Assembly: GCF_006345805.1 (NCBI RefSeq)
Contig: NC_043011.1
Location: forward strand, 24,006,464-24,070,463
Direction: 5' to 3'
DNA: 64,000 bases
DNA from: Octopus sinensis
Taxonomy: Eukaryota
The notes under the pieces are model-generated. The model ran no database searches. It saw only the letters and a program-made list of their open reading frames with translations, and was not told the origin of the DNA. Positions within the stretch are counted from its first letter, which is position 1. The number at the start of each line of letters is the position of its first letter. Position numbers and translations under genes: made by a program. This document shows positions 1 to 64,000 of this stretch, one piece after another.

Positions 1-347
1 CTGAAAATTTAATATCCTCATGCAGTCGAAGATGTCAGAGTGTGATTGAAGCTAAAGGGCTTCACACTAAATATTAAATAATTCCACTATTCTCTGTCAT
101 TTTTTATTATTCTGTTATTTTTTCAACCATTCTGATCATTTTGGCCGCCATGGGTTTTGCAGAAAATCCCTAAATCATCCATAACTTTTGTATTATCCTC
201 TCAAATTACACCAAAATCTCAGACAATAACAATTAACATTGTATTTATTGTCTATGAAAATTATAGAATATAAAACTACTTTGATAAAAACTTATACCTA
301 CTTTTCTGACGAAAACAATGCCATTCTGAACATTTTGGCCGCAACTG
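1..347 (+). mobile_element. 3' end of a Tc1-like DNA transposon (transposase C-terminus plus right TIR)
   Basis: 3-77 translates ENLISSCSRRCQSVIEAKGLHTKY*, a classic Tc1 C-terminus. The element ends ...TTGGCCGCAACTG|TA at 347. A 22-bp direct repeat lies at 127-148 and 321-342. Confidence 0.85.
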
Positions 348-421
348 TATATACATATTCATACACACACAGACACACATATATATATATATATACATAT
401 TCATACACACACACACACACA

Positions 422-452
<31 letters not shown>

Positions 453-484
453 TGCACATATATACACATATACATATATGTATA

Positions 485-878
485 TCTTTATATATAAAAG
501 TGAAGTTGTGTGTCTGTCTCCTACGATTTTGATTCCTAACTACTCCCACATTTTGCGGTGCAGTGTAACCAAAAGCGGGTATCTTATAGTCGTGATACAT
601 ATCGAGCTATTATGGGTATTAGCGCACGTCTACGATGAGTCTACGATTTAAAAAAAATTTACCATCATTTTTTCCCATTTTTAATGCATTTTTTGCTATT
701 ATATAAGGGAAGTAACTCTCTAAAAATGTATTATTAAATCTCAGAACGTAAAAAGCTTCAGTAACACACCCCCTTTGTGGTTAGCCATATTGAGATGGCT
801 ATTATACTTTACATCTCTAAAAATGCTTATATAGTTATTTCCCTTACAAACCCGAGCAACGCCGGGCGATATAGTTAG
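485..878 (+). mobile_element. Non-autonomous Helitron-like element, copy A
   Basis: 5' TCTTTATATATAAAAG; 3' hairpin CCCG-AGCAACGC-CGGG followed by TTAG|T; no TSD; flanked by (TA)n; near-identical to 5964-6249. Confidence 0.75.
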
Positions 879-918
<40 letters not shown>

Positions 919-935
919 CATATATATATATATAG

Positions 936-968
<33 letters not shown>

Positions 969-1094
969 TATATGTATATATATACACATACACACGCATA
1001 TATATATAAATACACACATACATATATATATACATACACATATATATACATATGCATATATATATTACACACACACACACATATATATATATAA

Positions 1095-2780
1095 TAAAAT
1101 AGGGTAATAATAAATTATTATTACCAGTGGCCTAGCACAAAAAACGAATTAGTCATTAGACTATATATTATTCATATAGAAATACAATAAGAGGCTTCCA
1201 AATAGGAAAGTGTTGTGCTAGAAGGAGCAGTAGAAATCTCAAGACCACAAAAAAGGATAAATTCACGAAAGGAATGAAAATTAAAAATGTTTACCATCTC
1301 AACTATTTCCCAGACCACGGTTTCTAACTAATTCCAGCAAAAAAATATTTGCTGAAGGCCAGTTTTCTTCAGTGGGACAGCCTTTAGATTTCAGACATAC
1401 AGACCGCCAGATCCACACGTAGAACTAACGGTTTGTAAATCCTAACTTTTCAAACCACTGCACAGACGCAGATTATACCCGGCGACAGAGAGGATGCCGG
1501 TAAAAATTTCGAACATTTTTGTTCAGAAGGGGTTGTTTAGCTGTAAGTATACCTAGGCGTTCCGATATGCAAAGATCTCAGCGTCTATTTGTTGTGTTAT
1601 AAGAGGTTGTTTTTGTGAGTATACGCCAGTTTAAGCTAAAATCTATTTTTTTATCCTTAAGTCTGCAAATGTATATACTTAGCCCAGTTGAGCTAGCCTT
1701 ATTCCTACTTCTGAAGCTCGATTGGTGTGCATTATATCTGAGATTATAAATTCTTTTAGATAACTGAGAAGAAGAACTACCTATATATATATAAAAAAAG
1801 ACATCGGTACCTGAAGTAATTTTACACTGGTATATAGAGTTTTTAATGTTAGAATTACTTGACATAAACTTAATTCTGTTGGAATTGACTTCAGAGACAA
1901 TAACCTTGTTATTAATATTTCTAGGGGGATGGATGGTATTAGCTAAATGTTAGTATTAGTAAATGGATTCTTATTTAACAGGCTAATATTATGTGAGGAG
2001 ATAATTTATAAGAGATTTTTTTCGTGTGTTGGAAAAACTAATCCTAACCGTGTGCAAGTTGATAATAGAGTAATACCTAGAATTCTTTGGAAAATTCCTA
2101 ATAATAGCTTCCCGAAACTAAAGAAAGATTAGATTTAATTTGCCTCCCATAAGGAATAATCAACCAAATAGTTTTGCTATTAGTTGCCTTATTTTTAGTG
2201 TAACTATCTTTAAAAGACATCAATTTACCTTTAGAATGGAAAAAGGGGTTTAAATAAGGGTTATCTCCCTTCCTCTGTTTGCTGTTGGCATATAATTTAA
2301 AATTGACATCGTTTATATCCTTACAACTAGATTTCATGTCTTCATTAGTAAAAGTAGAATGAGATTGAATGGAATTAATGTAAGTAACTTTATCTGTATA
2401 ACCTGCTCTAAGTAAGGCAGAGTTATAAAATTCAGCCGTGTCATTGAAAATGTCAACAGATAACTTAGACAATCTAAATGAAATACTCTTAACTAAGTTC
2501 CTAGTGATTGCCCTAGAATGATTACTGAATTGGCTAATATACTTAAGATTGGTCGATGGATTATGGTATGCGAAGTACGAATTAAGTGTTATATCTAAAA
2601 AGTTGGCCTTCGTTATATCATCATCAAAAACGATGCCTAAGCCCATTCTATGGAAAAACTTGACTAAACTATTCTTAACCTTTTGTACTTCTTCGTAAGA
2701 AACATTTTGAAGGTAAAGTAAACAATTATCACGATATAGACCTCCACTGGTGCTGGGGTACTGGTCTGCCATTTCCTAAA
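1095..2780 (-). mobile_element. Penelope-like retroelement, 5'-truncated and decayed (RT C-half plus GIY-YIG endonuclease plus 3' pLTR)
   Basis: ORF 2772-2098 has 'GLYRDN' (RT YxDD-like), 'FLDITL' and 'SNH'. ORF 1865-1578 has 'IYQC...YIG..RYNAHQSSF...ST.LS.YI'. It is followed by 'DLCISER..LLNK', the PLE C-terminal Cys motif. Confidence 0.9.
1308..1377 (-). ncRNA. Type I minimal hammerhead ribozyme in the PLE 3' region
   Basis: TCCCA-CTGAAGA-[stem II]-GAAA-C-CGTG-GTC-TGGGA: stem I 5 bp, full catalytic core, GUC triplet; stem II closing pair is an A.A mismatch. Confidence 0.75.
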
Positions 2781-2802
2781 GTATATATATATATACATAT
2801 AA

Positions 2803-3995
2803 ATATATACAGACTAAATCAGCAACTTGTGCTGAATCCGTACTTCCACATCTTAGAAACACACCTTTAATTCATATAAGTGATATCTACCATTATATAT
2901 AATTTAAACATTGATTTTCTTTTTACATTTCACTTTCACTAGATATATCTTTTTCCAAGACTTTAGGGTTTTATTTTATTTACATATCGTTTCATATTTC
3001 TCATTTATTTGGTTTCTGATTTTTCCTTCCTTTACTCCTCCTTTTTCTATAGGCTAAATTGGACATTATATCCTCTAACGATTTTTAAAAAAACAACTTA
3101 ATAGCATTCAGTTCATCACTATACATATCCATCATATTCTGTTAAAATGTCTTATTGAGTTTTATTTCTTCATTTCCCTGAAGAGAAGATTAGATTGTTT
3201 TACACCATTTTATTCTTTTGGAATAATACCAGTGATATCTTCGAAACATGTGTCGGAAGTAAAAAACAAATTGAATAACACATGCGTTTAACTCCATTTA
3301 TTTATTTATATTATACAAAATATTTCACATAAACCTGAAGTCTCTATCTTTATAAACAAGGTGCTACGCCGTTTTTACTTATGCGAATTTTTGCTACCCT
3401 GTTAACTGTTTATCTATTTTTTCCGTGTTAATTGTAAACAAGGGAAAATACAGACATCTATTTATATCTACTTCAACCAGGTTCCATATAGCCTGCTAAT
3501 AAAATAGTTAACGCATATGGAGATATTTAATATAAATGCATCTCTAAAGGATTTACCCATTCCCCCAAAGAATGTTTTCTTTAAGCAACTCGTTAATAAG
3601 ACAAATTCTTTTATTAACCGTATCAGATGGCTCACCTTTTCCTTCAACATCAAGGACATTCAACAGCCATCTAATGATATAACCTCTGAATTTAAGAAAT
3701 TATTTAAATCAAAAAGTATATACATATATACATACATATATATATATACATATACATACATATATATATACATACATATATACATACACATATATACATA
3801 CACATATATACATACATATATACATACACATATATACATACACATATATACATACATATATATATACATATGTATATATATATACATATACATATAGATA
3901 TATATACATACATATATATATACATATATACGTACATATACATACGTATATATACATACGTATATAAACATACCTAATTATACATATATATATAA

Positions 3996-4028
<33 letters not shown>

Positions 4029-4029
4029 A

Positions 4030-4067
<38 letters not shown>

Positions 4068-4145
4068 ATATATACATATATATATACATATACATACATA
4101 TATATATACATATACATACATATATATATATACATATAAATATAT
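2803..4145 (+). mobile_element. Penelope-like 5' end (pLTR with hammerhead plus N-terminus of the ORF), copy 1 of a tandem duplication
   Basis: ORF from 3517 '[38 protein letters not shown]' matches the PLE N-terminal pattern 'NIPIP.K..Y...LI.K...F..RMRWKA.F', truncated into (TA/CA)n. Hammerhead at 3172-3260. Confidence 0.8.
3172..3260 (+). ncRNA. Type I minimal hammerhead ribozyme, core intact
   Basis: Stem I ATTTCC(3172-77)/GGAAGT(3255-60); CTGAAGA 3178-84; stem II GAAGAT/ATCTTC; GAAA 3243-46; 2-bp stem III with palindromic ACATGT; GTC 3252-54. Confidence 0.85.
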
Positions 4146-5333
4146 ACAGACTAAATCAGCAACTTGTGCTGAATCCGTACTTCCACATCTTAGAAACACA
4201 CCTTTAATTCATATAAGTGATATCTACCATTATATATAATTTAAACATTGATTTTCTTTTTACATTTCACTTTCACTAGATATATCTTTTTCCAAGACTT
4301 TAGGGTTTTATTTTATTTACATATCGTTTCATATTTCTCATTTATTTGGTTTCTGATTTTTCCTTCCTTTACTCCTCCTTTTTCTATAGGCTAAATTGGA
4401 CATTATATCCTCTAACGATTTTTAAAAAAACAACTTAATAGCATTCAGTTCATCACTATACATATCCATCATATTCTGTTAAAATGTCTTATTGAGTTTT
4501 ATTTCTTCATTTCCCTGAAGAGAAGATTAGATTGTTTTACACCATTTTATTCTTTTGGAATAATACCAGTGATATCTTCGAAACATGTGTCGGAAGTAAA
4601 AAACAAATTGAATAACACATGCGTTTAACTCCATTTATTTATTTATATTATACAAAATATTTCACATAAACCTGAAGTCTCTATCTTTATAAACAAGGTG
4701 CTACGCCGTTTTTACTTATGCGAATTTTTGCTACCCTGTTAACTGTTTATCTATTTTTTCCGTGTTAATTGTAAACAAGGGAAAATACAGACATCTATTT
4801 ATATCTACTTCAACCAGGTTTCCATATAGCCTGCTAATAAAATAGTTAACGCATATGGAGATATTTAATATAAATGCATCTCTAAAGGATTTACCCATTC
4901 CCCCAAAGAATGTTTTCTTTAAGCAACTCGTTAATAAGACAAATTCTTTTATTAACCGTATCAGATGGCTCACCTTTTCCTTCAACATCAAGGACATTCA
5001 ACAGCCATCTAATGATATAACCTCTGAATTTAAGAAATTATTTAAATCAAAAAGTATATACATATATACATACATATATATATATACATATACATACATA
5101 TATATATACATACATATATACATACACATATATACATACACATATATACATACATATATATACGCACATATACCTACATATATATACATACATATATATA
5201 TACATATGTATATATATATACATATACATATAGATATATATACATACATATATATATATACATATATACGTACATATACATACGTATATATACATACGTA
5301 TATAAACATACCTAATTATACATATATATATAA

Positions 5334-5366
<33 letters not shown>

Positions 5367-5367
5367 A

Positions 5368-5405
<38 letters not shown>

Positions 5406-5480
5406 ATATACATATATATATACATATACATACATATATATATATACATATACATACATATATATATATACATATATATA
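4141..5480 (+). mobile_element. Penelope-like 5' end, copy 2 (direct tandem repeat, period 1337-1338 bp)
   Basis: The unique part is essentially identical to copy 1 (offset 1337; one extra T near 4820 shifts the offset to 1338; ORF starts 3517 vs 4855). Confidence 0.8.
4509..4597 (+). ncRNA. Type I minimal hammerhead ribozyme, identical second copy
   Basis: Same sequence as 3172-3260 at +1337; predicted cleavage after C4591. Confidence 0.85.
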
Positions 5481-5963
5481 TCTATATATATAAAACTGTA
5501 GTTGTGTGAGTGTCTGTCCCCTTCGATTTAGATTCCTAACTACTCCCACATTTTGCGGTGCAGTTTAACCAAATTCGGGTATCTTATAGTCATGATTCAT
5601 ATCGAGCCCGTCTGAGTATTAGCGCGCGTCTACGATGAGTCTACGATTTTAAAAATAATTTAACATCATTTTTTATTCCATTTTAATGCATAATTTTTCA
5701 TGTGTCGATGGCGTCCATGGTCACACCTGCACCTGTTTGCTTCTCCCCCTTCTTCCCTCCCTCGTGAAGCTGTGGAGAAGGGAGTGTAAGGAAATAAAGG
5801 TCGTAAAGCGTTCTTTTAGAACAACGACTTCATGGCTTGAAGACACCAAAACAGAAATGGCTAAGAAAGCCCGAATTGGCATCTATAAGGGAAGTAACTC
5901 TCTAAAAATGCTTATATAGTTATTTCCCTTACAAACCCGAGCAACGCCGGGCGATACTGCTAG
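5481..5963 (+). mobile_element. Non-autonomous Helitron-like element, copy B (with ~190 bp of extra internal sequence)
   Basis: 5' TCTATATATATAAAA; same body as copies A and C; 3' hairpin plus CTAG at 5960-5963. Confidence 0.75.
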
Positions 5964-6249
5964 TCTTTATATATAAAAGTGAAGTTGTGTGTCTGTCTCC
6001 TACGATTTAGATTCCTAACTACTCCCACATTTTGCGGTGCAGTGTAACCAAAAGCGGGTATCTTATAGTCGTGATTCATATCGAGCCCTTCTGGGTATTA
6101 GGGCGCGTCTACGATGAGTCTACGATTAAAAAAAATTTACCATCATTTTCCCCCATTTTTTTGCTATTATATAAGGGAAGTAACTCTCTAAAAATGCTTA
6201 TATAGTTATTTCCCTTACAAACCCGAGCAACGCCGGGCAATACTGCTAG
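5964..6249 (+). mobile_element. Non-autonomous Helitron-like element, copy C (head-to-tail with B)
   Basis: Starts with TC immediately after the CTAG of copy B; ends with hairpin plus CTAG|T at 6249. Confidence 0.78.
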
Positions 6250-6319
6250 TATATATATACATACATATATATATATACATAGACATACATATATACATAC
6301 ATACATATATATACATACA

Positions 6320-7430
6320 AATAGCCATATAAAATCCTATATAGGAGCCACGAAAAACCAAATGGTACTTAGGTACAACGCACACCAATCTAGCTTCAGA
6401 AATAGGCATACGGCAAATTCAACAGGACTTAGTAGCTATATCTGAAGGACAAAAAAAATAGAATACAGGTTAGAATGGCGCATACTTGCAAAAACCACTT
6501 CTTACAACTCTACCAATAGACGATGCCATCTCTGTTTAACCGAACGCAAGGAAATTCTAATGGCTAAACCACCTCTTCTCAATAGAAAATATGAGAACAG
6601 TATTTTTTGTCTTCATATAGGCCTCTGTGTCTTTTCCAAGTATCGGTAAACCCACTGATACTTGACCCTGTACAAATCCTACACTAGCATCTTCATCTAA
6701 ATAATCCCATTTAGCTGGGAACCACTTAAACTACTTACACGCAAACATTCACCTCCCAACCCCCACTCGCTTCACACACCCCATAATAAATTATTATACA
6801 CCCACACAGGGCTTTCTCCATTACTACAAACTTCCTATAACTTTAAGTCTAAAAGACACAAATTCCTTACTTACCTCAGACTGAGTAATCTGGATGGAGT
6901 TAGCTCCCTTTTCACCATGAGTTAAGAGTTAACCTCGTTTCTTTACACCGCTGGCGAAAAGTCTAGCCAGAATAAATATGTGGAAAATATGTGCTTACCT
7001 AAACTTGGGACAACAGATCAGAATAACCTTCATCCTACATCCACTTCACAGCAGAATTATCAACTAAGAAATCTACTATAATATAAGAGTTACCATTCTT
7101 TGTCTTTGTTACCAATGTATCCCTAAGTCTTTCGCTCTTCTTACCTCTACATATGATTCTGTATTCTGATGATGTCTACCACTACAACTGGTAAACAGTA
7201 ACAATCATAAATGTACTATTACTACCACTTTTTTTATTATTAATTAATTAAATTAATGGCTTACTAGCGCAAACGACCAACTTCTTCCTGTTATTTTTCC
7301 TCCATTTTCTTCTTGCATATAATATGGTTTACTCGCTGAATTACCTGCTACGTATACCTCGTACCTAGGAGCAACTTTGTATTTAACCATTACCTTAGAG
7401 GTTTTAAACACCTCTAACTATATCCATATA
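6320..7430 (+). mobile_element. Penelope-like 3' fragment (GIY-YIG C-half plus 3' pLTR with a decayed hammerhead at ~7160-7215)
   Basis: ~6330-6620 translates SYIGATKNQMVLRYNAHQSSFRNRHTANSTGLSSYI*...WRILAKTTSYNSTNRRCHLCLTERKEIL..LLNRK, homologous to 1578-1865. Confidence 0.85.
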
Positions 7431-7536
7431 TATACCTCTAGCGTCTAACGTCTGATCTCTGACTGAAATCAGAACGCCATGTTGAATCGTTAGCTCCTGC
7501 ACGCATTTTTTTCTCTCCTTGTTTCTTTTCTGTGTA

Positions 7537-7574
7537 TCTTTGTGTTGAAGAGCGTAGGCTCGAAACGTAAAAGA
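7537..7574 (+). ncRNA. Hammerhead-like motif with a zero-loop stem III (core mutated)
   Basis: TCTTT-GTGTTGA-A-GAGC gtag GCTC-GAAAC-GTA-AAAGA; stems I and II are intact, and the CUGANGA box carries substitutions. Confidence 0.5.
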
Positions 7575-7808
7575 CTTGTTTTATTTCTATTCCTGAGCGC
7601 CATACTAATACAATTGTTTGTTTGTACTCCACCTGCCTTCGTCTTTTGTTTATTTTCGTAAACCTGCCTTCGTCTTTTGTTTATTTTCGTAAACCTTCCC
7701 GTTATATATATATATTTACATACACATCCATATATATGTATATATACATATTACGGAGATGTACTTGCATAGCAAGTGACTTGATCTGAGATCGTGTGCT
7801 GGAACGAA

Positions 7809-8032
7809 AACAACTGCAGCGTGGAAGGTGTTTATAAGCCATTGAAGAAACACACAAAACCCATTAGATTCACTTCATTTAAATTTAATTTGTCAAAATA
7901 TTTTCGTCACTTTGAGGTCGCGGTCTCAAAGCGACGAAAATATTTTGACAAATTAAATTTAAATGAAGTGAATCTAACGGTTTTTGTGTGTTTCTTCAAT
8001 GGCTTATAAACACCTTCCACGCTGCAATTGTT
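7809..8032. repeat. 224-bp near-perfect palindrome (108-bp arms, 8-nt loop)
   Basis: Arms 7809-7916 and 7925-8032 are reverse complements with only a few mismatches. Confidence 0.95.
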
Positions 8033-8434
8033 ATATATACTTATATATATATATATATACACACACATATATCCATATAAATCCATGTACATATATCCAT
8101 ATGCATACATATATGAGGGCCAGTCAGGCGGCACTGGCAACGGCCACGCTAAAATAGTGATTTTATGTGTCACCTGCAAAGGGGCCATTCCAGTGGCACT
8201 AGCAACGCCTTTACTCGAATGTTGTTTTTCACATACCACCGGTTCAAGTGCCAGGAGGGCGATGCTGTTAACGATCACGTTCGAATGGCGCTTTTTACGT
8301 GCCTCCTGCACGGGGGGGGGGCAGTTGTCGGACCCGGCAACGATCGTGCTCAGGTGGTGCTCTTAGCGCTCCATTAGCATGGATGTCAGTCATGCAGTGC
8401 TGTCATCGAATTTGATTTCAATTTCATATATATA

Positions 8435-8477
<43 letters not shown>

Positions 8478-8865
8478 CCCATATATATTTATACATACAC
8501 ACGTGTATATACACATATACAATTACATATACATACATATATATAGATAGATATAGACATATATACATATACACACATGCAGAGTCAAGTTTTGACTTCT
8601 AATTCCAGCGTGGCAGTATCTCTTAGATACCCTAAATTATAATTTAAATAAGGTTTTTTTTCCCCATGCTGTCCATCTGATAAGATCGGTATTTAAATAT
8701 TGATCCTATCCTTATTTATATAAATATACATACATACATGTACATAGATATATGGAGATACATGTATACAAACATATATACACATATATATATACACACA
8801 CACATATATATAGATATGCATATATATACACACACACACACATATAGATATGCATATATATACAC

Positions 8866-8896
<31 letters not shown>

Positions 8897-9410
8897 ATAT
8901 ATATACATATAATCATATATATATATATATATACATAGGCTTCATTTCCACAAGCACCAGCTTAATTCAATTCATCCTTAGTCGAAAGGCACCTGTTGTT
9001 ATATTTATATTTGTGCAACATTGTCCGTTTTTTACATCCTTGTTTGTGTATACATATGCCCTTAGCTTAGTTTTTCATTGGGGCTGGCCAGATTGAAGCA
9101 ATCTCAAGAATAATCAGCCGAAATTGCGAGGATAATCTGGTGCTTGACTTAAGATAGAAAACTTCGAATGACCAATGCTTGTTTTCTTTGTATCGTCTAT
9201 CTGGATGTTTTGTTGTCCCTTTTTGAATCACCTAGTTGTCCGGATGTTTTGCGTTCTTGTCCCATTTTGTATTTCATATATATATATATACATACATATA
9301 TATATATATATATATAGTGGCGTATGTACACTTTGTTCTCATATATATATATACATACATAAACATATATATATATATACATACATATACACGTATATAC
9401 ACATACATAT

Positions 9411-10434
9411 TGTTATGGTTTGGCTAGTGCAGTATTTCTTGACCCACCTTGTGAATGATTGGCTCCTGCACGTCTGGAAGAAAAGCAACAGCCCTTTGTT
9501 TACTGGAAGAGTAATGGCTTTTTGGAGGGACCTTTGGCCTTGCCGGTCGATTGGGGGTCAGAGAGATGTGAAGTAGTGAGAAAGATAGAGTAAGGAACCT
9601 GAGAGCAGATAGAGAGGATGACAGCAGCAGCGCCGATAAAGATATGGACATAGGACTAGGCGGGATAGAGAGAGTATAAGGCTAAGAGACAGATTGAAGA
9701 TAGAGATAGGCAGTTAGGGCTGAGAGCAGATGGAGAGGGTATGAGCAGTAGAGACAGATTGAGGGGTAGTGATAGAGGGACAGTTGGTATTCGGTCGTCA
9801 AAAGGGGCAGTCGGATTTTGGTTGTCAGGGCAAGCGGTTGGGATGCGAGAGCTTGGCAGGTTGGAGCTAGCAGCACAGAAAGGGATATATACAGAGGAAT
9901 AGCAGCGCTGAGAGAGAGAGAGAGACTACAATATGGGACACTGGCTATTCTAATTAGGAATTAAGGTATTTAATTGTATTGATACGTGCTACGATGTAAA
10001 GAGACTGTAGAAGGAAAAAAGAATTGGTGTATTGAACAGTGAAAAGAACTGAGATAGTGAAATGAACAAAGTGAATTGCTTAAAGACATTTTGTACAGTG
10101 TTGTGATTTGAACATTGTATAATGTCCTTCGAACTGTATATGACTTGTTGTGTCGTTACCGGACTGTTATATTGTTACTTGCATGTTTAAATGCTTTGAT
10201 CTGTTGTATACCTGTATTGATTTGTTGTTTCCTTTAAATGCTTTGATGTTGTAACAATTGATTGTCATAAACTAGTTGTTAAATGTAAGCCAGTTGTTGC
10301 CTTGCCGTTTTGTGTCTCTCTCGGTTGCCTCTCTGTATCTCTGTGCTGCTGCAGTTGTTGTTGTTGTATCTCTCCTCTCTCTGGGTACCGTGGCGAACTT
10401 GCCCGTTCGGGCAAGCGGCGATGGGTGATTCCGT

Positions 10435-10438
<4 letters not shown>
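9411..10438. mobile_element. Probable solo LTR (1028 bp)
   Basis: TGTTATGG...CCGTAACA termini (TG..CA, 7/8 inverted match); identical ACATAT hexamer on both flanks (9405-9410, 10439-10444). Confidence 0.6.
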
Positions 10439-10471
<33 letters not shown>

Positions 10472-10857
10472 TATACACATACATACATATACACACATAT
10501 ATACATACATATATTTATATATATATTATAGGGTCAGGCCGACCAAAGCTTTGTGAGTGGATTTCATAACACGGAAACTGAAAGAAGGCTGTCATATATG
10601 TTTGTACATTTGTGTGAGAGTATGTGTACCCCCAGCATTACTTGAGAACCAATGTTGCTGTGTTTACATCCCTGGAACATAGCTGTTCGGCAAAAGTTTC
10701 TGATAGAATAAGTACTAGGCTTACAAAAATGAAATTCTGGGCCCGATTTTATTGACTAAAGGCAGTGCTGCAACATGGCAGCAGTCACATGACTAAAACA
10801 AGTAAAACAATTAAAAGACTATGCCATTTTAATCTTGAGTGTCTCTGCTAATATATA

Positions 10858-12073
10858 CAGGGGATGGAGAAAATAATGGAAACACCTTAAAATTTCAAGC
10901 AAATTTATTTTACTATGGGGTAGGACCGACTTTGGCAGTAATTACAGCTTAAATTCTACAAAGTATGGACTTGTACAAAGTTTGAATTGTTTCCAAATGA
11001 ATTTTTCTTTATTCTTCAGCTAAAACAGTCTCCAGTTCTTGTAGTGATGATGGTGGAGGATATTGACTCCTTACTTGTTTTTCTAAAATGCACCATAATT
11101 GTTCAATAATATTGAGATCTGGGGACTGTGGCGGCCTGATAAGATATTCAACTTCACTAGAATGTTCCTTGTGCTATTCACTAACAACTTTAGCTGTGTG
11201 AATTGGTGCCGCCTTATGTGGATGAATTTAATCAGATAAAATGCTTAAATAGTCCTGAATATTAATTCTGCCATGAAGGGAAACCATTGGGCTGGCAAAT
11301 TTCCAAGATATAACCCCCAAGATCATCACAGATCCTCCTCCATGTTTAACAGTTGGAAGAAAGCAGTCTGGGTCAAATGTTTCTTTTGGCTGTCTCCACA
11401 AGTATACTCAGCCGGTGATTGGAAATAGGGTAAAGGATGACTCATGTGAGAAAATAACATTCTTCTTTTGTTCTAGGGACCAATTCTGGAGGTTTTTACT
11501 CCATTCTAAACGCTTTGCAATGTTTGTTTTTGAAAGTAGTGGTTTTCTGATTGCTGCCCTCCCATGAAATCTGGCTTTGTGCAGCTCCCGCTGAACAGTT
11601 TCTGTGGAAACTGGATTCTTGAGGTGGTCATTAAACTTTGCAGTAATTTTGGGAGCTGTACTTTTGTGATCCTTTCTAACAATTCGCATAAGAGTGTGAC
11701 GGTCCCTATCTCAAAGTTTTGGTTTTCTTCGAGTTTTGTTTCGGCAAGGAGGTTTTTCCCTCTTTCTCAAAGGCTGTCATTACTTGAAACAGTATTTCTT
11801 GATACACCAAACATTTCAGCTGATTTTGTTACGCTTGCACCTGCCATACGAGCACCAACAATTTGACCTCTTCGAAAAACCGATAGATCTGTCATTTTAA
11901 TGAATTTTAATTACCTTTTTCTGATGATACCAGAAAAGAAATAGCAATTTTAGCAAAACATATTAAGCAACACTAATAATAAATTAAAAAAAAAACAAAA
12001 ATAAACAAACTTTTGCCTGTTTTATAGGTATTTCAAAATTATGATGTTAGGTATTTCCATGTTGTCCAACCCT

Positions 12074-12075
<2 letters not shown>
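10858..12075 (-). mobile_element. Full-length decayed Tc1 transposon (1218 bp); transposase pseudogene ~11895-10913
   Basis: TA|CAGGGGATGGAGAAAATAATGGAAACACC and GGTATTTCCATGTTGTCCAACCCTTG|TA TIRs. Translations include MTDLSVFRRGQIVGARMAGAS, 'KPLLS..RLEW..VIFSHES' (catalytic D mutated) and 'SPDLNIIEQLW'; the frame is shifted. Confidence 0.92.
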
Positions 12076-12107
<32 letters not shown>

Positions 12108-12129
12108 GTATACACACACACACACAAAT

Positions 12130-12275
12130 GGCTTCTTTCAGTTTTCATCTGCTAAATCCATGCACAAGGCTTTGGTCAGCCCAAAGCTATAGTAGAAGAC
12201 ACTTGTCTAAGGTGCCATGCAGTGTGACCGAACCCAGGACCATGTGATTGTGAAGTAAACTTATCACACAGCCAT
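12130..12275 (-). mobile_element. tRNA-derived SINE (decayed)
   Basis: The minus strand reads GGCTGTGTG..AAG..CACATGGTCCTGGGTTCGGTCAC (A/B-box-like head). Related copies are near 20340, 26065, 27157, 49630 and 56720. Confidence 0.6.
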
Positions 12276-13049
12276 GTCTGAACAAGTGAGCACGTGTATG
12301 TGTGCATGTTTGTGCTTCCTCACCTTGACAGTTGTTAAGTCACCACGATACAAATAATTTCCTTTATTTCTAAATCTCCTGTGAATATTTGTCTAATCTT
12401 TGAGAAATATTACTATGCTTGGAAACAGATGAAGGTTGGCAACAGAAAGGGAATCTGGTCAAAGAAAATCTGCTTCAATGAATTCCATCCAATCCATGCA
12501 AGAATGGAAAAGTGGGCATTAAAACAATGGTGATTATAATGTCAGGTAAAAATAAGTGTCGTTTGCTTTCCTAACAAAAGTTAGGCATAAGATCTTCTTG
12601 TAGAACTTCCATACCATCAGTAATGTATTTTTTAGATAGTGGAAAAAAAAAAAAATAGTAGATGAAAAATGATAAAAGCCTGGAGTATCTGTGTGTGTGT
12701 GTATATATATGCATGTTTGTGTGTGTATCTTTGTGACCCACCACTGCTTGGCAACCAGTATTGGTTTGTTTACATCCCTGTAACTTAGTCGTTCAGCAAA
12801 AGGACCTGGATAGAATAAGCACCAGACTTTTAAAAAAATAAGTACTGGGATCAATTTGTTTAAGTAAACTCTTGGTGGCAATGCTCCAGCATGATGCACT
12901 CCAATGACTGAAACTAGTAAAAGTGGTTTCAGCATACAGGTACAACATCAATTTTCCAGAATCTTTGATACTGAGCATTTTCCGAATTACTGTCTTTTCT
13001 GAACCAGGGGTAGTCACCTCTAAGTTTAACAAATATTGGTTTCAAATTC

Positions 13050-13250
13050 TGGAACAAGGCCAGCAAGTTCAGGGGGAGGGGTAAGTCGATTATATTGATC
13101 CCAGAGCTCAACTGCTGCTTATATTATTGACTCTGAAAGGATGAAAGGCAAAGTCGACCTTGGTGGCATTTGAACTCAAAACGTAAAGATGGAAGAAATG
13201 CTGCTAAGCATTTTGCCTAGCATGCTAACAATTCTGTCAGCTTATCACCT
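13050..13250 (-). mobile_element. tRNA-derived SINE with a GCCTTTCATCC-type central domain
   Basis: B-box-like GAGTTCAAATGCC followed by GTCGACTTTGCCTTTCATCC on the minus strand. Related copies at ~49800-49995 and ~63070-63265. Confidence 0.55.
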
Positions 13251-13252
13251 TA

Positions 13253-13447
13253 CGAGGGGGGCTGGAAAGTTCCTGGCTTTAAAGGTGTCACAAAACTTTC
13301 TGTCCTTTTACAGGGCTTAGAAAAATTGAAGGGCTGCTGCAATAAGTGTGTGAATCTGAGAGGGGAATATGTTGGATAAAATCGGAATTAATTGATCCCC
13401 CTGTATTTTCTTTCACCCAAAGCCAGGAACTTTTCAGCACCCCCTTG
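13253..13447. mobile_element. Mariner-derived MITE (195 bp)
   Basis: TA|CGAGGGGGGCTGGAAAGTTCCTGGCTTT ... AAAGCCAGGAACTTTTCAGCACCCCCTTG|TA. Confidence 0.8.
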
Positions 13448-14948
13448 TATGTTAAACAAATATTAAATTTACTAAAATAGTGAAATGAAATACAAGTACT
13501 AGTACATTAGTACAAATGATACACGTTTACTAACACTGTACTGGGCAAAGTACTAGTAGATTAGTCTGGCAGCCATGGTAATTTGAAGATCCTGCTCATA
13601 GATTAATGCAGATTATAAGGAGTTTCAGACAGTTAGTGTACAGAAAGTTGTCGTCGTACTTGTTCTAGCAACAGCTGAGATATCCTGGAGGAATTGTGAA
13701 TAAAGAAGTCTTTGATTAAAACTAAGAGTGAGCGAACCTGGTCAAAGTCCTAAATCCAAGATGAAGTGGCTAAAAGAAACTGGTGGAAGTTGGGAGAGTT
13801 TCACAGAATAACACTATGTAACTAGATATTAATCTTTGTTTTTTTTTTTTTTTCGTCTTTGGTTAGTAAGTGTTATTTCAGAGGATATCAGTTTTGAAAC
13901 TGACCTATTTTCCATTACATTTCAGACAGATTTAGCACTGTGTTGTTGATTCAGAAATATTACTATAGCAAATATTCTGCTCAATACCACAGATTTGCTT
14001 GTCAGTTGCTTGACAATAAACACTTGATCATGTCCCTTTGTGGCTGACAATATGTGCATCTCTGACCATGAGCAGGAGCAGTTGGGGAGCATCATAGTGA
14101 TGTGTTGAGAGGGATTCTTTGAGGTTTGAATAAATATAACAAAAGCAAAATTTGAAGGAAATATTAGCCATTTGTTGTGCTTTCTTGAGGTAAGCAAATA
14201 GGAAATAACAGTTGCTACCCAAGGACAAAAAGCATGTTATACAGTGTAATTGACTAATGGAAAGTGACTTTCATCTATAGAAACTTTAAACCTTAATACA
14301 TCATAAGAGATGCGATACATGAGTAGAATTTTCGTTTACACAAATGTCTGAGTTAGAGAGTAAGTTAAAGGTGTTTAACCTCAAGTCAAACTTGAGGAAA
14401 CCAATGACAAAAGTCATCCTCTCTTTCTTGGAGTATGCTTTAGATTACATCATCTAATTTGTCCTTTATTTAAGGTGGAAGGCTGTGATTTAATTCTTTA
14501 ACATCTAAGCCAGCCATATCCAGCCCAAATATTCTACCAGTTTTATATTCAGACAAGCCACATCCAGCCTCTCTCTCATAACTACCCAACAATATCACTC
14601 TAAAAATAAACATTCACAGCACCGAAATCTCAAAACTACAAGAAAATATGTGATTAATTCAAACCAATGTGAGTAAATAAACCTTACATTTGACAGAGTA
14701 ATCTGAATGCTAAAGGGTTAAGGAAGATTTAGTTACTGTCTAGCAGGTGAATGACTATATTGTGGCTCTGGTTCTCTCTCTTGGTTCATTTAAGAGTAAA
14801 CAGTTTCAGCAACCCAGTACCAAGATAACACCATGCCTGTGATGAGATGTGAACAGCCAGCCTCTTGAGTGGTTGTTCAATAACCTATCAACTTGGTCAT
14901 CAATGCTCTGAACAGATGTTAACACTGGAAGTAAAATGTTTAATAGAT

Positions 14949-17900
14949 TTTATTTTGGTTCAGGAATAGAAATCACAAAGAATTAAAGAATGTTTTAAAA
15001 CTTCTGGTTGAACAATCAGGTTTATTTTTTTTATATATATATTTTTAAAATTTCCTATGTGAGCCAGGGTCAGTAGCAATGCTCTGGCCATAACATATGT
15101 GAGTGTACACAGGTAATCAGTAAAAGTTCACTAACTTTTTCAATGTCTTTTATATCAGTATGCATACTTTGTATAACAGCATGTGTGTATATACACATAC
15201 AAATGTTTAAACACACACAAGTATACACACAAACAATCTGTCTAACTCTCTCTCTCTTTCTCACACACATACATGAACCAATGAATAGATAATGCTTTCT
15301 TTAAAATGTAGAAATATTCTAGAAATGGTGAATATCCACAAAGTCACATTACAACAGTACCAACATCGTAGTTGGTAACTATTGAAATTTCAAACATATT
15401 TCATAAATCTTCAAGAGCAAGACACTGTATGTGTGTGTGTGTGTATGTGTGAATGTATCAATATATTCTGAAAAATGAAAGCAAACAGTGCCCTATCCTA
15501 TGTGGTGTGTATGACATGAGAATTACAATGGTTTTGACTGTTTGAAATTAGCTTAAATTTTGATATTGCAGAAGAAATGTCATTAATCTTAATGACACAC
15601 TAGTCAAAAGGTATCTCTTATATTTGCTGATATATCAAACTTAAATAAATTTCTAGCAGAAGGAAAGGAAATTAATTCATGAATGTCCCATGAATAAAGT
15701 TGCTACATAGTAGAAGTCGTCTATGAACCTTTCTCTCTCTCTCTTTCTCCCTCTCTCTCTCTGTCTTGCATTATCTACTTGGTCACTGATATGGCTCAGC
15801 TAGGCTTGTAGGCATCTTTTGCAAAGAATCTCAGATTGCAATCAGTCAAACTATTGTTTATAAATGAATATAGATTGTCTGAAAATTTAAAAAAATATCC
15901 ATAGGCAACTCCCGAAGGTGACCTGTGATAGTAAGCTATAACAATGTAATTGTTACATACATACATACAAACATACATTGTGGTGGTATGTTACAGAGTG
16001 ATAATATGGTATAGGTTGTACAAAGAAGAGAGTTGTAACAATGTAGAAAAGTTCACAAGAAATTATCCATCCATTATCGGCATTGGTAGGTTGGGATTGC
16101 AGTTGTATTCAGTAGGAACATTTGGTAATGACAAAGCAATATTGGTTTGGTGCAAGGAAAATAAATGCATACAAACAAAAATAAGAACAGAAGATAAAGG
16201 AAATGTAATTACAGCACAATGTCAACAGAAAGTTAAACTATTACAGAAGACAGAAATTTCATCACATCTTGGAGCTGATCACAGATTATCAGGTGGCTCA
16301 CATTATTAATATTATTATTATTATTCCAATAGATTAAGATATTGCAGCAAATAAGAACAAAGAACAAAGATTATTATGAAGTGTAATGTTGAGGATTTAA
16401 TCATCTGATGGTTTGTAGAAATAAAAGAGTAGGGGAGGGTAGAACAAAATTAGAAGGTGGTATAAATGCTTCCTTTTTCAATGGAAATCTGCAATGGGGA
16501 TTAATTATAAGAAAATACATCATGGAATCATTGAGAGAAAAGGAATTGGGTAGGATTTTATAGTTTTAACAGGAGACCATCACTACAATCTTTTGTTTAT
16601 CAGTAGTTGCTGCCAATCTTACAATGCTTCAAGTCTCAAGAATATAGCAGTTTCAAACCTTTAGTTAAGAAGATTGATTTTAGCAGCTGAGTGGGTTTTT
16701 CCCCACATAGTACATAAAATCTAGAATTACTAATGTACAAATGCAGTAGTGCAATTTTGCATATATATATATATGTATGTATGTTGTATGTGAACAGATG
16801 ATGTTTTGTAATAGTTATAAGTCATATTTCTTAAAACAAATTAAAAGAAAAGGGGAAAAAAAGACAATTCTGATTTAGTTTACTGAAAGGAGTTTTTCTT
16901 ACAAGTTATTTACAGAAATGTTGAGAAAATATTTTCTTGTATATGTGTTAAATGTATGTTTCAATGTATGTAATATATGTACTCATAAATACATACATAT
17001 TCAGGCAGCCTCTGTAAAATATTTATTTCCATAGAAAAATGTGTAAAATTAAGCAAAAAATAGTTGATTTTTAAAGAGAGAGAGAGAGAAGAGGGAGGGA
17101 GGGGTGGTTATACATTTCAAACAGCAGTAAATGAACATAAAGTGTCAATGGTTGACTTCAATAATTACTAAAAAAATAAATAAAAATGATAAAAAAAAAA
17201 CATTCACAGAAATGAAAGTCTCTTTTGTAATTCATAACATTTGAAACATAAAAAAAAAAAAGAAGTTAAAACAATAACACTTAATATAAAATGTAACTGT
17301 AGGTGTAAAGGATAAAAAGAAAAGCAGGATAAACTAAAAAAAAAGATCAAGTATTATCAGTAAGTCAGATGATGTTTTCCTATTATACTGAAGTAGATGG
17401 GTGGGTAAGTGGTAATGTTGGTGAAAGGTGGGACAGGCTTTATCAAAGATACTGGAAGACAATACTTCAATGAATGTCTAAACTGATTCTGTCCTAGCTA
17501 TTCTTTTTTTTTCCTTTTGAAATGAGGCTTACAAAATAACATATATTTTGTGCATAGTAATGTAGGGATAGACTAGGACAGTTTTGGAAAGCAAGAAATA
17601 ATACAGAAGTGGTAATTGTGTTGTTATCTGGAATAAGAGGAGCTAGACTGAATATAACACTATGTAAATGTAAATGCCATAGTTTTCAGAGACTGCCAAA
17701 AGTGGTCCTACAGGCCTTATCCAGCTAACAGGTCCCAGAAACAGAACAACAGAACTGATAAAAAAAAAGAAAAGAAAAAAAACAAAAAAAAGAACAAAAC
17801 ATTTAGAATTAAAAAAAAAATCCCTGTTAAGTCATCTTTGAACCAGGATCATATAAACGTGATCCAATGAATTCTTTCATGAATACAGAGCCAAGTGGTG

Positions 17901-18254
17901 GAAAAATACGAGTATTTGCAAGTTGAAAACATATTCAGTATCAATGAAGTGAGTTGAATATAGGAACATATTGGGGGTTTCCTTTTCTTTTCATTTTTTT
18001 TTTTTTTTGATTACTGGTGTAGACTCCAGTGTAGATTTTTCATGGCAACAACATCAACAAGAAATAGGGGAGAAATGATGATGATGATGATGATAATAAT
18101 AGTAATATATTATAATAATAATAATGATAATTATTACTATCATTGCTGGTGTTGTTGTCATGTTAAATAGCAGCAATTTGTGAAGAAGAAAGTGAAAATA
18201 GTCAACATCCAGATGTAAAAAAAAAAAAACTGGAATTTAAATATAAGCTCTCCT
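14949..18254 (-). other. Probable long 3' UTR of the SLC6-like gene
   Basis: U-rich on the sense strand and largely free of TEs downstream of the stop. AATAAA hexamers on the minus strand at about 17022-17027, 15021-15026 and 14949-14954. The actual end cannot be determined. Confidence 0.3.
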
Positions 18255-18422
18255 TCACAATGGGTTCAGGTCTGGATCTGACTTGTATGGTAAATGGTCC
18301 AAGGGAAATGCATCTCCGTCCATGTAGACATACGGAGGGGCGCTAGGCTCAGCGCGATGGTACGTCCTTCCATTGTCTAAGCGGGATTGTCTTGAAGACT
18401 CTTGGAATGTCCCAAGGAAACG
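18255..18422 (-). CDS. SLC6-like exon 14 (cytoplasmic C-tail, ends DPDLNPL*)
   Basis: Acceptor CCTGTATTTCAG, phase 0; 55 codons plus TGA; GC-richer and hydrophilic. Confidence 0.82.
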   Translation of the reverse strand, partial: RFLGTFQESSRQSRLDNGRTYHRAEPSAPPYVYMDGDAFPLDHLPYKSDPDLNPL

Positions 18423-21400
18423 CTGAAATACAGGAACATAAATAAATATACATACATGTATGTATAATAACAAGATACTTAAATAACATAATCTATTGCA
18501 ACATTTGAATATAACAAACATTTAACACTTTGTTCCTCTGAATTTATATAGAGATTATATCTTGATGAAGCTTAAATTAAACAACAATTAATTGCTTATA
18601 ACAAAGGGGTGTTGAAAAGTTCCTGGCATTAAGGGAATTGCAAAGTTCTTTCACAGGGTCTAGAAAAACTGAAAGACTGTTGCAATAAGTGTGTAAATCT
18701 GAGAGAAGAATATGGTGAATAAAATGATAGTTAACTGATCCTCTTGTACTTTCTTTTACCCAAAGCCAACAACTTTTCAGCACCCCTTCATACGTTTCAA
18801 AAGTACATTATATACAACATGTAAAGATATATGCATCTTCTGCATAAATGGTATTCCTCAATGCAAAACCAACTTTTTGGGTTGACGTTCATATAACAAT
18901 GAAGTCTGACAAAATTTTCAGGTGTGTAATGCTCCCAGAATGTGGGGATACCTGTAGTCAATTTGAAAATGTATCTATCCAGTTTTTATGATGGACATAA
19001 ATTATTTGCTTTCATCATTATATTTCATTATGATAACTGTTATATTACATAATGTTATGTCTTCAAAATGGGTAGATTCAAGCAAGCGAAGTAAATTGCT
19101 TTTTGACATAGTTCAATAAATAATTCACGTTTGCCCTTTCATTAGCCTTATGTCTATTGATAACTTTAGAAAAAAATATCTCATAGCTACCTTACTCAGT
19201 TTGCTACTTTTTTTTCTTCAGATAAACTAAAAATTAGAATTTTGTGATGGAAATTGTCATTGTATAAATTTTACATGATACCAACCATAGAAACCATTGT
19301 AGTTTGATCAAATAAAGTATTTTACATTTATTGTTCTTTATGCAAACATAGTTGGAATGCCTACACAATAGCAACTCTTTTTATACATGAATACAACCCA
19401 ATTGTTCTGAAACCTACTTGTCAACTAGTCAAATTGAAGAGTAAGAAGAGGTTCATGCTTTGATCAAGGGTGTATTAGCAAGATCTGAACTCAAAGACCA
19501 CCAGGATAGTAATATAGTCCCAGAACTTTAACCCCTATAGACATTATGTCTCATAAATAATACAAATAAAACTAATAGTAATGATTTTATTTCCCCAGAT
19601 ACAAAGTCTCGCATTTATAAAAATAAAGATTTAGAGTAACTACTCTTTCCAAAAGGAATTAATGGAAAGAAATCATCTTGAAACAAAAACAATTCATAGT
19701 TTTCAGGAGCTGATTAATATCAAATTACAACACCACATCACTTAAAGGCAGTAAATTATTTTGTAATCAGTGACAATTTAGTAAATGGGATTACTATAAT
19801 CTGAATGGAACTAACTAATATATTTCTGGAATTTATAATTTTTTCTTGTTTGTTGACCACGATATCAAGGAAAAAAAAAGTGACACCTAACAGAATTTGA
19901 TAGTTGATCTACGAAGCACATTAAATATAAATACTGTAAAATAAACATTGTAACTTCATAGAAAATGAAGATAAAGGATCACACACTCAATTATTGCTAA
20001 CTATTGTATCTGATTTCTGGCTTTCAAACAGGGAAATATTTGAAAAGTAGTTAAAAAATTCCCCTGTAATATCAATTAAAATAATCTTTTATTAAATCAA
20101 TTTTTGAGCAAAAGAAAATCCAATTTAAAATGATATTACTTACTATTACCTATTAGAAATTTGAATGCAAAATTATATACTATGGACAATACATTTTTTA
20201 ATTAATTCCATTTTAGATTGGTTCTCTTTTATTCAAACATTGATTATTTTTCTTTTGATGATTTAATAAAATACTACTTTAGATGGTATCATAGCAGAGT
20301 TCTGAAACTGTTTTTCAAATACACACAAACACACAAATATTGATGTGTGGATAAGAAGTTTGCTTCACAACCTTGTAATTCCAGGTTCGGGCTACACCTT
20401 CAACAAATGCCTTAAGTTGAACAATACTTGCGAATATAAGTTTGGTAGATAGAAACAGTGAAATGGCTGTGTGTGTGTGTGAGAGAGAGTATGTGTATGC
20501 AGAGTGTGTAAGCATGTGCCTATGTGTACACATGCTCACATGTGTAAGTGTATACCCATGTGTGCAAGTGTGTGTTTATGTGTTTGACACACCAGCTCTG
20601 GTTAAAAAGTAACTTGGTCACTCAGTAAATATAGATTGATGGAATAAATACTACTGGGTTTTGATAAGATTAACTAAATTATTCAGAGGTGATTTCCAGG
20701 CATTACTACAGTGCAATGAGCGAACTCAGGAAGAATATAAAAAAGTAAGAGATATGTACCTGACAACAGGGACCACGTCCTACCATAATAGCATGAATGG
20801 CTCCAACAAGTACGAACACAAATGGTACACCAGATACAATCCATGAAATAGTTTCCCAAGTTTCAGAGTATACACTGCCTTTGTAATTCAGTTCGTCTTG
20901 GCCATGAACAAATTTATAAACCCAAATACCCTGAAGAAAAAGAAACAACAGAACAAAGGTGAATCATTATCAATAACTAAATTATGTTTAAGAAATCTAC
21001 TTTGTAAGGACAAACAACCACAGAATTGAAAATTACATTTTAATTATAACAATAATGGTTTTTGATAAAAGTACAAGGTCACACACTTTGGGGAAAGAGA
21101 TTACAGTTAATTGCAATCCATTCCCCCACACCCACATGCTCCATCATTTAAAATATTTCCAATTTTATTGAATCAGGAAAGAAGAGAGGCAAAGACAACC
21201 TAAGTGGGATGTGAAACCAGAGCAGTAAGTCAAGTCTGTCTTTGTGTCTCCTAATAGCAAGTATAATAACTGTGCTATATACAATCTAAAATCTCACAAG
21301 AAATTTAAGGTCTCCTCCATGAGAGCCCTCAATCCCACCCAAAAAATAAAAATTTGTAGTAGGACTCCTCAATTACTTTATGGAAGATTGACAAAGCATG

Positions 21401-22302
21401 TAGATGTAGGCTTGTTTATAATCTGAACTGACTTCAAATATATTTAAAGAGATGTATATAACAAAGCAAAATGATACTCAATGTATGTATTGCCAGTAAT
21501 TATTTTATTTATCCTGTGGGGTTGACAGACATTGCAGACACATAGAATTTGAGGTTAAAATCCAAATATAGAAAGAAAGGAAAAAAAAAACCCTCCAAGA
21601 CATTTTGTTTGATGTTAAAAGACATGCAAGTATTCATAGATAGCTGTGATTTTACTGAGCTTGACATGTCTTCTCAAAATGCACTTTATGCTGGTGCCAT
21701 GTAAATGCATCCATGTCAGTGCCACATAGCACTCAGCACACTCTGTAAAGTCAGAAGCAAGGGAAACAACTGCGGAATTCTTTAAAAAATTATTGATGAT
21801 GGTGCGGGTATGCATTGAAACCATGCCAAAACAAACAATTGGAGCTGGAGCAGTTCTCCAGCAGGCCAGTCATACCATCCAACCCATGCCAGAATGGAAA
21901 ACGGACGCTAAACGATGATGATGATGATGTTCTGATTTATGTTTTTTTCTTGTAAAAAATTTAAGCAATGTAAATTATTAATTTCTAACATCAGCAGAAG
22001 GCCACAAAGTTTTGAGGAGGATAAATTTTAGCTAAAACAGCTCCAGCAACTTGACCGGTACTTTTATTTTTATCGATTATATGATAAAAGTTGATATTGG
22101 CAAGATTTAAACTCAGAACTCTAAGGGGAATAATTAATCACTGTAAGGATTCTCTATCTTCATCATCATCATTTAACGTCCGTGTGCCATGATGTATGTG
22201 TGTGTATGTGTGTATGTGTATGTGTGTGTATGTGTGTGTGTGTGTGCCATGATGTATGTATGTATGTGTGTGTGTGTGTCTGTGTGTATGTATGTATGTA
22301 TG

Positions 22303-22342
<40 letters not shown>

Positions 22343-25300
22343 CTGTGTGGCTAAGTTTACTTCTCAACAGCAACAACAAAACCTCAATACATACATAATT
22401 TAATGAATAAATCGGATAGTGGAAAGTTTTAATAACAAATGCACACAATTCAAACACTCCACTTTAACGAAATTTCAGACATAAATATAAGTTATCTCCC
22501 TTGTACATAAAAACGGTTCCGATTGCATTTTTTTTTATGGTCTAAGCACCGATTTTTTTTTCCATAACACAGACGGATTTTAAAATTTTTTGTAAATTTG
22601 CACTTGATTCTATTTTTTCTTCTTTACAAAATGTAATTTTCGCTTATATTAATTTTTGACTTACGACAGATAATCATAGTTACTATTGACCCCACCAATA
22701 TAAGGAAGCACGGCCAATAACTAGTTTTCAACTGAAAAGAATAAAATTGAGTAAAGCAGAGTAGTGTACCTTCCAGCATTTTGGTTAGGAAACAGATATA
22801 GTACACGAAAGCGAATCAATAAAATTTTTCTGATCGCACGAAGCGCAGGGAAAAGAAAGGTAAGTTATATTTGTATCATGACAAGGGAAATGTTCCTATC
22901 ATATCCAATATAATGTTTTCCTCATACACTTTAGTGAAAAGCACACTCGTTATAAACAGAGAAACAGGCAAACGTTGATAATAGTCAGAAGCAAGGGAAA
23001 CAACTGCGGAATTCTTTTTAAAATTATTGATGATGGTGCGGGTATGCATTGAGAGACGAGCATTGTATATGCTGGTGTATGTGATGCTCTGTTTTTATAC
23101 TTAAATGTAACAAAAATTGTAATGCGTCTTATGCGACTGTATTATGGATCGCATACTAAATGCATGGGTGTACGATGAAACATGTCAAATTTGATCTCCC
23201 ACAAAATATACCTTTTTCTCCAGCCCCAAAAAGCAGAGGTTCGTCTTCTGTGAGATTGTGTCTTATACACTAGGAAATATAAGTAATCTTCGCTAAGTAT
23301 AGTGAAAACTCCAGACATGAACACTTCAGAGAAGCACAGATTTACTCATATTTTCCAGACCTCAGAACAACTGGAAGAATAGGGCTCTTTTCTTTCTTTT
23401 TTCTCTTTTGGTAAACTGAAGAGACGAATCGAAAGTGACAGATGAAAATCTGCCATGCAAAAGTGCTTTCATACAGCAGATATTATATCTTCTGCATGAA
23501 GGAAACATTTCTACCGATTTTGAATTTCAGAATTGATTCCTTGGCTTTTGACCAAATTTATCTTCAGCACTTGATTTTTTTTTTTCATTTCATTGCAAAT
23601 ATGGCATTAAATTCATTAAAACTTCTTTAGTCTTGTTTCATTAAGTCGCCACCCCTCATACTTAAGTATGTATAATGCTGCAGACAATAGCAATCAAATT
23701 CAGCAAGAAGCACATGCATAGTGTGCAACATCTTGTCTATGTGTGCTTGTAAGGTGAATTTGAAAGACAAGTAATTAGGTATTGAATAAATTGATTATTG
23801 TAAAATAGACATGTAATGCACAAGGGTGACATGGTGGAGGAAAGTGATTGTGTAGTGAAAAGTGAAACTCTTAGAGAAATGTACTGAATTTATATAGGTA
23901 TATCTTGAATCTATAGAGTACAGAAAAATATATAAGCATGAAAGATTTAAGATTCACTCACAGCAGTTGCCAAACAGGACAGGGCAAACCAAACACCCAT
24001 CATGATGCGTTCAGCTAATGAAAAGTTCTGCTTTGCTGTATAGAAAGAAAGAAAGCAACAAATATAATTTGTAGAACATTAATAATTAACTTCATTATTT
24101 ACTTATATACACCTTAATTTACTTATATAACACCTTAGTAAAATTGTGAAAGTATAATATTAGGTGTGAGATCTCTAGTTTGTTGAAGTGGAATTATGAG
24201 AAGCTGTGTTTATGCCTCTTGCCTATTCTAGTAGCAAAATTGGTATGATTGTGAATTCAGTTCACCAAAACGTTGTTACTTTATGCTTTACGTCATAGAC
24301 AGAAAATATAATGGGAGGAATGTATTACCATGTAAGAATTATATCAAAATTTCAAATTCATTTATAGCTTTTATAAATAACAACATTACAGCTTAATTAT
24401 GAGAATTATTATTAATATTAACAAATGTAAAACTTACTCATTTCAGTATTTTTGTTTTCTGAACCCCCTCTCATATTGCATTGTATCAAATTATTTGGTG
24501 CACTTTTCAAAGAACTTGCATTAGATTAAGTGGGTTTTTTTTTTATTAAAGTTCTACGAAATATATTTTTTTCACATTAATAAATGAACAAGTTGTCAAA
24601 CTTATGCTTCACTTTGACACTTCAGGAACTGAATGTTTTTACATGTTTGTACAGCTGTAATAGTCTTAGTAGTCCTGAAGACATCTACCTCATTTATGTA
24701 GAAAGTAAACAAAATAACCATGACTAAAGTGTTTGTAAGTCAGCGTACAGAGGAAATATAATTTTATAATATACAATTGAAAATATCTCTGTGAATTGCT
24801 ATGACTTACCATAGACCACAATAAGTCCAATAAAAGTGAGGACTACCACCAAGAATACCAGCCGCTCCAATGACACAGTCATTAGGGTATTGAAGTAGGG
24901 TCCAGCCTAAACATCAAACAAAGAAAACATTATAAAATTAAATATCAACAACATAATTGTTAATTACTTTTTAAGAGAAAAATATTGAAAGTAAGTTGAA
25001 AGAATGTTGAATAAAAAATTTTTTAAATCATTTAGTTTTTTTGTTTTAGTGTTATAAATTCCAACAATAACACAAAGAAAAGCCAAGTAATACATCAATA
25101 GCTGCATTTAAGTCATGAAATTACTCAAGCTTCTAAGATAAATTAAGGCAGTTAATATGAGATGTATAACTATACTGAAAAAATTTAAAGAATTACTAAC
25201 AAAATTATTTTGACGTCCCCCAGGCCATTTAACAAATTCTTTTACTAGACAATCATTGCAAGTTTTAACAAACATCCAAACTATAATGAACTCTCCAAAC

Positions 25301-27797
25301 TAATTAATAACAGCAATTCCACATTCCACATATTTGATATATCTATAAATTACAAAATCCATGAATGTTCCAATGTTTGTAGCAACTTGATAGAAGTGTA
25401 CTTCACATAATACCACATGTATTTCATTATTCCTTATGTCTCTAATGATACTTTCCGAATGACTTGTGTACTTGATATTATCTTCTATTCATATCTGGGA
25501 GAGGAATGATAAATTAATTTTAAATTAATAGTTTCAAAATAATAAAATTAAATAAAGTCTAGTGTGCTGCTTGTCCTGTTGCATTTAATAATAATGATAA
25601 TTTCTAACTTAGTCCACATTATTTTGTGTGCATATGTACAGGAAACAGGCTATAGATGATTAAATCAATCCCAATACTAGGTAGGCACTTATTTTATCAA
25701 TCACAAAAGAATGAAAATCAAGTAATACTCACATTTGTGGTGTGTGGAACTCCCAAAGCATTGATAACACCAACAACAAGAAAAGTGACAACAACATTGA
25801 TGAATGTCTTATTGATGGAATTTCTCTCCAAGCATGGTATCAGTGATTCCATAATGTTGTCCACCAAAGTCAGAATAGCTACACACTGAAACAAAAACAA
25901 CACAAGAAATAATACCAAGCAATTTGAAAAAAAAAAAAAAAAAAAAAAAAAGAAAAACTTTCTTAGAACAGTAAATAAAATTTCTTAATTTGAACAAAGC
26001 ACTAAAGGATACTGGAAGTAAATTATTTTCAATGTTTTTAGATTATGGGAACCTATGCAGGCTTGTGGTTAAAAAGTTTGCTTTCACAATCACTTGGTTC
26101 TAAGTTTGAAATCACTGAGTGGTAGCCAGGAGAAGTGTTTTTTCTAAAGCCTTGTGTGTGAGAGTTTGAAGCTCTTTGAATACTTGTGTTTGTATGTATG
26201 TATGCCTCTATCTGTCTCTACAGAGGATGATAGAATCACTAGTTCATTATCAAACAAAATATCTTGTAGCAGTTATGTCCCTTTATATCCAAGTTAACTT
26301 TGTCTTCCAGTTTTCCAGAGTTGATAAAATATATAAAAGACAAAGTAATGGAGGAAGATGTAATCCACCAAAACCATTGAAGGTGGTGCCTCTGCATAGC
26401 CAAGGTCCAATGACTGGACCCAGTAAAAGAATATAAGAAAGGTATAAACCCATTTGGATTAGATACACAAACCATTTTTTTGTGAAATGATGTAGTTAGT
26501 TAAACTGGATCCAAGAAAATTTGCACCCAGGGAAATTTGAACTTAAAAAAGTGGTTTAAAATGAAATTATAAATTTTAACACTTTAACCCTTTTGTTACT
26601 GTATTTCTGTTAAGATGCTCTGTGTTTCTTTCAATTACTTTAAATACAACAAAGAATTTAGTAAAATAACCTAGTTATCATTCAGCTAGTGTTAGGAACA
26701 TAAATTGTGATTAAGGTTTGGTGGAAGATTTTAATTCAAAACTTATGGAAACAAGACATTTGTACTACAGAGCCAGAGGCGGTTTCAGCTGAGTTGGTAT
26801 CAAAAGAGCTAATAATCTGAACTGACAAAAAGTTTTTAAAATGTAGTCACCAAGTAAGTTTTGTAGATATCTTGAAATAAGATTCATCATTTAACATCTG
26901 TCTTCCATGTTGGTACAGGTTGGATAGTTTGTCAGGAGCCGGCCAGGTAGAAGATTACACCAGGCAACTTTGTTTTGACATGGTTTTTATAGCTGAATGC
27001 CCTTCCTAACACCAACCACCCTGTAGAATGGACTGAGTGCTTTTTATGTGGCACCAGCATAGGTGAGGTCAGTTTTGGCATGGTTTTTACAGTTGGAAGC
27101 CCTTCCAAATGCCAACCACTTCAAAGTGTTGAAAAAAAACAAAAAAGCCATGCAGATATGGGTGTGTGGTTAAGAAGTTTGATTCTCAATCACATGGTCT
27201 TCGGCTCATTCCTACTGAGTGGCACCAGATTGACTGAAGCCTTGTGAATGGATTTAATAGACAAACTCCAAGAAGCTAATGTGTGTGTGTGTGTGTGTTT
27301 GGTTGTGTCTCCTTGTCTTAATAGTGTGACAGTCATAAACGAGCATCATAATCATACAAGCTGTTTCATTCATTTCCAATATTCTACAAGGAGAGGTGAC
27401 CAGAAGAGAATCTGGCTACAGAAAATCTGTTTCAATAAACACTGTCTGATCCATGAAAGCATGAAAAAGTGGACGTTGAAACAATGATGATGGTAGAGTC
27501 AAAGACTTGTAAAAAGTCAGTGATTCAACTGTGTTATAAACTTTCTGATTTCAATGTAGATGTGAGAAAGAGAGAGTGGAGAATGTTTGTGAGAAATTAC
27601 ATAAATGGAGTTGGTGAGGGTAATGTTTTGAATGGCCTGAGGTTTGTTGTTTAGCAAAGAGGTTATCAAGATGTTATCTAAGTAAGTATTTTATTACCTT
27701 TATGAATAGGTTGAGGAAATGAATACTTTTTCTGTTAATGAGATGTGATTTATCTTAAACTGTTGCTGAAGTGTTTTAACAGTTACAAATTCAACTG

Positions 27798-27837
<40 letters not shown>

Positions 27838-28056
27838 CTCCAACAATGTGAGGACATGGAACAAGTATAGTGTTATTGGACGCTCAGGAAAAGAAAGAAA
27901 GAAAGAGGATTTAACGTTTCGAGTGGAGCTCTTTGTCAGAAATATAGAAAAAAAAGGAAAAGTCCAAGGAAGGGAAGACGGAGAATGAAAATCGCCAATG
28001 ATACACATGCGTTCACATATTGAAAATATACATATGTATATATATATATATACATA

Positions 28057-28088
<32 letters not shown>

Positions 28089-31000
28089 CATACATATAAA
28101 TACATATATATACATACATACATACATACATATAAATACATATACATATATATACACATACATATACATATATATACACATACATATATATACACATACA
28201 TATATATACACATACATATACATATACATACATATATATACACATACATATATATACATATACATACATATATATACACATACATACATATATATACACA
28301 TACATATATATACATATACATACATATATATATATGTGTTTGCTCATTGTGCTAACATTACATTAGTAAGAGCAAAGTATATACAATGTATATAGTTTGA
28401 TTGTACTTGTATACCATTTTATTTATTATGCTTACTCTCTGCTCTTTCCCCAGATTTTGTTATAAACTACTACAAATTTTTGTTATTTCCTCAATGACCT
28501 TTGACCACTCCTTACTGATCTCAATTTTCTCAGTAAGCTTCCTATATCACCCCTTTCCCATTCTTTCCCCTTTTGTTCATGTGTGCAGCAGTGCCACTAT
28601 GTGCATATCCTTTTGCCTTTCTGTTTCCTTTCGTATGCATTCTTTAATACTATCTTCCACCTTATTTGACCCGGCTCTCTCAATTGCCAGCTCATTTCTC
28701 TTGACCTCTATCTTGCTCAACCCCTCTGTCATACTGCTCTCATTCTGTACCTCCTACCAGATAATTCCCCTTCCACACTACTTACATTGGCTCTCCTATT
28801 ATAATTATCCTTTTGTTGCCTTTTTCATTCTCAATTGTGGCCAAAACAATAACACTTCTATACTCTCTCCTTCTGGAACAAGGACAAGTGCTTTAAACAG
28901 TAGTTTCTGTCACTCTCCACTATATATAATCATACTGAATTCTACAAGCTCTTTATGTATTTGCATGGGTTATATTTTGCCATTTCAGATATGATTATAT
29001 AAGAGATATTTGCCCAATGACACTGTATTCTGTTGTTTATTAATCTTTCTAAATGCTATAATTATATCAAAGTGGCTTTAATGAAAAATCATATCTATTA
29101 AAGTAAATATTACAATAAACAAAGAGATCTTATTCTATTCTTTCAAGTCATAGATCAAATAAACGAGTCAAACTCTAGAGCCTCTATGAGGCTGCCTGAT
29201 GTGTGAGAAATAGTAGCCAAATCTCCCTCTAATTCCACCCTATCGTACAAGACAAAGTAATCCAAGATAAACAAAAAAGATGGAATAACTACAACTAGAA
29301 TGTTTCTGATCATAATCTGCTGGATCAGGTTTGATCTGGTGTAAAACAATAAAAATACAGTAATACCTCACTTTACGAGGACCCGCTTTGCGAGACCCTG
29401 GGTTTATGAGTTTTACTTTTTGAGCACAAGATCCAAATTTTGAATGAAGTGAAAAAGTTTCTACTGCCATAACAAATGCTTCTGCGTGTTACCGAGAAAT
29501 TTATAGAGAGTGAAAAAAAAGGCTTCTTCTAAATAAATAACTCTAGACTTGTTTTTTAAAAAAGAAATCTACAAGTCCATCTGTGAGTGCTTCTGAATTG
29601 GCAATTGCTTCTATAAGTGATGGTGTGCTCAAGTCTAGTGCCAGTGAGAGTGATTAAGAAAACAATTATAATAATAATATTTTTTTATAATAAATGATCT
29701 TGACATTCTTTTTAATTTACATAAAATCTTTACATTCCACTGTTGTTTTATCACCATTTAGTTACGAGTATTATAAATTTTACTGGTAAAATATTTTTTG
29801 GGAATAAATTATGGTTTATAACATTGCTACTATGGGAAATTATTGCTCTGCTTTATGAGTTTTCACTTTATGAGTGGTCACTGAGGACAAATCAACTTGT
29901 ATATTGGGGCATTACTGTACATTAATTTTTTAAGACAAGCAAAACAACTGGAATATGTCTGTGTGTAGAAATTGGCTTACCAGAAATAAAACATGATATA
30001 AGAAGATGGAGAGGTAGAATAACAAGGCATATGCAGGTGGGATGCGCAAATAGCTGAAGGCTGTAGCCATGGTATCAAAAATGAGAGGATAACCTGTAAT
30101 TAGGAAAGAAAATATATTAGTTATGAAAATTTGAAATGAACTTTACTTCTGATAAAATTAAAACATTAAGTGAGCGACTTAAGGTCTTGAGATGATAGTT
30201 TTAATCAAACAAATATTGAAGTGTAGAATGATCAAATTAAGAACAAATTTATGATCTAATTTAATGATAATGAATTTAATAATATTAGACTATTGTAGGA
30301 GAAATTTTTATAAATTGAAGCCTGACTAACATCAGAACAATTTATTTATACAATGATAATAATGTAGTAACTAAAGGGACAAATAGCATAGTTTGTCTAC
30401 AAGTGGTTCTCAACCAGGGTTCACATCAGATTTTTGGGGATCCACACAACAAAATAGTAAACTAGGGATCCACAATAGTATTTTAAGGGCCCCTCAAAAA
30501 ATTTTTTTACAGAGTTCAACTTACACAAGACAATGCAGAGAAAAACATTAATAAATAATATTCTATAAAACTAGTTTTTAAACATCAAATGATTATGGGG
30601 GGTCAATCAGAGTAAAATAATAATAAAAGGGGGTCCATAGATAAAAAATAACGGTTGAGAACCTCTAGAAAAGAGAAACTAGTGGAAATTGAAGGGAAAA
30701 AAAGGTATAGAACAAAAATAAAAATAGAACATAGTGAATATGTAAAGAGTGAATATTTAAGTACTTGTATTAATGATGAAAAAAAGGCAATTCAACATGT
30801 GAGATAAAGAATTGAGTTCTCAACAAAGACTGTATAAGCTAGTTCGGGGTTGATTAGATCTCAATAATATAAGTTTAGCAGAAAAGCTGCGATATCATCA
30901 AGATGATTACAAAGATACAGGAAGTAGTTAGGTTGAAATAGGAATTATTTGTATCTTGAAAACAGTTTCCCAGAAAATGTTGAAGATTGGAGAAAAGGAT

Positions 31001-32495
31001 AACTTTATATTGATTCAGTTCCACTTAAGTAATATCGTTTTTCTCAATTTTTTTTTTCTATAGATGAATGCCTTAAGAATGAGATAGAACCAGAAAGGTT
31101 TTTGGTTTTTTTTTTGTTAGTTAAAAGGACTATAGGAAATCAAAAAAACATCCAATACAACAGCAAGTCAAACATTAGCTGACACAAGTTATACAGGATA
31201 TAAGATTTGTCACATATTCAATTAGAGGCTAAAAAGTTAATTGATAATAAAATGCCTTTTGTATTGATAAGAGATAATTAGCTGTATCTTCAAGAAATTA
31301 AGAATATGGTACAGATGTTGGAAGTTAGACAACCTGGAAGTAATACTGAATATAAAAATGTATGCTGATAGAGGCTGGTTTAAAGTATAATACCTAATAT
31401 TTTATACAAAACAGCTGTCTAAATGTTTTACTAATCAAATTATACATATATAAAAACTGACAAGAAATAATACTAAGAAATGTTTTAGATAAAAGAAAAT
31501 ATTACACACCACTAAGAGGAACATCACTAAGTATTGCTTGAGATTTTTGTATTAGATTGCCAAGATAGGGTGCCATAGTTAATGTAGGCAGCATCCAGAA
31601 GACACCATACATCAGTATCATTAATAACCATGTTCTATAATATAAAAAGAACAAGTACAAAAAGATATTAGTACAGATGATAAAATATTGAAGGATCATA
31701 GTTACAATTATCAAAGAATTTAAACATATTAAAATAGCTTATTCCAAAATTATATATATTTGTAATGTCAGGTTTCACAATATAAAATATCTGAATGCCA
31801 TAACTTAGAAAAATAAAAAGGAAAAAGAAAAAAAGCAACAACAAAAAAATGGAGATTTAAATATTTAGTTACTCTCTGAAATAAAATTCAGATAATTCCA
31901 ATATATTTGTCACATTTTTCTAAAAAAAATTTTTACGGAAAAGTTTTTTTTTTCCCCTAATCATTTAAAAGTTGTGATTGGTCATCTACATTTGATATGT
32001 GAAAAACACTAGTAGCTGGAAAACTTTAAAGTTCTACTTAATAACTGCTATTTTTAAGTATAATTATGAAATTAAAATTTTTAAAAAATAATTTTTAGAA
32101 CATTAAAATAAAGACACACATGTGTGTGTGTAAGAAGATATATCTGAAAAAAAATTAAATTTATGTTGGCATATGGATAATTAAATTGTATAATTTTTAG
32201 TTTATTGGTACATTTTAATTTTCAAAATGGCTAATACTTTTTTTATGTATTTTAGCCCAATTCTTTATTTCTTTTTAATTGAGAGACAAATTTTTAATTA
32301 AATGTTTATATTAATGATATAAATTATAAATGTTGAAGACAAAAAAAATCATTGACAGAATGGCTTCAAATATATAAAAAAAGGAAATATTTGATGCTGT
32401 TTTTCAATAACAAAGAAAAAAAGATCAAAAAGTAATCTTGATTTTCTTTCTTTAATAAAGAAAATACCAACTTGGTTTCGAGTGTTTTATGTGTA

Positions 32496-32530
<35 letters not shown>

Positions 32531-35500
32531 ACTCTACCTTTGGTATTCGTGTATTATTTTTTCCACCTTGTTTTGCACCATTGTGTTTGCGTTTCTGTGT
32601 GTGCGCGCGCGTGTATGTGTGTGATCATCATCTCGATTGATGTATGTTTTCCCTGCTGGCATGATTTTTATGGCTGGATACCCTTCCTAATGCTAATGAC
32701 TTTACAGAGTGTACTGGGTGCCTTTTACATAGCACCAGTGAGGTCACCAAGTCATTTGCAAGAGAAGATTCCTCAGCAGAAGGGGAGTAGTGCCGAATGA
32801 CAAAAAAGTGTCATCTTGTCAGGTGGAAAGAAAGAAGATGATGAAGATGTGAAGGGCAGGGGGCAGGGCCCATACACCCAAGTTACAAGGAGGTGTATAT
32901 AGTGAAATGCACGTATGTATATATATATGTGTGTGTGTGTGTGTGTATCTCATTTACTTAGATATGTTCTAAGTGCTGTGCAATGAGAATAAAACCAGAA
33001 CTAAGTGACTGTGAAGAAAAAAACACAGCCACGTGTGTGTACATACATATGCATCCACTTATGCACATACACATACTTTAACACATTATATGTGTATACT
33101 TATGTACATATATATATATATACACAGAATTACAACTAAACAGATGCATGTACTGTAACACACACATATACTTATGTACATATATACATATATTTACAAA
33201 TATACATATATAAACAAGTACTTTACCACACACATTCTCTTCAAAAGTAAAGAGTTTAAAATGCGTGAATGTGCAATAGTATTTGTGGATAGGGATGTTG
33301 ACAGAGGTGCTTGCTAATGAAAAGAGTTTGTAGACAAAGTGTGAGTCATGTCTAGATAACTGTATGTACATGTGTGTCACATATTTATATTCCATGAACA
33401 AAAAAGTAAAAACAAAAAAAACCCCGATATCTTGTGTGAAAACAGTAATATCAATAATAGAATGAGCTTAATAGAGAAAAAAATGATAAATAAATAGATA
33501 GAGAGAGAGGTACAGAGAGAGACAGAGAGACAAAGAGAGAGGGGAGAGTGCGAGTAGGAAAAAGCTTAAGCTGATCTGTTAGGTGACTTTCTGATGTGAC
33601 TGTTGCCACTTCGAATTCTGACTAGAAATTACAGGCAAGTTGGAGAGGTGCCAACCATGATGTGAGAGCTGTGGTTTATCAGTAATCTAACCTGCAAAAG
33701 ATGGCAAGATATGGAAGCTAAAATAGTGCCTTGCTATGGATAGAGACACAGTTTTATAGCTATGGAGATATTGTATTCTAATCAAGAGTGAGATCTCTCG
33801 AAATGGCTAGCTTCAGTAACTTTAAACAAAATCTAGCTGAGTTTGCCAAAGAAAAGTTGGAAATGTGTTTTGATCTTGAGAAAAAATGAGAATTGATTGG
33901 AAATTGACTTCAGAAATGGATGAGAAAGAGGTATGACAAAACTGAAAGTGTTTCATTTATTTGCAATGAAAAACATTGCAATGTGTTTCTGTAAAGCAGA
34001 GATTATTATTTAAAAGTTGGACAGCTGATATAACTGGTAGAATTTCAAAATCATGATTATATCTATGCCATTGTCTTTGAAGTACTTTTGTTTCCTTCTG
34101 TCTTAATTCTTAAACTTAATTGTTTACATAACATCAAATCTAACCTGCAAAAAGGGAAAAGATATAAAAAGGGATGTGAAGAAGTTTATGTTAATGGGGG
34201 AGGAGGAGGAGGAAGAAGAATATTATTGAATAAGGAAATAGATATAGAGAAGCATATGGAAATATTTGGGTATCAAGAGGGGGCAGATGTAGGATTTAGA
34301 GAAAACGTATTTAGTAAGTAGTATTTTCACTCCCAGAAACAATTTTTATTCCTCAGCACCAGAAAGGCTAACAATAGAGTGTATCTTTTCACATATCAAT
34401 ACAAATCTATTTTCTTTAATTTCCAATAACAACCAATGTTATACCATTGCACTGTGGCATTCCCTTAGGTGTTTTTTCCCAAGTATAAATATTTTACATA
34501 AAACCATACCTGAAAACAACTGTGATAACGAAAGGAATAAGCTGAAAACAATGGTGATAACTAAAGGATATAATCTTACAAAACAGTTGGTCATACCATA
34601 TAATGAACATCTTCACTGGGAGCTGAGATCATTAATTATCTGTCTCACTTATTAGACACTAAATATAGTGGGAGAAACCTCATATAACTTGTGTCATTTA
34701 TTAGTTTTAATTAACTGATAAGAAAGTTTCCATTCTAAAATAGAATACATCTGAATTAATATCATAGTGCTTCTGTCACAGTTTGATCATCTAATAAGCT
34801 TTGTTATTATAGATCTTTTCATTAGGAAAAAGTTTTTTTACATTAATTCATACCCACAAGGATTACTGTTAGAATCAGATTCATGTCACTATTAATTATA
34901 AGTACTTATCAAGATATAATAATGATCAAAAGTATTTCAATTCCACATTATTTTTTTAGTGTATCATAAAATCAGATTAACTTACACATTTTTATGAATT
35001 TTTCCAAAGCCTGTCATTTTACCCATTGTTGGAGCAATTCCAAACCATAATGGTAAGGCCATTTGAATGTGTACGAAAGAACTCATGCATTTCTGGAAAA
35101 AAAAAGATTGTATCAATACATATTATTTTGCAAAGAGTGTATTTCGATATTCTATAAAGCCATAAAAGCTATGTCAAGTAACTATATAGATTTATAGAAT
35201 ATTCTGAAACTGTTTCAACTATTTTATATATGTAATACAGGTAGGATAGATTTTATTGGAGTTCATTTTTAAATATAAGCACAAAATTTGAAATCCAAAA
35301 CTTAAGAGATTATAAAATACTTATGCCACAATGTTTAGTGTAGAAAAATTGTATCACTTCTACCTCCAATGCCACCATCACCACCACCAATAATAATAAT
35401 GTTTATTGGCCACACAGGCCTACATAGAACACACAGGGACACAAATACAAATCACAAATGGAGGGGTTTACCATGTAAACATATAAAATGATAACAAAAG

Positions 35501-38500
35501 GAAACAATAAAATTAAACAATTACAATTCCCCAAAGACGAGGGGACTTCCAAAGGAAAACCATGCAAACCCCACAGAAAATCATGGTTTTCCTTAGGCAA
35601 GTGCTTCCTCTCTCTCTCTTATTCCACTCAGAAGCGTATGCTCAGAGCAGGCCCATTCACACAAACCATGCTTGCCACTCTCATCCACCTTTCAATAAAT
35701 TTGCTATAATTTTGATGCGCCTCTTCAAGTGAAACCTGAAAAACTTGATCAGAGATTCACCAGGGAGGAAAGATCCCATTTTCAGCCCTTTCAGTCTTGT
35801 CCACCACACAACCTTTTTCACCATGGTCACCAGGCAGATGAAAACTATCTGGCCTTCCCAACCAAAGGAAGGGGGCAGAGCAGTCTTAACAATAGACTTG
35901 GATGATAGCCAGATCCATGCAACACACAACAGCAAGTGCTCAACATAAACCCACATGTCAGAAATTGTCGGGCACTAGATGACTGTGTTCAGAACCTTTT
36001 CCATTGCTCTGCTCACATCTTGGGCAGCTCCGACTGACAGCACTTCTGTACCTGTGGAGTTTATCCTGAACCAGCAATGTTCCTCGATAGCACTGCCAGG
36101 CCAGGGATTTCTGAAAGTTATCCATAGGCCCAGGCCTGAAAGTCCTCTGGAAAAGATTGGTCAGTTGTTCCTCATCAAAGGCCAGAGCCTCCCTAAGGAT
36201 GTTGTTGCACCTATCCACCACTAACCCCCTATAGAACGCCAAGGTAGAATTTCCACCAATCACATTCCACCAACTAAGAGGGCTTGTCAGCACTCAAGGG
36301 GCCACTCACCCTCCCTCAATCTCCACTCGACCCAAGGTTGCAGTTCCATTGAGGAGACGAGTTGAGGAAAGCAGGTCTGATGAAGGGCAACCACACCTAC
36401 TCACCATCAAGGAAACGCTGGAGATGCCACAGCCACAGCACATGCCTATGCATCAGCAACCACACCATGCCCATCCCTCCATTCAGCAGTTGGACTGCCT
36501 GACAAGAGGAATGTGCCCTTTCCACATAAAGCAAAAATATATGCTCCAACTTGTTCAGGTGTGACTCAGGGCAAGGCATGACGGTCAGATGGTAATAGAT
36601 GATGGATGTGATGTATGTATTCGCCACCTCCACCTGACCTTTCAGGGACAGTTTCCTTTCAGACCCTGAGTAGCTTAATCGGTCCATCTGTCCAGTGCCC
36701 TACAACACTGTTGAACAGCATAGACCTGCTTCTCTGGGTGCTGAGTTAAAGACCTACTAACTTGTCCAGGTTAATCTTTGCTCCTGTTGCTGCTTCACAT
36801 TCCTTTAGAGTGGTGCTGATTGCCTCAATGTGCATGGTGTCCAACACAGCTACAGTGACGTCTGCATACGCCAACATATTTCTCTTACATCCTAGCTCTT
36901 GTGGGAAGCCACTCAATGCCTCCATTTTCCATATGAGTGGCTCTAAGCTTAACACATACAGAAAAGGCAAGAGCAGGCAACCTTGGTGGACCGAGTGCAA
37001 AATACTAAACAATTCCGATAGGTGGGCATTGACCTTGACCACTGAGGAGATGCCACTGTAAATTGTCAAGATCCAGCCCCTGAAAACTGGCTGCTCTGAG
37101 GACTGCTGCCAGATATCAATGGTTGACCCTATCAAAAGCTTTCAATTGATCTAAATTGATCTGAGGCCCATCCATGCCAGTTTCCCTAGCCATTCCCTCT
37201 ATGATGTATTGCATGAGGTGAAGGTTGTGGTGGATGGATTGCTTTGGAATGGAACATGTTTGTGCCTCACCAATCAGCCCAACAACGACAAGCACCAGCT
37301 TCTTCACTAACACCTTGATCATGAATAATAATAATAATAATAATAATAACAACAACAAATAATAATAACAACAACAACAAATAATAATAATAATAATGGT
37401 GATTTATTAATTGGCACAAACCATGAAGTTTTAATTAACTCCTGTACTTTCCTGGAAGATGAATAGCAAAATCAACTACAACAGGATTTGAACTCATTGT
37501 AAAGAGATGTATCTAAATACCACAAGGCATATTTTCCTTAAAAATCAGAGTTAAAATTGATCAAATTGATTTTAGTTATCATTTATGACAAGAATGATTT
37601 ACCTCATGCAAGAATGACAAATGAGATCAGACATTAAATATCTATCTTTTCTCCTTCACTTGTAATCACCATTGGTGTTCCTCAATGATATTAGAATTAA
37701 TGATTTTAGTGGTGACAGTTGTAATCTTTTAAAGAATGTTAGCAATATAAGTCAAGCAATAGGAATAGAAACTGAGCAGTGTGTTTAGCTCACTGACAAC
37801 TAACTGCTTTGTCACAGTATCAGGTTAGCATGTTATTGACCACTAAAACTGGATGAAAGGTAAAACTGACTGTTGACAGGTAAGAGTTATCAGAAAATCA
37901 GAGTTTAGGAAACCCTAGATTATTAAGTTCAAATATCCACTATCAGAGAAAGTGGGGGAGAGAAAAAAAAAAGCAATAACTTACTGTAAAGATATCTTCA
38001 GATGTAAAATGACTTAGTTTAAAATCTGGTATTGTAAAAATAAGTTTCAGCATGTCTTTTGTAGGTTCTTGATCTAAGCGTGCAAGTCCATAACCTAATA
38101 CAACCAGTGTACAGGAGATTGCAATAGGAGTAACAACAGCTAAAATCTGAAAGTAAAGAAAAATATACCTTATAATGTCTAATAATACAGCTGCATTTTT
38201 TTCTTAATCTTATGCTATCTTTGGCATATATTGATGTGCATTTCAATGATTAACAATATCAAATGCTTCAATGCTCTATTTAACCCTTTTGTTACCATAA
38301 ACTGGATCTCTGTCAGTTATGACGATGAGGGTTCCAGTTGATCCAAACAACAGAACAGCCTGTTGGTGAAATTAACATGGAAGTGCTTGAGCACTTCACA
38401 GACATGTGTACCCTTAATGTAGTTCTCAAAGAGATTCAGCGTGGCATAGAATGTGACAAAGTTGTCCCTTTGAAATACAGGTACAACTTATTTTTGACAG

Positions 38501-41500
38501 CTGAGTGGACTGGAGTAATGTGAAATAAAGTGTCTTGCTCAAGGACACAATGCACTGCTGGGTATTGAACTCAGGACCTTATGGTTGTAAGCCAAATACC
38601 TTAACCACTTGGCCGCATGCCTTCACTTTGTTAACATATTTCTCTGAAAATACAATGCCTTTTTATGAATTATTTATCTTGAAAATATTGAAGAATTTAA
38701 TAAAATAACTGCCATTATTAAAATGGTATTTGAAACCTAAATTAACACAAAAAATTTTAATGGAAAGTTTTAATTTAGATTACCTTAAACAAGAAAGACC
38801 AGACTCAGTGTCAAAAGGCTTATATTAACGGTAAGCTAACCCATTTTTGTCACTTTATATATCTCCATATTTTTGTAGCATAATTGGTGCAAGATAAGAA
38901 TATCTATTTATTTTGAAATATTCTTTTCTACTCTAGGCACAAGGCCCAAAAGGTCGATTAGATTGACCCCAGTACACAACTGGTACTTAATTAATCGACT
39001 CTGAAAGGATGAAAAGCAATTCTGCCAGCAAACTAAAATTTGACCATACACCATTTTATTTCAAATAACTTTTTTACATTAGTTTTATCCTATGTTAGTA
39101 TGGGTTGGAAGATTATTCAAATCTTGATATTTGCATGACTCGCTGGAATTAGAAATGATAAATTTCATATGTATGCATGTGTATATATATCCACATGTGT
39201 TGTCACATCAGTAACCATCTTACTGAAAATAGCTGTAGTCTGTGTTGTATAATTTTAATTATTTCTCTCTATATTCGCAGGCATAAATTGAAGCCCATAA
39301 TAATGAAAGATGTACATCTTCAATGTGTTATAGCAGTTAATAATTTCAACAGGGAAAAGGTCCAAAATAACTGTCTTATTTTAATTAAAGCAAGGTTAAT
39401 TGGCAGACCATAAACCAAGTTTTGGTTAAGAAAATTAAATGAGAATATGAGATCTTGCAAATTCCAGTAAGATGAAGATAATGGTGATGATAAATTTCAT
39501 GATAGAAATTTATCATATATTTTCTAATATTCATTTGATGCAAAATTTATATCCTGCAAACCAACAAAAACACTATGAAAATAGATATATTTTTTACACC
39601 TACAAGAAAATTGATACTGATCAATGAAAATCATTTTCACCTGAAGGATTTTATCAATAAGCAAAATTACAGACCTTGAGATTCAAAGAATCTTAGAATG
39701 ACTTCAGCTGAAACCAGTGGATCCAACCCTAGCAACCATTTGCTACAACATTACTAATAAAAAATTTAAAGCTTATTTTTTTAGACAATCACAGAAGAAA
39801 TGCCTATATTTTAAGTGGATACTATCAGAGGTCCATGATCCAAGAAATTTCCATTTTCCAAGTTCAAAAGTTCAATGTTTCTATATGGTTACACACAAGA
39901 CAACACACAAAAGACATATTCCATTAAAATAATAGCTATATGTTAATATACATGTATATTTCACATACTAAAGAACAGTATTGTTTCAAAAATCGATATT
40001 TATCAATAAGGGACATAGAAAAAAACTCACAAAAAAAAAAAAAAAAAAAACTCACCTCAGATTTCTGAGCACAAAAGAAACAGACATTTGCATTAATTTT
40101 TTATGTCTTATGTAACAATGATATTAATGAACTAAAGAATCGATTCTCATACAAAGTTTGTGTTTTCCTATCATTTTCTAAAAGTTACCAACAAAACAAA
40201 TAATGTAGCAATCTTTGTTGTCTACACCTCAATCAATGACCAAAAAAAAAAAAAAAAATTCTATCTATGGTATATGTTTGTCTGAGATAGCAAACATCTC
40301 ATCTAAAACTTCATATTCTAATGGAAAAAAAAAAGACCAAGATAGAATGAACATATGATATTGAGAAGAATTTACCACAATTCAGTTACCAAAATCTTGG
40401 CTTTAGCAAGACAATAGTGACAACAGTAATGACTTTTCACATCAGCACAGGTCTATAAATTGAGAGAGAAAGAGAGAGAGGATATTGCTGATTGAATTAA
40501 ACTTGGCATTATTTCACGTTATTTTTATTGACTCAGAAGTGATGAAGGCAAAGTTAACTCCAGTGGGATTTTAAACACAAAATGTAGAGAAATGACACCT
40601 GAATTTAAAAACTGCTAGATATTGAATTTATTACTCTCTTTTTTTTCTTTTTATTTCAGCTATTACCTCACCTTAATTCTAGTAATGATGATAAACTAGA
40701 GTTAATTTGTTCTTAAAATGCAAATGACAATTATTTTGACAACTTTTAGATGAGCACAGAAGCACCTGTGCAATTATATTTCACTTAAGTCATATGAAAT
40801 GAAGTACAAAAGCAAAATTAGGTAAAATTCACAGTAATGGAGTGAATTATTTAGAAATTATTTAGAATAAAGCTATGCTAAATTTTCCAGACATGTATCT
40901 TTCTCCTATACTATATTTCAACCAGTTCATTCTACTATAATCATCATGTGTGATGTGAAGCATTTATGTCACTGCTTAAACTGTTAGACAAAAATCTCAC
41001 CCAACTGTCTTAGAAAAGGGAAAGAAAGACATATTGGATAATGAAATAAAAAGGATGGACATGATTGGAATACTTTTGATCAAAATTGACTCTAGGCTAA
41101 ACAGCAATAACAATCTTTGGGTTGTTTGGACACCAAAATTTCCTTTCTAACAATTTTTACCACATTTAACCATTAACAGACTATGACATGTAGGGGTAAA
41201 GGATATTGAAACTCAGTGTTAGAGTTCAAGAGAGCTGCAAAACCTTAGGTTAAAGATTAAACACAACTAAAGATATGCTTAAATGTAGGAGTCAGATCCC
41301 TAAATATGACTGAGACTAAACTGATTCAAACATACTATAAAATGAAATGATACAAATAAAAAGAAGAGGTTAATAATCTGAAGTGGTCATATTAAGCTAA
41401 TGATAACTCATCTTAATAGTGCATATATACATACGCAGATAGATATACATACATACACACATATACATACATACATACACACTGTAATTTACATATATTT

Positions 41501-44467
41501 ATCTGCTTAGATATTGAAAATAGTTAGACTGTGAGACTGAAAATGATGAAAGGGGAAAAAGAACCACAGCAAACAAATTGATTAAAGATGAAAAGATCAG
41601 CTTTATGTTTTACAACAACAACATGAAAAAAAAAAATTACTATTATTACTCTAACCAGAACTTATATATTAACACATAAAAGGGGAAAGAGCAGCACTAG
41701 TATCAGATATTCTATTTGATGCTAATATATGAAGTGGCAATTTATTACAGCAAAATTACCTTATTGGATGAATAATTAAGCCTGTAAATCACTTTCTCCA
41801 GAAATTGTGAGAAACTAATACTGTTCATATGATTGATGACTTCTTATCAGATGTAGGAGTGAAGAAATATAACTGTCATACAAATGAGGAAAATATTTAT
41901 CTCAATAACAAAGTAGGTAGAGTAATGAAGTAGTTATAATTAAAAAGGTACTAACCCAACCAAAGACACGTCCGCCAAGTGCTACCATCAATAGTACCAG
42001 GAGCCAAACTGATGCAGATGCAATAGGCAACATAGGTACAGTCATCCGACTGACTGTTTCTGTGAATCTCCAATGCGGGAATCCATGAACATGATCAATA
42101 CCATCAGTAATCTGCCAGAATTCAAACCTGGGTAAAAAAAAAAAATACTTAGAAACATGTTGCTTTACTGAAATAAATATATTCATTTTTTTTTTAAAAA
42201 CTTAATCCACACAGCCACAAATTCATAGCACATTGAGAATATGACAGTCATTCTTTTCTCAAAGGCATCACTGGTATGTTTGAAATAAGTTTGAATAAGA
42301 GAATTGAAACCAGTATGTGCTGCCAGCTCAATGGAAGATTACATTTAAATCTTTTTTTTTTTTACAAGAGAAGCAGAGTAGTACTCATAACCTTGTGATG
42401 CCTTCCTGAACTGGTAAGACTGAACTGCAGATATGCAAATTAGGCATTTAGTGCAGTCTTGTCAAATGCTTTTAACAGAATGAACTATATTAAAGGCTCT
42501 CAAGGACCAGGTGATGTGTTAAACTGAGCAGCATACTTGGACTACTTTCCCCTCAACCTCCAAAATAAAATGACTAAAGAAGAACAAAATCAATTAAAAA
42601 ATACCAGGAAATAGATATATATCTATGTAAAATATTTTCATTATACATTTACAAAAAGTAGTAACTGACTTCAAAGTCGTTATGATTATTTTTATGCAAA
42701 AAGTATAATAAATATGTGTTCTACAAAAGGTACTGAATAATTCCTCAGTTTAATGTTAAATTGTTTTTATTATAACTCAACATAAAAAGAAGCGTTAATA
42801 AAATATTTTCTCAATAAAGGAATAAAGCTTATGAGGAATGTATCAAACCTATGTTCAGAAATTGGCAATCAACTCTGTTGGTTACTCACTGAGAAAGATG
42901 TAATAAACAAGCACACTGCTAATTACATTAAACTAGACTCATAATTTAATGAAGTAAATTATAGAAAAGGAAGTGAAATTATACAATTATGAAGAAAATA
43001 ACATAACTGCTGGTGAAATAAAAAAGCTAAAAAAAATTAAAATAAATACAGTTAATATAATATAGAAAATATAAAAGAGTTAAAGAAATAATACTAACGT
43101 ATAGAATTCATATGCTGATCTCTTTGTCATTTCTGGCAAACCAGTTATAGAACTGCAACAAATTGAAAAATAGGTCACAAAAATACCTCTATTTCAATAT
43201 AAGTAGTAGGGAAGACAGAAAAAAGTAACACAATGTTCATTATCAAATATTGATTTCTTTTAACACTGTTGTTTATGGCACCTTTCATCTGATGAAATCA
43301 CTAATCAACCTGTAGCAGAATTATTGTAGTGCTCTAATTAGGATATGCTGGTAGGGGATAAGAGAATATCATTAGTAATGTAGTTGTAAGAAGGTTAAAA
43401 AAAAATTAAAAAATCGTGTCATCACTTTTGTGATAATATTTGGCCAACATAATTTTCTTTTTTTGTGCAGCCTTCAAAATTCCAATGACCTACAAACAAC
43501 ACACATCTAAGAGCCACGATGTAATTAAGAATTACTATGTAATTCCTGCTTTGATCCAACAGCTCAATCAATGGAACTGCTATATTATTGTGCAAGTAGC
43601 TGAGTAACCCCAAAACACATGCATCCTTAACGTAATTCTCAGGCACACTTAGTGTGACATTGTGATGAAGCTAACCTTTTGAATTACAGCTCTAGTTCAT
43701 CCAATGAGCTTCCACACAGTTTTTGCTAAACTAATTTCACTCAAGAATATATAGTAGAAAATACTTGCTAGAAATGTTATCACAGTGAGGTTGAAACTAA
43801 ACCCTTCTCCCATGACTGAGAAGTGAAATTCTTAACCATCCATTCATGCCTGTTGCTATATAAAATAATACTTAAGAGTTCCGTTATAAAATAAAGCATA
43901 CACATAAGGAAATCTTACCTTACAACACCTGGAGAACAGTAATTTGTATTCCATGAATTGTCACAAGTTCCCCATAAATATGGCTGCTGAGCTACAGATA
44001 TGAACATATAACTTGCCACCTCTGCTACGACAGGACCTTGGTATATACAAATTAACATTAAATGCACTAATGCTGCAATGCCTACACCTGCAGAAATAAA
44101 CAAAAACAAAAAAAATAAGAAACATTTGTATAAAAAGTGAAGCATCAAATTTCACAAAAAACTATTTTGGTATTGATTAAACAATATATATATATATATA
44201 TATATATCAAAATAAACAACAAGAATAACTTCGGTAATTTGGTACGATCGTTTCACGCTACATCATTTTATTAAATATTGTGTATATATATATATATGTT
44301 TTATTATTCTCAAACAAGAATATTGTGACAGTGATTTAAAAGTTTCTGGACTGCCTGGTGATGGCTTAGCAGGCCAAAACATTGAAGTCACTGTCAACAA
44401 CATTCTTGTTTAGTCCATCAGGTTAATATAAAATTGTTTTTATTACAACTGAACGTAAAAACAAACA

Positions 44468-44508
<41 letters not shown>

Positions 44509-45175
44509 GGTTGGCCAAAAGTCACCTGACTGAAGATCAAAATTCCATAAATACTATCTAATTCTGTATTGACTCGAATGGAAAAATGTGTCACTCAATA
44601 AGGACTTCATTTTGAACGATTTTCATGATGCTTCATATTTAGATGCTTTTATTAAATTCATTCAATTGTAAAACATAAATAAATCTTGGAATTAAATGGT
44701 TTTGATTTACTATCAGGTGACTTATGGTCAACCCTGTGTGTATATATCATCATCATCATCATCGTTTAACGCCCGTTTTCCGCGCTAGCACGGGTTGGAC
44801 GGTTTCGACCGGGGTCTGGGGAGCTCGGGACTGCCCCAAGCTCCAGTCTAGTCTGGCAGTGTTTCTACAGCTGGATGCCCTTCCTAACGCCAACCACTCC
44901 GCGAGTGTAGTGGGTGTTTTTTACGTGCCACCTGCACAGGTGCCAGAGGGGTCTGGCATCGGCCACGTTCGGATGGTGCTTTTTATGTGGGGGGGGGGCA
45001 GAAATAAAGGGAAGCACCAGTGGGGAGGGGTGGTTCAGAGAAATGATGACAGGTTCTAGGCAAGTAGAACGTAGGATATCGAGAGAGGGGTAATGCATGG
45101 TGAAATAGCGTATTGAAGAGGGGGGGGGGTTCGAAGAGTAGACACCTATAATGGTAGTGGAGAAGCGACATCCGG

Positions 45176-45222
<47 letters not shown>

Positions 45223-45841
45223 TCCGTAATAATGAAGGGTGAAATTAATTAATTTGGAATAATTATCAATTACACCAAGTAGTCTTCGGCATGTAAAAGC
45301 CTCATTCGAGGAAAATTTAAGTAATACTAAGCAATAAAGGGTTTAGCAACGAATTGCCTTACCACATACCGAATTTAGAAATAGCAGTCAAAGAGTTATA
45401 GCTATTTCTTCTATTGCTAAACCCTTTATTGCTTAGTATTACTTATATATATATATATATATATATATCTATATAAACGGCAGTTTGTCTGTGTATGTTT
45501 CTGTGTGTCTGTTTGGTTGTACCCTCACCCTGACCACTGCTTCCAACCGATTCTGATGAAACTTGACACACACATAGCCCAATGTCATAATTCAAAACTA
45601 ACGAAAATTTTGAAAAGTTCCCCCAGTTCTGAAAAAAATCGATAAATTCGACATGGGGTCGAGAATCAGAAATACAAACCACAGACTGTCTAGGGGACGC
45701 AACTCGACCTTTTTTAACTCTTAAAAAAAAATTTACCATCATTTTTTCCCCATTTTTTTGCTATTTTTTGGCTATAACTCTCTAAAAATGCTTTATAGTT
45801 ATTTCCCTTACAAACCTGAGCAACGCCGGGCGATACTGCTA

Positions 45842-45880
<39 letters not shown>

Positions 45881-45889
45881 CATACACAC

Positions 45890-45925
<36 letters not shown>

Positions 45926-48918
45926 ACTACATAAATAATATTTTTCTAAACACACCTGAAAGGTTTTGCAAATTATGGAGAGAAAGCTACTATGGAAGGC
46001 TTATAGTATAGTAACTGTATATAATATATATCATAGTGATGTATATTCTCTGATTTTGAATTGACAATTTTTGAATATAAATAAATGACTGAAAAATGAT
46101 GAGCTAACCTCAGGCTGAGTAGAACACACAAATCGATGCTTTCATGGCTCCTTGCGAATCTAGTTGGCCAAACACTCACCCATCAATTTCAGTAATATAT
46201 ATATATATAATATATATATATATACTGGCTTCAACCCTTGCAAACTTACACATGTCCTCAGCATTCACGGGCCATGTTTCACTGCCATGTAGCATGGCTG
46301 TTTGCACACATGCGTCATACAGTCTACCTTTTACTCTGAGTGAGAGGCCCTTTGTCACCAATAGAGGTAGGAGCTCTCTGAACTTTCCCCAGCCTATTCT
46401 TATTCTAGCAACTACACTTTCAGAGCATCCACCCCCACTACTGACTTGGTCACTTAGGTAACAGAAGCTATCAACTACTTGTAGTTTTTCCCCCTGGAAT
46501 GTGACGGAAACTGTCTTCTGCATGTTTTCAGTGTTTATTACTCCTGAGCATTTGCCACATATAAAACTATCTTCCCAGTTAAGCCTTCCTTTGATATTGC
46601 TGCACCCCTTATGTGTCCATATATATAAATTAACAGAATGAGATGAAAATCCAAGGCTGTGAAAGATTTCAGAACATTTTCTGGGATATTTTATATAACC
46701 CTTCATTGGAGATGGGGTCAGAAAATGGTTAAGCAATAGTAATTCTAGATAAGATATGAAATAGAGATTGAAGTGGAGGGATGAAAATAGATGTGAGATG
46801 CATGTGATTGCATGAAGGTTTGTTTTTTTAATTCCTTTTCATTTTAAAATCAAAATCATGGAAATTCTTTGGCAATTCAATCACAACGTTCTAATTATAA
46901 AAAAGAAGGAAGGAAACTAATACCAATAACAAAAACAACTATTTGTCAGTTACAGAGTGGACTGCACAGGTTTGATTTTTCTGAAAAATTAATCATGTAA
47001 AACTATATGACATTATGTTTAAAATACAGTAAAGTATTTTTTAGATTAACATGAGAATCTGGTGCAGGGGTGAGAGCACTGTATGGTATTGTAGTTCGTT
47101 GTCTCAAAGAGCTATGTCTGAATTAAACAATTTATCTGGCTACTGTCAATGCATAAGTAAAGTTTTCTATGCTTACATCTGCTTTGACTTTTATAACATA
47201 CTAAATCACATTTTCACAACATGTCAAACGACACATATATATATTCATTCATTGGCTTGTTAAACAATGAGTGAGCAGCTTGTGGTTGCTAGACCTGCCA
47301 AAAATCTCCTTCAAATCTCACCCAACTTTTTAAAAAATTTAGAAGAGCATGGAACATAGAGTCCTGGGAGCTACCATAGTATGAAAGAGAAAAAATAAAT
47401 GGAATAAGAGAGGTCTCATAGGTCAGCCGAATCAGGATTAACCAATGGTTTTAAATAATCAACATGCATTCACATGTGCACATCAAAATTTACCCAATTC
47501 AACAACATAAATTGTTTTCTAAAAGAAACCTTGATCAGACATCACCTAATGAATTATGAATTAGTACATATATGAATTATGAGTAATCAGTGCAAAAGAC
47601 AAGGGTGTCTAGCTCAATCAAAACTTATAGGTAATTTGATAAGAGTTATGAGATTTATAAGGAAATTTGGATACTGGCAACATTTTGTTTTAAACAAGCA
47701 GAGGAAACCTAAGTATGAAAGCAGAATAAGGTGTCTGGTGATAATGAGATTTTGTATACAAAAGTTAGGAAGCTGAAGACATAAAAGCTAGGTAATAATT
47801 ATTATTAACTGAACCATGAGGAAATGTTTGGAAAATTACAAGTTTTTGTAATTTTAAATAAAGTGTCAATCAGTGATAGGGGGTTTCAAAAATATCTACC
47901 AACAAGAGAAAAATGGCTTTTCTCAAGGGAAGAAAATTGGCAATAGTCCAATACTGGTGTAATCTTTGCAACAATAGTGCATTGGCATTTCAAAATGACT
48001 GATTATGAAAGCAAAATTTAAATTACATTAACTATAATGTCATAATGGATAGAATTCCCAAATCTTGTTATAAAAACTCAGACAGCAATAATGATCATTT
48101 GAAAGAAATTGTTCATTAAATGAGTTTATCAAACGTAAATTGAGAGTAATAATAGTATAGCTACAAGCTTTTGTAAATTCAAAAGAAATCTGGATACTTT
48201 CTGTATTTGTGATTAGCAGAGAATCTTTATTCACAAAACTAGAGATATACAATAAAAATAATACATTAAATTCAACCAGTCTTTGAAAGGGTATTATTAG
48301 ATATGCTGCCTCTCCAGGTTAAAAAATAAAAGAAAAAGGTTAAGGATAATATGAGCTTGGTTCTGTAACTCCTGATAATAGGAGGCACTAAAGTAAAAAC
48401 TTTCATTTCTTGCAATATTAAGAACCAATTTCACTTCAGGCAATATTTGGGGGAAAATTTGGCCTCACCACAGTAAAATAATGGAACCAGTTCAATAAAT
48501 CAGTGAATAAGCAACTTCTGTAATGAATTAGAAGTCTGTGATTGGTAACTAGTACAACTAGGTTAAAAAAAGCTAGTAGTGATTAGAACATAAACTACTA
48601 ACCCTTTAGCCAGTAAACTAAAATCACTCTGAATCAGCCAACTACAACCTTTCTCAGAACAGATCAGTGGATAAGAAGAAAGATTATGCTACACAACTGA
48701 AGCAGTTCAGAAATAAGCAATGCAGGAATGAAAATAATTTTAATTCTTAGCTTTACTTTAGATATTCTGCTGTAAAGCAGCAAAATCATTGATTTGTTAT
48801 CCTGCAGTGTAAATCATATGGAAACAAATTCTAAAAATAAGTAAACAGATAGCACTTTTAAAATCACAAAAGTGCTATTAATTATTTGGGAAGCATTATA
48901 GAGAAAATTGTCTAGTTT

Positions 48919-48954
<36 letters not shown>

Positions 48955-49555
48955 AAAGAGGGAGAAAAACAACAAATTAAATAAAAGATAATTAAAAATT
49001 TTACAAGAAAACAGAACACACACAATATTCAAACTTGAAATTTGTTTAATTATATTTTACCTGTGAAAAAAAACTTCATTGAAGAAAACCTATTTTTTTT
49101 TGTGTTTAAAAAGCCAGTCTCAAATTAAAAAAGAAAATGGAAGTTTATAAGTATATTAATATTTCTTACTTCTTCATTTCAAATACAAAACTCTTGATGT
49201 TAAAATAAATTCAGAATAACATTTTGTTGATAAAGGAAAATGGTAAAGTCAGTCGAATTAATCTATTACATGACTGGTATTTATTTCATCACTATTAGAA
49301 GAGGAAAGACAACTTATGGGACTAAGTATCTTAGTCTTTCATACTTTTACTTGTTTCAGTAATTTTGACTGTGGCCATACTGGAGCACCACCTTTTAGTT
49401 GAAGAAGTCGCCTGGACTTATTCTTTGTAAACCTGGTACTTATTCTATCAGTCTCTTTTGCTGAACTGCCAAGTTACAGGGACATAAACACACCAACATT
49501 AGTTGTCAGGTGATGGTGGGGGAACAAACACACAAATATACATACATATATATAT

Positions 49556-49602
<47 letters not shown>

Positions 49603-52046
49603 ATATATATAATATATATATATATATGACGGGCTTCTTTCAGTTTTTGTCAACCAAATCCACTCACAAGGCTTTGATCGGCCTGAGGTTATAGTAGAAG
49701 ACACTTGCCCATGCAGTGGAATGTGGTTGGGAAGCAAGCTTTTTACCAAGCAAGCTTTTTCCTTATTATTTATGATCTGTTAATGATTCTCTCAAATGTT
49801 GGCACAAGGCCAGTAATTTCGAAGTGGGATGAGTTAGTTACATTGTCCCTAGTATTTAACTGGTACTTTATTTTATCAACCCTGAAAGGAGGAAAGGCAA
49901 AGCTGACCTTGGCAAGACTTGAGCTCAGAACATGAAGAGCTGGAAGAAATGTTGCTAAGCATTTTGTCTGAAATGTTAATGATTGTGCCAGCTTGTTACC
50001 TCAAACTGTTGATAATGATAATTATTAATAAGCTTACCTTTCCATATAGGAAAATAGGTTGAGAGCATTCCCACAATTCCTTTTTGTAAGTGTCCCCCTA
50101 ATTTCAGCTGTAGAAACAAGGGGGGAATACAAAGCACTGATAAAAATATGAAATGAATTATCACTGACAAATCTGAAATGGAAAAGAAAAATAATTTAAG
50201 ATATAATCACTAACAGATTGTCAATTAATTTGATTACAATAAAACAGAACACATTACACAAAATTATTTATATTACTAGTGATTTCATAAAGTCAACTTT
50301 TTTTGAGGATTTAACTAACTCTAGTATATTATTAGTAAAAGTTTTATTGATCCTGAACAAAATTAGAGAAAGATAACCTATCAAGGCCCAGTAGAACACT
50401 GACATATCAGTTGTCAGCTGTTTACAATCTACTACTTTTTGCAGGAGCCACTATTCACTCAACTTGCTAGAAATAGGGAACAAATTTCTCTTTAAAAAAA
50501 GAAAAGGTAAGACAAAGATAATATATTTCCAGATACATTGTGACTGATAAAAAGACAAGAATGGTTACAGTTGGAATGCCATTCCATTAATGACAGTTGG
50601 ATCTTGTTATGATCTTAGGATCAAGAATAACTCAAAATCTATAAAGGATATGTAAAATGACATCCTCACAAAGAAGACTATTTATGTTGTATTAATGTGT
50701 TAATGATGTTACTATTCTTTTCTCATTAAGGACAGTCCTCATTAAATTTTAAGCAAATGGCAAACTAAGGAAAATAGCTTGAATTACCAAGAATCTCTTA
50801 CGTTCAGTGTTGATACATCAGAAAGAACAAGAAAGGGAAGGTCAATTTAAATTTAAAAAAAAAAGAAACAAAATTGTTAAAGGAATCCAAAAATTTTATT
50901 ATATATAGTCTTTTGCTGGTTTTAGTCACTGAGTACCATTTTACCACCTTTAGTTAAAGCAACTCCAGTACTTATACAGTCCGTCTCTTTTTGCTGAATC
51001 ACTAAGTTAAGGGATCATAAACACTCAAACATCAGTTGTCAAGCAGCAAGAGACATGCACAGACACCCGATGGACTTCCATACAGTTTCCATCCAGCAAA
51101 TTTATTTACAAGGCATTGGACTCAAGGCTATAACAGAAAATGGTATAGTTCCAAGATGCTACACAATGGGACTAAACTTGAGTATATCTTTCGCATGTAT
51201 TTTCATGGTTGAATAATTCTGCAAATCCAGATATTTGCAATTATTACTGGACTGGTTTACATGTAGGTACTCTCATTAATGTTAACATCCTAAACGGGGA
51301 GAGGGGAGAGAAGGGAAGAGTGATAATTTTGTCATGGTCTATATAGACTGATACATTCAGATTAATGTGAGGATCATAAGACAGCATGTTGTAGGACTGA
51401 CTAACAATTCTAATGCTTGGCACTACAATTTAATATGGAGATACAATCCATCAAATCTTCATCATTGTCACCTCACCCTACCCTCCAACTAGGGTGGCTA
51501 TATACTTTCTCAACTGCAAGACACCTGTTTCTGTCTCCTTCAGCTCATACTCTATCCTCTCATCACATAGTACAAAGTACCTGCCTTACTATTACTCCCC
51601 ACTCAGTTGAGGGGTCCCATCTTGCAAGTTACTTGAGGACTTCACTGCTGCTGGTGCCATGTAAAAAGCACCCAGTTCACTCTGTAAAGTGTTTGGCGTT
51701 AGGAAGGGCATCCAGCCATAGAAACCATGCCAAAGCCAGCAATAGAGCTTAATACAGTCTTCTGACTTGCCAGCTCCTGTCAAACAATCCAACCCATGCC
51801 AGCATGGAAGAAGGACATTAAATTATGCTGACAAAGATATACATTTGTTAATTTAGCCCTAAAAAAGGAGGAAAAAAGAAACCATGCAAAAAGTTTTCAA
51901 GATGATTTAAAGACATTTTATAAATTTTAGATCACCTGGTACATACCTTTATGTATGTGAAGGAATGAAAGATGAATAGGAAAAATTGAGAGTAATGTGA
52001 ACTCTACCAAATTCCATTGTGGTTTATATGTTTCTCCATCAGCCAT
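18255..52046 (-). CDS. Divergent SLC6 (neurotransmitter:sodium symporter family) protein, 14 coding exons, 599 aa: join complement(51947-52046,50038-50172,43919-44087,43099-43152,41956-42127,37985-38146,34986-35092,31510-31634,29981-30093,25733-25885,24810-24906,23962-24035,20760-20930,18255-18422)
   Basis: Exon lengths 100+135+169+54+172+162+107+125+113+153+97+74+171+168 = 1800 nt. All introns are GT-AG, phases match at each junction, and there is no internal stop. SLC6-like segments recognised by eye: TM2 '[19 protein letters not shown]', EL2 '[13 protein letters not shown]', 'SAYEFY', 'QITDGIDH', TM12 '[10 protein letters not shown]'. The 125-nt and 113-nt TM7/TM8 exons match typical SLC6 exon sizes. 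Confidence 0.9.
18602..18790. mobile_element. Second copy of the mariner-derived MITE, in the last SLC6 intron
   Basis: Same TIRs and internal sequence (AATAAGTGTGT.AATCTGAGAG) as 13253-13447, more decayed. Confidence 0.7.
20760..20930 (-). CDS. SLC6-like exon 13 (EL6 plus TM12)
   Basis: Acceptor TTTTCTTCAG, donor CAG|GTACAT; '[17 protein letters not shown]' resembles 'LTYxxYxYPxWxxxIGW'. Confidence 0.92.
23962..24035 (-). CDS. SLC6-like exon 12 (short IL5 plus TM11: [24 protein letters not shown])
   Basis: Strong acceptor TTTCTTTCTTTCTATACAG, donor GCT|GTGAGT; 74 nt, phase 1-0, bridges exons 11 and 13. Confidence 0.82.
24810..24906 (-). CDS. SLC6-like exon 11 (TM10: [32 protein letters not shown])
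   Basis: Acceptor GATGTTTAG, donor TATG|GTAAGT; 97 nt, phase 0-1; resembles 'GGxY...VYG'. Confidence 0.88.
25733..25885 (-). CDS. SLC6-like exon 10 (end of TM8 plus TM9)
   Basis: Acceptor TTTTTGTTTCAG, donor AAT|GTGAGT; 153 nt, phase 0-0; ends 'LGVPHTTN', like SLC6 'LGLPxxTx'. Confidence 0.9.
27909..27943 (-). ncRNA. Compact hammerhead-like motif with a zero-loop stem III, one core substitution
   Basis: Minus strand: ATTT-CTGACAA-A-GAG ctcca CTC-GAAAC-GTT-AAAT; CTGACGA->CTGACAA fits CpG decay. Confidence 0.55.
28025..28336. repeat. Compound (TA/CA)n microsatellite; representative of dozens in the window (e.g. 347-484, 879-1092, 3718-4145, 5056-5480, 8426-8935)
   Basis: Direct reading; these tracts account for the Y/I/C/V/M-rich ORFs in the track. 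Confidence 0.95.
29358..29917. mobile_element. pogo/Tigger-like MITE (560 bp)
   Basis: TA|CAGTAATACCTCACTTTACGAG ... CTTGTATATTGGGGCATTACTG|TA terminal inverted repeats. Confidence 0.7.
29981..30093 (-). CDS. SLC6-like exon 9 (EL4b plus TM8: [37 protein letters not shown])
   Basis: Acceptor TTTCCTAATTACAG, donor CTG|GTAAGC; 113 nt, phase 1-0; aligns with 'PGLAFIAYPEA..LP.SPLWS.LFF'. Confidence 0.9.
30400..30668. mobile_element. hAT/Charlie-like MITE relic
   Basis: CAAGTGGTTCTCAACC ... GGTTGAGAACCTCTAG inverted termini; no clear TSD. Confidence 0.5.
31510..31634 (-). CDS. SLC6-like exon 8 (TM7 plus EL4, ends ..SDVPLS-G)
   Basis: Acceptor TTTTTATATTATAG; 125 nt, phase 2-1; donor G|GTGTGT is required to match the phase of exon 9. 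Confidence 0.85.
34986..35092 (-). CDS. SLC6-like exon 7 (TM6: [35 protein letters not shown])
   Basis: Acceptor TTTTTTTTCCAG, donor GT|GTAAGT; 107 nt, phase 0-2 as in typical TM6 exons. Confidence 0.85.
35400..37320 (-). mobile_element. 5'-truncated LINE (L1/Tx1-like), RT plus C-terminal zinc-binding region, pseudogenised
   Basis: Frameshifted ORFs contain '[12 protein letters not shown]', '[19 protein letters not shown]', 'LAYAD', 'GAKINLDK', '[14 protein letters not shown]' and 'SCPRCEQ'. Confidence 0.88.
37985..38146 (-). CDS. SLC6-like exon 6 (TM5 plus EL3)
   Basis: Acceptor TTCTTTACTTTCAG, donor ACA|GTAAGT; 162 nt open, phase 0-0; hydrophobic [20 protein letters not shown]. Confidence 0.85.
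41956..42127 (-). CDS. SLC6-like exon 5 (end of EL2 plus TM4)
   Basis: Acceptor TTTTACCCAG, donor TGG|GTTAGT; '[16 protein letters not shown]' resembles 'LQISDGIEHIGGLRW'. Confidence 0.9.
43099..43152 (-). CDS. SLC6-like exon 4 (EL2: [17 protein letters not shown])
   Basis: Acceptor TTTGTTGCAG, donor AC|GTTAGT; 54 nt, phase 2-2; 'SAYEFY' corresponds to SLC6 'PAEEFW/Y'. Confidence 0.82.
43919..44087 (-). CDS. SLC6-like exon 3 (TM3 plus EL2 disulfide loop)
   Basis: Acceptor TTTATTTCTGCAG, donor AAG|GTAAGA; encodes GVGIAALV...[14 protein letters not shown]. Confidence 0.93.
44506..44736. mobile_element. Tc1/mariner-derived MITE (231 bp)
   Basis: TA|CAGGGTTGGCCAAAAGTCACCTGA ... TCAGGTGACTTATGGTCAACCCTG. 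Confidence 0.8.
45468..45842 (+). mobile_element. Non-autonomous Helitron-like element, copy D (same 3' end as A-C, different 5' half)
   Basis: 5' TCTATATAAA; 3' CCTGAGCAACGCCGGGCGATACTGCTAG|T; sits between (TA)n tracts. Confidence 0.72.
46225..46625 (-). mobile_element. RTE-clade LINE fragment (post-RT region)
   Basis: '[67 protein letters not shown]' is a typical RTE thumb region. Confidence 0.88.
50038..50172 (-). CDS. SLC6-like exon 2 (TM2: [44 protein letters not shown])
   Basis: Acceptor TTTTCCATTTCAG, donor AAG|GTAAGC; 135 nt, phase 1-1; clear similarity to 'GIPLFFLELxLGQ...PxFKG'. Confidence 0.9.
51947..52046 (-). CDS. SLC6-like exon 1 ([33 protein letters not shown]), degenerate TM1
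   Basis: ATG at 52046 with an in-frame TAA 8 codons upstream. 'W..vEF.L.sI' aligns with SLC6 'W..klDFLLS.IG'. Donor AAAG|GTATGT, phase 1, matches exon 2. Confidence 0.72.
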
Positions 52047-52357
52047 ACTGAAATGATGGGAGTATGTTTACTTGGCACAAATTAGCAAGTTTTGTAGGAG
52101 GTTTAGTGTCCCCCAAGGTCAGTACTTGCTTTTTACTGACACTTGGAGACCATCAATTTGACATTAGTAAATGCACTTGTCGACAGCACCTGTAAATAAA
52201 AAAAAAAACATATATATATATATATGTATATATCAAAGGACTTCAAACAAAGTTTTTACACTCACTGAAAATATTGATTTCAATTAGGAGGTGCAAAAAT
52301 GCAATTGAAATTTATTTGCCAATATTTATTCTGCAAAAATAAGTATTATTATATATA

Positions 52358-53520
52358 CTAGCAGAAAGATTGCCCTCCGGGCAGTTTTCTGCTAACCTCT
52401 TGATAATATTTTCACATTTGATTCCCAATTCTAATAATTATTATATTTTATGTCTAATTATTTCTTTGTAAAATAGTGGTCACTTGCTTAGTAAATATTG
52501 CTTTCATTATTTAGTCACAGTCATAATCTCTCTTTTTTAAAACAAACATCAGAGGGAGAAGCAGTTTGTCAAGTTTTACTTTCCCCTCAAAGCAACATAG
52601 AGATTTCAATTCAGCAGTCTATCTGTAAGCTTTGTAGTGTGTGTGTGTGTGAGAGAGAGAGTGGGGGGGGGGGGAACATTGCAAATAATGAATGAAATAA
52701 GCATGAAATGAAAAATTCGTATAGATAAAAGGGCATTACTACAGATGTATATTCCCCCGACTTTGTTGCCTTATAACATCCAGAAAAATGGATACTTTTT
52801 TAACAAAATTTTCTATAAATACCACTTAGATGTTGTGTTCAGAGTATAGAGGGATTTATGGGGAAGAATTTCTCCAAGGGGGTGGAGAGAGGAGTTTTGG
52901 AAAATTCACATGATCTGACTTTTTCCCCTTCATAACTTTCAAGAAGATGGGTATCTTTTAATGAAAGTTTATACAAATCCCTTTCAAATGGTATAGATTA
53001 AGATTATAAAGAAATTTGTGAAGGAAATTTTTTCGGGGATTTTCCACATTTTTTCAAACCACAACCTTCAAAATGACAGGGTTGGTGGGGTGCATCTTTG
53101 TATGAAAAATGTTTTGAAAGCCCTTTTGTTTTTTGTTTTTTTTAACACCCTTTTCCATCATTCTGCTCCGGACTTATTTTGGCCAATTTTTTTTGCCCTT
53201 CAAAATCATGGGAGGAGCATTTTTGGTAAAAAATATAAAAATAAATTAATATTTCCAGAGGAAAAAGTGAGTGATTTAAGGTTGATTTGGCTGTTGTTTC
53301 TAGCACATCCAAAGACAACCCTCCTTGTTTCTTTATCACTCTCGCATGTATTGATGTTTTTCAATATTTTTTCTCTACAAATACATTTATATGCTATAAA
53401 AAAGAAAATTTGAGAAATTATGAATTTTTTGCAACCCCATTCCCTGCCATCAATTGTTTCTGTTTAGAAATAAAAATACTGGAGAGCCTGAGATGGTCAT
53501 TGCTGGCATTTATCTACAGT
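52358..53520 (-). mobile_element. Possible non-autonomous Helitron on the minus strand
   Basis: The minus-strand 3' end reads TAGCAGAAAACTGCCCGGAGGGCAATCTTTCTGCTAG|T (hairpin plus CTAG). The 5' boundary is uncertain. Confidence 0.35.
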
Positions 53521-53536
53521 GATTTAAAAAAATTAT

Positions 53537-53955
53537 GGAGATGTACTGGCATAGCAAGTGACTTGATCTGAAATTGTGTGCTGAAAAAAAAACAAACAAT
53601 TGCAGCATGGAAGATATTTGTAAGCCTTTCAAGAACACACAAAAACTGTTAGTTTTCATGCCACTACTTAAATATAGAGGTCCCAATGTATCTATGTAGC
53701 GATATGAAGGAGAAGGTTAGTTTTTAGGGTTAGGGTTAGTTTTAGGGCTAGGTTGCCATTACATGTCCACACAGTGTACATTTAAAATGCTTTGTACACA
53801 ACACCTGTATATAAGTAGTACTGTTAAGAAACCTAGTACCAGTTTCACTTCAACATTAACATTTTATTTTCAAAATATTTTCATCGCTTTGAAACTGCAA
53901 CCTGTTTACTGACAAAACTTCACAAAAGTGATGCAGCACGAAGTTTTGTCAGTGA
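53537..53955 (+). repeat. Interspersed repeat of the same family as the 7754-7916 element
   Basis: Shares GGAGATGTACT.GCATAGCAAGTGACTTGATCTGA..TGCAGC.TGGAAG and later TCAAAATATTTTC.TCGCTTTGA; includes a 14-bp stem at 53908-53921/53940-53953. Confidence 0.65.
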
Positions 53956-55099
53956 GCATACACACACACACATTAATTGCCTTTCATTTGTGTGTATGTG
54001 TATCTATGTGTGTATGAGTGTGTATTGGTATGTGTGTGTGAGTCACTGTTGAACTCACTTGTGCAGTTTGTTTGAGTATATATTAGCTTAGTGGTACAGA
54101 GTGTTTGGAAACTGTGAATAAGGTGCAAGTTTCAAGTACTTGTTGGTAACTTTTTTTTCTCCTCATCTTCTAATAGTAATTACTCAGCTTTCTAGGATCT
54201 TCTCACAGCTATCCTACGTTCAAAAATTATATGGCTATTTAAAAAAAATTTTCATTCAATAAATAATGTTTTTACATGATATATACATTAAAAAACTGTC
54301 AGTTTTCCAAATAGCAAATTAAAACTTAAAAGAGAAAGTGAAAGACTTAGCAACTGAAAATGGAATACTCTGCAGTGAATGTGATGAATATCTAAATTTG
54401 TGAAGAATTGGATGCAATGAATGTAATGAATATTTAAATTTGCAAGAAATTGGAGTTTAAAAGATTCAATAAATTTGAGAAATTGAAATTATAGGAAATT
54501 TCTTAGAACATGAATTTATAAAAATATTTCCAGACGGTCAACCCTTTAATAAATGCTTTCTTTTAGTAATTGTTACATACCTAATTAATAAGCAGCTTTT
54601 TCCATTATAGTATAGATAACTCACCTAACCTTTGCACATTCATTGATAAAGTAGCACATTCAATGATAAGCCATCATTTATCAAATTATATATCTTAGAT
54701 TGATATATTTTACACCCTTAATCTAATAATTAATTTCCATGTCTAATTCTTGGATGTCCTTCATTCCAGAACTAATTTACACTATACCACAAATACATAA
54801 ATGAGATTCTTGTCTTCATCCATGTCAACCTCCATCTAAACTATTTCCTTGTCTTGGTGATAACATAAATACTGCATAAGGAACATTTGACTACATTTTG
54901 CAACAGTGCAATTTACAAGACAGTGTTACTCACGATTGACATTATTTCTATTAATCTATATGCCTGACTAACTATCTTTCCTCTTGTCTCTTTTTTTCAA
55001 TATCAGAATGTTTCTTAAAATGTATTCTGTTCTAACATCATTGACATCAATCTGGAATTTTTTTGTATGGAAGATTAGCAATTGCTCATGCATGCATGT

Positions 55100-55420
55100 A
55101 TCCTCTTTCCACATCACTCATCTTATCCAAAAGGAAAGGCTACCACTTTAAGCTGATACAGCTTGGTATCAGTGTTGTCACAGGCATTATTGTCAAAGCT
55201 CAAAGAACCAGAAGAAATACTACAAGACATCTTGTCCAATGTCCTAATTGTTCTATCAATCCACAATCCTGGATTGATGCTTTTAGTGATAGAAGATTTT
55301 CAGACAGCACACATCTCAAAAACCTTAATGTGTTCCTTAATTAAAAGCCACATCAAACTTTCCTTTGCAATTTCTAATTCAAATAAGTCTCTGGAGAATG
55401 TCAATGCAAAACCTCATCAC
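55100..55420 (+). mobile_element. Possible highly decayed LINE apurinic-endonuclease fragment
   Basis: 'EEILQDILSNVL....LMLLVIEDFQTAH' loosely resembles the APE 'iilGDFNaH' motif; weak. Confidence 0.25.
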
Positions 55421-57328
55421 TAATCACCTGTTTTCTTTTCTATACAAAGGAGGCTTTCACATTGATCATGTAACTAATCAAGAACATTAATTTGCATTAT
55501 ATATTCTTAGACATAAAGAGTCAGTATTAATTTTCTTTAATCTAATTCTCAAAACATGAAATAGCAAAAAGATGAAAAGTAGAATATCAGTTATATGATT
55601 TTTCCATTATTGGTAACAGGTGTTAGAGTTACATAATTGTTTTTGGTGGATGTGGAGATGCAGCAGAAGTTCATAACTATTAGAAATTTGATTTGCTTTC
55701 AATTTTCAGTTGCAATTATTTCAGTTAATGTATTTAGAAGAGAACCACTTCAAACAATATTTCTCTCATGAAGTTTCATACCTGTGCAAGATATCATGGT
55801 ATACTTAAATTTTGGAGTTTTTCAAATGTATTTTTAATAAATTTATGCTTAATACTACAAAACTTGTTAACAAGGAAACAAACAAGAGACAGAAACATTT
55901 TCAAAGTAACATAGACATGAGTGAGCTGTCAAAGACAACCCTACTAAACGCCTTCTGACTTTGGAATATTTAACTGTTTGTTTTAGAATATTGCATGCTA
56001 TCAAGCAATCAATAGAAACACTCCTGGCATATTTGGTTAGTTCTCATCCTTAGTTTGGAAGTAGAGCATTTATAGTTAACTTTATGTTGTCAAAGATTAA
56101 ACAAAAATATCCAGGTTCTTAAATTTAACAGCAAATGGAGAAAACAAAACAAAAAAACACACCCTAAATTCTTAATATCTTGACACTTGTGTTTCTTTAT
56201 ACCTCTACAGTAAATTAAGTTTAAACAAATCTAATACCTTCTAGAGTCTCCATCAAACAAACTTGATCATACATCTACACATGTATGCAGAGGTCAGGGA
56301 AATGTTTTTTTTTTCTTGTGTGTGGAAGACAAGCAGTGTCGATGTATACTCTCTTCACACTACTGATGTCCCAAGGAAAGGCAATGAGTCAGAACAGCTA
56401 TTGCAAGGTATCCTGTTCAACACTAACACTTCTGCTAATCCACCATTCTGAACTGGTATTTTTTTTTATATTGATGGATGGATATCATAAAAGATGAAGT
56501 AAATCTCTGTGTGATTTGAACACGGAGTTTAGAGAGCAGGAATAAATACTACAAGTCATTTGATCCAACTTTCTAATAACTCAGCTAATTCACCAGCTTA
56601 AAATGTCTTATAAATGTATCATGAAACCTTAATTGAATTTACAAGATAACTTAAATCCCTGAATATATCATGATAAAATCAATAAGTGAGCGAATGTAAT
56701 TTCTATATGTCAGGATATTGAGGTTAAGAAATTTTTTTAGCAATCATGTGATTCCAAGTTCAATCCCACGGTATGTAAGGCAAGTGTCCTCTTCCATAAC
56801 CTTGAATCAACCCAAGTTGTGTGAATGAAACTTGAGAGACAGAAACTATGACCTAATTTAACATCACCACCTGGCTTTTAGGTGCCTTTAACAGAGTTTC
56901 CAGGAGTTGAGATTTCTTACTCTCTTTTACCCTCCAATCTCAGAGGCATAGCAAAAGGATCATGAGCACTGTCCTTTCTTTTCTGATAAGCTGTAAAAAA
57001 AAAGACAACAACTATCACCTTCATAGCTTGTTTACAAACAAATTAACATCAAAGTACTCATCTGCACAGGAAAATCAAAGGAGAGACACTTAAAGTTTAA
57101 TGATTAATCTGAATGTTCACCTGGACCAGTGGTTCCTAACCCAGGTAGCAGTGTCCTCTTGGGTGCAATGTGAGCTCATTAAGGGCCACTGGGTTCTTAA
57201 CTTGGACAGGTAAATGGTTCTTAATTACCAAGTTTAAAATCTACTGGATTAAATAAATCTTCAGATTAACCCAATAAACTTTGAGAAATATCTTACTAGC
57301 CATTTCTATGCAGATAGCTATTTTGATC

Positions 57329-57413
57329 TTAATTTCTTCGGAAATTGTTTCGAATTTTTTTTAATGGCTTATCAGGGAAAGATAGCCATAATGTTTGTAC
57401 CAGACCTCTGTGA
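57329..57413 (-). other. Candidate terminal coding exon (HRGLVQTLWLSFPDKPLKKIRNNFRRN*)
   Basis: Long pyrimidine tract TTTTTTCTCCCTTTCTTCCACTAG; the phase-2 reading fits the 58792-58880 exon; no family recognised. Confidence 0.28.
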
Positions 57414-58791
57414 CTAGTGGAAGAAAGGGAGAAAAAATAACAAAAACAACTCACTTTGTGGTCATCTGCAATCAGGTCATGATTTTCTTAAAAATAAAAT
57501 ATTTAAATCAAATATACTACTTATATTTTAACATATTTTTTCACAGAGATCTTTGTTGAGCTTAAAATATGAATAGCACACTGTGTCATCCGTGAGCAGA
57601 AACATGACTTTGTGCCAAGGAATATAATTTCAGTAAGTTTTTTACCTTTACTAATTTGCATGAAAAATTAACATAGGGTACACTAGTCTATGCAAATATC
57701 TAAAGGCCAAATGCTGGGGGGAGGGGAGACAATAATACACCATTGTGTTGGGTTGGCTTTTGCTTGATTAGACTATTTTTTATGCTGCAAAATGTGAAAG
57801 GGGTCACTGAGCTATGAATGGCTGAGAACCACTGACCTAGATACTTCAACTGTCAACTAATTGTTTCTCTGTCAAGTTTACACCTGATCCTGACATTGAT
57901 CAATATTATTGTTTGGACCTGTATGACAGTCATTTTATACAGCATACATTTAAATGTATGATCAAGTTAACTTGATGGACACTGTCCTCTGTGATAGTCA
58001 TCACAATAATAAACCATTAGTTAACCTGTGAAAAACCCTTTCATTGTTACAATCTGAATTACAATGTTTTCACTGTGGCTAGTACATCAATAACAACAAA
58101 CTCATAGATAAGTGGACAGCAGCTAAATGTCTTACATCTCCATTTCACATTACATTCTAACCTATCCATTAATTCAGTAGATTTCATGAAACCCACTTGA
58201 GAAAACATTTACAACACAAAATCACTAAAAGTGAAAGGTAGATTGTTTCCCATTCTCTCTATCTCTCATATAATAATGTTTACTATGTTCAGTAGTACAG
58301 GGAAGACATGAATTATGCTTATATTAATAACATACTTTTTTTTTAATATTGAATAAATAAAATATACTACATTGTTGATGTGCAACCAATATATAAATAA
58401 AGTCGGTATTTAAGACAAATTCTGCCTGTAGCAAGTGATGCAAGACACCATGGATTTCAAAGTAATTAAATCTTTACAAATTTTTAACAAAGTTTTTTTT
58501 TCTTTTTTTTTGCAAATTTCAATTGACTGAGTCTTAAAATGAAATATAAATTGATATTTTTCATAATTTCTCCAAAACTTGGAATGTTTTGCCCAAAGTA
58601 TAATTTCATTTGAAAACCAGACCAGAGCAGATGAGAGAGCGATGTTGAAATTTTAAAACTTACAAAGGAAGTGGGAGGGGGACTATTTCAAGAATATATA
58701 ATTATGGATGATACATATTTAGAAGCAAAACTTAGTAACAGTTGTAGACGAACAAATTTAAGAGAGAGAGTATCTACTAAATATGACTTAC

Positions 58792-58880
58792 AGATATGGT
58801 AAGGCTGTGTGGATGGAAATAATAGCATCAAGTGATATATGAAAGTATTGGTAAGATTTCAAAGAGAGTAAAAATGAGAA
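58792..58880 (-). other. Candidate exon (89 nt) of an unidentified neighbouring gene or of the SLC6 5' UTR
   Basis: Acceptor ATGTATTTTCAG and consensus donor CT|GTAAGT; open only in phase 0 (FSFLLSLKSYQYFHISLDAIISIHTALPY-L). Confidence 0.4.
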
Positions 58881-61800
58881 CTGAAAATACATATTTGATG
58901 CTAGCACAAAACCATAAGCTAAACATAAAAATATTGGAGACTTATGTGCTAGTATAACAAAATTTCTATAAAATACACCAATGATCATTTAACAGCAAAA
59001 TTAATTATAAATTAAAAGCACACAGAAAATCTTAAAATCATTATAAGGAAGTGGATTTAAGATAATTGAAAATGAATCTATGACCTGAATAACAAGTAAA
59101 GCAAAACAGACTACTTGTAATTTGATATTGCAGTTCTAATTAAAAAAAAATAATAATTACATATCAAAGCCTAAACATCTAGATATTTTTTTAATCCCTT
59201 TTCATTTGAAATTTTAAAATATTTACGAATATTCTACATGGTATATTTTTTTTTTAGATGTTGCAGATTAGACAAAATTAATTTTTCATAAAATATTATA
59301 GGCAGAAAACCTAGCTAAAATGTTTGCAACAATGTCCACTGTACCTAAAGATGCCCAAGGGTAGGTGGTGGTATTGAACCAGGTATCAGATTAACCCTAA
59401 CACATACATATTGTATGTGTGTGTACACACACACACACACACACACACACAAAGGTGCAGGTGTGTACATAAAAATGCTACTTCAAAATAGATGGAAAGA
59501 CAGGTTAACTTTGCCTTCCTTAGTATTACCTATACAGAAAAACCAAGTAGGAATTAAACTGGGACACCATATTTTCTTTTTCTAACTTCAATCATTGGAT
59601 TGTGGTCATCTTGGGGCACTGCTTTCAAGAGTTATTATTTATCAGAAAGACTTAGGTACTTATTTTATGGCTACACATTTGTTCAGATGCCAAGCAATAT
59701 TTTTAACCATCCTGTTTTTACACCAACACAAACATACCTGTCACAACACTGAATTATAATTGTCTATAATTATTTGTCAAACCTTTCTTCTGAGTTATAC
59801 TTCAATTTAGAAAAACTGAGATGCATTCAGAGGAGTCCATATGAGGCATGTGTGCATATATGTGTGTGTGTGTCATACACACACACACACACAATGGGCT
59901 TTTCTACAGTTTCTGTCTACCAAATTTCACTCAGGTTAATATTCAACACAAAACCACATATTTACAATACAAACTTATTAATCACACAACTATACCTCTG
60001 CACACACACACACACATATATCTTGGTATCTCAGGTAAGAAAAAAAAACTATTTTGGAAATATCTGTTTAAATTTTAATTTGATATATCTGTTATCAGCA
60101 TGTAGCCACCTGTTTTGCGTTTGTGGGTTTGGATTAACTTGGTTTGACTAACCAGATTAGTACTGACAGAAATTAAAGCTATTCCAAGTTAATACTATTA
60201 CTAGATTACCATCCATCAATAATTAGAAAATAGTTTTGCATATGTTTCTGTATAATAGGTTTAGTTAGATGTTTATAAAATGGGAAATAACCCTGAATGA
60301 GATATTGAAAATTTTAATAGAAATTAATTCTCTGCAGCTGAAGAGAAGGAAAAAAAAAAAGAAAAACATGTCAAGAGATGATTTTATAGTGCACAGTTTC
60401 TAGAATGAGCTGAATATTTGTGTGTGAAAGAAATAGAAGTATTGAAACAGACTTCAGAAGGAAAGTGTATGATATCAGTAAAAATAAAAAGTGGACAATA
60501 ATTGTAGAGATATTGTACATAAGAATATTTACTTGTTTAAAAAAACTAACAGGGAATAAATCTACATACTTCAACACAATGTACAAATAGAAGTTAAATA
60601 ATAAATGAAGACAGTATGGATGTGAATGTACTTTATAAATAGTCACAGTTTTTTGCTTCTTATTTTTGTATTTAAGAAACTGGGTCGATCAAAGACTGAA
60701 TAGGAAATAAGTCTCATCCAAAGGATAATGCAGCATGTGTAAAACATTGTTGCTGTCAGATGCAGAATGCTGATATACATCTATAGATAGCTTAAAGAGG
60801 AAAGCAATAAGAAAAAAACAGAAACAGAGAAAAAGAAAAGAAAAGAAAAAGAAGTCTTGCAGCAATAGAAGCATTAGCAGACCCTGCCCTCCCAGACATT
60901 CCCCTAGTTTATATGTTTAGTTTCTCATTCAGATGTCTTCATATTGATCAATACAACAAAATCAGCCAAGGAAGCAAGAAATTACATAAAAAGAACAAAA
61001 TAAATGACAGTATATTTTTTAGAATAAAATTGTATATAATCATATATCAAGTGGCAAAACCAATTCTATGTATTGGGCTTTATTGATGACTGGTTTTGTA
61101 TAAGCAGCATAAGACACAAAAAAAACAAACTTGTTGTACAGACATGGCCGACTCATGGCAGCACAGAGAAGAAAGAAATGTTAAAATGATAAACAAATAA
61201 CATTTTATTTTTACCTATATAAATTGCATGGTTATACATATCACCCACAAATTAAAATATTCATTGAACATTTCAAGTCAAAATAATGAAAAAAAAATTA
61301 TAGACCACTGGTCATTAATAGAGATGTTAATGCTAATAATAATTTTTCAGTATTAAGTTTTTAGTAAGATTTACAGCTAAATATCATTTACATGTTGGAA
61401 TGAATGGGTTAAACTATTTGTTCTTGAAAACTAACAATTGCAATAATTAAGAACAAGATATGCAATCTACAAAAAAAAAAAAGAAAAAAGATGTGCTGAC
61501 ATTTGTTAACAGTAAAATCTAATGACAATATAGCTAATTAAGCTTAAAGATAATATTTTTCTTTAAAAACTACACAAAATTGCACCAAGTAAACAGCAAA
61601 GTCAACAGTAGAGTATTTAGTTTTGACTCAACATTCTACATTCAAATTCTATCCAAACTAACATAGCCTTTCATCTTCCAGAGTTGATAAATCGTATAAC
61701 ATAGTTGATTCAACTGTCAAGACATTTCCTTACAAGTGTGTGGACTCATGCCAATATAACAACCCAATATGCAAACTAGTTAGTTAAAAGCTAAGAAAGG

Positions 61801-64000
61801 TAGTGAGTGAGCGTTACAGAAAGTGTACCAGTATGTGTGAAAATGTGTCAGCATGCAGGTAAATATGCTGGCACGTGTAAATGCACAACTGTGCATATAG
61901 ATGTGCCAGCAAGAGAATGTGTCTATGTAGCTGAGTCCAAGTGCATGTATGCATGCCAAAGTGCAAAGGTCTGTGTGTGTATTCAGGCTAAAGTGTGGAT
62001 GTATGTGTGTGTACACCAGAGTGTGAATATGAGCACGTATGACAGAGTACTTGCAAGAGTGTGAATGGGAGTGATCTTGGAAGTGTAACAAAGCTAGTTG
62101 AACAGAAATAATTAAAGACAGACTGTACATATTGCCCATTTGTGAAGTGCATCCTCCCTGCTTTCTCAATCATTATCGTAATAATCTTTACTCATCTTCT
62201 GAACTTTCTAACAACATAGCACCTCCAATCAAACATACATTCTCCTGTCACCCCACTGATTATGCATTAAGCACTTCACTCACAAACCTTCTCTGCAATA
62301 CTCTCCCCATGCTTATTTTCTCTTCTTTCAATCATTGACAACTAAAGATCCAAAACGAACATTAACTAGTAGGAACTGGAAAAGCTATAGAGCGCATCAC
62401 AAACCAATTTCCATGTCTAAATAAGAAAATAAACAAACAAGACTATATAGGTAAAACTACATAAGAAAATATTTGATGTGAGAAAAAATAAACAAACAAG
62501 CAAACATAAAACAAAGACAGATGACACTGCATTAGTAAAACTATATATATATATATGGCTGAAAGGAATTTTAAAGAGTAAATGACAGTAAAAGACATAT
62601 GCAATACTGAATGACTAAAATATTAATATTTTGAATTGCATTCCAAATCAGTCATTAGCTTGTCTTGTCTCAGTTTTTGTTTTAGTTATTCTGAGCAGAT
62701 CAAAGCTGAATGAATTATTCAAATCTATGATAAAATAAATAAATGCAAGTAGCAAAGTATGAAAAAAAAAATAGTTAATTGCATAATATGTGCAATATCT
62801 TTACATAAACAGTGAGTAAATATTGGTATACTTACAAAACATAACAGAGCTAAGCTTAGTAGTGATGCAGACAACTGATTAATCCAAGTATATTATTGGT
62901 TATTCTTTATTTTATTTTTTTGTCTAGAAAGAATGACAAAATCAAACACCTTGCAGAATTTGAACTCATAAGCGAGAAAGAGAAAGAGAGCCCAAAAATA
63001 ATTTTACATTTTTTTTTATTTAGAGCATATACTGTCTTAGCTACTTGCAAATTAAATGTTGGCTTCAAATTTTGCCACAAGGCCAGAAATTTTGAGGGAG
63101 GGAGAAAGTCGATTTTATCAACCCCAGTGCTCAACTGGTACTTATTTTATATACCCCAAAAGGAATGAAAGCTAAAATCAACCTTGGTAGAATTTGAACT
63201 CAGAATGTAAAGATGGACAAAAATGCTACTAAGCATTTTGCCTAGTGCACAAATGATTCTACCAGTTTACTGCCTTACTTGCAAATTAAATATAAGATTA
63301 AAATTAAATATTCTAAACTTCATGAATGACTCCACATTTTCTGCCACAAAAAACAAAATGACCTACAAACAAACAACTCTATGGAGTCTTGAAAAAATAA
63401 TAAACAAACAAAAAACAAAACATTATTTCAAAGATAACTGGTCAAAGTTACCATTAAAATTATAATTACTAGAAACAGAACATGGCAAAAGACCAGCTTT
63501 ATCACTTTACTGATTAAGATAGACAAGTTTTAGTCACTGACTTTTAAGCGATAAAGATGACATGCTATCTATTGTTCTAAATAACTACATGTATAGCTAA
63601 TAACCATAATGAGTCACAATCCAATGTAAGAACCCCTATACAGTCACTCAACCTACAAAAAATAGCAGTCAAATCTCATCCTACCATCTTAAAAAAGGAG
63701 GACACATTGGATAATCTTGTCACAAGTGAAAAAAATTTGGCGGAGGGGTGGGGGTGGAATGAGCCATTTATGACTGGAATGATTGATCATAGATCTGCTG
63801 AATCAGGGCTGATTTGGGGTTAAACAACTCTAAAGAAAGAACTTGTACATTATCACTCAACCAATTAGAAATAGGAAGTAAAATCTATTGACACTTAACT
63901 ATCATAAAATGGAAAGATACACTAGAAAATGTAGTCCTGATATATAAAAAGACAGTCTTGGTTGAACCAACTTTGAACACAAAACTACTTTATCAATATT

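Follow-up and report, generated by a model that had tools for sequence, protein, structure and literature searches.

The closest described systems are the canonical eukaryotic SLC6/NSS transporters (dDAT, hDAT, NET, SERT, GlyT, GAT1, TauT, BGT1, and B0AT1). The octopus protein resembles them in Pfam SNF membership, in the 12-TM LeuT fold with unwound TM1 and TM6 (on the octopus side in an AlphaFold model, with a TM-score of ∼0.8 against DAT, NET, and SERT), in the EL2 Cys-x8-Cys pair, the IL1 "P..KG" motif, the TM10 "GG.Y"-type motif and other hinge residues, and in 10–12 of 13 intron positions and phases. In contrast, it is only 15–20% identical to them, its TM1 lacks GLGNxWRFPY..NGGG and is ∼10 residues shorter, its N-terminus before TM1 comprises ∼10 residues, and the gate Arg is absent. 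With LeuT residues assigned to sites as in PMC8310414 and the LeuT literature, the equivalent of E62 is Gln, that of Y108 is Gln or variable, and that of Q250 is His or variable. The equivalent of T254 is Ala in cephalopods, that of N286 is Tyr/Phe, that of E290 (Ser) is Trp/Cys/Ser, that of T354 (Asp) is Leu/Met, and that of S355 is Phe.

Yeast Ssy1 and the SLC38A9-type transceptors are transporter-fold sensors or pseudotransporters of the wider APC/LeuT-fold superfamily, in which the fold was kept under selection while the role moved from flux to signalling by cytoplasmic regions. They belong to other families, keep the ligand-binding pocket, and carry long cytoplasmic N-terminal signalling extensions, whereas the octopus N-terminus is minimal, its pocket columns are unconserved, and its candidate output elements are IL1, IL5, and the short C-tail. 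Drosophila bedraggled is an SLC6-family member with a developmental or cytoskeletal phenotype, and we know of no demonstrated substrate for it or for Drosophila blot. The family membership and phenotype of blot (bloated tubules) are cited in PMC3029318. No arthropod protein was found among the relatives above the canonical level, every named match looked up above ∼110 bits being spiralian, and likeness to blot or bedraggled would be a functional analogy at most.

Structure, expression, and descent of the gene

The gene lies on the minus strand of the analyzed 64,000-nt stretch (the window), from the ATG at 52046 to the end of the stop codon at 18255. Its CDS of 1800 nt encodes 599 amino acid residues in 14 coding exons with no internal stops, and all introns are GT...AG, each with a polypyrimidine tract. 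An intact 599-residue, 14-exon ORF had been claimed in a first-pass annotation, and its coordinates proved exact, with GT–AG junctions throughout and agreement from mRNA contigs. Intron 1 (phase 1) sits where canonical SLC6 genes also have an intron, at the boundary between TM1 and TM2. The features are as follows.

62789..62908, minus: possible upstream non-coding 5′ exon (uncertain); nt 95–222 of transcript L001 aligned at just 80% identity, GT donor absent at the aligned edge
52047..52189, minus: 5′ UTR portion of the first coding exon; acceptor TTACAG/G at ∼52189; L001 aligned at 96% identity
51947..52046, minus: coding exon 1, aa 1–34; very short N-terminus and shortened, degenerate TM1 (W11–K33); GT donor
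50038..50172, minus: exon 2, aa 34–79; TM2 with invariant Q55-L-K57-L-G59 (canonical E-L-A-L-G-Q); IL1 "FPIWKG"
43919..44087, minus: exon 3, aa 79–135; TM3 I93-Y94-Q95 (Gln at the LeuT Y108 equivalent); EL2 pair C120-x8-C129
43099..43152, minus: exon 4, aa 135–153; EL2
41956..42127, minus: exon 5, aa 153–210; EL2 "GFPHWRF", TM4
37985..38146, minus: exon 6, aa 211–264; TM5, EL3
34986..35092, minus: exon 7, aa 265–300; TM6, with P278, W280, T286, G288, and K289 invariant in the mollusc orthogroup
31510..31634, minus: exon 8, aa 300–342; TM7 "YGVFW" (Na1 Asn to Tyr309, Cl− Ser to Trp313); invariant "MAPY"
29981..30093, minus: exon 9, aa 342–379; EL4, TM8 "YHVLF" (Na2 Asp to Leu377, Ser to Phe378)
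25733..25885, minus: exon 10, aa 380–430; end of TM8 (invariant D388-N389), TM9
24810..24906, minus: exon 11, aa 431–463; TM10, Thr440 at the gate Asp equivalent
23962..24035, minus: exon 12, aa 463–487; IL5, where conservation within the family is highest; start of TM11
20760..20930, minus: exon 13, aa 488–544; TM11, EL6, TM12
18255..18422, minus: exon 14, aa 545–599 and stop; cytoplasmic tail, predicted disordered
18109..18254, minus: 3′ UTR, at least this far; L001 aligned at 89% identity to ∼18109

The tail encoded by exon 14 carries the conserved motifs E-P-[ST]-A-P-P-Y (P570 and A572–P574 invariant), Y-x-Y-M-D, and [FY]-P-[LM]-D. The 3′ UTR showed no AATAAA signal.

The octopus mRNA contig L001 followed all 14 exons in order, and the protein it encodes was identical at 590 of 599 residues, with conservative changes only. 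The orthologue of the cuttlefish Sepia pharaonis, with transcripts in 66 runs, is also 599 residues long, with no indels relative to octopus. A spliced ORF of 599 codons in the mRNA contigs of both animals is far beyond chance. The dN/dS ratio was 0.045–0.06 against the octopus transcript and 0.05–0.09 against cuttlefish (about 0.05 overall), and no indels have accumulated across 599 codons although dS between octopus and cuttlefish is ∼1.2. The TM segments are under strong purifying selection, the odd TM1 among them (dN 0.057). The earlier view that selection acts on the fold is thus upheld by the dN/dS, the indel-free comparison, and a confident AF2 model that fits solved SLC6 structures. 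The opposite picture (neither expression nor orthologues, dN/dS near 1) was not found: the gene is expressed, orthologues exist, and dN/dS is far below 1.

The Pfam SNF match is weak (65.8 bits, cutoff 27). The AF2 model (pLDDT 86.5, pTM 0.89), in which TM1 and TM6 are broken, was built from an MSA that included canonical SLC6s and is biased toward the canonical fold. The best 50 Foldseek matches were all eukaryotic SLC6 proteins, with target-normalised TM-scores of 0.74–0.84. Ten of the 13 introns matched both hemichordate GlyT1-like and fish GAT2-like genes in alignment column and phase, and two more matched one of these, so that the SLC6 intron phases noted in the first-pass annotation hold for 12 of 13 introns, each matched in position and phase by at least one canonical gene; the EL2 C-x8-C that it described as retained is likewise present (C120 to C129). 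Residues P50, G59, P75, G79, G432, W194, and Y462 were invariant or nearly so across 41 sequences, canonical members included. The gene is therefore real, spliced, expressed, and strongly constrained, its product is a 12-TM membrane protein of the SLC6/NSS fold, and, because its introns are shared with canonical SLC6 genes, it descended vertically from an ancestral SLC6 gene.

Loss of the ion and substrate sites

The strings that had been quoted as marking erased Na1, Na2, Cl−, and S1 motifs were located at residues 21–34 (TM1 string), 93–95 (IYQ), 272–278 (HIQMALP), 309–313 (YGVFW), and 375–379 (HVLFL). When 16 family members were aligned with 12 canonical SLC6s by hhalign (probability 99.9%, E 2e-34), the columns agreed with those of an independent MAFFT alignment (FYYN/IYQG, QIFYSLG/HIQMALP, N..TS/YG.FW, and LGIDS/YHVLF), and both bore out the losses: TM3 Tyr to Gln, TM6 QIFFSLG to HIQMALP, TM7 N..S to Y..W, and TM8 (L)G(L/I)DS to (Y)HVLF. 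TM1 was not alignable by profile methods, the hhalign alignment beginning at TM2, and HMMER by itself could place the TM8 motif only with a 4-residue gap. The stretch between the conserved Trp and the beginning of TM2 measures 23 residues, compared with 33 in canonical members, and TM1 is thus ∼10 residues shorter.

Two ways in which the sites might have been restored, namely an alternative exon with a canonical TM1 and compensating Na-site residues, had been raised in advance, and neither was observed. No canonical TM1, TM2, or TM6 motif was found in any frame of the 64-kb window, and no polar or acidic compensating residue was found at the aligned site columns. In-frame stops stand 2–7 codons 5′ of the ATG in transcripts of two species (7 codons upstream in L001), and the genomic frame 5′ of the ATG (TYSHHFS before the initial M) also opens right after a stop.

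In the 16 orthologues, Q55, K57, P278, W280, and F378 had zero entropy (0.54 at position 377), and the S1-equivalent positions 91, 95, 272, and 275 fell in the 71st–89th percentile of variability. Among the 12 canonical transporters, of differing substrates and phyla, columns 95 and 272 were among the least variable, and columns 91 and 275 were moderately variable as well. The most conserved segments were IL5 (entropy 0.51) and IL1 (0.92). K57 and K289 were invariant in the orthogroup, with K/R57 in most of the wider clade, and the intracellular-gate acidic residue was kept as E/D392 in most members. As judged from these alignments, constraint has shifted, the new residues being invariant and the putative substrate-pocket positions free to vary, and this pattern makes a conserved substrate site less likely.

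Age and distribution of the family

Orthologues with the same 14-exon structure were found in gastropods and bivalves (limpet, clam), and one was found in a chiton. Annelids, nemerteans, brachiopods, and flatworms have relatives that lack the sites, and the clade covers five phyla; the 26 atypical spiralian proteins formed one clade (NJ bootstrap 94%; mollusc orthogroup 92%). The suggestion that the gene is possibly lineage-specific in cephalopods consequently failed, and with the family spread beyond cephalopods the proposed tie to cephalopod chemosensory repurposing is without basis here.

The paralogous spiralian proteins, such as Haliotis XP_046562757, Magallana XP_065925569, Mya XP_052773213, Lineus XP_064630502, Lingula XP_013378684, Owenia CAH1792508, and Macrostomum PAA89003, share with the octopus protein the change of E to Q55, K/R57, "LPT.G", "APY", and the loss of Na1, Na2, and Cl− residues. 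However, they are just 21–28% identical to it, their TM1 is of near-canonical length (e.g., GFSGMTSIPYYIHRHTGLF), and they lack P278, F378, and the E-P-[ST]-A-P-P-Y tail that are invariant in the mollusc orthogroup. Their automatic names are inconsistent, and none of those looked up is characterised. The octopus gene thus belongs to an old and apparently undescribed spiralian clade in which the polar residues coordinating Na1, Na2, Cl−, and substrate in LeuT, DAT, and GAT1 are all replaced, and the mollusc orthogroup is additionally short of ∼10 TM1 residues. Three losses are confined to cephalopods: Ala276 has taken the place of the TM6 Ser, Trp313 that of the TM7 Ser, and Thr/Ile440 that of the TM10 gate Asp. 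The TM6 Ser/Thr and the gate Asp in TM10 persist in the majority of bivalve and gastropod orthologues, which makes the cephalopod protein the most derived form and possibly a poor representative of the family.

Carrier or pseudotransporter

That the gene is an SLC6 pseudogene, decaying or inactivated only recently, or a fast-evolving cephalopod duplicate with a chance open frame, is scarcely credible: the disappearance of every catalytic-type residue looks at first sight like relaxed constraint, but the replacement residues are themselves invariant, and the reading is refuted by the low dN/dS, the indel-free 599 codons at the observed dS, the spliced mRNA of two species, and the gastropod and bivalve orthologues with identical exon structure in a five-phylum clade. 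It is also very improbable that the protein is an ordinary Na+/Cl−-dependent transporter whose site loss is only apparent, the product of a faulty alignment, a wrongly predicted first exon, or residues that compensate elsewhere. The uncertain TM1 alignment and the HMMER gap at TM8 would allow it; against this, two independent methods concur at all TM2–TM10 sites, where canonical sequences show the expected residues, shared introns anchor the register, also at the TM1/TM2 boundary, upstream stops occur in both species, the window holds no canonical motif, other mollusc orthologues have the same N-terminus, and the SNF score is only 66 bits. The concordant alignments, intron anchors, and upstream stops largely refute it.

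A serious rival, possible although somewhat doubtful, is a Na+/Cl−-independent carrier (uniporter, exchanger, or H+-coupled) with the rocking-bundle cycle of the LeuT fold and a remodelled binding site, in which K57 (TM2) or K289 (after TM6b), both invariant lysines, would possibly be the built-in cation. The wider APC superfamily includes LeuT-fold carriers that work without Na+ (ApcT, CaiT, and LAT/BasC), so Na-site loss alone need not abolish transport. The predicted 12-TM fold with broken TM1 and TM6, the hinge and structural residues common to canonical members, the strong purifying selection on the TM segments including TM1, the conserved K57 and K289, and E/D392 all agree with it. The unwound TM6 and the shared hinge Gly/Pro residues (P50, G59, P75, G79, and G432) also fit a protein still cycling and carrying something, as does very strong TM conservation over >500 My; moreover, the "S1" columns that vary may have ceased to line the pocket once TM1 had been shortened. 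However, the canonical S1-lining columns are among the most variable within a single orthogroup, which is unexpected if a specific substrate is bound there, the Na2 positions hold no basic residue but invariant Phe and Met/Leu, two unwound-TM6 positions that are small (mostly Gly) in canonical members are now Pro and Trp, and ∼10 residues of TM1b/EL1 (a moving part of the extracellular gate) are missing together with the gate Arg.

The reading that we favour, tentatively and at just short of an even chance, is a pseudotransporter that is non-transporting or at least not ion-coupled, as the constraint pattern and the putatively filled core would suggest. Ion-coupled symport would have been lost, and most likely no conserved small substrate would be carried via the canonical S1 site. 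Judging from which columns changed, the former ion and substrate core would be filled by invariant bulky residues (Pro278 and Trp280 in the unwound TM6, Leu/Met377 and Phe378 in TM8, and Tyr/Phe309 in TM7), with the other pocket walls free to vary and constraint focused on TM2/4/5/7/8, the cytoplasmic loops IL1 and IL5, and the short tail motifs. The protein would then serve as a scaffold with the LeuT fold, in which conformational changes may still be possible. It would act by protein–protein interaction or sorting at the cytoplasmic face, as a regulator, a sensor, or a partner in trafficking, and not by moving solutes.

Gene model and transcripts

The SLC6-like reading frames within 18-52 kb of the window lay on the minus strand. 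An exon model was built with a 599-aa relative as guide, exact splice consensus being demanded, and gave the 14 coding exons listed below.

Coding exons of the octopus gene (guided splice model)
52046-51947, minus strand, coding exon 1
50172-50038, minus strand, coding exon 2
44087-43919, minus strand, coding exon 3
43152-43099, minus strand, coding exon 4
42127-41956, minus strand, coding exon 5
38146-37985, minus strand, coding exon 6
35092-34986, minus strand, coding exon 7
31634-31510, minus strand, coding exon 8
30093-29981, minus strand, coding exon 9
25885-25733, minus strand, coding exon 10
24906-24810, minus strand, coding exon 11
24035-23962, minus strand, coding exon 12
20930-20760, minus strand, coding exon 13
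18422-18255, minus strand, coding exon 14

All introns were GT...AG with a polypyrimidine tract, and the coding sequence (1800 nt, 599 aa) ran without interruption. The re-derived model bore out the first-pass annotation on coordinates, number of exons, length and the peptide strings it quoted, all of which were correct.

The window protein was identical at 590 of 599 residues to P0001, the protein of an octopus transcript, and all nine differences were conservative; P0001 was used as a stand-in for the spliced window protein (98.5% identical, with the same motifs except V311I in the TM7 motif). P0001 is encoded by a 2.3-kb contig assembled from run SRR3401912, an octopus meta-transcriptome (PMC11662614); the contig was collinear with the whole set of 14 exons, with block edges at the predicted junctions, and reached into both UTRs. 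The cuttlefish orthologue, P0002, was 87% identical, likewise exactly 599 aa long, and carried on 2.4-3.1-kb contigs in 66 runs. Two run accessions were traced to their source, SRR3401912 to the octopus metatranscriptome and one of the 66 P0002 runs to a whole-animal transcriptome of Sepia pharaonis (PMC5541922).

In-frame stops were located 7 codons upstream of the ATG in the octopus transcript and 2 codons upstream in the cuttlefish transcript. A fuzzy six-frame search of the whole 64-kb window for the canonical TM1, TM2, TM6 and TM8 motifs found no matching exon; its sole match, 'LFLVSQF' just past the exon 9 donor, was intron read-through. A hidden first exon encoding a canonical TM1 was excluded because of these upstream stops and the lack of any canonical TM1, TM2 or TM6 motif in the window. 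The 5' UTR of the octopus transcript matched 62789-62908 (minus strand) at only 80% identity, with no GT donor at the aligned edge; this stretch may be a non-coding first exon that has diverged, in which case the gene would be at least 44.8 kb long, or the match may be due to chance or to a repeat.

Several repeats and mobile-element remnants were observed in the window. Intron 6 contains a retroelement fragment (35400-37400, minus strand), a GC-rich island (42% vs ∼31% nearby) with decayed reverse-transcriptase-like ORFs and weak, below-threshold Pfam matches to RVT_1 and zf-RVT. A 186-aa ORF in intron 2 (46176-46736, minus strand) resembled a retroelement fragment by eye and had no Pfam hit. 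In intron 9, long spurious ORFs on both strands arose from an imperfect (ATATAC)n microsatellite of 310 bp (28026-28335). Downstream of the gene, a Tc1/mariner-type transposase HTH fragment was found at 11408-11689 (minus strand; Pfam HTH_Tnp_Tc3_2, 59 bits). On the plus strand, two ORFs ∼1.3 kb apart (3517-3897 and 4855-5367) begin identically ('[19 protein letters not shown]...'), and each continues into a lengthy AT/ATAC microsatellite, the (ATAC/TA)n arrays lying at 3717-4148 and 5055-5492; the arrangement resembles a repeat unit duplicated locally in tandem. The neighboring 224-aa ORF (2098-2772, minus strand) had no Pfam hit.

SLC6 descent and functional-site residues

To place the gene structure, exons were mapped in the limpet (Patella) and clam (Mya) orthologues, with 14 exons each, and in two canonical genes, one GlyT1-like from a hemichordate and one GAT2-like from a fish. 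The intron phases (1,1,2,2,0,0,2,1,0,0,1,0,0) were identical in octopus, Patella and Mya, and ten introns occupied the same alignment column in all three, the remainder falling in gapped regions. Octopus introns 1, 2, 4-7 and 9-12 shared column and phase with both canonical genes, intron 8 was common to the fish gene and intron 13 to the hemichordate gene, while intron 3 was offset inside the gapped EL2 region. The "SLC6 intron phases" of the first-pass annotation were thereby confirmed (ten introns matching both canonical genes and two matching one), and the common columns and phases indicate vertical descent from an ancestral SLC6 gene.

The Pfam SNF profile (PF00209), a comparison proposed by the first-pass annotation, matched the protein weakly but above threshold (65.8 bits vs a cutoff of 27). 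The match covered aa 38-529 and profile positions 41-515 of 524, so that TM1 was left unmatched. Sequence searches of solved structures returned SLC6 transporters only (E 1e-9 with the single sequence, 2e-19 with the family profile). An AF2 prediction from a 41-sequence MSA, which held canonical SLC6s and is thus not independent of them, had a pLDDT of 86.5 and a pTM of 0.89; a model from a 9-sequence family-only MSA (pLDDT 42) was discarded. The retained model predicted a 12-TM LeuT fold with a short, broken TM1 (13-19/22-29) and an unwound TM6 (259-276/283-291), disorder being confined to residues 1-5 and 551-599. Its best 50 Foldseek matches were all eukaryotic SLC6 structures (dDAT, hDAT, NET, GlyT2, SERT, TauT, GAT1), with target-normalized TM-scores of 0.74-0.84 at 15-20% identity and outward-open states ranked at the top. 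The C-x8-C pair that forms the EL2 disulfide of eukaryotic SLC6 members was kept as C120 and C129 (among the 16 aligned orthologues, C129 was invariant and C120 was present in at least 90%). By fold, profile and gene structure, the octopus gene is a bona fide SLC6 descendant.

The site residues were compared by hhalign, in which 16 mollusc orthologues were aligned with 12 canonical SLC6s from TM2 through TM12 (probability 99.9%, E 2e-34), and by an independent MAFFT alignment of 41 sequences, which agreed on the site columns. In both, the canonical sequences carried the expected residues in the mapped columns. LeuT and GAT1 positions were assigned to Na1, Na2, Cl- and substrate according to the LeuT literature, as restated in PMC8310414.

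Octopus residues at SLC6 site positions (hhalign and MAFFT)
TM2, conserved Glu (LeuT E62 equivalent): Gln55; 'ELALGQ' is replaced by 'QLKLGG', with Lys57
TM3, S1 Tyr (LeuT Y108 equivalent): Gln95
TM6, 'QIF(F/Y)SLG' of S1, Na1 and Cl-: 'HIQMALP', i.e., H272, Q274, M275, A276 and P278
TM7, 'N..TS', Na1 Asn and Cl- Ser: Y309 ... W313
TM8, 'LG(L/I)DS' of Na2: Y374-H-V-L377-F378
TM10, Asp of the extracellular gate: Thr440

The loss of the TM3, TM6, TM7 and TM8 motifs claimed from the first reading of the sequence was upheld by both methods. None of the Na1 side chains (LeuT N27, T254 and N286) was found: the N286 equivalent was Tyr309 (Y/F across the orthogroup), the T254 equivalent was Ala276 in cephalopods and S/T in most other molluscs, and the N27 column, where the alignment is uncertain, held Ser27. 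At Na2 (T354/S355 in LeuT, Asp-Ser in eukaryotes), Leu377 (Met in other molluscs) and an invariant Phe378 were present. The Cl- site equivalents of GAT1 Y86, Q291, S295 and S331 were His40, His272, Ala276 and Trp313. In the substrate site, Gln95 and H-I-Q-M-A-L-P stood for the TM3 Tyr and the TM6 Q-I-F-F-S-L-G, in columns that were highly variable in the orthogroup. Judged by these aligned residues, the octopus protein departs from the SLC6 family at every functional site.

The TM1 signature G-x-x-x-G-L-G-N-x-W-R-F-P-Y...N-G-G-G, which supplies the Na1/Na2 carbonyls, the Na1 Asn and the gate Arg, was absent, and the octopus protein has '[15 protein letters not shown]' instead. TM1 was not alignable by profile methods; the TM1/TM2 register was anchored by octopus intron 1, which lies at the canonical position. 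The stretch between the conserved N-terminal Trp and the beginning of TM2 was 23 residues long vs 33 in canonical members, and MAFFT assigned the 8-10 residues that are missing to the end of TM1b and to EL1 (the 'YLCYKNGG' region). The TM1 loss described in the first-pass annotation was right and slightly understated, as TM1 is shortened by ∼10 residues besides being substituted.

In KAAT1, K102 of TM2 interacts with D338 of TM7 at Na1 (PMC8310414). K57 of the octopus protein, two residues past the LeuT E62 equivalent, was rejected as the counterpart of K102 because some four helical turns separate it from the part of TM2 that is level with the Cl-/Na1 site.

Distribution and constraint in Spiralia

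When 1.84 billion representative proteins were searched exhaustively with the family profile, only 586 hits reached E≤1e-3, and they fell into tiers. The mollusc orthogroup scored above 370 bits, and a named census placed its members in many bivalves and gastropods under contradictory automatic names (ine-like, GAT2-like, GlyT1, TauT-like, betaine, proline and B0AT1-like). At ∼116-270 bits, full-length proteins mostly aligned from profile position 1-6 and therefore included the atypical N-terminal region; part of this tier was looked up, and apart from a few nameless entries every protein looked up was spiralian. These comprised a chiton protein, paralogues of abalone, clam, oyster and whelk, and proteins of the nemertean Lineus, the brachiopod Lingula, the annelids Owenia and Capitella, and flatworms (Macrostomum, monogeneans and trematodes). 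At ∼107 bits and below, canonical proteins appeared, among them bee ine and a centipede transporter, mostly aligned from TM2 on. Of the named relatives that were looked up and scored above canonical level, none came from an arthropod, the phylum of the only characterized comparators put forward, Drosophila blot and bedraggled. Two further profile queries returned only the same 24 mollusc orthologues, and so neither canonical sequences nor relatives from arthropods or vertebrates. Some orthologue models (P0186 and P0188 of Mytilus coruscus, P0194 of Nucella, P0011 and P0004) contained internal duplications or truncations, e.g., a repeated TM10 block in the Mytilus models and a foreign insert instead of EL2-TM4 in P0011, and are probably gene-model or assembly errors.

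In a bootstrapped NJ tree, a rough distance tree rather than a maximum-likelihood one, all 26 atypical spiralian proteins grouped together (94%), and so did the mollusc orthogroup including the chiton (92%), whose internal branching followed the species tree. According to the MAFFT alignment, the whole atypical clade is without the Na1, Na2 and Cl- residues. The proposal that the protein is lineage-specific in cephalopods was refuted by this clade-wide site loss and by the spread of the clade across Spiralia, with orthologues in bivalves, gastropods and a chiton. TM1 was short in the chiton and near canonical length in the paralogues. In the paralogues of Haliotis, Mya, Magallana and Lineus (P0017, P0023, P0025 and P0018), TM1 was of canonical length and retained only the Pro-Tyr of 'RFPY'; this sister clade resembles a transitional stage in evolution between the canonical SLC6s and the short-TM1 form of molluscs. 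A likely order of losses can be inferred, in which the sites would have been lost in an early spiralian, TM1 would then have been shortened in the mollusc ancestor, and the changes restricted to cephalopods (Ala276 for Ser in TM6, Trp313 for Ser in TM7, Thr/Ile440 for Asp in TM10 and His40 for Tyr in TM2) would have come last.

Among the 16 orthologues, mean column entropy was 1.38, and the best-conserved segments were IL5 (0.51), IL1 (0.92), TM5, TM8, TM2, TM4 and TM7. Q55, K57, P278, W280 and F378 had zero entropy, position 377 was M/L and position 309 was Y/F, and the S1-wall equivalents 91, 95, 272 and 275 were in the 71st-89th percentile of variability. In the 12 canonical transporters, which cover varied substrates and phyla, columns 95, 272, 276, 309, 313, 377 and 378 were at or below the 22nd percentile. 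These column patterns indicate that the old site chemistry is not merely relaxed; it is replaced by a conserved, largely hydrophobic/aromatic set, with the rest of the pocket unconstrained.

The predicted-disordered C-terminal tail (aa 569-599, 18255-18422) carries E-P-[S/T]-A-P-P-Y, with P570 and A572-P574 invariant, followed by Y-x-Y-[M/I]-[D/E] (YxxPhi-like) and [F/Y]-P-[L/M]-D, all kept from cephalopods to bivalves. The TSG101 UEV domain binds ligands of the P(T/S)AP class, with HRS and ARRDC1 as cellular examples, and YxxPhi is an AP-2 sorting signal. The tail motifs may be endosomal/ESCRT sorting signals, which we offer as a lead and not as a finding. Reading 'APPY' as a Nedd4-type PPxY was rejected, given that the spacing is wrong and P-[ST]-A-P fits the TSG101-UEV class instead. 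A true PPxY-type motif was observed at the C-terminal end of the Haliotis_B protein.

Pairwise dN/dS was 0.045-0.06 against the octopus transcript (dS 0.11-0.15) and 0.05-0.09 against cuttlefish (dS ∼1.2, saturated), with no indels across the CDS in either comparison. The odd TM1 was also conserved (dN 0.057, octopus vs cuttlefish). Over exons 10-12 (25885-23962; TM9-TM11 and IL4-IL5), octopus-cuttlefish dS was only 0.27-0.53 and nucleotide identity was 86-92%, vs 74-83% elsewhere in the CDS, where dS was saturated (transcripts L002-L009). As synonymous divergence was much lower there than in the rest of the CDS, an additional constraint at the RNA/DNA level is suggested, e.g., RNA structure, editing-site complementarity or a splicing enhancer. 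The genome vs transcript comparison between species gave no strand-specific signal of RNA editing, A>G (16) and T>C (19) both being raised.

Alternative readings and meaning of the clade

On residue evidence, Na+/Cl- coupling via the canonical sites appears effectively excluded. We lean, at somewhat less than even confidence, towards a non-transporting, or at least non-ion-coupled, "pseudotransporter" that would work through its cytoplasmic face; it is favored because the pocket columns are unconserved within a single orthogroup, bulky invariant residues stand at the aligned ion and substrate positions, and the extracellular gate is partly deleted. A serious rival, quite possible though on balance improbable, is a Na-independent carrier with a remodeled site, possibly with K57 or K289 as a fixed charge. 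Na+-independent LeuT-fold carriers of the ApcT/CaiT type have a basic side chain in the Na2 (or Na1) position. In the alignment, both lysines were invariant, and the Na2 columns were hydrophobic. A canonical transporter distorted by alignment artefacts is essentially excluded as very improbable, the two alignment methods having agreed on the site columns. A pseudogene, the most remote of the readings and likewise essentially excluded, is contradicted by the intact ORF, a dN/dS of ∼0.05 and spliced mRNAs in two species, which also rule out the near-neutral dN/dS or lack of expression that would have pointed to decay.

A more elaborate form of the pseudotransporter reading, which we regard as doubtful, is an ancient (>500 My) spiralian family in which the cavity would be filled by the protein's own W280, F378, M/L377 and Y/F309, TM1b would be truncated, and the fold would serve as a non-transporting membrane module, read out via conserved cytoplasmic loops and a P(S/T)AP-plus-YxxPhi tail to the endosomal/ESCRT pathway. 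The tail would then route the protein itself, or its partners, through that pathway.

The SLC6/NSS family is a textbook model of ion-coupled secondary transport and a major drug target, and to our knowledge every characterized member is a Na+-coupled transporter. No earlier description of the atypical clade was found in the searchable open-access literature, which does not prove its absence from the literature. The clade has been under strong purifying selection since before the mollusc/annelid/brachiopod/nemertean/flatworm split, yet it is without every coordinating residue, and molluscs are also without part of TM1; it is therefore a natural experiment on the LeuT fold minus ion coupling. 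If the pseudotransporter-family reading is true, the clade would supply the first clear example of an NSS-family protein put to a use other than transport. Annotations label members of the clade as GABA, glycine, taurine, betaine, proline or B0AT transporters, and such labels would mislead inventories of the neurotransmitter systems of molluscs, annelids and parasitic flatworms.
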